NCBI RefSeq assembly: GCF_902713615.1
Contig: NC_052149.1
Coordinates: 234,334,069-234,398,068 of the forward strand
Length of the DNA stretch: 64,000 nucleotides
Source of the DNA: Scyliorhinus canicula
Taxonomy: Eukaryota
Direction: 5' to 3'
Shown in pieces: positions 1 to 64,000 of the stretch; position 1 is the first letter of the stretch; each line of letters opens with the position of its first letter. The translations under genes were made by a program, and so were the position numbers. Below the pieces are notes generated by a model. The model was not told where the DNA came from. It made no database searches and saw only the letters and a program-made list of their open reading frames with translations.

Positions 1-4
1 ATTC

Positions 5-2365
5 ATGATGATGGTTTTTGTTGTATTGATTTGTGCACTGTATGTGGTTTCTGCGCAGATTCGGTATTCTGTTCCCGAGGAAATGGAGCAAGGAGCTGTA
101 ATTGGTAATATTGCTGAAGATTTGGGGCTGAATATTGCAACATTGTCAGGTCGGAAAGTTCGGCTGGTCGCTGACTACACAAAACGCTATTTGGAAGTCA
201 ATTTGGAAAATGGCTTGTTACTTGCCAATGAAAGAATAGACAGAGACAAGCTTTGTGGACCAATCACGACATGTGTTCTTTCCTTCCAAATAGTGTTTGA
301 AAATTCTCCAGAGATGTACCGCGGTGAAGTGGAGATTCTTGATATAAATGATAATTCTCCCAGTTTCCCGGAGAGTGTCATTCTCTTACGAATGGCCGAA
401 ACCATGGCGCCAGGCTCCAGCTTTCCGCTAGAGAGCGCTCTCGATCCAGACGTGGGGACAAATGCAGTCTCTGATTATAACATCAGCCCCAATGAACACT
501 TCTGTCTAAAAGAGAAATTTGTAGATGACGGTACTAAAATTGTCCAGTTGCTGTTGGAGAAACCGTTGGATCGCGAACGGCAGTCATCCTTTCAGCTGAT
601 GCTGACGGCCACTGACGGAGGGAATCCTCCCAGATCTGGGACCGCTCGGATTCTCATCACTGTGCTGGACAGCAACGACAATGCGCCTACTTTCGCACGC
701 GAGATCTACAAGGTCAGCCTGATAGAAAACTCACCCAGAGGTACCTTGGTGGTTTCAGTCCATGCCACTGATCTGGACGAAGGTTCGAACGCGGAGGTAA
801 CTTATTCTTTCAGTAACCGTGTTTCACAGAAAATGCAGGAACTGTTTAGTTTGGATCCTCGAACAGGAGAGATTCGGGTGCAGGGTATAATTGATTATGA
901 AGGAGCAAGCAGTTATTCACTTGATGTTCAAGCTGCTGATAACGGTTCCCCGGCAATAATAGGACATTCTAAAGTGTTGATTAAATTAATAGATGTCAAT
1001 GATAACGCCCCTGAGATAAAAGTGACCATAATATCAAGTATGGTCCCAGAAGACGCTGCTCCCGGGACTGTTGCAGCTCTGGTCAATGTAAATGATCGAG
1101 ATTCTGGGAACAATGGAAAGGTGCACTGCGAGATCCATAAGAACGTTCCGTTTAAACTTCAATCGACTAAGATAGGTAATTATAAACTGATAACCAGTGA
1201 CATGTTGGACCGTGAAAACACGCCCCTGTACAACATAGCTATTTTAGCCAGGGACTCGGCCTCTCCTTCACTATCAACAAATACAACCATTCTGATATCG
1301 GTGTCTGATGTAAACGATAACGCCCCAAGGTTTGCACGACCCATGGACACAGTGTATGTGACGGAGAACAACTCCCCCGGTGCTTCTATTTTCGCAGTGA
1401 CTGCTTTCGATCCTGACCAGGATCAGAATTCCTACGTCACTTACTCTTTCATAGACAACCTTATTCAAGTGTTACCATTGTCAAATTACCTCAATCTTAA
1501 TTCGATGAACGGGACCATTTACGCGCTGCGCTCTTTTGACTACGAGCGGGTGAAAAACTTCCAGATTCAAGTCCAAGCCCGAGACGCTGGCGTTCCCCCT
1601 CTGAGCAGCAGCGCAACATTGAATGTGATCATCCTGGATCAGAATGACAACGCTCCAGTAATTGTGTCACCTTCAGCACAGAGCGGATCAGCAGGAGTGG
1701 AAGTTGTGCCTCAGTCAGCGGGCCAGGGGTACTTGGTCACCAAGATAATCGCAACTGATGCTGATTCCGGTCAGAACGCACGGCTCCTCTATCAGGTGCT
1801 GAAAGCCACTGATCCCAGTCTGTTCATCGTGGGGCTTCACTCTGGAGAAATCAGAACAGCCCGAGGAATTTTGGAGCAGGATTCTACCACCCAGAGCCTT
1901 GTGATCTTGGTGAAGGATAATGGACAGCCGAGTCGCTCCAGCACGGCTACAATCCACTTTTCAATCCTGGGCAATGTTACTGAGATTTTCTCAGAAAGTA
2001 GTAATTCAGTGACAAATCCTGAATATGTCTCTGATGTAAATCTTTATTTAATTGTCATTTTAGGTTCAACTTCCTTCATATTTCTTGCAACCATCATTTT
2101 GCTGATTGGCATCAAGTGTAAACAGGATAGAAATTCTCCAGAAGACTACAACTCCCCAAGTATTTGCTATGGACTGGACGATTCTAACAATGCGTTTAAT
2201 CAGAGACCAATACTGAAAGAATCTTTAAATTATACTGGGGCTGGAGAGATTATCCACATCCCTGACACGCATCATTATTCAGTTTGTCTGTCTCCCGAAT
2301 CAGCTAAGAGCGATTTTCTGTTTTTGAAGCCTTACATACCACCGATGTCTCAGGGCCAATGTTAA
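5..2365 (+). CDS. Clustered-type protocadherin, gene 1 (signal peptide, 6 EC repeats, TM, short tail); EC1 divergent from neighbours
   Basis: 786-aa ORF with QIRYSVPEE start of EC1, CX5C (LCGPITTC), repeated DxNDNxP / LDRE / DxDxG Ca-binding motifs, TM LYLIVILGSTSFIFLATIILLIGI and tail motif HHYSVCLSPESAKSDFLFLKP. The frame is open to the window edge, so the true start and promoter may lie upstream. Confidence 0.95.
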   Translation: MMMVFVVLICALYVVSAQIRYSVPEEMEQGAVIGNIAEDLGLNIATLSGRKVRLVADYTKRYLEVNLENGLLLANERIDRDKLCGPITTCVLSFQIVFENSPEMYRGEVEILDINDNSPSFPESVILLRMAETMAPGSSFPLESALDPDVGTNAVSDYNISPNEHFCLKEKFVDDGTKIVQLLLEKPLDRERQSSFQLMLTATDGGNPPRSGTARILITVLDSNDNAPTFAREIYKVSLIENSPRGTLVVSVHATDLDEGSNAEVTYSFSNRVSQKMQELFSLDPRTGEIRVQGIIDYEGASSYSLDVQAADNGSPAIIGHSKVLIKLIDVNDNAPEIKVTIISSMVPEDAAPGTVAALVNVNDRDSGNNGKVHCEIHKNVPFKLQSTKIGNYKLITSDMLDRENTPLYNIAILARDSASPSLSTNTTILISVSDVNDNAPRFARPMDTVYVTENNSPGASIFAVTAFDPDQDQNSYVTYSFIDNLIQVLPLSNYLNLNSMNGTIYALRSFDYERVKNFQIQVQARDAGVPPLSSSATLNVIILDQNDNAPVIVSPSAQSGSAGVEVVPQSAGQGYLVTKIIATDADSGQNARLLYQVLKATDPSLFIVGLHSGEIRTARGILEQDSTTQSLVILVKDNGQPSRSSTATIHFSILGNVTEIFSESSNSVTNPEYVSDVNLYLIVILGSTSFIFLATIILLIGIKCKQDRNSPEDYNSPSICYGLDDSNNAFNQRPILKESLNYTGAGEIIHIPDTHHYSVCLSPESAKSDFLFLKPYIPPMSQGQC

Positions 2366-2533
2366 AATGTATAGGTTTGACAACATTGAGGCATTGTGAA
2401 ATTAATGGCCATCTCAGTTACTGCCGATTGAATTACTGAAACTATTTACCTACCAAGGACATGCATTATAGAATGAAAGGTTCGTCCTTGTCCTGCAACT
2501 GTGAAGTGGTGGTCATCAAAAGATATTGTGAAA

Positions 2534-2539
2534 AATAAA
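2534..2539 (+). terminator. Putative poly(A) signal of gene 1
   Basis: AATAAA ~170 nt after the stop, in context gtgaaaAATAAAaggctccat, conserved behind all six paralogs. Confidence 0.55.
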
Positions 2540-3235
2540 AGGCTCCATTAAAGTACAGCGACGTGTCTGAAACTGGCATCTGTTATCTAGGAAGGGATGC
2601 CGGCAGGCGAGTTATTGCACGAGCTACATAATTAAGTTTGTTGTTAAGGTCCGTTCCAGAATTGACCTCGGGGCATTGATACCTGAATGTATTTGGATTA
2701 ATTCCCTCACGGTTTGCAATTTGAAATACCAACAAAAGCGATTGGAAGGATCTTATTCCCTCAGAAAATCGAAAAGGGTAATTTCATAGCTTGCTCAATG
2801 GATTCTTATGGTGACTTCCATAGAGATGCCCGACTGAAGTTATTCCGCATTGACCCGCGAAATTGGTTTAAAACTACTTTCAAAGTGCAGAATATTAGTG
2901 TGATAAAGTATAATACATTTTCGGACCCTGCACACTCAAATGTAATAGCTGAGAGAAGAAGTAAACGCCGAAAACATACTGTTTGATCTGCATGATTCAC
3001 TTCATTTCTATAAGTATGCTAATATTATCTGCACTCATCGGTTACAAAGAATTACATAATTTACAAAGAATGTACAACACAGAGAAATTGCTTCTGGCCC
3101 GGTAAGTCACTGAAGGTTTTGATCCTCCATATCAGTCTCCTCCCGCCTTTAGTTTTCAAACTTAATCTGCATACTTTTTCATAATACTGCTGGGATGTCC
3201 TTTGGCTTAGAACAGATATTATCCTCATCCTAATT

Positions 3236-3696
3236 TTTTAACTTAAAAGTGTGTGGGCGTCGCTGGTTATGCCAGCATTTATTGCCCGTCCCGAGATGCC
3301 TTTCAGAAGGTGGTGGTCAGTTACTTTCTTGAACCACTGCAGGCCGTCAGGTGTAGGTACACCCACAGTGCTTTTAGAGAGGGAGATTCCGGATTTTGGC
3401 TCAGTGACAGCGAAGGAACGACGATATATTTCCAAGTCAGGATGGTGAGTGACTTGGATGGATCCTCCAGACGGTGGGGTTGCCAGTTATCTGATGCTCT
3501 TGTCATTCTAAATGGTTGTGGTTGTGGGTTTTTAAGGTGCAGTCGAAGCAACCTTGGTGAGTTACTGCAGTGCATCTTGTAGATGGTACACATGGGCTGC
3601 CACTGTTCGTCAGTGGTGGAGGGTTTGAATGTTTGTGGAAGGGGGAGCAACCAAGCTGGCTGCTTTGTCCCGGAAGGCGTCGAGCTTCTTGCGTGT
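3236..3696 (-). mobile_element. L2/CR1-group LINE 3' fragment (insertion A)
   Basis: Minus-strand remnant peptides CTIYKMHCSNSPRLLR and EIYRRSF..VGVPTP.GLQ.FKK..HHLLKG resemble a LINE ORF2 C-terminus. The same insertion is at 18323-18768; the empty site is at ~29110. Confidence 0.75.
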
Positions 3697-4330
3697 CGGG
3701 GTCTGAGAGAAAGAGAGTTACCCCCTCTTAAAGATGATTTTAAAAAATCTGATGTATCTTTTCAGAACAAAGCTGAGTGTATGAGGTTTTGCTGTCCAGC
3801 CCGCGATTTTCTACCCAGCATAATGAGTTGGACGAACCACGCTAATTGGGCGAATATCTATGGTTTAGAGGATATGAAAATGTTTCCAATCCACTGGACA
3901 GAACGCACGATTCATAACTTGTAACTTAGCTGCACTTGTACTTGACTGTTGGTGGAACATTCATCTGTTTATGACCTTTGTGGTGGTTTTAACGCATTCA
4001 TGCTAAATAGCTTGGTGTCTCCATCTGAGTCGGCAATATACGAACATTGTGCAAGGGTAGTGAACTTTTGCTGAATGGTGCTAGCGGGCTGGTCCCCAGA
4101 GTGGCATAATTCAAACTGTGAAATTGATGAGTAATTACAGAAGCTGATGGTCACAGTACATGGAGAAGGTAGCATGAGAGAGAACAAAATTCATAAAATC
4201 AGATGGTGATTTTTGTCATAACACCCAAGTAACAGAGGGCAACAGACATTTTAATCAGAGCGACTAATATCAAGACTCTCAGCAGAAATCATTTACAGCA
4301 AGTAACAGCAACGTGGTCGTGAAACAGGTT
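3697..4330. repeat. Paralogous non-TE spacer block, copy 1 (continues at ~7886-8160 after the CR1 insertion)
   Basis: Aligns by eye with 18769-19600, 29116-30030, 41360-42300 and 52920-53740. Confidence 0.8.
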
Positions 4331-4393
4331 TAGAATATAGAACTTTACAGCGCAGAACAGGCCCTTCAGCCCTCGATGTTGTGCCGACCTGTG

Positions 4394-7353
4394 AACATAG
4401 AACATAGAACGATACAGCGCAGTACAGGCCCTTCGGCCCTCGATGTTGCACCGACATGGAAAAAATCTAAAGGCCATCTAACCTACACTATGCCCTTATC
4501 ATCCATATGCTTATCCAATAAATTTTTAAATGCCCTCAATGTTGGCGTGTTCACTACTGTTGCAGGTAGGGCATTCCACGGCCTCACCACTCTTTGCGTA
4601 AAAAACCCACCTCTGACCTCTGTCCTATATCTATTACCCCTCAATTTAAGGCTTTGTCCCCTCGTGCTAGCCACCTCCATCCGCGGGAGAAGGCTCTCGC
4701 TGTCCACCCTATCTAACCCTCTGATCATTTTGTATGCCTCTATTAAGTCACCTCTTAACCTTCTTCTCTCTAACGAAAACAACCTCAAGTCCATCAGCCT
4801 TTCCTCATAAGATTTTCCCTCCATACCAGGCAACATCCTGGTAAATCTCCTCTGCACCCGTTCCAAAGCTTCCACATCCTTCCTATAATGAGGCGAACAG
4901 AACTGTACGCAATACTCCAAATGCGGCCGTACTAGAGTTTTGTACAACTGCAACATGACCTCATGGCTCCGGAACTCAATCCCTCTACCAATAAAGGCCA
5001 ACACACCATAGGCCTTCTTCACAACCCTATCAACCTGGGTGGCAACTTTCAGGGATCTATGTACATGGACACCGAGATCCCTCTGCTCATCCACACTACC
5101 AAGAATTTTACCATTAGCCAAATATTCCACATTTCTGTTATTCTTTCCAAAGTGAATCACCTCACACTTCTCCACATTAAACTCCATTTGCCACCTCTCA
5201 GCCCAGCTCTGCAGCTTATCTATGTCCCTCTGTAACCTGCAACATCCTTCCGCACTGTCTACAACTCCACCGACTTTAGTGTCGTCTGCAAATTTACTCA
5301 CCCATCCTTCTGCGCCCTCCTCTAGGTCATTTATAAAAATGACAAACAGCAACGGCCCCAGAACAGATCCTTGTGGTACGCCACTCGTAACTGAACTCCA
5401 TTCTGAACATTTCCCATCAACTACCACGCTCTGTCTTCTTTCAACTAGCCAATTTCTGATCCACATCTCTAAATCACCCTCAATCCCCAGCCTCCGTATT
5501 TTCTGCAATAGCCGACCGTGGGGAACCTTTTCAAACGCTTTACTGAAATCCATATATACCACATCAACTGCTCTACCCTCGTCTACCTGTTCAGTCACCT
5601 TCTCAAAGAACTCGATAAGGTTTGTGAGGCATGACCTACCCTTCACAAAACCATGCTGACTGTCCCTAATCATATTATTCCTATCTAGATGATTATAAAT
5701 CGTATCTTTTATAATCCTCTCCAAGACTTTACCCACCACAGACGTTAGGCTCACCGGCCTATAGTTACCGGGGTTATCTCTACTCCCCTTCTTGAACAAA
5801 GGGACCACATTTGCTACCCTCCAGTCCTCTGGCACTATTCCTGTAGCCAATGATGACCTAAAAATCAAAGCCAAAGGCTCAGCAATCTCTTCCCTGGCTT
5901 CCCAGAGAATCCTAGGATAAATCCCATCCGGCCCCGGGGACTTATCTATTTTCACCTTGTCCAGAATTGCCAACACTTCTTCCCTACGCACCTCAATGCC
6001 ATCTATTCTAATAGCCTGGGTCTCAGCATTCTCCTCCACAATATTATCTTTTTCTTGAGTGAATACTGACGAAAAGTATTCATTTAGTATCTCGCTTATC
6101 TCCTCAGCCTCCACACACAACTTCCCACCACTGTCCTTGACTGGCCCTACTCTTACCCTAGTCATTCTTTTATTCCTGACATACCTATAGAAAGCTTTTG
6201 GGTTTTCCTTGATCCTACCTGCCAAAGACTTCTCATGTCCCCTCCTTGCTCGTCTCAGCTCTCTCTTTAGATCCTTCCTCGCTTCCTTGTAACTATCAAG
6301 CGCCCCAACTGAAACTTCATGCCTCATCCTCACATAGGCCTCCTTCTTCCTCTTAACAAGAGATTCCACTTCTTTGGTAAACCACGGTTCCCTCGCTCGA
6401 CCCCTTCCTCGCTGCCTGACTGGTACGTACTTATCAAGAACATGCAATAGCTGTTCCTTGAACAAGCTCCACATATCCAGTGTGCCCAACCCTTGCAGCC
6501 TACTTCTCCAACCAACACATCCTAAGTCATGTCTAATGGCATCATAATTGCCCTTCCCCCAGCTATAACTCTTGCCCTGCGGGGTATACTTATCCCTTTC
6601 CATCACTAACGTAAAGGTCACCGAATTGTGGTCACTGTTTCCAAAGTGCTCACCTACCTCCAGATCTAACACCTGGCCTGGTTCATTGCCCAAAACCAAA
6701 TCCAATGTGGCCTCGCCTCTTGTTGGCCTGTCAACATATTGTGTCAGGAAACCCTCCTGCACACATTGTACAAAGAATGACCCATCTAATGTACTCGAAC
6801 TATATCTTTTCCAGTCAATATTTGGAAAGTTAAAGTCTCCCATAACAACTACCCTGTTACTTTCGCTCTTTTCCAGAATCATCTTCGCCATCCTTTCCTC
6901 TACATCCCTAGAACTATTAGGTGGCCTATAGAAAACTCCCAACAGGGTGACCTCTCCTTTCCTGTTTCTAACCTCAGCCCATACTACCTCAGAAGAAGAG
7001 TCCCCATCTAGCATCCTTTCCGCCACCGTAATACTGTCCTTGACTAGCAGCGCCACACCTCCCCCTCTTTTGCCCCCTTCTCTGAGCTTACTAAAACACC
7101 TAAACCCCGGAACCTGCAACAACCATTCCTGTCCCTGCTCTATCCATGTCTCTGAAATGGCCACAACATCGAAGTCCCAGGTACCAACCCATGCTGCCAG
7201 TTCCCCAACCTTATTTCGTATACTCCTGGCATTGAAGTAGACACACTTCAAACCACCTACCTGAACACTGGCACCCTCCTGCGAAGTCAAATCTGTGCTC
7301 CTGACCTCTATACTCTCAATCTCCCGTACCCCAAAACTACAATCCAGGTTCCC
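4394..7353 (-). mobile_element. Young 5'-truncated CR1 LINE with uninterrupted ORF2
   Basis: (AGAACAT)n tail at 4394-4410, 3' UTR, then a 935-codon open frame; no ORF1 seen. Confidence 0.95.
4483..7290 (-). CDS. CR1 ORF2: APE endonuclease plus reverse transcriptase
   Basis: EN motifs YFNARS, ISETW, GGGVAL, YRPP, MGDFN, TLDLVL, SDHN; RT motifs YRPVSLTS, QHGF, DFSKAF, GVPQGSVLGP, FADD. The track start is a TTG; the frame is open up to the truncation junction. Confidence 0.93.
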   Translation of the reverse strand: MTSQEGASVQVGGLKCVYFNARSIRNKVGELAAWVGTWDFDVVAISETWIEQGQEWLLQVPGFRCFSKLREGGKRGGGVALLVKDSITVAERMLDGDSSSEVVWAEVRNRKGEVTLLGVFYRPPNSSRDVEERMAKMILEKSESNRVVVMGDFNFPNIDWKRYSSSTLDGSFFVQCVQEGFLTQYVDRPTRGEATLDLVLGNEPGQVLDLEVGEHFGNSDHNSVTFTLVMERDKYTPQGKSYSWGKGNYDAIRHDLGCVGWRSRLQGLGTLDMWSLFKEQLLHVLDKYVPVRQRGRGRAREPWFTKEVESLVKRKKEAYVRMRHEVSVGALDSYKEARKDLKRELRRARRGHEKSLAGRIKENPKAFYRYVRNKRMTRVRVGPVKDSGGKLCVEAEEISEILNEYFSSVFTQEKDNIVEENAETQAIRIDGIEVRREEVLAILDKVKIDKSPGPDGIYPRILWEAREEIAEPLALIFRSSLATGIVPEDWRVANVVPLFKKGSRDNPGNYRPVSLTSVVGKVLERIIKDTIYNHLDRNNMIRDSQHGFVKGRSCLTNLIEFFEKVTEQVDEGRAVDVVYMDFSKAFEKVPHGRLLQKIRRLGIEGDLEMWIRNWLVERRQSVVVDGKCSEWSSVTSGVPQGSVLGPLLFVIFINDLEEGAEGWVSKFADDTKVGGVVDSAEGCCRLQRDIDKLQSWAERWQMEFNVEKCEVIHFGKNNRNVEYLANGKILGSVDEQRDLGVHVHRSLKVATQVDRVVKKAYGVLAFIGRGIEFRSHEVMLQLYKTLVRPHLEYCVQFCSPHYRKDVEALERVQRRFTRMLPGMEGKSYEERLMDLRLFSLERRRLRGDLIEAYKMIRGLDRVDSESLLPRMEVASTRGQSLKLRGNRYRTEVRGGFFTQRVVRPWNALPATVVNTPTLRAFKNLLDKHMDDKGIV

Positions 7354-8160
7354 CTCTAAATCCCTTCTACACTATTCCCTTATCGTCCATATGTCTATCC
7401 AATGACCATTTGAATTCCCTTTGTGTTGGCGAGTCCACGACTATTGCAGGCAGGGCGACACCACTACTTACTACTTAATACTTTGTGAGTAAACAACCTA
7501 CCTCTGACATCTGTCCTATATCTATCTCCCCTCAATTTAAAGCTATGTCCCCTCGTGCTAGACATCAGCAACCAAGGAAAAGGCTCTCACTGTCCACCCT
7601 ATCTAATCCTTTGATCATCCTGTATGCCTCAATTAAGTCACCTCTTAACCTTCTTCTCTCTCACGAAAACAGCCTTATGACCCTCAGCCTTTCCTCATAA
7701 GACCTTCCCTCCATACAAGGCAAAATCCTGGTAAATCTCCTCTGCACCCTTTCCAATGCTTCCACATCCTTCCTATAATGCGCCTACCAGAACTGCACGC
7801 AATTCTCCAAATGCAGCCGCACCAGAGTTTTGTGCAACAGCAACATGACCTCATTGTTCCGAAACTCAATTCCTATAAAAGCTAAGAGGTTAGAGGTTGA
7901 TTTACCTGGAGGGTACCCAAAGGTTGAAATTTCATTGGGACTTCCACCTCCAGTTTCAAAGTTCCACTTACCCAATAATGATGCCGATCCTGCCAGTCTG
8001 GACGAAGCCAGTTGCTAACTCTAGTTAAAATTACTTCATATTAGTTTACAGTTCTATGTCGGTTTAATGGAAATTAATATTTTCATTTTTTACCTAAATC
8101 CACTGTTTTGGACCCAGGAATTGCATCTTCCGCATTCATTTTTGAGATCTTATTCTCGTT

Positions 8161-8407
8161 CTCGAGGTGTCAAAGAGGATGGCGCCGGAGCAAGGCGACT
8201 CTCTGCAAGCTCTCCCCAACAGATCCACTTTTAACTTTATTTATACTCGTTCTAACTTTTAAAAATTAGTTCTAAAGCTCTTGAATTCTGTTTAATTCCC
8301 TTTTCTTCCCATGTACTGGATGATCTGTTGAGCTGCTTGCAGAAAAATACTTTTCACTGTACCTCGGTACACGTGACAATAAACAAATCCAATCCAATCC
8401 AATCCAA
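8161..8407 (+). mobile_element. Short non-autonomous retroelement with LINE-like 5' and 3' ends and a (ATCCA)n tail
   Basis: Absent at the paralogous site 42290-42310. 5' end GATGGCGCCGGAG; 3' end TTTTCACTGTACCTCGGTACACGTGACAATAAA followed by aatcc repeats. Confidence 0.65.
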
Positions 8408-8895
8408 GTTAGGTTTATGCGCTTTGTGCCCTCTTTAACACTAATGTATGACTCACTTGCTGTAACCAGGCATAAACATATCCAGAATCTACAAATTGTG
8501 GTTGGAAGCAATAGTGCCTAAATACTGAACACATTCAGAAAATTCCTCTATAAACATCAAATGTAGGGACCAACCTACCAATGCAATTTGATTAACATAT
8601 AATCAAAATAACGAGAAGGGAAACGTGGAAAATATGTGGCAATCACACATTGCGCAACTTTAAAATCATATTTTACTCGGATAAAATGCATTCTGAGCAA
8701 TGCGTTAGAATGTTAGAACATAACTGCCAGATAAAATGTATTGGTTTCTTATATCAGCATTCGAAGATAGAAGCATAAAATGAAAGAATTTATAATGCAG
8801 AAGGAGGCCATTCGGCCCATCGAGTCTGCACTGACTAGCGACAATGCATGTGCCTAAATTTATAAAAGAAAAGTGATAAAGTTAGAGACACATGT

Positions 8896-9243
8896 AGAAC
8901 ATAGAGCAGTACAGCACAGAACAGGCCCTTCGGCCCTCGATGTTGTGCCGAGCAATGATCACCCTACTCAACCCCACGTATCCACCCTACACCCGTAACC
9001 CAACAACCCCCCCCCCCCCAACCTTACTTTTAAGGACACTACGGGCAATTTAGCATGGCCAATCGACCTAACCTGCACATCTTTGGACTGTGGGAGGAAA
9101 CCGGAGCACCCGGAGGAAACCCACGCACACACGGGGAGGACGTGCAGACTCCGCACAGACAGCGACCCAGCCGGGAACCGAACCTGGGACCTTGGAGCTG
9201 TGAAGCATTTAGGCTAACCACCATGCTACCGTGCTACCGTGCT
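8896..9243 (-). mobile_element. tRNA-derived V-domain SINE (HE1-like) with a CR1-type tail
   Basis: tRNA-like head (GGTTAGC, GGTTCG), central V-domain (GGGTTTCCTCCGGGTGCTCCGGTTTCCTCCCACAGTCCAAAGATGTGCAGG), tail matching the CR1 3' end at 4400-4450. Confidence 0.9.
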
Positions 9244-9434
9244 ATGGTAAAGGAACATCTGTAAGTATGGCTGAATTTAATCTCCATATAAGAACATCAA
9301 AGAACAATACAGCTCAGGAACAGGCACTTCGGCCCTCCAAGCCTGTAGTTGTCATGAAACCACCCTTGGACAAAACCCTCAACACTTCCCACTGCCGTAT
9401 TGCTCGATACCCATCCTGTTCATGTATTTATTGA

Positions 9435-11401
9435 CCATGATGTGGAGATGCCGGCGTTGGACTGGAGTGAGCACAGTAAGAAGTCTTACAGCAATAGGTT
9501 AAAGTCCAACAGGTTTGTTTCAAACACAAGCTTTTGGAGCGTAGCTCCTTCCTCAGGTGAATGGAGAGGTATGTTCCAGAAACATTTATATAGACAAAGT
9601 TTGAGATGCTGGACAATGCTTGGAATGCGAGCATTTGCAGGTAATCAAATCATTGCAGATCCAGGGAGAGGGATAATCACAGGTTAAAGAGGTGTGAATT
9701 GTCTCAGGCCAGAGCAGTTGGTAGGATTTTCAAGTCCAGGCCAGATGGTGGGCGGTGGATGTAATGTGACATGAATCCAAGATCCCGGTTAAGGCCGAAC
9801 TTAGCTATAAGTTTTTGCTCGTCAATTCTGCATTGTCGTGTGTCCTGAAGACTGCCTTGGAGAACGCTTCCCCAGAGATCAGAGGCTGAATGCCCTTGGC
9901 TGCTGAAGTGTTCCCCGAGTCAAAGGGAACATTCCTGCCTGGTGATTGTCGCACAATGCCCGTTCATTCGTTGTCGCAGTGTCTGCATGGTCTCGCCAAT
10001 GTACCATGCTTCGGGACATCCTTTCCTGCAGCGTAAGAGGTAGACGACATTGGTCGAGTCATACGAGTATGTGCCACGTACCTGGTGTGTAGTGTTACCA
10101 CGTTTAATGGTGGTATCCAAGTCGATGATCTGGCATGTCTTGCAGAGAGTGCCCTGGCAGGGTTGTGTGGTGTCGTGGTCGCTGTTCTGAAGGCTGTGTA
10201 ATTTGCTGCAAACAATGGTTTGTTTGAGGTTGCACGGTTGTTTGAAGGCCATTAGTGGGGGTGTGGGGATGACCTTGGCAAGATGTTCATCTTCATTGAT
10301 GATGTGTTGAAGGCTGCGGAGAAGATGTCGTAGTTTCACCGCCCCAGGAAAGTACTGGACGACGAAGGGTACTCTGTCAGTGGTGTCCCGTGTTTGTCTT
10401 CTGTGGAGGTCAGTGCGGTTTTTTGCTGTGGTGCATTGGAACTGTCGATCGATGAGTTGAGCTCCATATCCCATTCGTACGAGAGCATCTTTCAGCATCT
10501 GTAGGTGTCTGTTACGCTCCTCCTCGTCTGAGCAGATCCTGTGTATATGGAGGGCTTGTCCATAGGGGATGGCTTCTTTAATGTGTTTCGGGTGAAAGCT
10601 GGAGAAGTGGAGCATCGTGAGGTTGTCTGAGGGCTTGCGGTAAAGCGAAGTGCTAAGGTGACCGTCCTTGATGGAGATGAGTGCGTCTAAGAATGCAACA
10701 GAATTTGGAGAATAGTCCATGGTGAGTCTGATGGTGGGATGGAATTTATTGACCTCATCGTGTAGTCGTTTCAGTGATTCTTCGCTGTGGGTCATCGTGC
10801 GACTCGACCAATGTAGTCTACCTCTTACGCTGCAGGAAAGGATGTCCCGAAGCGTGGTACATTGGCGAGACCATGCAGACACTGCGACAACGAATGAACA
10901 GGCATCGTGCGACAATCACCAGGCAGGAATGTTCCCTTCCATTCGGGGAACAGTTCAGCAGTCAAGGGCATTTAGCCTCTTATCTCCGGGTAAGCATTCT
11001 CCAAGGTGGTCTTCAGGACACGTGACAATGCAGAATTGCCGAGCAAAGACTTATAGCTAAGTTCGGCACGCATGAGTGTGGCCTCAACCGGGATCATGGA
11101 TTCATGTCGCATTACATCCACCCCCCACCATCTGGCCTGGACTTGCAAAATACTGCCAACTGTTCTGGATTGAGACAATTCACGCCTCTTTAACCTGTTA
11201 TTATCCCTCTCCTTGGATCTGTAATGATTTGATTACCTGCAAATGCTCGCATTCCAAGCATTGTCCAGCATCTCTGACTTTGTCTATATAAATGTTTCTG
11301 GAACATACCTCTCCATTCACCTGAGGAAGGAGCTACGCTCCTAATGCTCGTGTTTGAAACAAACCTGTTGGACTTTAACCTGGTGTTGTAAGACTTCTTA
11401 C
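9435..11401 (-). mobile_element. Penelope-like element with an inverted terminal duplication
   Basis: RT thumb (LYRKP, HPKHIKEAIPYGQ) and GIY-YIG (VVYLLRC..YIGET..LRQRMN.H); 10795-11401 is an inverted copy of ~9470-10066; flanked by TGTATTT(A/G)TTGA at 9423-9434 and 11402-11413. Confidence 0.92.
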
Positions 11402-12354
11402 TGTATTTGTTGAGATGCCTTTTGAACAGTGTTAATGTATCTTCTTCCACAACCTCCCCTGGCAACACGTTCCAGGCACTCTTCGCCCCATAGGGACATT
11501 GGGAAAATCAAACTAGCCCCAATACCATTGAGGAGAAATTCCCCGAATGTATGCGGGATGGATTTCTGGACTAATATGTTGAGCAACCAAGTAGAGAGCA
11601 AGTAATCCTAGACTAGGAACCACTGTGTAATTCGAACGGAATCACTGGCAATCTAGTTGTGAGACCTCCTGGACATGATAGAATTTTTCATCAAGATGGA
11701 GAGTAAAGTCTTTGATTCTGAGACTCGGGCCCTGTATCTTAGTAAAGGAAACTACAATGGTTTGAGGCGTAAGTTGGCCATGATAGATTGGAAAATTAGT
11801 TAAAGGAATGACGGTGGATAGCCAATGGAAAATCTTCAAGGAGCGGAAAAATTGTTTATCCATCTCTGGCACAAAACTAAAATTAGAGACAGTATTCGAT
11901 CCAAGGAAGAAACAGACAAATCGGCCAAGGAAGCAGGTCTGAGAAATAAGGGCAGTTTAGAATTCAGCAAAGAAGGACCAAGGGATTGATTGGGGGGGGG
12001 GGGGGGGTAGAGTACGAGAGTAAACATGCAAGGACCTTACAAAATGACTCCAAACGTACCTACAGAGGTACGTGAAGATGAAAAGATTGGTGCAGACAAA
12101 TGGAGATCCCTTCCAGTCAGAAACCTGGGAATGTATAATAGGGCAAAGAAATACCTGAGCAACGAAACACACATTTTGGTTCTGCCTTCACAAGTGAGAA
12201 ACACAGATCTAATGCCAGAAATATAAAGGGAACGCAGGTTTTAGTGAGAGGGAGAAACTGAAGGAGATCAGTATTCGTGGAGATATTGTTGGGAAAATTC
12301 ATGGGACTGAAAGCTGATAAATCCCCAGCAACTGATAATCTACATCCTAGAGCA

Positions 12355-12664
12355 TATAATAATAAGCTTTATTATTGTCACAAATAGGCTTCCATTAACA
12401 CTGCAATGAAGTAACTGTGAAAATCCCCTAGCCACCACACTCTGGCACCTCTTCGGGTGCACTGAGGGAGAATACAGAATGTCCAATTCACTGAACAGCA
12501 CGAATTTCAGGACTTGTCGGAAACTGGAGCACCCAGAGGATACTCACACAGACATGGGGTGAGCGTGCAGACTCTGCCCAGACAGTGACCCAAGCCGGGA
12601 ATCGAACCTGGGACCCTGGCACTGTGAAGCAATCATGCTAACCACTGTGCTACCCTGCCGCCCC
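12355..12664 (-). mobile_element. V-domain SINE with a GTGACAATAA/(TTA)n-type tail
   Basis: tRNA head and V-domain on the minus strand; tail tttcacagt..tgtgacaataa. Confidence 0.85.
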
Positions 12665-14450
12665 AAGAGATGTGGCTCTAGAAATAGTGGATGCATTGGT
12701 GTCCATCTTCCAGCATTCTATAGACTGGAACAGTTCCTGCAGATTGGAGGGTAGCTAACGTAACTCAACTACCTAAAATGGGAGCTAGAGAAAACAAAAA
12801 ACAGGAAATTATAGACCAGTAAGCCTGACGACAGTAGTGGGAACATTCTGGAATCCATTATCAATGTTTAAAGCAGAAAACCTGGAAAATAATGGCAGGA
12901 TCGACAGAGCCAGCATGGATTATGAAGGGAAAATCATGCCTGACAAATCTACTGGAATTATTCGAAGATGTAACCAGTAGAGCTCACGAGGGGGATCCAG
13001 TGAATATTTGGACTTACAAAAGGCTTTTGATAAAGCCTCGCATTCTAAATTAGTTGCAAAGTTAAAGTGCATGAAAGTATGGATAGTGTATTGAGATGGG
13101 CATACAATTGGTTGGCAGACAGTAAATAATGAACAGAAATGAACGGATGTTTCTTGTATTGGCAGGCAGTGACTAGTGTGGTGCCGCAGGGATCGGTGCT
13201 AGGACCCCAGCTATTCACAAAAAATATTAACGATTTAGATAAGGAAACAAAACGTAATATCTCCAAATTTGCAGATGAAGCCAAGTTGAGTGGGAGGTTG
13301 AGCTATGAGGAGGATGCAGAAATCCTTCAGTGTGATTTGGACAAGTTGGGCGAGTGGGCAAATGAATTGCAGATGCAATATAGTTTGGAGAAGTGCGACG
13401 TTATCCACTTTGGTAGCAAAAACGAGAAGGCAGACTATTATCTGAATGACCATGACGTAGTAGAGAGAAATGTGCAACGAGACCTGGGTGTCCTCGTACA
13501 CCAGTCACTGAAGGTAAGCATGCAGGTACAGCAGGCAGTAAAGAAGGCAAATAGTATGTTGGTCTTGATAGCGAAAGGATTCGATTACAGGAGCAGAAAT
13601 GTCTTGCTGCAATTATACAGGTCCTTGGTGAGACCACACCTGGAATATTGTTTGCAGTTTTGATCACCTTATCGGAGAAAGGATGTTCTTGCTCTTGAGG
13701 GAGTGCACATAACGTTTACCAGACTGATTCCTGGGATGGGGGAATTCTGTATGAGCAGATATTGAATCGGTTAGGACTGTATTCACTATAGTTCTGAAAA
13801 TGAGTGAGGATCTCATAGAAAGCCCTACAATTCTAATAGGACTATTCAAGGTAGATGCAGGAAGGATGCTCCCCATGGTTGTTGTGTCCAGAACCAGGGG
13901 TCAAAATCTGAGGATACGCAGCAGACAATTTAGGACAGAGATGAGAATGAATCTATTCACCCAGAGAGTTATCGACTTGTGTTACCACAGGATGTAGTTG
14001 AGGTTAACACATTGGATGAGTTCAGCAAGCAGTTTTATATAGCACTTAGGGTGAAGAAGATCAAAGGGTTGGGGGGAAGGTGGGATTACGCTATTGAGTT
14101 GGATGATCAGCCATGATCAGAATGAATGGCGGAGCGGGCTCAGGGGGCCGAATGAACTCATTCTGCTTCGATTTTCTGTTATATTTCTATGAGATTCGCT
14201 GCAGCTATGAACTAGTTATACATGGAGTATACAAAATTCAATTTCAGACTTGACATCTCTTGCCGATGTCTGTTTCCATAACCATCCTTTCAATTGTTCA
14301 GAATTTGACTGTTTTGAAAATAAAATAAAATGCTGTGATCAAAAATAAATAAACGGAGGTTGAAATCATTGCTCAATTTTTGCATTTGGATAGGACATAC
14401 TGATCGCATTTCAAAGTTCTGTAAGAAAGCAGTTGGAAAGGTCAACATAC

Positions 14451-14621
14451 AGGCTGTTTAGCACAGGGCTACATCGCTGGCGTTGAAAGCAGATCAGTAT
14501 CACGGTTCGATTCCCGCAACAGCCTCGCTGAACAGAATCTGGAATGTGGCGACTAGGGGCTTTTCACAGTAACTTCATTTGAAGCCTACTTGTGACAATA
14601 AGCGATTTTCATTTCATTTCA
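14451..14621 (+). mobile_element. Short tRNA-derived SINE
   Basis: B-box GGTTCGATTCCC, tail ttttcacagtaacttcat..tgtgacaataa, (TTTCA)n end; absent from the paralogous promoter region at ~24820. Confidence 0.8.
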
Positions 14622-14970
14622 CATAGGTTGAAAGTAATTAACAGAGGGCTGTCATTAATACAATACAGAAAAGGACCATTTTCCTTCGCAAAATATCATC
14701 TTGTGACAAGTGGAAAAATTTTTATGATGCTGCGTGACAGATATTGAAATTATTTTGTCGCAGATTACATGCAAATGAAGTGAATGGAAAGATTTGATAT
14801 TATAATATAATTGCTTTTGAATGGAGCAAAGATGACGTTTAAAAATAAATATTGCCGGCGTGTGTGAATTATGGTTGTACACTGTTAAAACGTTCATCCT
14901 GATTGAAGTCCCTCAAAATCAGAAGCTGTGCAGCTTTAAGAAAAAGTGGTGTAATGAGAGGGAGGGACTC

Positions 14971-14992
14971 GCTGTGTCGCTGCGGATCAATG
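14971..14992 (+). promoter_or_regulatory. CSE / CGCT-box-like promoter element of gene 2 (putative CTCF site)
   Basis: GCTGTGTCGCTGCGGATCAATG, ~235 nt upstream of the ATG; position and core match the clustered Pcdh conserved sequence element. Confidence 0.7.
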
Positions 14993-15212
14993 AGGATCTC
15001 AGATACAAAAGGAGATCTATTGCTCCTCCCACGGCACAGAACCAGAAGAGGAACAGAAAGACAATCGTTGCCCGCGTTCATTTTGTAGAAAGGTCTCTGT
15101 CAATTCGCTCGGCATCTGATAAAGAAGAAATTTTGTAGATTATGCGATCGGGCAGCGCTTGACCTGGATAGACAAACGGTTTATTTTTGCGCGTCTCCAA
15201 GTATAAACGGCA

Positions 15213-17609
15213 ATGGCAGATCCACGGATAACCAACGGCTTAAAATTCAGACCATTTGATATTATTTTCCTTGTTTTTGTATCGGATCTGGCTTTCGCAA
15301 AGATTCACTATTCGATTCGCGAAGAAATGGAGCCTGGCGCATTTGTTGGGAATGTCGCCGAAGATTTGGGATTGGACATTCGGAGGCTGTCAGCTCGAAA
15401 ATTCCGACTGGTTCCAGCTGATAAAAGGCAATGTTTGGAGGTGAATTTAGAAAGCGGCATTTTATTTGTGAACAAGAGGAAAGATAGGGAACAGCTGTGT
15501 GGGCAGATGCCAGCTTGTCTTCTTTCTTTCGAGATTTTCGTGGAAGAACCTTTGGAGATGTACCGCGGTGAAGTGGAGATTCTTGATATAAATGATAATT
15601 CACCCAGTTTCCCGGAGAGTGTTATTCTCTTACAAATGGCAGAATCCATGGCGCCAGGCTCTCGATTTCCGCTAGAGAGCGCTCTCGATGCAGACGTGGG
15701 GACAAATGCAGTCTCTGTGTATAATATCAGCCCGAATGAGCACTTCGGTCTAAAAGTGGAGACTGCAGAAGACGGTACTAAACTTGTACTGTTGGTGTTG
15801 GAGAAACCGTTGGATCGCGAACGGCAGTCATCCTTTCAGCTGATGCTGACGGCAACTGACGGAGGGAATCCTCCCAGATCTGGGACCGCTCGGATTCTCA
15901 TCACTGTGCTGGATATCAACGACAATGCACCTCGTTTCGATAGTAACGTTTACAAGGTCAGCCTGATAGAAAACTCTCCAAGAGGTACCTTGGTGGTTTT
16001 AGTCCATGCCACTGATCCAGACGAAGGTTCGAATGCGGAGGTAACTTATTCTTTCAGTAACCGTGTTTCACAGAAAATACAGGAACTGTTTAGTTTGGAT
16101 CCTCGCACAGGAGAGATTCGTGTTCAGGGCACAATTGATTATGAGGAAGGTGACAATTATTCACTTGATATTCAAGCTGTGGACAATGGTTCACCGGCAA
16201 TTGGAGGACATTCTAAAGTTCTGGTTAAGGTAAATGATGTCAATGACAACGCCCCTGAGATATTACTAAAGTCAATTGCTAGCAGGGTCCCAGAAGATGC
16301 TGCTCCCGGGACTGTGACAGCTCTGATCAATGTAATCGATCGAGATTCTGGAAAAAACGGACAGGTGCGCTGCGACATCCCTAAGAACGTTCCCTTTAAA
16401 CTTCAAAAAACTTCGAGTGGTCATTACAAATTGATAACCAGTGATATGTTGGACAGTGAAACCACCCCTCTGTACAGCATAGCTATTTTAGCCAGGGACT
16501 CCGGGTCTCCTCCACTATCAACAAATAAAACCATTCAGATAACGGTGTCTGATATAAACGATAACGCCCCAAGGTTTGCTCGACCGATGGACACGGTGTA
16601 TGTGATGGAGAACAACGCTCCCGGTACTTCTATTTTCGCAGTGACTGCTTCCGATCCTGACCAGGATCAGAATTCCTACGTCACTTACTCTTTCATAGAC
16701 AACCTGATTCAAAATTTACCATTGACAAATTACCTCAATCTTAATTCGATGAACGGGACCATTTACGCGCTCCGCTCATTTGACTACGAGCGTGTTAAAA
16801 ACTTCCAGATTCAAGTCCAAGCCCGAGACTCTGGCGTTCCCCCTCTGAGCAGCAGCGCAACATTAAATGTGATTATCCTGGATCAGAATGACAACGCTCC
16901 AATAATTGCGTCACCTTCAGCACAGAGCGGATCAGCAGGAGTGGAGGTTGTGCCTCAGTCAGCGGGCCAGGGGTACTTGGTCACCAAGATAATCGCAACT
17001 GATGCTGATTCCGGTCAGAACGCACGGCTCCTCTATCAGGTGCTGAAAGCCACTGATCCCAGTCTGTTCATCGTGGGGCTTAACTCTGGAGAAATCAGAA
17101 TAGCCCGAGGAATTTTGGAGCAGGATTCTACCACCCAGAGGCTTGTGATCTTGGTGAAGGATAATGGACAGCCGAGTCTCTCCAGCACGGCTACAATCCA
17201 CTTTTCAATCTTGGGCAATGTTACTGAAATCTTCTCCGAAAGTAGTAACTTAGTGAGAAATCCTGAACATGTCTCTGATATAAATCTCTATTTAATTGTC
17301 ATTTTTGGTTCAACTTCCTTTATATTTCTTATAACCATAATATTGCTGATTGGCATCAAGTGTAAACAGGATAGAAATTCACCTGAAGTTTACAACTCCC
17401 CAAGTTGTTGCGATGGACTGGACGATTCTAACAATGCCTTTGATCCGAGACCTACACTGAAAGAATCTTTAAATTATACTGGGGCTGGAGAAATTATTCG
17501 CATCCCTGACACGCATCATTATTCAGTTTGTCTCTCTCCCGAATCGGCTAAGAGCGATTTTCTGTTTTTGAAACCCTACACACCATCCATGTCTCAGGAC
17601 CGATGTTAA
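15213..17609 (+). CDS. Clustered-type protocadherin, gene 2
   Basis: 798-aa ORF with the same architecture; CX5C LCGQMPAC; ends KSDFLFLKPYTPSMSQDRC*. Confidence 0.95.
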   Translation: MADPRITNGLKFRPFDIIFLVFVSDLAFAKIHYSIREEMEPGAFVGNVAEDLGLDIRRLSARKFRLVPADKRQCLEVNLESGILFVNKRKDREQLCGQMPACLLSFEIFVEEPLEMYRGEVEILDINDNSPSFPESVILLQMAESMAPGSRFPLESALDADVGTNAVSVYNISPNEHFGLKVETAEDGTKLVLLVLEKPLDRERQSSFQLMLTATDGGNPPRSGTARILITVLDINDNAPRFDSNVYKVSLIENSPRGTLVVLVHATDPDEGSNAEVTYSFSNRVSQKIQELFSLDPRTGEIRVQGTIDYEEGDNYSLDIQAVDNGSPAIGGHSKVLVKVNDVNDNAPEILLKSIASRVPEDAAPGTVTALINVIDRDSGKNGQVRCDIPKNVPFKLQKTSSGHYKLITSDMLDSETTPLYSIAILARDSGSPPLSTNKTIQITVSDINDNAPRFARPMDTVYVMENNAPGTSIFAVTASDPDQDQNSYVTYSFIDNLIQNLPLTNYLNLNSMNGTIYALRSFDYERVKNFQIQVQARDSGVPPLSSSATLNVIILDQNDNAPIIASPSAQSGSAGVEVVPQSAGQGYLVTKIIATDADSGQNARLLYQVLKATDPSLFIVGLNSGEIRIARGILEQDSTTQRLVILVKDNGQPSLSSTATIHFSILGNVTEIFSESSNLVRNPEHVSDINLYLIVIFGSTSFIFLITIILLIGIKCKQDRNSPEVYNSPSCCDGLDDSNNAFDPRPTLKESLNYTGAGEIIRIPDTHHYSVCLSPESAKSDFLFLKPYTPSMSQDRC

Positions 17610-17786
17610 ATTGTAAAGAACTGACAACATTGAGGCAGGGTGAAATTAATGGCCTTCTCTGTTAAATCAGTCTCTGCCGGTTGAATTACTGAAACTATTT
17701 ACCTTATGATGATCGCTATTATAGAATGAAAGGATCGTTCTTGTCCTGCAACTGTCAAGTGTTGTTCATCAAAAAATATGGTGAAA

Positions 17787-17792
17787 AATAAA
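17787..17792 (+). terminator. Putative poly(A) signal of gene 2
   Basis: Conserved AATAAA ~180 nt after the stop. Confidence 0.55.
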
Positions 17793-18322
17793 AGGCTCCA
17801 TGAAAATACAGCAACGCGCGTGTGAACCCTGCCTCTGTTAACTGGGAAGGGATGTCGGCAGGCGAGTTATTCCACGAGCTACCCAATTAAGTTTGTTGTT
17901 CAGGGCCTCTCCAAAATTGGTCTAATTGATACCTGAATGTATTCAGATATTTTCTCTTCACCGTTTGCGGTTGAAATTCCAACATAAGCGATTGGAAGGA
18001 CCTTATCCCTTCATAACATCGAAAAAAGTAATGGGTGAGCTTTACATTTCATAGCTTGCTGAATGGATTCTTATGGTGACTTCCACATAGATACTCTGCT
18101 GAAGTTATTTCACAATGGCGCGAAATTGGCGTAAAACTACTTTCAAAGGAGTTTTACTTTCAAAATAGCTTCTGGCCCAGTAAGTCAATGAAGGTTTTAA
18201 TGCTCCATATCAGCATCCCCCATCTTTAGTTATCAAACCTAATCTGCATACTTCTTCGTAAGTGCTTTTGGGAAGTCCTTTGGTTTAGAACTGACATTTT
18301 CCTGATACTAATTGGAAAAAAT

Positions 18323-18768
18323 CATTTCCGGAATGTGAGCATCGCTGGTTATGCCAGCATTTATTGCCCATCCAGAGTTGCCCTTCAGAAGGAGGTGGTG
18401 AGTTGCTTTTTTGAACCGCTGCAGTCCCTCGGGTGTAGGTACATCCACAGAGCTGTTCGAGAGGGAGTTCCAGGATTTTTACCCAGTTACAGCCAAAACA
18501 CGGCAATATATTTCCAAGTTAGTGACTTGTAGGGGAGCCTCCAGGCGGTGGCTTTCCCAGGCATCTGCTGCTCTTGTCCTTCTAGATGGTAGTTGTCGTG
18601 GGTTTGGATGGCGCTGTCGTCGAAACCTTGGTGAGTTAATGAGTGCATCTTGTAGATGGTATACACGGTAGTCCACTGTTCATCGGTGGTGGAGAGTTTG
18701 AATGTTTGTGGAAGGGGGGCAATCAAGCGTGCTGCTTTGTCCTGGATGGTGTTGCGCTATTTTAGTGT
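18323..18768 (-). mobile_element. L2/CR1-group LINE 3' fragment (insertion A, copy 2)
   Basis: Homologous to 3236-3696, with the same junctions. Confidence 0.75.
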
Positions 18769-19600
18769 TGGGGTCTAAGCTGGCCCTCAGCAAAGAGAAA
18801 CAGACTTACCCCCTCCAAAAGACTTTATAAAAAACAATTCCCTGAAGTATTTTTGTCAGAACAAAGCTGAGTGTTTGAGATTTTACTGTCCAGCCCGCGA
18901 TTTTCTGCCCACAGTTAGACCAAAACCATGCAAATGTGACTGAAGCTGAGGAGCTAATGTTCAGAGATTATGAAAATGTTTACAATCCACTGGTCAGAAC
19001 GCACAATTGTAACATGGCTGTATTTGTACTTGACAGTTGGCGGGACATTCATCGTACTTTTAACGTTGTGGTAGCGTTAACGCATTCATGTTAAATAGCT
19101 TGGTGTCTCCATCTGAGTCGGCAATATATGAACATTGTGCAAGCGCACTAAATATTTGCTGATTGGTGCTAGACGGGCTGGTCCCTCGAGTGGCATAATG
19201 CAAACTTTGAAATTGATGAGTAATTATAGAAGCTGACCCGTCACTGTACGTGGAGAAGGTAGCATCAAAGAAAACAAAATACACAAAATTAAATGATGAT
19301 TTTAGTCATAACACCGAAGTAACAGAAGACGACAGACATTTTAATCACAGTGACTAATATCAAGACACTTAGCAGAAATGATTTACAGCAAGTGACAGCA
19401 ACATGGTCGCAAAACAGGATTCAGTTACCTGGAGGGTACCTGAAGATTGAAATTTTATTGAGAATTGCACCTCCAGTTTTAAAGTTCCACTTACCCAATA
19501 ATAAAACCTATTCTGCTGTTCTGGATCAAATAAGTTGCTCAATCTCGTTAAAATGATTTCATATTAGTTTACAGTTCTTTGCCAGTTTAATGTAAATTAA
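18769..19600. repeat. Paralogous non-TE spacer block, copy 2
   Basis: Aligns with the other four copies. Confidence 0.8.
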
Positions 19601-19929
19601 TAGTTTTATATTTATATCTTGAACGCGAGTGTGTGATTCTCGTGGGCTGTGATCAGGCATAAACATATTCAGAATCTCCAAATTATGATTGGCAGCAATA
19701 GTTACTAAATACTGAACACATTCAGAAAATTCTTCTGTAAAAATCAAATGTAGGCTCTGACCGACCTAACACAATTTGATTCACATACAATCAAAATAAC
19801 GAGAAGGAAAGTGTGGAAAATGTGTGCCAATCACACATTGCACAAATTTGAAATCATATTTCACGAGGATAAAAGGCTTTCTGAGCAATTCTTTAGACTG
19901 TCAGAGCATAACTGCAAGATAAAATGTAT

Positions 19930-21665
19930 CAAATGCAAATTACTGCGGAAGTTGGAATCTGAAACCAAAGAGAAAATGCTGGGAAATCTCATCATGTCTG
20001 GCAGTATATGTAGGGAGAGAAAAGAGCTAACATTTCGAGTACAGATGACCCTTTATCAAAGCTATTAGACAGAGAAAGTGGGAAATATTCATACGGTGGA
20101 GGGAAAATGAAAGATGACTCATAGCCACAGAAATCCAGAGAAACGGGGTGCTGATAGTCGCAGGAACCACGGGGAAAGTGCGCTAATGGCAGTCTCCAGA
20201 GAGAACAAAAGGTGTGAAAGGCCAAGCAGCAGAGAAACTGACATCAGAGGGTAAACTGTGACAGATGTAGATTTGGGGGGAGTGGAAGGAGAATCAAAGA
20301 GGAGAAAAGGTAAGGACAGGTGGATAAGATGTGTGAGTTACATATATATATATATATAAAGAAATAAATGGTAAAAGGCTGTTAAAATGAAATGGAATGA
20401 AAACAAATGGGTTAAGGTGGGATACAGCTAATCATCTGAAATAGTTGAATTCGATGTTCAGACCGAAAGGCTGTAGCGTGCCTAACTGGAAGATGAAATG
20501 TTGTTCCTCTAGTTTGCGTTGAGCTTCACTGGAACAGTGCAGCAGGCCAAGGACCGACATGTGGGCATGGGAGCAGGGACTTGTGTTAAAATGGAAAGCA
20601 ACGGGAAGGTCAGGGTCCTGAAAGCGCACAGCCCGCAGCCGCACTGCAAAGTGATCAACCAGTCTGCGTTTGGTCTCTCCAATATAAAGGAGACCACATT
20701 GGGAACAGCGAATGCAATAGACCAGATTGAAAGAGGTGGAAGTGAAACAATGCTTAATCTGGAATTAGTGTTTTGCGCCAGGGATGTGAAGCATGGAAGA
20801 GGTAAATGGGCAGGTGTTACACCTTCTGTGATTCCACTGACTAGATTATCTCGGAGGGAACCGTCTCTGCGGAATGCTGACAGACGGAGTGAAGGGAAGA
20901 TGTGTTTGGTGGTGTCATCACACTGGAGTTGGCAGAAATGGTGGAGGATTATGCTTTGCAAACGGAGGCTGGTGAGGTGAAACGTAAGCACGAGGGGGAC
21001 TCTATCCTTGTTCTGGAATGGAGGTGGGATAGTGGCGGGGTGATGGACTGAACACTGTTGAAGGCCCTGTCAACAACTGTAGGTGGGAAATCAAGGTTGA
21101 GGAAGGAGGAACACATTTTCAAAACACCATTTTGGAAAGTGGCATCATCAGAACAAATGAGACGGAGGCGAAGGAGCTGAGAGAAAGGCATGGAATCCTT
21201 ACAAGATGTAGGGTGCGAAGAGCTGTCGTCTAGATAGCTGTGGGAGCAATGAGATTGTAGTGGATATTAATAGATAGTCTATTGCCGGAAATAGAGACAC
21301 AAAGATCAAGGAAGGGAAGGGAAGTGCCTGAGATGGAGCAGGTGAAAGTGATGGAGGGGCGGAAATTTGAAGCGAAGATGATGAATTTTCCAGGTCAGGG
21401 CGAGAGCATGAAGCGGCACCAAAATAGTCATCAGTGTGCCTGTAAAGGAGTTGTGGGCGGGAACCCGGTTAGGCCTTGAACAAGGTATGGTCCACATGCC
21501 CCCAAAAAAGGCAAGCGTAGCTAGGACCCATGTGGGTACCCATTGCTGCACATTTGATTTTCAGAAAATGGGATGAGTTAAATGAGAGGTTGTTGAGCGA
21601 TAGAACGAGTTCAGCCAGGCAGAGGAGAATGGTGGTGGATGGCAATTGCCCAGAATTATTTGTAT
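19930..21665 (-). mobile_element. Degenerate Penelope-like element, second family
   Basis: Peptide remnants GTHMGPSYACLF (RT), PFSQLLRLRLICS (thumb), PVAFHFN..RKLEEQHFIFQLGTLQPFGLN (GIY-YIG C-terminus); TSD-like AGATA(A/C)AATGTAT at 19917-19929 and 21666-21678. Confidence 0.85.
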
Positions 21666-21710
21666 AGATACAATGTATTGGTTGCTTTGATCAGCATTTC
21701 AAGACAGAAG

Positions 21711-21902
21711 CATAGAATCATAGAATATACAGTTCAGAAGGAGGCCATTCGGCCCATCGATTCTGCACTGACCCTCTGAAAGAGCACCCTACTTAAACCC
21801 ACACCTCCGCCCTATCCCCATAATCCAGTAATCGCACCCAACCTTTATGACACTAAGGGGCAATTTAGCATGGTCATTCCGCCTAATTTTCACATCTTTG
21901 AT
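21711..21902 (-). mobile_element. Truncated V-SINE (3' part)
   Basis: (TAGAATCA) tail, gaaggaggccattcggccc, end of the V-domain; a remnant lies at the paralogous site 8775-8835. Confidence 0.75.
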
Positions 21903-22086
21903 TGATGAAGGAAAAACATTTTTCAAATGTTCTTGATTCCACACCTGACTTGATTATTCCTAGCGATGATTCATGTGCCTTTTTGGGTTTTTTTTTGCTT
22001 ATGGATTGCCATTCATGCCAAATATTTCTTTTTTTCTAGTATTTCCGTTTCTACTTTCCCTTGTGTTTATAATAGTGGTAAGATTA

Positions 22087-24564
22087 GAGACACATGCGGT
22101 ACAGGAGCATCCGTAGGTATGGCTGAATTTAATCTGCGAACATATTGAGCAAATCAAATTAGCCCCAATAGCACTGAGGTGGAATTCCTGGAATGATTGC
22201 GAGATGGATTTCGGTACTAATATGTTGAGCAACCTCGTAGAGAGCAGACAATCCTAGACTAGGTACTACTGTGCAAGGAGAAGGGAATCATTGGTCATGT
22301 AGTTGTGCGAGACACCTTGGGAAAAGCGACCATAGCATGATATCATTTTTCATCAAGCTGGGGAGTGAAGTAGTTGACTCTGAGGCTGCTGCCCTGAATC
22401 TTAGTGAAGGAAACTGCGATGGTATGAGGCGTAAATTGGCTCGGACAGATTGAAAACTTTACTTAATGGGATGACAGTGGATGGGCAATGTCAAACACAC
22501 AAGGGCGTATGGGGGAACTGCAAAAATTGTTTCTTCCTCTCTGGCACAGAATTAAAATGGGAAAGATGGAAATTAGAGACATAATTCGATCCAAGGAAGA
22601 AGCATATATATTGGCCAAAAAAACAAACGGTCTGAGTGTCGGGAACAGTTTAGAATTGAGCAAAGAAGGACCAAGATATTTAATAAGAAGGGGAGTGTAG
22701 AGTGTGAGAGTAAGCTTGCAGGAATCTTGAAAAGTGAATGTAAAGTTTCCTATAGGTGCATGAAGAGAAAAAGTTTGGTGAAGGCAAATGTAGCTCTCTT
22801 ACAGTCAAACACAGGGGAATGTATAGTAGGGGCAAAGAAATGCTGAGCAACTAAACACATACTTCGGTTCTGTTTCACAAATGAGGACACGGATCAGATG
22901 ACAGAAATGTTGGGGAACACAGGGTTTCGTAGAAGGGGGAACTGAAGGAGATCAATGTTAATAGAGAAATGGTGTTGGCGAAATTGATGGGATTGAAGGT
23001 TTATAAATCCTCAGCACCTGATAATCTCCATCCTAGAGTAGGTAAGGAAGTGGCTATAGAAGTAATGGATGCAGTGGTGGTCATCTTCCAGGATTCTATT
23101 GACTCTGGAAAAGTTCCTGCAGATTATGGGTAGCTAATGTAACTCCACTATGTAAAACGAGATCTAGGGAAAAAACAAGGAATCACAGACCAGTAAGCCT
23201 GACGTCAGTAGTGGGAAAATTCTAGAATCTATCATCAATGGTTTTATACCAGAGCACTTAGAACATAATGACAGGATTGGACAGAGACAGCATAGATTTG
23301 TGAAGGGGAAATCGTGCTCGACAAATCTACTGCAATTATTCGAGGATGCAACTAGTAGAGTTGACAAGGTGAGCCAGTGTATCTGGTATCTTTGGACTTT
23401 CAGAAGGTTTTTTTTGACAAAGTCCCGCAGAATAGTTTGGTGTGTACAATTGAAGCACATGGGATTAGGACTAATGTATTGAAATGGATAGAAAACTGGT
23501 TGGCAGACAGGAAACATAGAGCAGAAATTAACGGGTCTTTTTTGTCTTGGCGGGCAGTGACTAGTGGGGCACCGCAGAGATCGGTGCCAGGACCACAGAC
23601 ATTCACAATATATATTAACGATTTAGATGAGGGAACAAAATGTAATATCTCAAAATTTGCAGATGAGATCAAGTTGGTTGGGAGGGTGCGCTGTGAGGAG
23701 GATGCAGAGATCCTTCAGTTTATTTGGACATGTTGCATGAGGGAGCAGATGAATGGCAGATGCAGTGTAGTTTTGAGAAATGCGATGTTACCCACTTTGG
23801 TAGCAAATACGAGAAGGAAGACTATTTTATGAATGGCCATAAGGTAGTAGACGGAAATGTGCAACGAGACCTGGGTACCCTCACACACCCGTCACTGAAC
23901 ATAAGCATGCAGGTACAGCAGGCGTTAAAGGAGGCAAATAGTATGTTGGTCTTTACAGCGAAAGAATTCGAATACAGGAGCAGGGGTGTCTTGCTGTAAT
24001 TATTCAGGGCCTTGGTGAGACCACACCTGGAATATTGTGTGCAGTTTCCGTCTCGTTATCTGCGGAATGATGTACTTGTTCTCGAGGGAGTGCAGCAAAT
24101 GTTTACCAGACAGATTCCTGGGATTGTGGGACTGACGTATGAGCAGATATTAATTTGGTTACGATTGGAGATCAGAAAAGGAGGCGAGATCTCCTAGAGA
24201 ACCATCAAATTCTAACAGGACTAGACATGGTAGACGCAGGAAGGATGTTCCCGATGGGTGGAGTGTCCAGAACCAGGGATACAGTCTGAGGATATGGGGT
24301 AGACCATTTAGGAAAGAGATGAGATGAAAATTATTCATCCAGAGAGTTGTCGGTCTGTGCAATTTGTTACCACAGGAAGTATTCAAGAATCAGTTATATA
24401 TTGCATTTGGGGTGAAGGGATCAAAGGGTATGGGGGGGAATGTGGGATTACGGGGTTGAGTTGGATGATCAGGCATGATCAGAATGAATGGCATGAATGG
24501 CAGAGCAGCCTCGTAGGGCCGAATGGACTCCTCCTGCTCCTATTTTCTACGTTATGATTATATG
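22087..24564 (+). mobile_element. Degenerate CR1 LINE (insertion B, copy 2)
   Basis: Fragmented peptides KGKSCSTNL, DFQKVFFDKVP, SKFADE, VRPHLEYCVQF. Confidence 0.88.
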
Positions 24565-25167
24565 AGGTTAGCTGCTGCTATAAGCTGGCTGTAGATGGAG
24601 TATCCGAAGTTAAATTGCATACTTACATACATTGTCGATTTCTGTTACTAAATACATAATTTCTATTGGCCAGAGGTTAACTGTTTTGAAAATAAGCATC
24701 AAATGCTGTGAGCAAAAATAAATAAGCTGAGATTCAATCATTGCTCAATATCCGCATTTGGAGAGAGGACACTGATAGCATTTCAAAGTTCTTTACGACA
24801 GCAGTTGGAAATATCAACATAGATTGAAAGTAATTAACAGAGGGCTGCCCTTAATAAAATACAGATATGGAACATTTTCCATCGCAGAATATAATTTGGT
24901 GATAAGTGGAGCAATGTTTATGATGCTGCCCTGATTGATATTGAAAATTGTTTTCTCAGAGATTACATGCAAAGGAAATGAATGGAAAGATTTGAGATCA
25001 TAATCTAATTGTATTTCAATGGAGTAGAGATGACGTTTAAAAAGAAAGGTTGCCGGCGTGCGTGAATTATGGTTGTACACTGTTAAACGAACCGTCCTGA
25101 TTCAAGGCCTTCATATCAGGAGCTGTGCACCTTTAAGAAAAACTCCTTTAATGAGAGGGAGGAACTC

Positions 25168-25189
25168 GCTGTGTCTCTGCGGACCAATG
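25168..25189 (+). promoter_or_regulatory. CSE-like element of gene 3 (core CGCT changed to CTCT)
   Basis: GCTGTGTCTCTGCGGACCAATG, ~210 nt upstream of the ATG. Confidence 0.6.
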
Positions 25190-25384
25190 AAGATCTCAAA
25201 TGCAAGCAGAGATCCATTGCTCCTCCTCCGGCACAGAACCAGAACAGGGAGAGAAAGACAATCGTTGCCGGCGTTCATTTTGTGGAAACGACTCTGTGAA
25301 TTCGCTCGGCATTCTGATCTTGAGGCCGCGTTTGACCTCAATAGGCGAACGTATATTATTCCGTGTCTCCAAATATAACCGGCG

Positions 25385-27778
25385 ATGACAGAGCAACGGA
25401 TAAGCAACGCCTTACAATTCAGACCGTTGGATGTTATTTTACTTCTTTTTGTATCGGATCTGGTTTTCGCAGAGATTCACTATTCTATTCGCGAAGAAAT
25501 AGAGTCTGGCGCGTTTGTTGGGAATATTGCGGAAGATTTGGGACTGAACATTCGGAGGCTGTCAGCTCGAAAATTCCGAATGGCTCCTGCTGATAAAAGG
25601 CATTGTTTGGAGGTGAATTCAGAAACCGGCATTTTATTTGCTAACGAGAGGATAGATAGGGAACAGCTGTGTGGGCAGCTGCCTGCGTGTGTCCTTTCTT
25701 TCGAGATTGTCGTGGACGAACCTTTGGAGATGTACCGCGGTGAAGTAGGGATTCTGGATATAAATGATAATTCGCCCACTTTCCCGGAGAGTGTCATTCT
25801 CTTACAAATGGCCGAAACCATGGCGCCAGGCTCTCGATTTCCGCTAGAGAGCGCTCTCGATCCAGACGTTGGGACAAATGCAGTCTCTGTTTACAATATT
25901 AGCCCGAATGAGCACTTCGGTCTCAAGGTGCAAATTGGAGAGGACGATACTAAAATTGTCCAGTTGCTGCTGGAGAAGCCGTTGGATCGCGAAAGGCAGT
26001 CATCCTTTCAGCTGATGCTGACGGCCACTGACGGGGGGAATCCCCCCAGATCTGGGACCGCTCGGATTCTCATCACTGTGCTGGACAGCAACGATAATGC
26101 CCCTGATTTCGGTCGCGAGAACTACAGGGTCAGCCTGATAGAAAACTCACCCAGAGGTACCTTGGTGGTTTCAGTCCAGGCCACTGATCCAGACGAAGGT
26201 TCGAACGCGGAGGTAACATATTCTTTCAGTAACCGTGTTTCACAGAAAATGCAGGAACTGTTTAGTTTGGATCGTCGAACAGGAGAGATTCGTGTTCAGG
26301 GCATAATTGATTATGAAGAAGGTGACAATTACTCACTTGATGTTCAAGCTGTAGACAATGGTTCACCGGCAATTGCAGGACATTGTAAAGTTCTGATTAA
26401 GGTAATGGATGTGAATGACAACGCCCCTGGCATATTACTGACGTCCGTTGCTAGCATGGTCCCAGAAGATGCTGCTCCCGGGACTGTGACAGCTCTGATC
26501 AATGTAATCGATCGAGATTCAGGAAGAAACGGAGAAGTGCACTGCGAGATCCCTAAGAATGTTCCCTTTAAACTTCAAATATCTTCGAGTGGCCATCACA
26601 AATTGATAACCAGTGACATGTTGGACCGTGAAACCACCCCTCTGTACAACATAGCTATTTTAGCCAGGGACTCGGGGTCTCCACCGCTCTCAACAATTAA
26701 AACTATTCAGATAACGGTATCTGACATTAACGATAACGCCCCAAGGTTTGCTCGACCCATGGACACAGTGTATGTGATGGAGAACAACGCTCCCGGTACT
26801 TCTATTTTCACAGTGACTGCTTTCGATCCTGACCAGGATCAGAATTCGTACGTCACTTACTCTTTCATAGACATCCTGATTCAAGATTTTCCATTGTCAA
26901 ATTACCTCAATCTTAATTCGATGAATGGGACCATTTACGCTCTCCTTACATTTGACTACGAGCGAGTGAAAAACTTCCAGATTCAAATTCAAGCCCGAGA
27001 CGCTGGCGTCCCCCCTCTGAGCAGCACCGCAACATTGAATGTGATCATCCTGGATCAAAATGACAACGCTCCGGTAATTGTTTCACCTTCAGCACAGAGC
27101 GGAACAGCAGGAGTGGGGGTTGTGCCTCAGTCAGCGGGCCAGGGGTACTTGGTCACCAAGATAATCGCAACTGATGCTGATTCCGGTCAGAACGCACGGC
27201 TTCTCTATCAGGTGCTGAAAGCCACTGATCCCAGTTTGTTCATCGTGGGGCTTAACTCTGGAGAAATCAGAACAGCCCGAGGGATTTTAGAGCAGGATTC
27301 TCCCACCCAGACTCTTGTGATCTTGGTGAAGGATAATGGACAGCCGAGTCTCTCCAGCACGGCTACAATCCACTTTTCAATCTCGGGGAATGTTACCGAA
27401 ATTTTCCCCGAAAGTAGTAACTTAGAGACAAATCCTGAATATGTCTCTGATATAAATCTTTATTTAATTGTCATTTTAGGTTCAACTTCCTTTATATTTC
27501 TTGTAATCATCATTTTGCTGATTGGCATCAAGTGTAAACAGGACAGAAATTCTCCAGAAGACTACAACTCTCCAAGTTCTTGCTATGGACTGGAGGAGTC
27601 TAATAATGCCTTTAATCTGACACCTACACTGAAAGAATCGTTAAATTATACTGGGGCTGGAGAAATTGTTCAAATCCCTGAAACGCATCATTATTCAGTT
27701 TGTCTGTCTCCCGAATCAGCTAAGAGCGATTTTCTGTTTTTGAAACCCTACACAGCACCCTTGACTCAGCACCAATGA
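25385..27778 (+). CDS. Clustered-type protocadherin, gene 3
   Basis: 797-aa ORF with the same architecture; ends LKPYTAPLTQHQ*. Confidence 0.95.
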   Translation: MTEQRISNALQFRPLDVILLLFVSDLVFAEIHYSIREEIESGAFVGNIAEDLGLNIRRLSARKFRMAPADKRHCLEVNSETGILFANERIDREQLCGQLPACVLSFEIVVDEPLEMYRGEVGILDINDNSPTFPESVILLQMAETMAPGSRFPLESALDPDVGTNAVSVYNISPNEHFGLKVQIGEDDTKIVQLLLEKPLDRERQSSFQLMLTATDGGNPPRSGTARILITVLDSNDNAPDFGRENYRVSLIENSPRGTLVVSVQATDPDEGSNAEVTYSFSNRVSQKMQELFSLDRRTGEIRVQGIIDYEEGDNYSLDVQAVDNGSPAIAGHCKVLIKVMDVNDNAPGILLTSVASMVPEDAAPGTVTALINVIDRDSGRNGEVHCEIPKNVPFKLQISSSGHHKLITSDMLDRETTPLYNIAILARDSGSPPLSTIKTIQITVSDINDNAPRFARPMDTVYVMENNAPGTSIFTVTAFDPDQDQNSYVTYSFIDILIQDFPLSNYLNLNSMNGTIYALLTFDYERVKNFQIQIQARDAGVPPLSSTATLNVIILDQNDNAPVIVSPSAQSGTAGVGVVPQSAGQGYLVTKIIATDADSGQNARLLYQVLKATDPSLFIVGLNSGEIRTARGILEQDSPTQTLVILVKDNGQPSLSSTATIHFSISGNVTEIFPESSNLETNPEYVSDINLYLIVILGSTSFIFLVIIILLIGIKCKQDRNSPEDYNSPSSCYGLEESNNAFNLTPTLKESLNYTGAGEIVQIPETHHYSVCLSPESAKSDFLFLKPYTAPLTQHQ

Positions 27779-27942
27779 TAAATTCAAAAGAATTCACAAC
27801 ATTGAGGCAGGGTGAAATTCTTCGTCATCTGTGGTAAATCCGTCTCTGAAGCGACTTCACTTCCAGGATCTGTATTATAAAATGAAACGGTCGTTCTTGT
27901 TCTTCAACTGTCAAATGTTTTTCATCCAATGACATGGTGAAA

Positions 27943-27948
27943 AATAAA
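27943..27948 (+). terminator. Putative poly(A) signal of gene 3
   Basis: Conserved AATAAA. Confidence 0.55.
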
Positions 27949-28285
27949 GGCTCCATGATACAGCCACACGCGTGTGAAACTGGCATCTGTTGACTGGGAA
28001 GGAAAGCCGTTAGGCGAGTTATTCCACGAGATACACAATTAAGTTTGTTGTAAGATCCGCTCCAAAATTGCACTATGGGCATTGCTACCTGGATGCATTT
28101 GGATAATTTTATTCATGGTTTATAATTTCAAAAATACCAGCATAAGCGATTAGGGTGACATCGAATAGTGTGAGCTTTAAAATTTCACAGCTTGCGCAAT
28201 GGATACTTCTGCTGACTTCCACATTGATGCTGTACCGAATCTATTTCACAATGACACGAGATTGATGTAAAACCGCTTCCAAAAT

Positions 28286-28458
28286 ATGAAAATCACTTAT
28301 TGTCACGAGTAGGCTTCAAATGAAGTTACTGTGAAAAGCCCCTAGTCGCCACATTCCGGCGCCTGTTCGGGGAGGCTGTTACGGGAATTGAACCGTGCTG
28401 CTGGCCTGCTTGGTCTGCTTTCAAAGCCAACGATTTAGCCCTGTGCTAAACAGCCCTG
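28286..28458 (-). mobile_element. Short tRNA-derived SINE (same family as 14451-14621)
   Basis: Reverse-complement match to 14451-14621. Confidence 0.82.
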
Positions 28459-28546
28459 CTAAATGTGTGCTAAATATAGCATATTGGTGTTATATACTAT
28501 AACATATTGTGATACCCTCGAATATAATATACGTAGATAAGAAGTG

Positions 28547-28843
28547 TGGCACGGCAGCACAGTGGTTAGCACTGTTGCTTCACAGCACCGTGGTCCCAGG
28601 CTTGATTCCCGACATGGTTCACTGTCTGCTTGCAGCCTGCAGGCTCGCCCCTTGTCTGCGTGGGTTTCCTCCGAGTGGTCCGGTTTCCTCCCAAAATCCC
28701 GAAAAATGTGCTTGTGAGGCGAAATGGACATTCTGAATTCTCCCCCTGTGAACCCGAACAGACGCGGGAATGTTGCAACTAGCGGCTTTTCACAGTAACT
28801 TCACTGCGGTGTAAGCCTACCTGTGACAATAAGGATTATTATT
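28547..28843 (+). mobile_element. V-domain SINE with a GTGACAATAA-type tail
   Basis: GCACAGTGGTTAGCAC head, V-domain, tail ending tgtgacaataaggattattatt. Confidence 0.85.
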
Positions 28844-29115
28844 AAGTAAGCGTGGAAAAAAACACTATTTGACCGACATGATTCTATAAGTAAGCTAATA
28901 TTGTCTTCAATCATACGCTACGGAGAATTGCATAATTTACATAGAATGATCAACACAGCACCAGGGACCAAAAATGCTTTCGGCCCAGGATGTCAATGAA
29001 GGTTTTGATGTTCCACCTCCGACTCCTCCCACCTTTGGTTACTGAACCCAATCAGCATACTTACTATATGGACTGCTGGGAAGTAGTTTAGAACTGACAT
29101 TGACCAGATCCTAAA

Positions 29116-30030
29116 TCGGGGTCTAACAATGAACCTCAGAGAAGAGAAAGATACTTACCCCCTCCAAAGGGAGTGTAAAAATACCAACAAAACTCTCAGA
29201 TATTTTTGTCAGGACAAAGCTGAGGGTTTGAATTTCTGCTGTCTAGCCAGCGCATTGCTGCCCAGCATGAGCTGGACCAACGCTAATGGCGTTGAAGTAG
29301 AATAGATAAGGCTCAGGTTTATGAAAATGTATACAGTCCAATAATCAGAACCCACGATTCATAACTTGTAACGTAGCTGTAATTATACTTGACAGTTGGT
29401 GGGACATTCACCTGATTATGACGTTGGTGGTAGTGTAACGTATTCATGTTAAATGACGTGGTGTTTCAATTTGAGCCGTCAATATATGAACATTGTCCCA
29501 CGGTAGATAACGTTTGCTCGTTGGTGCTGGGCAGTCTGGCCACTAGACTGGCATTATGCAAGCTGTGAAAATGATGAGTAATTATCGAAACTGAACGTTC
29601 AAAATTCATAGTAGTATTAATGAAATCAAAAGTCACAAATGCAGAGCGTGATTGTAACCAAACTATCCAAGTAACTGAGGCCGACAGACATTTTAATCAC
29701 AGCGAATAATATCAAGATTCTCAGCAGAAATGATAGCCGTAATAGTAAAATGATTGTGAAGCCGGATTGATTTTCCCAGAGGGTGAATGAAGCTTGAAAT
29801 TTCATTGGGAATCCCACCTCAAGTTTCAAGGTCCACTTACTCAATTAGACCGATTCTTCTGTTTGGATGAAATAAGTTGCTAACTCTCATAAAAATTGCT
29901 TTCTATTAATTTTGAGTTCTTTGCCGATTTAATGCAAATTAATATTTTTCTTTTTATGTTTACATAAAACCACAGTTTCGGACCCAGGCATTTCATCTTC
30001 CGCAATCATTTGTGGTATCTCATTCTCATT
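29116..30030. repeat. Paralogous non-TE spacer block, copy 3
   Basis: Aligns with the other copies; lacks insertions A and C. Confidence 0.8.
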
Positions 30031-30276
30031 AGAATGTCCGCATAACTGCTGGATAAAATGTATTGGTTGCTGAGATTAGTATTGGAAGATTGCTTAAGAA
30101 ATAATATTTTTCAAATGTTCATGATTCCACACCTACCTTGCACAGATATGGCGATGATTCAAGCACCCTTTTAAATATTTTTTTGCACATCCATTGCCAT
30201 TTATTGCAAATACTGATTTTTTTCTCGTACTTCAGTTTTCTAATTCCCCTCCTGTTTATAATAGCGATCAGGTTAG

Positions 30277-33097
30277 AGACACATGCGTTAAAGGAACATA
30301 TGTAATTATGGGTGAATTTAATCTGCATATGCATTGGGCAAATTAAATTAGCCCCAATACTAAAGAGGAGGAATTTCTGGAGTGTATGCGATTGACGAGA
30401 GCACAGTCAATCCTGGGTACTGTGTAATGAGAACGGAATCATTGGCAATCTAGTTGTGTGAGACCCCTTGCGGATGAGCAAGCATAATATGATAGAATGT
30501 TTCATCTAGATGGAGAGTGAAGTAGTTGACTCTGAGACTAGAGCCATGAATCTTAATAAAGGAAACTACAATGATATAAGTTGAAATTGTTTATGATAGA
30601 TTGGAAAATGTTACTTAAAGTGATGGCAGTGGACCACATGGGCGAACTGCAACAATTGTTTATTCCTGTCTTTTTGCACAAAAGTAAAATGGGGAAGTTG
30701 GCCAAACCATGGCTAACAAGGGAAATTAGAGATAGTATTTGATCCAAGGAAGACGCATACAAATTGAGCAAGAAAAATACAGGTCTGAGGATAGGGAGCA
30801 GATTATAATTCAGCAAAGAAGAATCAAGGGATCGATTAAGAAGTGGAAATTCGAATACGACAGTAATCTCGCAGGGAACATAAAAACTGACTGTAAATGT
30901 TTCTACAGGAACGTGAGGAGAAATAGATTGGTGAACACAAATGTAGGTTCCTTACAGTCAGAAATAAGGGAATGTATAACAGGGGCAAATAATTGACTGA
31001 ATAACTAAGGGCAGCACGGTAGCATAGTGGTTAGCACAATTGCTTCACAGCTCCAGGGTCCCAGGTTCGATTTCCGGCTTGGGTCACTGTCTGTGCGGAG
31101 TCTGCACATTCTCCCCCGTGTGTGCGTGGGTTTCCTCCGGTGCTCCAGTTTCCTCCCACAGTCCAAATATGTGCAGGTTAGGTTGATTGGCCATGCTAAA
31201 TTTCCCTTAGTGTCCAAAATTGCCTTTAGTGTTGGGTGAGGTTACTGGGTTATGCGGATAGGGTGGAGGTGTGGGGTTGGGTAGGGTTCTCTTTCCAAGA
31301 GCTGGTGCAGACTCGATGTGCCGAATGGCCTCCTTCTGCCCTGTAAATGTTATGATAAGAAGCTATGAAACTAAACATATACTTTGGTTCTGTCTTCACA
31401 AATGGCACAAATCAGATACCAGAACTTTTGAGGAACACAGGGTTTAGTGAGAGGAGGAACAGAAGGAGATCACTATTAGTCGAGAGATGGTGTAGGAGTA
31501 ATTGATGGGATTGAAGGCTGATAAACTCCCAGGGCCTCATAATCTCCGAACTAGAGTATTTAAGGAAGTGGCTCGAGACATAGTGGATGCTTTGGTGGTC
31601 ATCTTCCAGGATTCTATAGACCCTGGAATAGTTCCTTTAGATTGGACGGTCGGTAATGAAACTCCACTAAGTAAAATGGGAGGTAGAGAGAAAACAGGGC
31701 ACTAAAGACCAGTAAGCCTGACGTCAGTAGTGAGACAATTCTAGAATCCATTCGAAGGATTTTACAGCAAACAACTTGGAAAATAATGGCAGGCTTGGAC
31801 AGAGCCAGCATGGATTTATGAGGCGGAAGTCATGCTTGACAAATCTCCTGGAATTATTCAATGATGTAACTAGTAAAGTTGATGAGGGGGAGCCAGTGGA
31901 TGAGATATATTTTGACTTTCAGAAGGTGTTTGACAATGTCCCGCATGCGAGATTAGTGTGCAAAATTAAAGCACATGGGTTAACGGTTCGTGTACTGAGA
32001 TGGATAGAAAAGTGGTTGGCAAACAGGAAACAGAGAATAAAATTAATGGGTGTTTCTTGTATTGGCAGGCAGTGACTAATGGGGTATCACAGGGATCGGT
32101 GCTACTACCTCAGCTATTCACAATATATATGAATGATTTAGATGAGGGAACAGCATGTAATATCTCTAAATTTGTAGCTGATACCAAGTTTGCTGGGAGG
32201 GTGAGCTGTGAGGAGGATGCAGAGATCCTTCAGTGTTATGCGAACAAGTTGAGTGAGCAGTCAAATGAATGGCAGGTGAAGAATAATTTTGGGAAATGCG
32301 TGGTTATCCATTTTGGTAGCAAAACGGAGAGGGTAGACTATCATCTGAATGCCAATAAATTAAGAGAGGGGGACGTGAACGAGACCTGTGTGTCGTTGTC
32401 CAACAATCAGTGAAGGTAAGCTTGCAGGTACAGCTGGTGTTAAAGAAGGCAAATGGATGTTGGCTTTCATTGCGCGAGAATTCGAGTACAGGAGCAGGGA
32501 TATCTTGCTGCAATTATGCAGTGTCTTCGTGAGACCATACCAGGAACATTGTGCGCAATTTTGGTCTCCTGATCTGAGGAAGGGTATTCTTGCTCTAGAA
32601 GGAGTGCAGAGAAGGTATCCCGGAATGATTCCTGGGATGGCGGGGCTGATGTAGGAGAGGTTGAATCAGTTAGGATTGTATTTGCGGAAGCTGAGAAGAA
32701 TGGGGGGGGGGGGGGGCGGATCTCGTAGAAACCTATCAAATTTAGCAGACTTAGACTAGGTAGATGCAGGAAGGATGGTGGGTGCGTCCAATATCAGGGG
32801 TCACAGTTGAGGATTTGCGATAGGCCATATAGGAGAGATATGAGAAGAAATGTATTTATCTAGAGAGTGGTCGGCCTGTGGAATTTGTTATCACAGGATG
32901 TTGTTGAGGCCAACATATTGCATATGTTCAAGAAGCAGTTAGATATAGCACTTAGGGGAGGGGATCAAATGGCTTGGGGTGGGGGGGGGGGGGGGGGGGT
33001 GAGGGGTATTAGGCTATTGAGTTGGATGACCAGCCATGAATTGAATAAATGGCCGAAAGGCCTCCTCCTGCTCCTTTTTCTGTTTTATGCCTCTATG
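30277..33097 (+). mobile_element. Degenerate CR1 LINE (insertion B, copy 3)
   Basis: SQHGFM, GVSQGSVL, SKFVADTK fragments; same junctions as copies 1 and 2. Confidence 0.88.
31009..31368 (+). mobile_element. Full-length V-SINE (HE1-like)
   Basis: GGGCAGCACGGTAGCATAGTGGTTAGC head, B-box GGTTCGATT, V-domain, CR1-like tail; flanked by AACTAA. Confidence 0.92.
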
Positions 33098-33718
33098 AAG
33101 TTAACTGCAGCTATAAGTTAGCTGTACATGGAGTACCGAAATTGAATTACATACTTTACATCTCTTGTCGATGCCTATTTCCAAAAACATCAATTTTATT
33201 GTTCATAAGTTAACTGTTTTCAAAATAAGCATAAAATGATGTTATCAAAACTAAATAAGCTGAGATTCAAAAGAATGTTCAATTTCTGCATTTGGATCGG
33301 GGACACTAATAGTATTTCAAAGTTCTTTATGAAAGCTTTTGGAAAACCCATGATAAGTTGGAAGTAATTATGAGAAGACTGTCATTTATACAATGTAGAT
33401 ATGGATTCTGTTTCTTTGCAAAACGATATCATCTGGTGGTATGTGGGACAATGCATATGATGCTGCCGTGACAAGTACTGAAATTGTTTTGGCGCGGGTT
33501 GCATGCAAAGGAAATCAATGGAAGACTTGACATTATAATTTGATTGCATCTGAAAGATGTAGTGATGGCCTCTAAAAAGATTCTTCCCCGAATGTAATGA
33601 ATGCCGGATTGTGCGTATTATGGTTGTACACTGTTAAAATAATCATCCTGATTGCAGCTCCTCACATCAGGAGCTGTGCAGCTTTAAGAAAAACTGGTGT
33701 AATGCAAGGGGCTGACTC

Positions 33719-33740
33719 GCTGTGTCGCTGCGGACCAATG
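33719..33740 (+). promoter_or_regulatory. CSE / CGCT box plus CCAAT of gene 4
   Basis: GCTGTGTCGCTGCGGACCAATG, ~235 nt upstream of ATG 33960. Confidence 0.72.
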
Positions 33741-33959
33741 AGGATCTCAAATACAAGCAGAGATCTATTGCTCCTCCTCCGGCACATAAGCAGAACAGGA
33801 ACAGAAAGTCAATCGGTGCCTGCAATCATTCTGTGGAAAGGTCTCTGCGAATTCGCACGACATTCTGACATTAAGGTATTTTGTCGATTATGCGATCGGG
33901 CAGCGCTTGACCTGAATAAGCTACCGGTTTATTTTTGCGCCTCTCCAAATATAACCGCA

Positions 33960-36371
33960 ATGGCAGAGCCACGGATAACCAACGCCTTAAAATTCAGACC
34001 ATTGGGTATTATTTTCCTTCTTTTTGTATCGGACCTGGTTTTCGGAAAGATACACTATTCTATACGCGAAGAAATGGAGTCTGGCGCGTTTATTGGGAAT
34101 GTCGCCGAAGATTTGGGATTGAGCATTCGGAGGCTGTCAGCTCGGAAATTCCGACTGGTTCCTGCTGATAAAAGGCAATGTTTGGAGGTGAATTCTGAAA
34201 CCGGCATTTTATTTGCGAGCGAAAGGTTAGATAGGGAGCAGCTGTGCGGGCAGATGCCAGCTTGTGTTCTTTCTTTCCAGATTGTAGTGGAAGAACCTTT
34301 GGAGATGTACCGCGGCGAAGTGGAGATTCTTGATATAAATGATAATTCACCCAGTTTCCCGGAGAGTGTCATTCTCTTGCAAATGGCCGAAACCATGGCG
34401 CCAGCCTCTCGATTTCCGCTAGAGAGCGCTCTCGATCCAGACATGGCGACAAATGCGGTCTCTGTTTATAACATCAGCCCCAATGAGCACTTCGGTCTAA
34501 AAGTGGAGACTGCAGAAGACGGTACTAAAATTGTCGAGTTGTTATTGGAGAAGCCGCTGGACCGCGAACGGCAATCATCCTTTCAGCTGATGCTGACGGC
34601 CACTGACGGAGGGAATCCTCCCAGATCTGGGACCGCTCGGATTCTCATTACTGTGCTGGATATCAACGACAATGCGCCTGCGTTCGTTAGCAAGTCATAC
34701 AAAGCCAGCCTAATAGAAAACTCTCCAAGAGGCTCCTTGGTAGTTTCAGTCCTTGCCACTGATCCAGACGAAGGTACGAACGGGGAGGTAACTTATTCTT
34801 TCAGTAACCGTGTTTCACAGAAAATGCAGGAACTGTTTAGTTTGGATCCTCGAACAGGAGAGATTCGTGTTCAGGGTATAATTGATTATGAGGAAGATGA
34901 CAATTTTTCACTTGATATTCATGCTGTCGACAATGGTTCACCGGCAATTGCAGGACATTCTAAAGTTCTGGTTAAGGTAATTGATGTAAATGATAACGCC
35001 CCTGGGATTTTACTGACGTCCGTTGCTGGCATAGTCCCTGAAGATGCTGCTCCCGGGACTGTGACAGCTCTGATTGATGTAATCGACCGAGATTCAGGAA
35101 AAAACGGAGAGGTGCACTGCGAAATCCCTAAGAACGTTCCCTTTCAACTTCAGTCATCTTCGAGAGGTCATTACAAATTGATAACCAGTGACATGTTGGA
35201 CCGTGAAACCACCCCTCTGTACAACATAGTTATTGTAGCCAGGGACTCGGGGTCTCCTCCTTTATCAACAAATAAAACAATTCAGATAACTGTATCTGAT
35301 ATAAACGATAACGCCCCAAGGTTTGCTCGACCTATGGACACTGTGTATGTGATGGAGAACACCGCTCCCGGCTCTTCTATTTTCGCAGTGACTGCTTTCG
35401 ATCCTGACCAGGATCAGAATTCCTACATCACTTACTCTTTCATGGAAAATCTAATTCGAGATTTACCGTTGTCAAATTATCTCAATCTTAATTCGAAGAA
35501 CGGGACCATTTACGCGCTGCGCCCCTTTGACTACGAGCGAATGAAAAACTTCCAGATTCAAGTTCAAGCCCGAGACGCTGGCGTTCCCCCTCTGAGCAGC
35601 AGCGCAACATTGAATGTGATCATCCTGGATCAGAATGACAACGCTCCAGTAATTGTTTCACCTTCAGCACAGAGCGGATCAGCAGGAGTCGTGATTGTGC
35701 CTCAGTCAGCGGGCCAGGGGCACTTGGTCACCAAGATAATCGCAACTGATGCTGATTCTGGTCAGAACGCACGGCTCATCTATCAGCTGCTGAAAGCCAA
35801 TGATCCCAGTCTGTTCATCGTGGGGCTTCACTCTGGAGAAATCAGAACAGCCCGAGGAATTTTGGAGCAGGATTCTCCCACTCAGAGTCTTGTGATCTTG
35901 GTGAAGGATAATGGACAGCCGAGTCTCTCCACCACGGCTACAATCCACTTTTCCATCTTGGGCAATGTTAGTGGAATTTTCGCCGAAAGCAGTAACTTCG
36001 TGACAAATCCTGAATATGTCTCTGATATAAATCTTTATTTAATTATCATTTTAGGTTCAACTTCCTTTATATTTCTTATAACCATCATTTTGCTGATTGG
36101 CATCAAGTGTAAACAGGACAGAAATACTCCTGAAGACTACAACTCCACAAGTATTAGCTATGGACTGGACGATTCTAATAATGCCTTTAATCTGAGACCA
36201 ACACTGAAAGAATCTTTAAATTATACTGGAGCTGGCGAGATTATTCACATCCCTGAAACGCATCATTATTCAGTTTGTCTGTCTCCCGAATCAGCAAAGA
36301 GCGATTTTTTGTTTTTAAAGCCCTACACATCGCCCATGTCTCAGGACCAATGTCCAATTCAAAATAATTGA
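33960..36371 (+). CDS. Clustered-type protocadherin, gene 4
   Basis: ATG 33960 (MAEPRITNAL) is homologous to the paralog starts. The track's 121 extra upstream codons run through the promoter. The tail reads past the usual stop (DQCPIQNN*). Confidence 0.93.
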   Translation: MAEPRITNALKFRPLGIIFLLFVSDLVFGKIHYSIREEMESGAFIGNVAEDLGLSIRRLSARKFRLVPADKRQCLEVNSETGILFASERLDREQLCGQMPACVLSFQIVVEEPLEMYRGEVEILDINDNSPSFPESVILLQMAETMAPASRFPLESALDPDMATNAVSVYNISPNEHFGLKVETAEDGTKIVELLLEKPLDRERQSSFQLMLTATDGGNPPRSGTARILITVLDINDNAPAFVSKSYKASLIENSPRGSLVVSVLATDPDEGTNGEVTYSFSNRVSQKMQELFSLDPRTGEIRVQGIIDYEEDDNFSLDIHAVDNGSPAIAGHSKVLVKVIDVNDNAPGILLTSVAGIVPEDAAPGTVTALIDVIDRDSGKNGEVHCEIPKNVPFQLQSSSRGHYKLITSDMLDRETTPLYNIVIVARDSGSPPLSTNKTIQITVSDINDNAPRFARPMDTVYVMENTAPGSSIFAVTAFDPDQDQNSYITYSFMENLIRDLPLSNYLNLNSKNGTIYALRPFDYERMKNFQIQVQARDAGVPPLSSSATLNVIILDQNDNAPVIVSPSAQSGSAGVVIVPQSAGQGHLVTKIIATDADSGQNARLIYQLLKANDPSLFIVGLHSGEIRTARGILEQDSPTQSLVILVKDNGQPSLSTTATIHFSILGNVSGIFAESSNFVTNPEYVSDINLYLIIILGSTSFIFLITIILLIGIKCKQDRNTPEDYNSTSISYGLDDSNNAFNLRPTLKESLNYTGAGEIIHIPETHHYSVCLSPESAKSDFLFLKPYTSPMSQDQCPIQNN

Positions 36372-36533
36372 CAACATCATGGCAAAGGTGAAATTAATGG
36401 CCATTTCTGGTAAATTCGTTCCTGTCGGTTGAATTATTTAAACTCTTTCCTCTCGTGGATCTCTATTATAGAATCAAAGGATCGAACTTGTCATGAAATT
36501 GTCAAGTGTTGTTCATCCAAAGAAATTGTGAAA

Positions 36534-36539
36534 AATAAA
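36534..36539 (+). terminator. Putative poly(A) signal of gene 4
   Basis: Conserved AATAAA. Confidence 0.55.
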
Positions 36540-37212
36540 AGGCTCCATGATACCACATCGACTTGTCTGAAACTGGTATCTGTTAACTCGGAAAGGAAGC
36601 CGATAGGCGTGGTATTCCACAAGCTACAACATTGTTTTTGCTGTAAGTTGGGCTCCAAAAGTGACCTCGGTGCATTGATGCCTGAATGCATTTGGATAGT
36701 TTCCCTTGAACGGTTTGCTCTTTGAAATACCAGCATAAGCGATTGGAAGGCCTTTATACCCTCATAACATCGAGAAGGGCAATACATTTTCGGAGCTTGC
36801 CCAATGGATTCTTCTCTTGACTCCCACGTAGATGCTGTCCCGAGGTTTTTGCACAATGACGCGGAAATGGCGTAAAAATACTTCCAAAATATAGCTTATT
36901 AGTGTGATAAACTACAACAAATCATGGAACCCTGCAAATCGGATGTAACAACCACGATAAGAAACAAGAGCGGGAAAAGGTTTATTTCACCGATGTGATT
37001 CACACCATTTCGAGAAGTTCACTAATACTGTCTGAAATCATAGGTTACAGCGAATTACATAATTTACAATAAATCTTCAACACTGGAACATTGATTTCTG
37101 CCCAGAAGGTCAATGAAGGTTATGATATTCCGCACCTGTCTCCTCCCACTTATAGTTATCAAACCCAATCAGCATACCTTTTATACGTACTGCTGGGAAG
37201 ACGTTTGGTTTA

Positions 37213-40200
37213 CAAAGAACAAATCAGAACAAGAACAGGCCCTTCAGCCCCCCAAGGCTGTACCGACCATGACACAACTTTGGCCAAAACCCTTAGTGCT
37301 TCCTAGTGTCATTTCCCTCTATACCCATCCTATTCATGGATTTTCGAGATGCCATTTTAATGCCGTTAATGTATCTGCTTCCACAATCTCCCTGGCAGCA
37401 CGTTCCAGGAACTCACCACCGTCTGCGTAAAAAACCTGCCTCACACATTCTACTAACGTTTGCCCCACGGACCTTAAATCTGTGACCCTAGTGACTGACC
37501 CCTCCACCCTGGGAAAGAGCGCCTGCCCATCCACTCTATCTCTGCACCTCATAATGTTGTATACCTCTATCAGGGCGCCCCTCGACCTTCTTGTTCTAGA
37601 GAGAACAGTCCGTGTCTATTCAGCTTCTTCGTAGAGCTAACACTCTAGATCAGGCAACAGGATTCTCTGGGAAGCCAGGGAGGAGATTGCAGAGCCTTTG
37701 TCCTTGATCTTTATGTCGTCTTTGTCGACAGGAATAGTGCCGGAAGACTGGAGGATAGCAAATGTTGTCCCCTTGTTCAAGAAGGGGAGTAGAGACAAGC
37801 CTGGTAATTATAGACCTGTGAGCCTTACTTCGGTTGTGGGTAAAATGTTGGAAAAGGTTATAAGAGATAGGGTTTATAATCATCTTGAAAAGAACAAGTT
37901 GATTAGCGATAGTCAACACGGTTTTGTGAAGGGGAAGTCATGCCTCACAAACCTTATTGAGTTTTTTGAGAAGGTGACCAAACAGGTGGATCAGGGTAAA
38001 GCTGTTGATGTGGTGTATATGGATTTCAGTAAGGCGTTTGATAAGGTTCCCCACGGTAGGCTATTGCAGAAAATAAGGAAGTATGGAATTGAAGGTGATT
38101 TAGCGGTTTGGATCAGTAATTGGCTAGCTGAAAGAAGACAGAGGGTGGTGGTTGATGGCAAATGTTCATCCTGGAGTTCAGTTACTAGTGGTGTACCGCA
38201 AGGGTCTGTTTTGGGGCCACTGCTGTTTGTCATTTTTATAAATGACCTGGAAGAGGTTGTAGAAGGCTGGGTTAGTAAATTTGCAGATAGCACGACAGTC
38301 GGTGGAGTTGTGGATAGTGCTGAAGGATGTTATAGGATACAGAGGGACATAGATAAGCTGCAGAGCTGGGCTGAGAGGTGGCAGATGGAGTTTAATGCAG
38401 AAAAGTGTGAGGTGGTTCACTTTGGAAGGAGTAACAGGAATGCAGAGTACTGGGCTAATGGCAAGATTCTTGGTAGTGTAGATGAACAGAGAGATCTCGG
38501 CATCCAGGTACATAAATCCCTGAAAGTTGCCACCCAGGTTAATAGGGCTGTTAAGAAGGCATATGGGGTGCTAGCCTTTATAAGCAGGGGGATTGAGTTT
38601 CGGAACCACAAGGTCATGCTGCAGCAGTACATAACTCTGGTGCGGCCGCACCTGGAGTACTGCGTGCAGTTCTGGTCACCACATTATAGGAAGGATGTGG
38701 AAGCTTTGGAAAGGGTTCAGAGGAGATTTACTAGGATGTTGCCTGGTATGGAGGGAAGGTCTTACGAGGAAAGGCTCAGGGAATTGAGGTTGTTTTCGTT
38801 AGAGAGGAGAAGGCTGAGAGGTGACTTAATAGAGACATATAAGGTAGTCAGAGGGTTAGGTAGGGTGGACAGTGAGAGTCTTTTTCCTCGGATGGTGATG
38901 ACCAACACGAGGGGACATAGCTTTAAATTGAGGGGTGATAGATATAGGGCAGATATCAGAGGCAGTTTCTTTACTCAGAGAGTAGTAGGGGTGTGGAACG
39001 CCCTTCCTGCAACAGTAGTAGACTCGCCAACTTTAAGGGCATTTAAGTGGTCACTGGATAGACATATGGATGAAAATGGAATAGTGTAGGTCAGATAGGC
39101 TTCAGATGGTTTCACAGGTCGGCGCAACATCGAGGGCCGAAGGGCCCGTACTGCGCTGTAGTGTTCTGTGTTCTATGTTCTATCCTAATAAACCTCTGCA
39201 CCCTCGCCAAATCCTCTGCTTCCTTCTGGTAATATGGCGACCAGAACTGTGTGCAATATTCCAAGTGCGGCGTTACCAAGGTTCTCTCCAGCTGTAGCAT
39301 GACTTGCCAGTTATTACACTCGATGCACTGTCCAATGAAGGCAAGTATTCCCTATGCTTTCTTGTCCAACTTCTCCACTTGTGTTGCCACTTCGAAAGAT
39401 CTGTGGACCTGGACGCCCAGATCTCTCTGACTTTCTACATCCCTAAGAGTTTTGCGATTTACTGTATATTTCCCCCATATGTTCGACCTACCAAAATGCA
39501 TTAGCTCACATTTGTCAGGATTAAACTCCACTTGCCACTTCTTTACCTAAGTCTCCAACCTATCTATGTCCTTCTGTATCCTCTGACAATCCTCAACACC
39601 ATATGCCACTCCACCAAACTTGGTGTCATCGGTGATCTTACTAATCAGAGCAGCTACATTTTCCTCCAAATCGTTTATGTATACTACAAACAACAGAGGC
39701 CACTGCACCGATTCCTTTGGAACATCACTAGTCACAAACTTCCATTCAGAAAAATATCACCCATCTACAGCTACACTCTGACTTCTGTGAATGAGGCAGT
39801 ACTGTGTCCATCTTGCCACCTCACCTCTGATCCCGTGTGACTTCACCTTTTGTACCAGTCTGCCATGAGGCACCTTGTGAAAGGCTTTACTGAAGTCCAT
39901 GAAACCAACATCCACCGACTTTCCCTCATCAATCATCTTTGTCACCTCCTCAAAGAACCCGATGAAGTTAGTGAGGCACGACCTCCCCTTCTCAAAACTA
40001 TGGTCTATGGCTGATGAGTCCATTTGTTTCCAAATGGCATAAATCCTGCCCCGAGCATTATCTCCAATAATTTACCTACTACCAATGTGAGGCTCACCAG
40101 CCTATTGTTTCCAGGATTATCCCTGCTACATTGTTAAACAGCTGTCGCACATTACGTATTCTCCAGTCCTCTGGGATCTCACCTGCAGCCAATGAGAATA

Positions 40201-41338
40201 CAAAAATGTCAGTTAAGGTCCCAACAATTTCCTTCCGTTCTTCCATCAGTATTCTGTGTAAATCCCATGTGGCCCAGAAGACATATCTGCTTTAATGTAT
40301 TTTAAACCACCCAATGCCTCCTCCATTTTGATGCAAACATGACCCACACTACCCACACACCCTACCCAAGAATCATCTTACAGAAAGCCCTTTCCTTGGT
40401 GAAAACTGATGTAAAGCACTCTTTTATTACCTCGTCCATTTCTTTTGGCTCAAATCATAGATTGCCCTCACTGTCCTGAAATGATCCAATCCTTTTCCTG
40501 GCCACCCTTTTGATTTATATATATGAATAAGAAACTTTGAGATTCACCTTAATCCTACTTGCAAAGGACTTTTCATGATCCCCCCTACCCCTCCTAATTT
40601 TTTGCTGAAGTACCTTCCTACTTTCTTTATACTCCTCAAAGGTTCCACTGTCACCACCCTTCTAGACCGTTCAAAATCCTCCTTTTTCTTTTTGACGAGG
40701 TTCACAATATCCCTCGTTATCCAAGGGTCCCCAAAATTCCCATACTTAGCCTTCGTTCTCTCAGGGAAGTGACTTCCTGAATCCTGATCAACTGTCATTT
40801 GAAATACTCCACATGTCCAATGCTGTTTTACCCTCTAACAGCCGCAACCAATCCAAATTCTTCAAATTCTGTCTAATGTCATCGTAATGTGCCTTTCCTC
40901 ATTTTAGCACTTTAACTCGAGTGTTACGCTCATCCCTATCCAAAAGTACCCTTAAAAGTCCGGAATTGTGGTCACTACTCCCAAATCTTCCCCCTACTGA
41001 CACCTGAACCACCTTTCTAAGTTCATTACCCATTACGATGTCCAGTACTGCCCCTTCCCTCGTTGGACTATCGACATATTGCATCAAGAGGCCTTCGTGG
41101 CGTACACCTTGCAAACTCTGCCTCATTCAAGCAACTAGCACTATGTGAGTCCCAGTCAATATAGGGGAAGTTAAATTCCCCTACCACAAAAACCCTGTTA
41201 CATTTGCACCTACCCAAAGTCGCACTACCTATCTGCTCCTCTATCTCTCGCTGGCAGTTGGGGGGCCTGTAATAACCCCCAACATTGTGATTGCCCCCTT
41301 CATGTTCCTGAGCTCGACCCAGGCTTCCTCAGTGTCGT
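37213..41338 (-). mobile_element. Degenerate CR1 LINE (insertion C, copy 1)
   Basis: (CAAAGAA) tail at 37213; broken RT/EN peptides (MDFSKAFHKVPH, YVDSPTREGAVLD, SDHN); same 3' junction as 47681 and 61998. Confidence 0.88.
37660..39182 (+). mobile_element. Young 5'-truncated CR1 (RT half), nested antiparallel in insertion C
   Basis: 463-codon open frame 37698-39089, closely similar to the 4483-7290 ORF2; catalytic FADD reads FADS; (GTTCTAT) tail; splits the host sequence caggcaaca|tcct. Confidence 0.93.
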
Positions 41339-41359
41339 GAACTGACATTAACTTGGTCG

Positions 41360-42300
41360 TAAATCGGGGTCTGAGATTGAACCTCAGAAAAGAGAAAGGG
41401 ACTTACCCCCTCTAAACTCAGTTAAACAAAATAACAAAACTCGGAGGTATTGTTACCTCAATAATGCTGAAGGTTTGAACTTTTGCCGTGTATACCGTGA
41501 TTCGTTGACTTGTAAAATCAATTGGACCAAAACCACACTAATAGCGCTGAAGCAGAATAGCTAAGGCTGAAAAATTACGAAAATATTTTCACAACAAAGG
41601 TCAGAACACACGATTCATAACTTGCAACTGAGCTGTATTTGTACTTGTAAGTTCATTGGACATTCGGATGATCATTACCTTTGTGGTCATGTTATCCCAT
41701 TCATGTTACATAACGTGATGCCTCCATTTGAGTAGTCAATAACAGAACATTCTTCTAGGGTACTGAACATTTGCTGATTGGTGCCAGACGGGCTGATCTC
41801 TAGTCTGGAAATATGCAAACTGTGAATCTGATAAGCAATTACAGAAGCTTGACAGTTTACAATGTATGGAGAAATGTACAATGGGAGAAAACAACATTTA
41901 CAAAAGTAGAGGATGATTTTACTCAAACAACCCAAGTAACAGAGGGTGACAGACATTTGCATCACAGCGAATTGTTTCAAGGTTCTGTGCAGAAATCGTT
42001 TCATCAAGTAAAATAATGGTGATTGTGACTCCAGGTTGATTTACCCGCGGGGTGAGTGAAGCTTGAAATTTCATTGGCAATCCCAGTTCCAGTTTCAAGG
42101 TCCATTTACCCAACAATAAACCGATCCTGCTTCTTTGGATGAAGTAAGTTGCTGACTCTCATTAAAATTACTTCTTATTAGTTTATAATTCTTTGCCAGT
42201 TTATTGTACGTTAATATTTTTGTATTAAAAAATCTAAAACCACAGTTTCTGACGCTGGAGTTGCATTTCATTTATCATTTTCCATATCTCATTCTCGTTA
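41360..42300. repeat. Paralogous non-TE spacer block, copy 4
   Basis: Aligns with the other copies. Confidence 0.8.
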
Positions 42301-43114
42301 TGATTAAGCGCTTTGCGCCCTACTTAATGATAGTGTATAATTCTCATGGGCTGTGATCTGGCATGAACATGCCCAGAATCAACAAATTGTGGTCAGCCGC
42401 AATAGTTCCTAAATACTGAACACATTCAGAACGTTTCTCTGTAGGGTCCAACCCATCTAACACAGTTCGATTAACACGATAATCAAAATAACGAGAAGAG
42501 TAATGTGGCAAATATGTGCCAATCACAAGTTCACCAACATCGAAAATCATATTTCGCTGAGGACAAAATGCATTCTGATCAATAAATTAGAAAGTCCGAG
42601 CCTGAGTCCGAGATAGAATGTATTGGTTGCTCAGCTCAGCAGTTTTAGGATTGAGTGAGAAAACATAGTTTTCAAATATTCATGATTCCACAACTGACTT
42701 GCACAGCAGTAGCGATGATTCATGTGCCATTTTATATACTTTTTGCATATCCGTCGCAATTTATTTCAATGATTTAATTGTTTCTAGTAATTCAGTTTTC
42801 AAATTTCCCCCGTTTAGAATTCTGATAAGGTTAGCTGAAGTTAGAAACTAGCTAGCTCGTTAGAGAAACCGAAATTGAATGACATACTTCATGTATCTTG
42901 TCGGTGTCCGTTTGGTCAGAAGATATAGTTTTCTAACTAAACTTGAAATGCTGCGATGAAAAATAATCAAGTTTAGATTCGAAAGAAAGTTCAATTTCTG
43001 CATCCGAAAAGGCGATATTGGCAGCATTCCAAAGTACTTCACGAAAACAGTCGAACAACTCCTCAAAGATTCAAAGTGAATGAGAGAAGACGGGCATCAA
43101 TACATTTATAGGTA

Positions 43115-43223
43115 CTGAAGAAAGCCAAAGAGAAAATGCTGCGAAATCTCAGCAGGTCTGGTAGCATCTGTCGGGCGAGAATAGAGCTAATGTTTTGAGT
43201 CCACATGCTCCTTTGTCAAAAGG
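43115..43223 (-). mobile_element. Penelope terminal fragment (family of 19930-21665)
   Basis: Matches 19950-20060; TSD TATAGGTA; empty site at 57895-57910. Confidence 0.8.
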
Positions 43224-43547
43224 TATAGGTATGGAAGCTTCTCCTTCGCAAAACAAGATCGCCTGGTGATAGGTGGAAAATACGTGTGATTCTGACCTGA
43301 CAACTGCTGAAATTGTTTCATGGCAGTCTTTATGCAAAGGAAATTAATGGAAAGATTCCAGATGGTAATTTAATTGCATTTCAAAGGAGTAGTGATGATC
43401 GTTAAAGAGAAAGGCTGCCAGGAGGAAATTTATGTCGGTGTACGCGTATTATGGTTGTACACTATTAATACGATCCATGATTGGAGGCCTTCACATCAGG
43501 AGGTCTGTCACTTTAAGAAAAACTGGTGTAATGATAGGGAGGGACTC

Positions 43548-43569
43548 GCTGTGTCGCTGCGGACTGATG
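43548..43569 (+). promoter_or_regulatory. CSE-like element of the pseudogene (CGCT intact, CCAAT lost)
   Basis: GCTGTGTCGCTGCGGACTGATG. Confidence 0.6.
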
Positions 43570-44203
43570 AGGATCTCAAATACAAGCAGAGATCTATTTC
43601 TCCTCCGACGAAACGGAACCAGAACAGAAACAGAAATATAATCGTTTCCTGCGTTCACTTTGTGGAAAAGTATCTGTCAATTCGCTAGGCATTCTGATAT
43701 TGAGCTATTTTGTGGACTATGCGATCGGGCAGCGCTTGAGCTGAATAGATTATCGGTTTATTTTTGCGCGTCTCCAAATATAACCGGTAATGGCAGAGCC
43801 ACGGATAACCAACGCCCTAAAATTCAGGCCATTGGATATTATTTTCCTTCTTCTTGTATCGGATCTGGTTTTCGGAAAGATTCACTATTCTATTCGGGAA
43901 GAAATAGAGCCTAGCGCATTTGTTAGGAATGTGGCCGAAGATTTGGAATTGAACGGAGGCTGTCAGCTCGAAAATTCCGACGGGCTCCAGCTGATAAAAG
44001 GCAATGTTAGGAGGTGAATTTCGAAACCGGCATTTTATTTGTGAACGAAAGGATAGATAGGGAACAGCTGCGTGGGCAGAGACCAGCTTGTCTTCTTTCT
44101 TTCCAGATTGTCGTGGAAGAACCGTTGGAGATGTACCGCGGTGAATTGGAGATTCTTGTTATAAATGATAATTCATCCGGAAAGTGTCATTCTCTAACAA
44201 ATG

Positions 44204-44530
44204 AACAAAGAAAATTACAGCACAGGAACAGGCCCTTTGGCCCTCCCAGCGAGCGCCGATCGAGATCCTTTATCTAAACCTGTTGCCTATTTTCCAACGT
44301 CTACTTCTCTCCGTTCCCCACCCGTTCATATATCTAACCCGATGCGTCTTACATGATGCTATCGTACCCGCCTCCACCACCTCCGCTGGCAAAGCATTCC
44401 AGGCACCCACCACCCTCTGCGTAAAAAAACCTTTCCACGCACATCTCCCTTGAACTTTTCCCCTCTCACCTTGAAATCGTGACCCCTTGTAATTGACACC
44501 CCCACTCTTGGAAAAAGCTTGTTGCTATCC
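44204..44530 (-). mobile_element. CR1 3' fragment inserted in EC2 of the pseudogene
   Basis: aacaaagaaaattacagcacaggaacaggccc tail; peptide LFPRVGVSITRGHDFKVRG; same family at 57415-57617. Confidence 0.88.
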
Positions 44531-46268
44531 ATGGTCGAATCCATCCATGGCGCCAGACTCTCGATTTCCGCTAGAGAGCGCTCTCGATCCAGACATGGGG
44601 ACAAATGCAGTCACTGTTTATAATATCAGCTCCAATAAGCACTTCGGGCTAAAAGTGGAGACTGCCGAATTGGGTACTAAAATTGTCAGTTGTTAATGGA
44701 GAAACCGTTGGACCGGGAACGGCAGTCATCCTTTCAGCTGATGAAGACAGCCACTGACTGAGGGAATCCTCCCAGATCTGGGGCCGCTCGGATTCTCATC
44801 ACTGTGCTGGACAGCAATGACAAAGTGCCTGCGTTCGATAACAAGGCCTACAAGGTCAGCTTGATAGAAAACACACCCAGAGATACCCTGGTGGTTTCAG
44901 TCCATGCCACGAAGGTACGAACGGGGACGTAACTTATTCTTTCAGTAACCGTGTGTCACCGCAAATGCAGGAAGTGTTTAGTTTGAGTCCTCGAAAAGGC
45001 GAGATTCGTGTTCAGGGTATAATTGATTAAGAGGAAGGTGACAATAATTCACTTGATGTTCAAGTTGCCGAGAATGGTTCAGCGGCAATTGCAGGACTTT
45101 CTGAAGTTCTGGTTAAGGTAATAGATGTAAATGATAATGCACCTGGGATATTAATGGAGTCCGTTGCGAACATGGTCCCTGAAAATGCTGTACACGGAAA
45201 TGTGACAGCTCTGATTGATGTAATTCGGGATTCTGGGAAAAATGGACAGGTGCACTGCGAGATCCCTCAGAACATTCCCTTTAAACTTCAGTCGTCTTCG
45301 AGAGGTAACTACAAATTCATAACCAGTGACATGTTAGACCGTGAAACCACCCCTCTGTACAACATAGCTATTTGAGCCAGGGACTCGGCCTCCCCTCCAT
45401 TATCAACAAATAAAACCATTCAGATAACTGTATCTGATAGCAACGATAACCCCCCAAGGTTTGCTCGACTCATGGACACAGTGTATGTGATGGAGAACAA
45501 CGCTCCCACTGCTTCTATTTTAGCAGTGACTGCTTTCGATCCTGACCAGGATCAGAATTTATACGTCACTTACCGTTTCATAGACAACTTGATTCACTGT
45601 CAAATTACGCCAATCGTAATTCGATTTACGCGCTGCGCTCTTTTGACTCCGAGCGAGTGAAAACCTTCACGATTCAAGTCCAATCCCGAGACGCTGGCGT
45701 TCCCCCTCTGAGCAGCAGCACAACCTTGAATGCGATCATCCTGGATCAGAATGACAGCGCTCCAGTAATTGTTTCACCTTCAGCACAGAGCGGATCAGCA
45801 GAAGTGGAGGTTATGCCTCAGTCAGTGTGCCAGGGGCACTTGGTGACCAAGATAATCGCAACTGATGCTGATTCTGGTCAGAACGCACGGCTCCTCTATA
45901 AGGTGCTGAAATCCACTGATCCCAGTTTGTTCATCGTGGGGCTTAACTCTGGAGAAATCAGAACAGCCCGAGGAATTTTGGAGCAGGATTCTACCACCCA
46001 GAGCCTTGTGATCTTGGTGAAGGATAATGGACAGCCGAGACTCTCGCACGGCTACAATCCACATTTAAATCTTGTGCAATGTTACTGACATTTCCTCCAT
46101 ATATAGTAGCTTGGTGACAAATCCTGAATATGTCTGTGATATAAATCTTTATTTAATTGTCATTTTCGGTTCAACTTCCTTTATATTTCTTGTGACCATT
46201 ATTTTGCTGATTGGCATCAAGTGTAAACGGGACAGAAATACTCCAGAAGACTACAACTCCCCAAGTTG

Positions 46269-46620
46269 GGTAAGGCAGCACGGTAGCATAATGGTTAGCA
46301 CAATTGCTTCACAGCTCCAAGGTCCCAGGTTCGATTCCCGGCTTGGGTTACTGTCTGTGCGGAATCTGCAAATTCTTCTCGTGTGTGCGTGGGTTTCCGC
46401 CGGGTGCTCCGGTTTCCTCCCACAGTCCAAAGATATGCAGGTTCGGTGGATTGGCCATGCTAAATTGCACTGAGTATCCAAAATTGCCTTTTGTGTTGGG
46501 TGGGGTCACTGGGTAATGGGGATGGGGTGGTGGTGTGGACCTTGGGTTGGGTGCTCTTTCCAAGAGCCCGTGCAGACTCGATGGGTCGACTGGCCTCCTT
46601 CACACTGTAAATTCTATGAT
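46269..46620 (+). mobile_element. Full-length V-SINE in the pseudogene cytoplasmic region
   Basis: Near copy of 31009-31368; TSD AAGTTG (46263-46268 and 46621-46626). Confidence 0.93.
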
Positions 46621-47003
46621 AAGTTGTTGCTCTGGTCTGGACGATTCTACCAATGCCTTTAATCGAGACCTACACTGAAAGAATCTTTAAATTATACTGG
46701 AGCTGGTGAGATTATTCACAACTCTGAAACGCATCATTATTCAGTTTGTCTGTCTCCCGAATCAGCAAAGAGCGATTTTCTGTTTTTGGAGCCCTACACA
46801 TCGCCCATGTCTCAGGTCCAATGTTAAAATGTAAAGAATAGACAACATTGAGGCAGTGTGAAATTAATGTCCATCTCTGTCAAATCCGTCCCTGCCGGTT
46901 GAATTGCTGAAACTATTTCCCTTTGAGCATCTCTATTATAGAATTAATGGATATTTGTTGTCCGACAACTATCAAGTATTATTCATCCAAAGAAATTGTG
47001 AAA

Positions 47004-47009
47004 AATAAA
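47004..47009 (+). terminator. AATAAA behind the pseudogene
   Basis: Same position as in the intact genes. Confidence 0.45.
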
Positions 47010-48112
47010 AGGCTCCTGATACTACATCGTCGTGTCTCAAACTGGCATCTGTTAACTGGGAAGGGAAGCCGGCAGGTGATATATTCCACAAGCTACATAA
47101 TTGAGTTAGTTATAAGGTCGGCTCCACAATTGACCTCGAGGCATTGATACATGAATGCATTTGGACAATCTCCCTTCGCGGTTTGCAATTTGAAATACCA
47201 GCATAAGCGATTGGACGGACCGTGTCCCTTCATAACCTCAAAGGGGTAATGGGTGAGATTTAAAAGTTCATAGCTTGTTCTATGGATTCTTATGGTGACT
47301 TCCACCCAGATGCTGCCCCGAAGCTTTTTAACAATGTCGCGAAAATGGCGGAAACCGACTTTCGAAATGTAGCGTATTAGCCTGATAATCTCCAACACAT
47401 TGTCGAACCCTGCAAACTCGAATATAATAACCTCTATATAAAGCAGAGTACAAAAAGTACTATTTAACCAATATGATTCATACCATTTCGATCAGTACGC
47501 TAATATTGTCTGAAAAATAGGTTACAGAGAATTACATATTTTACCAAGAATCCTGAACACACGTTGCTTTCGGCCCAGTAGATCCATGAAGGTTTTAGTG
47601 CTCCACATCAGTCTTCTGCCTTTAATTATCAACGCAAATCAACATTTTTTTAAAGTACTGGCGGCAAGTAATGTGGTTTACAAATACCAAAGAACATCAC
47701 AGCACAGAAACAGGCCATTCGGCCCTCCAAAACTGTATCGGTTATGATACCACGCTTGACAAAAGTTCTGAGCACTTCCTAGCACCGTTGCTACCTATAC
47801 CCATCCTATTCATTATTTGTGGAGATGCCTTTTGAATGCCATTAAGGTATCTGCTTCCACAACATCTCTGGTAGCGCGTTCCAGGCACTCACCATCCTCT
47901 GCATAAAAAACCTGCCTCGCACATCTCCCCTTAACTTTTCACCTGGGACCTTAAAGCTATGCATTCTGGTGATTGATCCCTCTACTCTAGGAAAGAGTAC
48001 CTGCCCATTCACTCTGTCGGTGCCCCCCACAATATTGTAGACCTCTATCACGTTGTCCCTCAACCTCTGTCGTTCTGCTGAAAACAGTACAAGTCCAGTC
48101 AGCATATCCTTT

Positions 48113-48435
48113 GGGCAGCACGGTAGCACAAATGGATAGCACTGTGGCTTCACAGCGCCAGGATCCCAGGGTCGATCCCCCACTGGGTCACTGTCTGTGT
48201 GAAGTCAGCACGTTCTCCCCGTGTCTGCGTGGGTTTCCTCCGGATGCTCCGGTTTCCTCCCACAGTCCAAAGATGTACAGATTAAGTGCATTGGCCATGC
48301 TTTATTGCCCTTAGTGTCCAAAAAGTTTAGGAGGGGTTATCGGGTTACGGGGATAGTGTTGATGTGAGGGCTTAAGTGGGTGGGTGCAGACTCAATGGGC
48401 CGAATGGCCTCCTGCTGCAATGTATGTTCTATGTT
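48113..48435 (+). mobile_element. V-SINE
   Basis: GGGCAGCACGGTAGCAC head, V-domain, CR1-like tail. Confidence 0.88.
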
Positions 48436-48449
48436 TATCCACAAAGCTA

Positions 48450-48674
48450 TTTTAAAATCAATTTAGAGTACCCAATTATTTTTTTCCAATTAAGGGGCAA
48501 TTTAGCGTGTTCAATCTACCCACCTTGCACATCTTTGGGTTGTGGGGGCGAATCCCACGAAAACATGGGTAGAATGTGCAAACTCCACACGGACAGTGAC
48601 CCAGAGCCGGGATCAACCTGGGTCCTCAGCGCCGTGAGACTGCAGTGCTAACCCACTGAGTCACCGTGCTGCCC
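48450..48674 (-). mobile_element. Shorter V-SINE variant, tail-to-tail with the preceding SINE
   Basis: Reverse-strand head GGGCAGCACGGTG, shortened V-domain, A-rich end. Confidence 0.8.
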
Positions 48675-50509
48675 ATTTATCCGCAAAGCTAACACCCTGC
48701 AGACGAGGCAACATCCTGGTAACCCTCCTCCGAAATATCTCCAAAGCCCCCACATCTGTCTGGTAGTGTGGCAACCAGAATTGTGTGCAATATTCCAAGT
48801 GCGGCCTCACTGAGGTTCGATACAACTGTCGCATGACTTGCCAGTTTTTATACTCGATGCCCCGTCCAATGAAGGGAAGCATTCCGTATGCTTTCTTGAC
48901 TACCTTGTCCACTTGTCTTGCCACTTCCAAAGATCTGTGGACCTGTACGCCCAGATAACTCTGACTTTCTATATTTTTAAGAGTTTGGCTATTTTCTATT
49001 TGCTATTTATTGTGCATTTCCCCTTTATGTTAGACCTACCAAAATGCATTACCTCAAATTTGTCCTGGTTAAACTCAATTTGCCATTTCTCTGCCGTCGT
49101 CTCCAACCTATCTATGTTCTGCTGTATCCTCTGACAATTCTCAATCACATTTGCCACTCTGTCATCTGCGAACTTACTAATCAGACCAGCTACATTTTCC
49201 TCCAAATTGTTAATGTATACTACAAATAACATAGCCCCCATCACTGATCCCTGTGGAACACCTCTAGTCACAACCTTCCATTCAGAAAAAAACACTCTTC
49301 TACTGCTACACTTTGCCTTCTGTGACTGATCCAGGTCTGTATCCACCCTGCCACCTCACCTATGATCCCGTGTGACGTCACTTTTTGTACCAGTCTAGCA
49401 GGAGGCACCTTTTCAAAGGCATTACTGAAGTCCATGTAAACAACATTCACCACCCTTCCCTCATCAATCATCTATGTCACCTCCTCAAAAATTTTGATCA
49501 AGTTAGTGAGGCACCACACCCCTTTACCAAAACATGCTGTCTGTCGCCGATGAGACCATTTGTTTCCAAATGGGTATAAATCCTGTCCCTGAGAATTCCC
49601 TCCAATACTTTAACTACCACCAACGTGAGGCCCACCACCCTATAGCTTCGTGCAATATCCCTGCTACCGCTCTTAAACAGCGGGACCACATTTGGTACTC
49701 TATAGTCCTCTGGGATCTCACCTGCAGCCAATGAAGGGACAACGATGTTAGTCAAAGCCCACCAATTTCCTCCCTTGCTTCCATCAGTATTCCGGCGTCA
49801 ATACCATTCGGCCCAGGAAACCTATCTACCTTAATGTCTTTTACAACACCCAATACCTCCTCCGTTTTGATGTCAAAATGACCCAGACTATCCACACACC
49901 CTACCCAAGAATCATCTTCCACAATGCCCTTTCCTTTCCTGAACATTGATACAAAGTACTCATTTTGTACCTCGGCCATTTCCTCTCGCACAACATGTAG
50001 ATTCCCCCACTGTCCTTAAGTGGACCAAACCTTTCCCTGCCCACTCTCTTGATTTTTGTATATGAATAAAAAGCTTTGGGATTCACCTTCATCCTACTTG
50101 CCAATAATTTTTCATGACCGTTCCTAACCTTCCTAATTTCCCACTTAAACACCTTCCTACTTTCTTCATATTCCTCAAGGGTTTCGACTGTCCCCACCAT
50201 TCGAGACCGTACAAAGCCTTGTTTTTCTTTTTGACGAGTTCACAATATCACTCGTCATGCAAGGCTCCCTAAACATCCCACACTTATCCTTCGTTCTCTC
50301 AAGAATGTGACTTCCTGAATGCTAATTAACTGTCGCTTGAAGGACTCCCACATGTCCGATGTTGATTTACAGTCCAACAGCCGCACACAATCCAAATTCT
50401 TCAATTCCTCAGCAATGTTATTGTAATTTGCCTTTCCCAGTTTCGCACCTTAACCCGAGGATTGCGCTCATCCCTATTGAAAAGTACCCTGGAACTTACA
50501 GAATTGTGG

Positions 50510-50665
50510 ACATAGTAAGAAGTCTTACAACACCATGTTAATGTCCAACAGGTTTGTTTCGAATCACTAGCTTTCAGAGCGCAGCTCCTTCATTCGGGGA
50601 ACCTGGTGTTGTAAGACCTCTTACTGTGCCCACCCTAGTCCAACGCTAGCATCTCCACATCATCG
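50510..50665. mobile_element. 156-bp Penelope-terminus-only mini element
   Basis: Made only of the terminal sequences of the 9435-11401 family, in inverted arrangement; 11-bp TSD CAGAATTGTGG (50499-50509 and 50666-50676). Confidence 0.85.
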
Positions 50666-50892
50666 CAGAATTGTGGTCACTGCTCCCAACATGTTCCTCT
50701 ATTGATATTTCAACCACCTGTCCAGGCTCATTCCCCCAATACCAGGTCCAAAACTGTCCTTTCCCTGGTTGGACTATCTACATATTGCATCAAGAAGTCT
50801 TCCTGGATACACCTGTGAAACGCTGACCCAACCAAGACCCTAGCACTAAATGAGTCGTAGTCAATATTGGGGAAGTTAAAATCCCCTACCAC

Positions 50893-52750
50893 AACATAAG
50901 AACATAAGAACTAGGAGCAGGAGTCGGCCGTCTGGCCCCTCGAGCCTGCTCCGCCATTCAATTAGATCATGGTTGATCTTTTGTGGACTCAGCTCCACAT
51001 TCCGGCCCGAACACCATAACCCTTAATCCCTTTATTCTTCAAAAAACTATCTATCTTTACCTTAAAAACGTTTAATGAAGGAGCCTCAACTGCATCACTG
51101 GGCAAGGCATTCCATAGATTCACAACCCTTTGGGTGAAGAAGTTCCTCCTAAACTCAGTCCTAAATCTATGTCCCCTTATTTTGAAGCTATGTCCCCTAG
51201 TTCTGCTTTCACCCGCTAGTGGAAACAACCTGCCCGCATCTATCCTATCTATTCCCTTCATTATTTTAAATGTTTTTATAAGATCCCCCCTCATCCTTTT
51301 AAATTCCAACGAGTACAGTCCCAGTCTACTCAACCTCTCCTCATAATTCAACCTCTTCAGCTCTGGGATTAACCTCGTGAATCTCCTCCGCACACCCTCC
51401 AGTGCCAGTATGTCCTTTCTCAAGTAAGGAGACCAAAACTGAACACAATACTCCAGGTGTGGCCTCACTAACACCTTATGCAATTGCAACATAACCTCCC
51501 GAGTCTTAAACTCCATCCCTCCAGCAATGAAGGACAAAATTCCATTTGCCTTCTTAATCACCTGTTGCACCTGTAAACCAACTTTCTGTGACTCATGCAC
51601 TAGCACACCCAGGTCTCTCTAAACAGCGGCATGCTTTAATATTTTATCGTTTAAATAATAATCCCGTTTGCTGTTATTCCTACCAAAATAGCTAACCTCA
51701 CATTTGTCAACATTGCATTCTATCTGCCAGACCATAGCCCATTCGCTTAACCCATCCAAATCCCTCCGCAGACTTCCAGTATCCTCTGCACTTTTCGCTT
51801 TACCGCTCATCTTAGTGTCATCTGCAAACTTGGACACATTGCCCTTGCTCCCCAACTCCAAATCATCTATGTAAATTGTGAACAATTGTGTGCCCAACAC
51901 GGATCCCTGAGGGACACCACGAGCTACTGATTGCCAACCAGATTAATCTCCACTCTTTGCTTTCTATTAATTAAACAATCCTCTATCCATGCTACTACTT
52001 TACCCTTAATGCTATGCATCTTTATCACATGCAGCAACCTTTTGTGTGGCACCTTGTCAAAGGCTTTCTGGAAATCCAGATATACCACATCCATTGGCTC
52101 CCCGTTATCTACTGCCCTGGTAATGTCCTCAAAATATTCCACTAAATTAGTTAGACACGACTTGCTCTTTATGAACCCATGTTGCGTCTGCCCAATGGGA
52201 CAATTTCTATCCAGATGCCTCGCTATTTCTTCCTTGATGATAGATTCCAGCATCTTCCCTAATACAGAAGTTAAGCTCACTGGCCTATAATTTCCTGCTC
52301 TCTGCCGACCTCCTTTTTTAATCAGTGGTGTCACCTTTGCTAATTTCCAATGCACCGGGACCACCCCAGAGTCTAGTGAATTTTGGTAAATCATCATTAG
52401 TGCATTTGCAATTTCCCTAGCCATCTCTTTTAGCACTTTGGGATGTATTCCATCAGGGCCAGGAGACTTGACTACCTTTAGCCCATTAGCTTGCCCATCA
52501 CTTCCTCCTTAGTGATAACAATCCTCTCAAGGTCCTCACCTGTCATAGCCTCATTTCTATCAGTCGCTGGCATGTTATTTGTGTCTTCCACTGTGAAGAC
52601 CGACCCAAAAAACCTGTTCAGTTCCTCAGCCGTTTCCTCATCTCAAATTATTAAAGCTGCTTCTGTCCCTGTTTTACTACCTTCCAACTTCCTGTCCGTT
52701 CCCATCCTCCTGCCACATTAGTTTAAACCCTCCCCAACACCTCTAACTCA
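50893..52750 (-). mobile_element. Younger CR1 (RT region, internally deleted) nested in insertion C
   Basis: (AACATAAG)n tail; long frames with YRPVSLTS, DFQKAFDKVPH, SKFADDTK, VRPHLEYCVQFWSP. Confidence 0.9.
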
Positions 52751-52919
52751 TGCCTGTCACTTTTGTACCGATTCAAAATCTCTCTACCAAGCTGCTCCTC
52801 TACCTCTCGCTGGCATTTTGGTGGCCTGCAATGAACTCCCAACATTGTAAGTGCCCCTTTCCTGTTCCAGACCTTTACCCAGATTGCCTCATTGCTTAGA
52901 ACTGACATTAATCTGATTT

Positions 52920-53740
52920 TAAATCGGGATCAAAGACAGAACCTCAGAAGAGGGAAATTGACTAATTACCCTATATTAATATAGGCTAACCTAAGTTTAT
53001 AAAAACTTCTGAGGCATTTTTGTCAGAACAAAGCTGAAGGTTTGAACTTTTGCTGTGTAGCCCACGATTCATAGCGCAGTAAAATCAATTGGACCAAAAC
53101 CACGCTAATGACGTTGAAGCAGAATAGCTAAGGCTCAGATTTATAAAAATGTTCTCTATCCACTGGTCAGAACGCACGATTCATAACGTGCAACTTAGCT
53201 GCCTTTGTATTTGACAGTTCGTTGGACATTCAGCTGATTATTACCTTTATGGTCATGTTATCTCATTCATGTTACATAACGTGATGTCTCCATTTGAGTC
53301 GTCAATAATCGAACATTGTTGGAGGTTACAGAACATTTGCTAATTTGTGCTGGACGGGCTGATAAATAATTACAGAAGCTGACAGTTCACTTTGTATTGA
53401 GAAAGGTACTATGAGAGAAAGCCACATTTACAAGAGTAGAGGGTGATTTTACTCAAACCACCAAAGTAACAGAGGGCGACAGACATTTGCATCACAGAGA
53501 ATAGTTTCAAGATTCTGAGCAGAAATTATTTCAAAAAGTAACAGTACGTTAATCGTGACGCCAGGTTGATTTACCCGCACGTGAGTGAAGTTTGAAATTT
53601 AATTGGGAATCCCACTTCCAATTTCAAGGTCCACTTATGCAACAATAAACCGATCCTGCTGATTTGGATTAAAAACGTTGCTGACTCTCATTAAAATGAC
53701 GTTCTATTAGGTTACACGTGTTTGCCGGTTTAATATAGGT
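52920..53740. repeat. Paralogous non-TE spacer block, copy 5
   Basis: Aligns with the other copies. Confidence 0.8.
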
Positions 53741-53957
53741 CACAAAGATGATACAATGACCATTTCAATGATTTAATATTTACTTGTATTTCAGTTTTCT
53801 AATTTTCCTCCTTTTATGATGCCGATCAGGTAAGCTGCAGCTAGAAGCTAGCTACCCAGTCAAAGTAACCGAATTCGAATGACATACGTAGGAAAAACAT
53901 CCATTTTATTGGTCAGAGGACAGGGTTTTCTAACTAACCTTAAAATGCTGTGATGAA

Positions 53958-54109
53958 TGGAGTTTTCACATTCTGCCTAAGTCTGCATGTGTTTCACCCC
54001 CACAACCCAAAGATGTGCAGGTTAGGTGGATTGGCCACGCTAAATTGCCCCTTAATTGGAAAATAAAATAATTGGATACCTCAATTAAAAAAATAAAATA
54101 AAATAAAAG
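53958..54109 (+). mobile_element. 5'-truncated V-SINE variant
   Basis: Part of the V-domain plus an A-rich tail; TSD GCTGTGATGAA. Confidence 0.8.
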
Positions 54110-54224
54110 GCTGTGATGAACAATAATCAACGTTTGATTCAAAAGATTATTCAATTTCTGCATCCGGAAAGGCGATAATGCCAGTATGTCAAAGTACTTC
54201 AGAACTGTCAAGTACAAAATAGTC

Positions 54225-57200
54225 CATAAGACCATAAGACATAGGACCAGCATTAAGCCACTCAGCCCATCGAGTCTGTTCCGCCATTCAATTATGGCTG
54301 ACATTTTTCTCATCCCCATTCTTCTGCCTTCTCCCCAGAATCCCCGATCCCCTTATTGATCAAAACCTATCTATCTCTGTCTTAAAGACACTCAGTGATT
54401 TGGCCTCCACAGCCTTCTGCGGCAAAGAGTTCCACAGATTCACCACCCCCTGACTGAAGAAATGCCTCCTCATCTCTGTTTTAAAGGCTTGCCCTTTTAG
54501 TTTGAGATTGTGTCCTCTGGTTCTAGTTTTCCCTAAAAGTGGAAACATCCTCTCCACGTCCACTCTAGCGAGGCCTCGCAGTAGACCCCCCCTCCCATCC
54601 TTCTAAACTGCAACGAGTACAGACCAGATTCCTCAACCGTTCCTCATCCGGCAAGCTTTTCATTCCAGGGATCATTATTGTGAACCTCCTCCGGACCCTT
54701 CCCAAGGCCAGCACATCCTTCCTTAGATAGGGTGCCCAAAACTGCTCACAATACTCCAAATCGGGTCTGTCAAGAGCCATACACATCCCTAGCCTTGTAT
54801 TCTAGCCCTCTCGACATGAATCCTAACATTGCATTTGCCTTCCTAACTGCTGACTGAATCTGCACGTTAACCTTAAGAGGATCGTGAACAATGACTCCCA
54901 AGTCCCTTTGTGCTTCTGATTTCCAAAGTATCTTCCCATTTAGAAACCAGTCTATGCCTCCATTTCTCCTCTCCTTCCAAAGTGCATAACCTCACACTTT
55001 TCAACCTTGTCTTCCATCTGCTAATAGTTTGCCCACTCTCCCATCCTGTCTAAGTCCTTCTGCAGCCCGCCTGCTACCTTAATACTACCTGCCCCTCTAC
55101 AGATCTTTGTATCATCTGCAAACTTAGCAAAAGTGCCTTCAGTTCCTTCCACTACATCATTAATGTATATTGTGAAAAGTTGTGGTCCCAGCACCGACCC
55201 CTGAGGCACACCACTAGCCACCAGCTGCCATTCTGAAAATGACCCCTTTATCCCCACTCTCTTCCTTCTGCCAGTCAGCCAATTCTCGATTCATGCCAGG
55301 ATCTTACCCTTAATAACATGGACTCTTAACTTATTTAACAGTCTCCTATGCGGCACCTTGTCAAAGGCCTTCTGTAAATCTAAATAAATCATGCGTCCTG
55401 GTTCTCCTTTGTCTAACGTCCTTGTTACCTACTCAAAGAACACTAACAGATTTGTCAGACATGACGTCCCCTTGACAACGCCGTGCTGACTCAGTCCTAA
55501 TTTATCATGCACTTCCAAGTACTCCACGATGTCATCTTTAATAATGGACTCTAAGATCTTACGAATGACCGGAGTCAGGCTTACCGGCCTATAACTTCCC
55601 GTCTTCTGCCTCCCTCCCGTCTTAAACAGGGGTGTTACGTTAGCCACTTTCCAGTCCTCTGGGACTCTTCCTGCCTCCAGTGATTCCTGAAAGATCACCC
55701 CCAATGCCTCCACAATCTCCTGAGCGACCTCTTCTAGAACCCTGGTGTATAGTCCATCTGTCCAGGTGATTTATCCACGTTCAGACCTTTCAGTTTACCC
55801 AGAACCTTCTCCTTAGTAATGGTGGCTGCACTCACTTCTGCTCCCTGGTTCACTTGGAGCTTTGGTATCCCACTGGTGTCTTCCACCGTGAAGACTGATG
55901 AAAATTAACTATGAAGTTTATCTGCCATTTCTTTGTTTCCTATTTTTACTTCTCGAGCCAGCCCATTTTCCAGTGGACCAATGTCTGTTCTTGCTTCTCG
56001 CTTACCTTTTATATATTGAAAAAACACTCCCTATCTTCCTTTATATTACTAGCTAGCTTGCAATCATACTTCATCTTCTTCCACCCCCCCCCCCCCCATT
56101 GCTTTTTTAGTTGTCCTCTGCTGGATTTTAAAGGCTTCCCAATTCTCTGGCTTCCCACTAATCCTCGCCAATTCGTATGCTTTTTCTATAGCTTCTATGC
56201 TGTCCATGACTTCCATCGTCAGCCATGGATGCCTTCTCCTCCCGTTAGCATGTTTCTTCTACCTTTGGATGAATTTCTGTTGTGCCTTCCGAATAAACCC
56301 CCAAAACTCCTGCTTCCCTGTTCCTCTGTCATCCCTGCTGGGCTTCTTTTCCAATAAACTCTGGTCAGCTCCTCCCTCATGGCTTTGTAGATACCCTTAT
56401 GTAATTGTAATACCGTTACATCTGATTGCAGCTTCTCCCTTTCAAACTGCAGGGTAAATTATATCATATTGTTGTCGGTAATCCCTAATGGTTCCTTGAC
56501 CTTAAGTTCCATGATCATGTCTGCCTCATTACACATCACCAAATCCAGACTTGCCAGGTCCCTTGTAGGCTCTGTCAAAAGCTGTTCCAGGCATTGCACA
56601 AATTCCTTTTCTTGGGATCCACTACCAACCTGATTTTCCCAGTCCACCTTCATATTGAAGTCCCCCATCATTTTTGTAATATTGCCTTTTTACATGCCTT
56701 CTCTATCTCCTGCTTTATTTTCTGTCCCACATCCTGACTAACGCTAGGGGGGCTGTACATAACACCCATCACGGCATTTTTACCTTTACGTTTGTTCAAC
56801 TCTACACACAGAGATTCGATGCCTTCTGATCGTATATCACTCCTTGCTACCGATTTAACTTCATTCCTTACGAACAATGCAACCCCGCCTCCTTTGTTCA
56901 TTTGTCTGTCCTTTCGATAGGACACATATCCTTGGATATCTAGATCCCAGCCCTGATCCCCCAGCAGCCACGCCTCTGGGATGCCTATAACATCGTACCG
57001 GCCAATTTCAATGTGCGCAACAAGTTCATTTACCTTCTTCTGTGGACTGCGCGCATTTAGACACAACACGCTCTATCCTGCATTAGAACATAGAACATAG
57101 AACAGCACAGCACAGAACAGGCCCTTCGGCCCTCGATGTTGTGCCGAGCAATGATCACCCTACTTAAACCCACGTAACCCGTATACCCGTAACCCAACGA

Positions 57201-57841
57201 TCCCCCCATTAACCTTACACTACGGGTAATTTAGCATGGCCAATCCACCTAACCCGCACATCTTTGGACTGTGGGAGGAAACCGGAGCACCCGGAGGAAA
57301 CCCACGCACACACGGGGAGGACGTGCAGACTCCACACAGACAGTGACCCAGCCGGGAATCGAACCTGGGACCCTGGAGCTGTGAAGCATTGATGCTAACC
57401 ACCATGCTACCGTGACAAACAAAAGAACAAAGAACAAAGAAAATTACAGCACAGGAACAGGCCCTTCGGCCCTCCCAGCCTGCACCGATCCAGATCCTTT
57501 GTCTAAACCTGTCTCCTATTTTCCAATGTCTACTTCCCTCTGTTCCCGCCCGTTCATATACCTGTCCAGATGCCGCTTAAATGATGCTATCGTGCCCGCC
57601 TCTTCCACCTCTGCTGGTCCGCCCGGGCGCTTCTGACCAGAAGCGAGAGCCCATCAGGGCTCGCCTCCAACCTCACGGGGTAAGTGAAAAAGTTGACCAC
57701 CTTCCTTTTCACACTTGTCACCTTATTTGCTGTGCCTGAGGGTGATGTTGTTCTTTTATTTCGGTTCTCTGTTTCCCCTTCAGTTATTACACCTTCTAAG
57801 CTCACATTCTGGTTCCCTGCCTACTAGTTTGAATCCTCCCG
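54225..57841 (-). mobile_element. Degenerate CR1 LINE (EN + RT), interrupted at 57085-57617
   Basis: (CATAAGAC) tail; CLNARS, GGGVALFV, MGDFN, GVPQGSVLGP, AKFADDTK fragments. Confidence 0.88.
57085..57414 (-). mobile_element. V-SINE with a CR1 tail (same subfamily as 8896-9243)
   Basis: (AGAACAT)n tail, V-domain, tRNA head. Confidence 0.9.
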
Positions 57842-58006
57842 AGTCGGACAGCTCCTCAAATTCAAAGTGATTGAGAGAAGACGGGCATCAATACATTTAT
57901 AGGTATGGAAGCTTCTCCTTCGTCAAAAAATGTCACCGAGTGATAGGTGAAAAATACAGATGATGCTGTCCGGCCAACTGTTGAAACTCTTTGATGTGCA
58001 AAGGAA

Positions 58007-58318
58007 CGTAGAACATACAATGCAGAAGGAGGCCATTCGGCCCATCGAGTCTGAACCGATCCAATTAAGCCCTCACTTCCACCCTATCCCCAACCAGTAA
58101 CACCTGCTAACCTTTTCTTGTCACTAAGGGAAATTTATCATGACCAATATACCTAACCTGCACGTCTTTGGACTTTGGGAGGAAACCGGAGCACCCGGAG
58201 GAAACCCAGGCAGACACGGGGAGAACATGCAGACTCTGCACACATAGTGACTCAGGAGGGAATCGAACCTGTGACCCTGGCGCGATGAAGCCACAGTGCT
58301 AACCACTGTGCTACCGTG
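58007..58318 (-). mobile_element. V-SINE about 220 bp upstream of the gene 6 CSE
   Basis: tRNA head, V-domain, tail gaaggaggccattcggccc. Confidence 0.88.
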
Positions 58319-58535
58319 TAGCACAAATGAAATGAATGGAAAGATTCCAGATTGTAATTTAATTGCATTTAAAGGAGTAGTGGTGATCTTTAAAGAGAAA
58401 TGCCGCTGGGAGGAACTTCAAGCCGGCTTGTGTGTGTTATGGTTGTGCAATAATAATAGGATCCGTCATTGAAGGCCCTCAAATCAGGAGCTGTGCCGCT
58501 TTAAGAAAAACTGGTGAAATGAGAGGGAGCGGTTT

Positions 58536-58557
58536 GCTGTGTCGCTGCGGACCAATG
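58536..58557 (+). promoter_or_regulatory. CSE / CGCT box plus CCAAT of gene 6
   Basis: GCTGTGTCGCTGCGGACCAATG, ~238 nt upstream of the ATG. Confidence 0.72.
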
Positions 58558-58780
58558 CGGATGAAAATATAAGCAGAGATCTCTTGCTCCTTCTCCGGCA
58601 CAGAACCAGAACTGGAACAGAAAGACAATCGTTGCCTGCGTTAATTTTGTGGAAAGGTCAATGCGAATTTGCTCGGCATTCTGATAAGAAGGTATTTTGT
58701 GGATTATGCGATCGGGAAGTCAGCGTTTGACCAGAATAGACTACCGGTTTATTTCTACGCCTCTCCAAATATAACCAGCA

Positions 58781-61177
58781 ATGGCAGAGCCACGAATAAG
58801 AAACGCCTTAAAATTCAGACTCTTTGATATTATTTTCCTTCTTTTTGTATCGGATCTGGTTTTCGGAAAGACTCACTATTCTATTCGCGAAGAAATGGAG
58901 TCTGGCGCGTTTGTTGGGAATGTCGCCGAAGATTTGGGATTGAACATTCGGAGGCTGTCAGCTCGAAAATTCCGACTGGTTCCTGCTGATAAAAGACAAT
59001 GTTTGGAGGTGAATTTAGAAACCGGGATTTTATTTGCTAACGAGAGGATAGATAGGGAACAGCTGTGTGGGCAGATGCCAGCTTGTGTCCTTTCTTTCAA
59101 GATTGTCGTGGAAGAACCGTTGGAGATGTACCGCGGTGAAGTGGAGATTATTGATATAAATGATAATTCGCCCAGTTTTCCGGAGAGTGTCATTCTCTTA
59201 AAGATGGCCGAATTTCTTGCACCTGGCTCTCGATTTCCGCTAGAGAGCGCTCTCGATCCAGACATGGGGACAAATGCAGTAAGTGTTTACAATATCAGTC
59301 CCAATGAGCACTTCGGTCTACAAGTGGAGACTGCAGAAGACGGTGGTAAACTTGTCGAGATGTTACTGGAGACACCGTTGGATCGCGAACTGCAGTCATC
59401 CTTTCAGCTGATGCTGACGGCCACTGACGGAGGGAATCCTCCCAGATCTGGGACCGCTCGGATTCTCATCACTGTGCTGGACAGCAATGACAATGCGCCT
59501 GCGTTTGATAGCAAGACCTACAGGGGTAGCCTGAGAGAAAACTCACCCAGAGGTACCTTGGTGGTTTCAGTCCATGCCACTGATCGAGACGAAGGTTCGA
59601 ACGGGGAGGTAACATATTCTTTCGGTAACCGTGTTTCACAGAAAATACAGGAACTGTTTAGTTTGGACCCTCATACAGGAGAGATTCGTGTTCAGGGTAT
59701 AATTGATTATGAAGAAGGTGACAATTACTCACTTGATGTTCAAGCTGTAGACAATGGTTCACCGGCAATTGCAGGACATTCTAAAGTGTTGATTAATGTA
59801 ATAGATGTGAATGATAACGCCCCTGTAATATTACTGACGTCCATGGCGAGCATGGTTCCTGAAGATGCTGTTCCCGGTACTGTGACAGCTTTGATTGATG
59901 TAATCGATCGAGATTCTGGGAAAAATGGACAGGTGCACTGCGAAATCCCTAAGAGCGTTCCCTTTAAACTTCAATCGTCTTCGAATGGTCATTACAAATT
60001 GATAACCAGTGACATGTTGGACCGTGAAACCACCCCTCTGTACAACATAGCTATTTTAGCCAGGGACTCGGGGTCTCCTCCGCTCTCAACAAATAAAACC
60101 ATTCAGATAACGGTCTCTGATATAAATGATAACGCCCCAAGGTTTGCTCGACCCATGGACACAATGTATTTGATTGAGAACAACGCTCCTGGTGCTTCTA
60201 TTTTCGCAGTGACTGCTTTCGATCCTGACCAGGGTCAGAATTCCTACGTCTCCTACTCTTTCATAGCCAACCCGATTCAAGATTTTCCATTGTCAAATTT
60301 CCTGAATATTAATTCGATGAACGGGACCATTTACGCGCTGCGCTCATTTGACTACGAGCGAGTGAAAAACTTCCAGATTCAAGTCCAAGCCCGAGACGCT
60401 GGCGTTCCCCCTCTGAGCAGCAGCGCAACATTGAATGTGATCACCCTGGATCAGAATGACAACGCTCCAGTAATTGTTTCACCTTCAGCACAGAGCGGAT
60501 CAGCAGGAGTGGAGGTTGTGCCTCAGTCAGCGGGCCAGGGGTACTTGGTCACCAAGTTAATCGCAACTGATGCTGATTCTGGTCAGAACGCACGGCTCCT
60601 CTATCAGGTGCTGAAAGCCACTGATCCCAGTTTGTTCGTCGTGGGGCTTAACTCTGGAGAAATCAGAATAGCCAGAGGGATTTTTGAGCAGGATTCTCCC
60701 ACCCAGAGCCTTGTGATCTTGGTGAAGGATAATGGACAACCGAGTCTCTCCAGCACGGCTACAATACACTTTTCAATCTCGGGCAATGTTACTGAAATAT
60801 TCTCCGAAAGTAGTAATTTAGTGAGAAATCCTGAATATGTCTCTGATATAAATCTTTATTTAATTGTCATTTTAGGTTCAACCTCCTTTATATTTCTTGT
60901 AACCATCATTTTGCTGATTGCCATCAAATGTAAACAGGAAAGACATACTCCTGAAGTCTACAAGTCCCCAAGTTGTTGCTATGGACTGGACGATTCTAAC
61001 AATGCCGTTAATCCGAGACCCACACTGAAAGAATCTTTAAATTATACTGGGTGTGGAGAGATTGTTCATTTCCCTGAAACGCATCATTATTCAGTTTGTC
61101 TGTCTCCCGAATCAGCTAAAAGCGATTTTCTGTTTTTGAAGCCCTACACCCCGCCCATGACTCAGGACCAATGTTAA
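58781..61177 (+). CDS. Clustered-type protocadherin, gene 6
   Basis: 798-aa ORF with the same architecture; ends LKPYTPPMTQDQC*. Confidence 0.95.
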   Translation: MAEPRIRNALKFRLFDIIFLLFVSDLVFGKTHYSIREEMESGAFVGNVAEDLGLNIRRLSARKFRLVPADKRQCLEVNLETGILFANERIDREQLCGQMPACVLSFKIVVEEPLEMYRGEVEIIDINDNSPSFPESVILLKMAEFLAPGSRFPLESALDPDMGTNAVSVYNISPNEHFGLQVETAEDGGKLVEMLLETPLDRELQSSFQLMLTATDGGNPPRSGTARILITVLDSNDNAPAFDSKTYRGSLRENSPRGTLVVSVHATDRDEGSNGEVTYSFGNRVSQKIQELFSLDPHTGEIRVQGIIDYEEGDNYSLDVQAVDNGSPAIAGHSKVLINVIDVNDNAPVILLTSMASMVPEDAVPGTVTALIDVIDRDSGKNGQVHCEIPKSVPFKLQSSSNGHYKLITSDMLDRETTPLYNIAILARDSGSPPLSTNKTIQITVSDINDNAPRFARPMDTMYLIENNAPGASIFAVTAFDPDQGQNSYVSYSFIANPIQDFPLSNFLNINSMNGTIYALRSFDYERVKNFQIQVQARDAGVPPLSSSATLNVITLDQNDNAPVIVSPSAQSGSAGVEVVPQSAGQGYLVTKLIATDADSGQNARLLYQVLKATDPSLFVVGLNSGEIRIARGIFEQDSPTQSLVILVKDNGQPSLSSTATIHFSISGNVTEIFSESSNLVRNPEYVSDINLYLIVILGSTSFIFLVTIILLIAIKCKQERHTPEVYKSPSCCYGLDDSNNAVNPRPTLKESLNYTGCGEIVHFPETHHYSVCLSPESAKSDFLFLKPYTPPMTQDQC

Positions 61178-61339
61178 AATGTAAAGTTCTGACAACATTG
61201 AGGCAGGGTGTAATTAATGGCCACCTCTGTTATCTCCGTCGCTGCCGGTTGAATAACTGAAACTATTTCCCTTCGAGGATCTCTATTATAGAATAAAGGA
61301 TTGTTCTTTTCCTGTTGTAATTCCAAACAGATTGAGAAA

Positions 61340-61345
61340 AATAAA
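61340..61345 (+). terminator. Putative poly(A) signal of gene 6
   Basis: AATAAA is retained although the flanking sequence has diverged. Confidence 0.55.
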
Positions 61346-61997
61346 CGTCTCCATGACACTCCAGCGACCATCGTTTAAAACTGGCATATGTTAACTGGGA
61401 AGGGAAGCCGGCCGGCGAATTGTTCCACAATCTACACAATTGAGTTTGATGTCAGGTCGACTCCAAAATTGACCTCAGGGAGTTGATACTTGAATGCATT
61501 TGGGATAATTTCCCTAAACGGTTTGCAATTTGAAATTCCAGCATAAGCGTTTGGCAGACCCTTATCCCCTTATAACATCGAAAAGTGTGAGCTTTAAAAT
61601 TTCATAGCTTGTGCGATGGATTCTTATGCTGACTTCCATATTGATGCTCTCCAGAAGTGTTTTTCACACTGACGCGAAAATGGGGTAAAACTACTTCTGA
61701 AATATAGCATAGCGGGGTGATAAAATATGACACATTGTCGAACCCTTCAGACCCGAATATGATAACCCCAATAAGAAGTAAGAGTCGAAAAAAGTCTACT
61801 TGACGTATATGATTCACACCTTTTCAATCAATACACTAATATTATCTGAAATCATAGGTTCCCGAGAATTACATAATTTATAAAGAATCCTGAACACACA
61901 TTGCTATCGGCCCAGTAGGTCCATGGGCATTTTGATGGACATTCGGTATCAAACCAAATCAACACTTTTAGGTGCTGCTGGAAAGTAGTTTGGTTTA

Positions 61998-64000
61998 CAA
62001 AGAACAAAGTACAGCACAGCACAGGAAAGGGCCATTCGCCCTCCAAGCATGTGACGCTCACGATACCATGCTTGGCCAAAACCCTTGGCACTTCCTCGTA
62101 CCATATTGCCTGTACCCATCCTATTCATGTATTTGTAGAGATGCCTTTTGCCATAAATGTATCTGCTTCCACAACCACCCCAGGCAGCGCGTTCCAGGCA
62201 CTCACCATCATTTGGGTAAAAAAACTGCCTCTAAACATTGCGCCACGAACCTTAAACCTATGCCCCCTAGTGACTGACCCCTTGATCCTGGGAAAGAGTG
62301 CCTGCCCATCCACTCGGTCCGTGTCCCTCGTAAAAATCTTCTTGACCTCTATCAGGTCGCCCCTCAACTTCCGTCATTCTAATGAAAATATCACGTGCCT
62401 ATTCAGTTTATCCGCCTCGCTAATACCCTCCAGATCAGGCAACATCATGGGAAACGTCCCTTTCGCCCTCTCCAATGCCTCCACATCCTTTTGGCAGTGT
62501 GGCGACCAGAATTGTGAGCAATAGTCTAAGTGCTACCTTATTGAGTTTCTGTACAAATGTAGCACGACTTGGCAGCTTTAATACTCGATGCACCGTCCAA
62601 TGAAGGCAAGCATTCCTAATGGTTTCTTGACTACCTAGTCCACTTGTTTTTGCCATTTTCTAAGATCTGTGGAACTGCACGCCCTGTTATCTCTGACTTT
62701 CTATATTCCTAAGAGTTTTGCAATGTATTGTATATTTCTCCTCCATGTGAGACCTACCAAAATGCATAACATCACATTTGTCCGCATTAAACTCCATTTG
62801 TCATTTCTCTCCCCGCTTCTCGAACGTATCTATGTCCTCCTGTATCCTCTGACAATCCTCAACACCATCTGCCACTCCAGTAACCTTGGCGTCACCAGCG
62901 AACTTACTAATGAGGCCCGTTATATTTTCCTCCAAATTGTTTATGTATGCTTCAAACAAAAGCGGCCCCAGTACCAATCCCTGTGAAACACCACGAACCA
63001 CAAACTTCCTTTCAGAAAAACACCCTTCTAATGTTGCCCTGTGCCTTCTGTGACTGAGCAAGTTCTGTATACACCTTGCCGCCTTTTGACTTCACCTTTT
63101 GTACCAGTACCCTATGGGACAACGTACCAAAGGCTTTACTGAAGTCCAAATAAACAACGTTCACCATCCTCCACTCATCAATCATTTTTGCCACTCCTCA
63201 AAAAACTTGATCAATTAGTGAGGAACGACCTCCCCTTTACGCAACCATGCTATCTTTCGCTGATGAGTCCATTCGTTTCCAAATGGGTAGAAATCCTCTC
63301 CCTTAGAATTCTCTCCATTAATTTACATACTACGGACGTGAGTCTCACCAGCCTATAGTTTCCTGGATTATCCCTGCTACCTTTGTAAAACAGCGGTACC
63401 TCATTATTTATTCTCCAGTCCTCTGCGATGTCACCTGCAGTCAATGATGATACAAATATGCCAGCCAAGACCCGAGAAACTTCCTCCCTTACTTCCATTA
63501 GTACTGTGGGCTAAATAAATTCTGGCCCGGGAGACCTATCTACCTTAATGTATTTTAAAACACCTAATACCTCCTCCTTTTCGATGTCGACATGACCCAG
63601 ACTATCCACACACCCTACCCACGAATAACCTTCCACAAAGTCCTCTACTTTGATGAACACTGATGCAAAGTACTCATTTAGTACATCGCACAATTTCTCT
63701 GGCTGAAAACATGGATTCCACCCCCCCACCCCTCCGCCACTGCCCTTCAGTGATCCAATCCTCTCCCTGGCCGCCCTCTAGCTTTTTACATATGAATTAA
63801 ATGCTTTTGGAATCACCTTATTCCTACTTGCCACGGACGTTTCATGACCTCTCCGAGCCCTCTTAATTTCCCGCTTGAGCACCTTCCTACTTTCTTTATA
63901 CTCCTCAAGGGTTTCGGCTGTCCCAACCGTTCTGGACCGCAGAAAAGCCTCCTTTTTCTTTTTGACGAGGTTCATTTTCCAAAGCTCCCTCAACTTCCCA
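61998..64000 (-). mobile_element. Degenerate CR1 LINE (insertion C, copy 3), running off the window
   Basis: Same 3' junction (ggttta|caaagaac) and RT fragments (LDFSKAF, GVSQGLVLGP). Confidence 0.87.

Follow-up and report, generated by a model that had tools for sequence, protein, structure and literature searches.

A probable protocadherin-epsilon array of single-exon genes in the catshark Scyliorhinus canicula

Findings

A 64,000-nucleotide stretch of the catshark genome (Scyliorhinus canicula, GCA_902713615.2; hereafter, the window) contains five intact protocadherin open reading frames and one pseudogene, all on the + strand, which very probably represent a part of the catshark Pcdh-epsilon subcluster, a head-to-tail array of autonomous single-exon genes. 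The conclusion that these genes consist of a single exon and are independent of constant exons is well supported by the structure of their 3' ends, by comparison with other elasmobranchs and by unspliced contigs that match one of the genes.

The copies are arranged in tandem, with a spacing of 8.6-15 kb. The intact reading frames, from the first to the last, are c1 (5..2365, 786 aa, of the protocadherin-epsilon type, with the promoter outside the window), c2 (15213..17609, 798 aa), c3 (25385..27778, 797 aa), c4 (33960..36371, 803 aa when counted from the homologous ATG) and c6 (58781..61177, 798 aa). In c4, a longer frame of 924 aa that starts at 33597 is a spurious upstream extension that reads through the promoter. 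The first-pass annotation listed six copies, and six are indeed present, but the fifth (c5, 43790..46827) is a pseudogene that, compared with c6, to which it is 88.6% identical, carries two repeat insertions (334 bp at 44209 and 358 bp, resembling a tRNA-derived SINE, at 46263), seven frameshifting deletions and six in-frame stops. The catshark copies are 85-95% identical to each other and constitute a young, lineage-specific expansion; the first ~360 nt of c1 show just 66-68% identity to the other copies. For c6, there is no called gene on record.

These copies follow the exon plan of clustered protocadherins, namely, tandem same-strand exons of ~2.4 kb, with each exon coding for a signal peptide followed by six cadherin repeats, a membrane span and a short stretch of cytoplasmic sequence. 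A Pfam search with a window protein detected Cadherin_2, five Cadherin matches and Cadherin_C_2, and gave no match to Cadherin_tail. Same-strand arrays of single large exons are found also in Pristis, Amblyraja, Rhincodon, Heptranchias and Carcharodon.

The tails of the genes and the question of constant exons

The variable exons of Pcdh-alpha and Pcdh-gamma, like those of shark Pcdh-mu, terminate in a splice donor and are spliced to three constant exons. One alternative is that the copies are ordinary variable exons of the alpha/gamma kind, with the constant exons located beyond the window and the short tail representing read-through into an intron; mammalian alpha and gamma variable exons likewise run in frame to a nearby stop. 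Pcdh-alpha, Pcdh-gamma and shark Pcdh-mu share with the window genes the large exon plan, the promoter with a CGCT box and a related cytoplasmic juxtamembrane sequence. However, the window genes differ from all three in having no donor and no constant domain.

The cytoplasmic stub consists of 83 residues and ends ~10 residues past ...HHYSVCLSPESAKSDFLFLKP. Between this motif and the stop, there are 10, 10, 9, 15, 10 and 10 codons in c1 to c6, respectively, the longer tail of c4 being due to the loss of the usual stop. The distances of 9-15 codons past SDFLFLKP that had been noted at first reading hold for all copies, except that in c5 the motif itself reads SDFLFLEP. The initial observation that the tail lacks a conserved GT donor before the stop is borne out across the six copies: on a 5' splice-site matrix that gives 8.7 bits to the consensus and 1.5 to the 95th percentile of GTs across the window, none of the GTs within the final 90 nt of any of the six copies reaches 0 bits, and CAG/GT appears in the tail of the pseudogene c5 only, at -4.0 bits. 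Moreover, the same holds for the final 90 nt in a set of 15 genes from five species, where all GTs have negative scores. An in-frame terminal 5' splice site joined to shared constant exons, the feature of the alpha/gamma type, is thus not seen in these tails.

The stop itself is conserved: it is located at motif+10 in Scyliorhinus, Heptranchias, Pristis, Amblyraja and Rhincodon, that is, in sharks and in batoids (a sawfish and a skate), with further stops downstream. Gene models of many elasmobranch species stop at ~798 aa, and among 76 homologous models, 50 end exactly 10 residues past the motif and 67 end within 12 residues, whereas a minority of elasmobranch genes retain a TLPLNDLN-type tail of 19-32 residues.

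Polyadenylation signals

An AATAAA hexamer follows the stop on the + strand in each copy, at 2534..2539 (169 nt past the stop in c1), 17787..17792 (178 nt, c2), 27943..27948 (165 nt, c3), 36534..36539 (163 nt, c4), 47004..47009 (c5, kept in the pseudogene) and 61340..61345 (163 nt, c6). The first-pass annotation placed these signals 160-180 nt downstream in all six copies, in agreement with the 163-178 nt found here, but overstated the divergence of the 3' sequence around them, given that the flanks of the copies maintain ~78% identity out to roughly +500 nt. Because of this similarity, and because the hexamer is common in the AT-rich window (81 occurrences against 54 expected), its retention within the window is, taken alone, weak evidence. 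It gains weight because no invariant run in the 3' alignment of the six copies is longer than GAAAAATAAA and because the signal is conserved across species, with AATAAA at +167 and +169 in two Pristis genes and AATAAA or ATTAAA at the homologous spot in two Heptranchias genes; neither hexamer occurs within 420 nt in two of three Amblyraja genes.

Between the catshark and the sevengill shark Heptranchias, conservation of the 3' flank peaks at the poly(A) signal and the following ~90 nt, where identity is 0.74-0.78, compared with 0.49-0.63 in the body of the 3' UTR and ~0.55 beyond the block. In c6, the block after the signal, at 61346..61440 on the + strand, is conserved among the paralogues as well as with Heptranchias. 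This block probably contains the site of cleavage along with a GU/U-rich downstream element, and may hold something further; compared by eye only, it is a poor fit to the CTCF consensus. That the signal block is more conserved than the 3' UTR body argues against variable exons spliced to distant constant exons.

Transcripts of c6 and promoters

Two contigs span the tail and the stop of c6 without splicing: a 390-nt contig from run X4 matches 61090-61479 exactly and extends 134 nt beyond AATAAA, and a 213-nt contig from run X5 matches 61150-61362 exactly and ends 17 nt past AATAAA, with the provisos that the RNA nature of the two runs is a guess, that their depth is low and that contigs cannot prove transcript ends. 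The X4 coverage is confined to 58612-61479 and is zero in 58300-58567 and 61516-62051. Overall, RNA coverage stops 185-300 nt past the stop codon, and the ~570 nt that follow have none. All 22 oligo-dT RNA reads on c6 from run X20 have the same orientation; the single-cell poly(A) run X19, of which ~1% was read, contributed no reads on the gene. Reads spliced from the tail to downstream exons had been named in advance as the observation that would speak against autonomous genes; among the four runs, whose depth was low, there were no joints or loose ends that leave the tail. A rare spliced form is possible at such depth, and in the elephant shark the constant-bearing mu subcluster adjoins epsilon, an Ensembl model there fusing an epsilon-type exon to mu1; the same fusion is indirect support for a probable location of the array inside the single protocadherin cluster. 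Nevertheless, with the tails devoid of donors, the stop shared by sharks and batoids, the conserved signal block, the end of RNA coverage and the many gene models of uniform length, we consider it very unlikely that the window genes splice to constant exons.

At the opposite end of the genes, GCTGTGTCGCTGCGGAC followed by CCAAT is found 217-245 nt before the ATG in all of c2 to c6, the five copies whose upstream sequence falls within the window, and the CGCT/CCAAT box is conserved in Heptranchias as well. The boxes, all on the + strand, are located at 14971..14987 in c2 (242 nt from the ATG, with CCAAT after the CGCT core), 25168..25184 in c3 (where the core is CTCT in place of CGCT), 33719..33735 in c4 (inside the spurious extension of the 924-aa frame), 43548..43564 in c5 (kept in the pseudogene) and 58536..58552 in c6, with the RNA contig coverage starting at 58612, 60 nt downstream. 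Each of these five copies has its own predicted promoter with the box. The proposal, made from the sequence alone, that the genes have promoters and poly(A) sites of their own fits both the box at about -240 from the ATG and the conserved poly(A) signal block.

Relationship to the epsilon subcluster

A protocadherin epsilon subcluster has reportedly been described by Yu et al. (2008) in the elephant shark, Callorhinchus milii. The Callorhinchus proteins closest to the window copies are the deposited protocadherins epsilon4 (B0YN59, 811 aa) and epsilon5 (B0YN60, 820 aa), with ~60% identity over the full length. Phylogenetic analysis with IQ-TREE placed the window copies, the elasmobranch models of ~798 aa and Callorhinchus epsilon4/5 in a single clade with 100/100 support, to the exclusion of mu1, mu7 and the alpha, beta and gamma representatives, so that the phylogeny of the variable exons assigns the copies to Pcdh-epsilon. 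The sister group of epsilon consisted of mu and PCDH10-like/delta-like single genes (99/95), in a tree built without named delta and nu genes and without a sequence known as a true PCDH10. A search of a representative library with c6, ranked by summed score, returned mostly giant or fused multi-cadherin proteins and yielded no PCDH10 or delta/nu sequence suitable for the tree.

Like the window copies, the elephant shark epsilon proteins consist of Cadherin_2, five Cadherin domains and Cadherin_C_2, with no Cadherin_tail, have the ...CLSPESAKSDFLFLK motif near the end and possess no shared constant region. By contrast, they extend 25-33 residues past the motif (...TLPQSTLKITDTN...), whereas most of the elasmobranch genes stop after 10. 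The short C-termini of epsilon4 and epsilon5 differ from each other and give no Pfam Cadherin_tail match, whereas the mu1 and mu7 deposits share an identical constant tail of ~140 aa with Cadherin_tail. In the relevant sentence of a 2009 article (PMC2764143), the constant exon sequences named are limited to those of alpha, gamma, delta, mu and nu. To judge by the deposits and that one sentence, epsilon lacks constant exons. The statement in the first-pass annotation that the described elephant shark subclusters use constant exons is accordingly wrong for epsilon, the epsilon4/5 tails being short and unshared and epsilon being absent from that sentence of PMC2764143. The window genes likewise have the protein end within the large exon, as indicated by the donor scores, the stop, the poly(A) signals and the unspliced contigs.

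The annotation further suggested a beta-like array, and as far as architecture goes, namely, single-exon genes without a constant region, this is what we find. As with mammalian, coelacanth and lizard Pcdh-beta, the genes are in tandem, each consists of a single exon and is served by a promoter and a poly(A) site of its own, and the protein combines six cadherin repeats and a membrane span with a short variable stub that ends soon past FLKP, with no constant domain. The array might then be the shark orthologue of the bony-vertebrate beta subcluster, beta being older than assumed. The single-exon design is common to both, the end of the beta/gamma variable domain, ...FKFLKP in model P0106, is similar to the cytoplasmic motif ...CLSPESAKSDFLFLKP of the array, and in both lineages an array without constant exons lies upstream of a constant-bearing one. 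The tail past FLKP, however, comprises ~10 residues in the window copies and ~21 in one beta model (P0106). Orthology to beta does not follow from the tree either: the Microtus beta16 segment groups with gamma genes (99/97), outside the epsilon clade, whereas the array groups with elephant shark epsilon, although the test is not strong because beta is represented by one long-branched sequence carved from a fused model. Because beta goes with gamma, the array does not appear to be its orthologue, and we regard such orthology as very unlikely.

Another explanation follows the RefSeq names: many of the models are called protocadherin-10-like, and the copies would then be tandem duplicates of a non-clustered, delta2-type gene outside the clustered locus. 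The human PCDH10 ectodomain (6vg4), which also has six cadherin repeats, is indeed the best PDB match, at 697 bits versus 597 for gamma-B4, and is thus the highest-scoring solved structure for the ectodomain. PCDH10 is, however, a solitary gene of several exons whose product has a long cytoplasmic domain, whereas the window genes form a tandem array with short tails and single exons; same-strand arrays of this kind were found in every species examined, each gene has a CGCT-box promoter, and the copies belong to one clade with the genes deposited as elephant shark subcluster epsilon. Protocadherin-10-like is an automatic best-hit label, and mammals, to our knowledge, lack epsilon, so such a label is to be expected. 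A delta2 origin outside the clustered locus therefore seems very improbable, and membership in the epsilon subcluster is the reading that we adopt.

Implications

Taken together, the predicted promoter of each gene consists of a CGCT-core box with a CCAAT box next to it, some 217-245 nt upstream of the ATG; a single exon of ~2.4 kb encodes the signal peptide, the six cadherin repeats, the membrane span and the 83-residue cytoplasmic stub; and a 3' UTR of ~165-180 nt closes with AATAAA and the conserved downstream block, the probable site of cleavage and polyadenylation. With no exon spliced onto the tail, the proteins lack the shared constant cytoplasmic domain that mu-type genes of the cluster possess, as do alpha and gamma in bony vertebrates. 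If mammalian Pcdh-beta is a guide, the genes may be subject to stochastic promoter choice in neurons, and the proteins may mediate homophilic recognition via EC1-EC4 and may signal through cis-association with isoforms that possess the constant domain.

The single-exon design without constant exons is not new in kind, being already on record as the elephant shark epsilon subcluster. Because it is shared by chimaeras, sharks and rays, the design is at least as old as the crown cartilaginous fishes, and because the nearest elephant shark relatives, epsilon4/5, have no constant tail, it predates the split between elasmobranchs and chimaeras. Conceivably, arrays without constant exons have two separate origins in jawed vertebrates, one in cartilaginous fishes, where epsilon lies upstream of mu, and one in lobe-finned fishes and tetrapods, where beta lies upstream of gamma. 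Elasmobranch epsilon may have been cut back to a uniform 10-residue tail past FLKP, its poly(A) site being fixed, and may have grown to rank among the largest protocadherin groups; we offer this scenario tentatively, as a serious possibility that falls somewhat short of being probable. Among the best 120 matches, there are at least 11 models in Pristis and at least eight in Amblyraja.

In the literature searched, we found no paper on the protocadherin clusters of elasmobranchs, and the elasmobranch-wide picture of epsilon may merit a short descriptive note. The present analysis provides a checked annotation of catshark Pcdh-epsilon, from promoter box to reading frame, stop and poly(A) site, and corrects the automatic names "protocadherin-10-like" and "gamma-C5-like". 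It also offers a clean comparison with mammalian beta genes for the role of protocadherins without a constant domain. If the reading of two origins and expansion is true, the neuronal surface codes of sharks and rays would rest largely on isoforms that are unable to signal via the constant domain.

Results

The first-pass annotation described six apparently single-exon protocadherin copies (c1-c6, numbered in order) in this window of the small-spotted catshark, Scyliorhinus canicula. Five of these are indeed intact, all on the forward strand: an ORF scan recovered c1 (5-2365), c2 (15213-17609), c3 (25385-27778) and c6 (58781-61177), and c4 extends from the homologous ATG at 33960 to 36371. The sixth, c5 (43790-46827, forward strand), however, is a pseudogene: compared with c6, it is interrupted by two inserted repeats (334 bp and 358 bp) and by six in-frame stops, and seven deletions shift its frame. 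The 924-aa ORF of c4 begins at 33597 because the frame happens to be open across the promoter; the 121 open codons 5' of the true ATG (33597-33959) run across the CGCT/CCAAT box, and the 919-aa RefSeq model of S. torazame (P0002) carries the same extension, probably an annotation artefact. The spacers between the copies contain LINE-type reverse-transcriptase ORFs, namely, an uninterrupted 935-aa ORF between c1 and c2 (4486-7290, reverse strand) that encodes both endonuclease and reverse-transcriptase domains, a 463-aa reverse-transcriptase fragment 3' of c4 (37698-39086, forward strand) and further LINE fragments at ~13.1-13.7, 23.4-23.8 and 51-52.4 kb.

Identity among the copies is 92-96% over EC5-EC6, the membrane part and the cytoplasmic part and 84-94% over EC1-EC4, the high-identity 3' portion being 1445-2365 in c1 and the homologous stretches of c2-c6; such a gradient in clustered protocadherins is usually attributed to gene conversion. 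The first ~360 nt of c1 (5-365) show 66-68% identity to the other copies, which are ~90% identical to each other there, and past this point its similarity equals that of the remaining copies, a pattern consistent with recombination or conversion at the 5' end.

The stop follows the C-terminal SDFLFLKP motif after 10, 10, 9, 15, 10 and 10 codons in c1-c6, with more stops downstream, so the spacing of 9-15 codons reported previously is right in all six, although c5 reads SDFLFLEP. All GTs of the final 90 nt were scored with a 5' splice-site matrix, on which the consensus reaches 8.7 bits and the full set of 3369 GTs in the window has a 95th percentile of 1.5. In agreement with the first-pass annotation, no splice donor was detected in this segment of any of the six copies, every GT scoring negative; CAG/GT occurs in the tail of the pseudogene c5 only, at -4.0 bits. 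Among nine further genes from Pristis, Amblyraja, Rhincodon and Heptranchias that were compared at the DNA level, eight have the stop 10 codons after the motif, the second Rhincodon gene has a DFLYFKP motif with the stop 7 codons later, and no tail GT exceeds 0 bits in any of the nine. Dozens of shark, ray, skate and sawfish RefSeq models were recovered in a protein search; among the matches listed, 67 of the 76 models of at most 880 aa with the motif end no more than 12 residues past it (exactly 10 residues in 50). Long-tailed genes of the epsilon clade are a minority among elasmobranchs; P0107, P0110, P0114 and P0037 (Heterodontus, Heptranchias, Cetorhinus) have a 19-32-residue TLPLNDLN-type tail after FLKP. 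Because these longer tails resemble the tail of the elephant shark (Callorhinchus milii) epsilon proteins, the 10-residue tail looks like the derived state.

An AATAAA lies 163-178 nt past the stop in all six copies, each where it had been placed previously (160-180 nt). The 3' sequence, which had been considered visibly diverged, is in fact ~78% identical among the copies out to roughly +500 nt; given this similarity and the frequency of AATAAA in the window (81 seen, 54 expected), six kept hexamers alone prove little. When the first 520 nt after the stop are aligned for all six copies, only 38% of the columns are invariant, and the longest invariant run is GAAAAATAAA, every other run spanning at most 6 columns. 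AATAAA is found at +169 and +167 in two Pristis genes, at +117 and +179 in Rhincodon (whale shark) and at +226 in one Amblyraja (skate) gene; two of the three Amblyraja genes lack AATAAA or ATTAAA within 420 nt. In two genes of the sevengill shark Heptranchias, AATAAA (+174) and ATTAAA (+178) occupy the spot homologous to the catshark signal. The catshark-Heptranchias identity of 0.82-0.89 at the end of the coding sequence decreases to 0.49-0.63 across the 3' UTR body, recovers to 0.74-0.78 in the signal and the next ~90 nt, and is ~0.55 farther on; this rise at the signal block indicates that, as judged by sequence comparison, constraint in the 3' region falls on the poly(A) signal and the flank downstream of it. 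The ~90-nt block after AATAAA, …GAAACTGGCATCTGTTAACTGGGAAGG.AGCCGGCAGGCGA.TTATTCCACGAGCTACA…, is kept among the paralogues (61346-61440 in c6) and is longer than the usual downstream element.

Four sequencing runs were compared, at low depth, with the c6 region (58300-62300). A 390-nt contig from X4 and a 213-nt contig from X5, a separate study, correspond to 61090-61479 and 61150-61362, respectively, with zero mismatches, and both continue unspliced through the FLFLKP tail and past the stop. Beyond AATAAA, the X5 contig extends for 17 nt and the X4 contig for 134 nt; such contigs do not prove transcript ends. X4 covers 58612-61479, with zero coverage in 58300-58567 and 61516-62051, an exon-like shape which argues that this run is RNA, though the record does not say so. 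X20, recorded as oligo-dT RNA, gives 22 reads within 58836-61247 in a single orientation. No joint or loose end leaving the c6 tail was found in the four runs at this low depth, and this RNA evidence for an unspliced c6 transcript is supportive rather than decisive. The segment 62052-62300 is repetitive: contigs of the RNA-type runs pile up there to a very high depth (mean word depth 762 in X4), with many loose ends. It probably represents an interspersed repeat that is transcribed abundantly and has no connection with the protocadherin genes.

Alignment of the 900 nt 5' of the ATG revealed that the stretch from about -290 to -180 is conserved, also in Heptranchias, and contains CTCGCTGTGTCGCTGCGGACCAATGAGG, a CGCT core adjoining a CCAAT box; PMC2926608 mentions the CGCT element in protocadherin promoters of mammals and the elephant shark. 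The window contains exactly five occurrences of the core motif (14971, 25168, 33719, 43548 and 58536, forward strand), always 217-245 nt before an ATG, with none expected by chance, and the X4 contigs start 60 nt downstream of the c6 box. The c3 box (25168-25184) reads GTCTCTG versus GTCGCTG in the other four, so that c3, though intact in other respects, has an altered CGCT core.

Among elephant shark proteins, the closest ones fall in the clusters that contain protocadherins epsilon4 (B0YN59, 811 aa) and epsilon5 (B0YN60, 820 aa), deposited, like mu1 and mu7, by Yu et al. 2008. The epsilon C-termini are unlike each other (...TDTHGAKNVARNSE versus ...TDTNVVKEFDQQFNSAMKGQ) and do not match the Cadherin_tail domain, whereas mu1 (950 aa) and mu7 (981 aa) share an identical end of ~140 residues, QVGQLNTDWRSS...EEPQNE, that does. 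Furthermore, the list of constant exon sequences in PMC2764143, which cites Yu et al., comprises alpha, gamma, delta, mu and nu and includes neither epsilon nor beta. Thus, on the deposits and this list, the earlier statement that the described elephant shark subclusters use constant exons is incorrect for epsilon.

A maximum-likelihood tree was built from 33 sequences, the named elephant shark genes among them being epsilon4, epsilon5, mu1 and mu7; several outgroup entries were segments of fused models, and some had long branches. The five intact copies of the window fell into one clade with epsilon4/5 and ten elasmobranch models (100/100 support). Its sister group (99/95) consisted of mu1, mu7 and single genes called "protocadherin-10-like" in sturgeon, eel and spadefoot toad. 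The array had been likened to beta protocadherins, and the single-exon design is compatible with this, but the sole beta sequence in the tree grouped with gamma genes (99/97) and the copies with epsilon. Among solved structures, c6 matches the human PCDH10 ectodomain best (6vg4, 697 bits), and mouse gamma-B4 scores lower (6e6b, 597 bits); this order accounts for the automatic name "protocadherin-10-like" given to the S. canicula RefSeq models of such proteins.

Conclusions

The earlier observation is sound once the pseudogene c5 is excluded: given the lack of a donor, the conserved stop and signal and the unspliced contigs, the copies are very probably single-exon genes with their own promoters and poly(A) sites. 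Each gene would be transcribed from its own promoter, translated from a single exon and polyadenylated ~180-200 nt past the stop, to yield a protocadherin of six repeats, with no constant domain and a cytoplasmic stub of 83 residues; promoter, exon, poly(A) site and short-stub product are each shown or well supported. By analogy with mammalian beta genes, neuron-specific stochastic expression, homophilic matching and constant-bearing partners for signalling may be expected. In the catshark, this array represents the epsilon subcluster, which had been described before, and therefore adds a member to a known kind of gene group.
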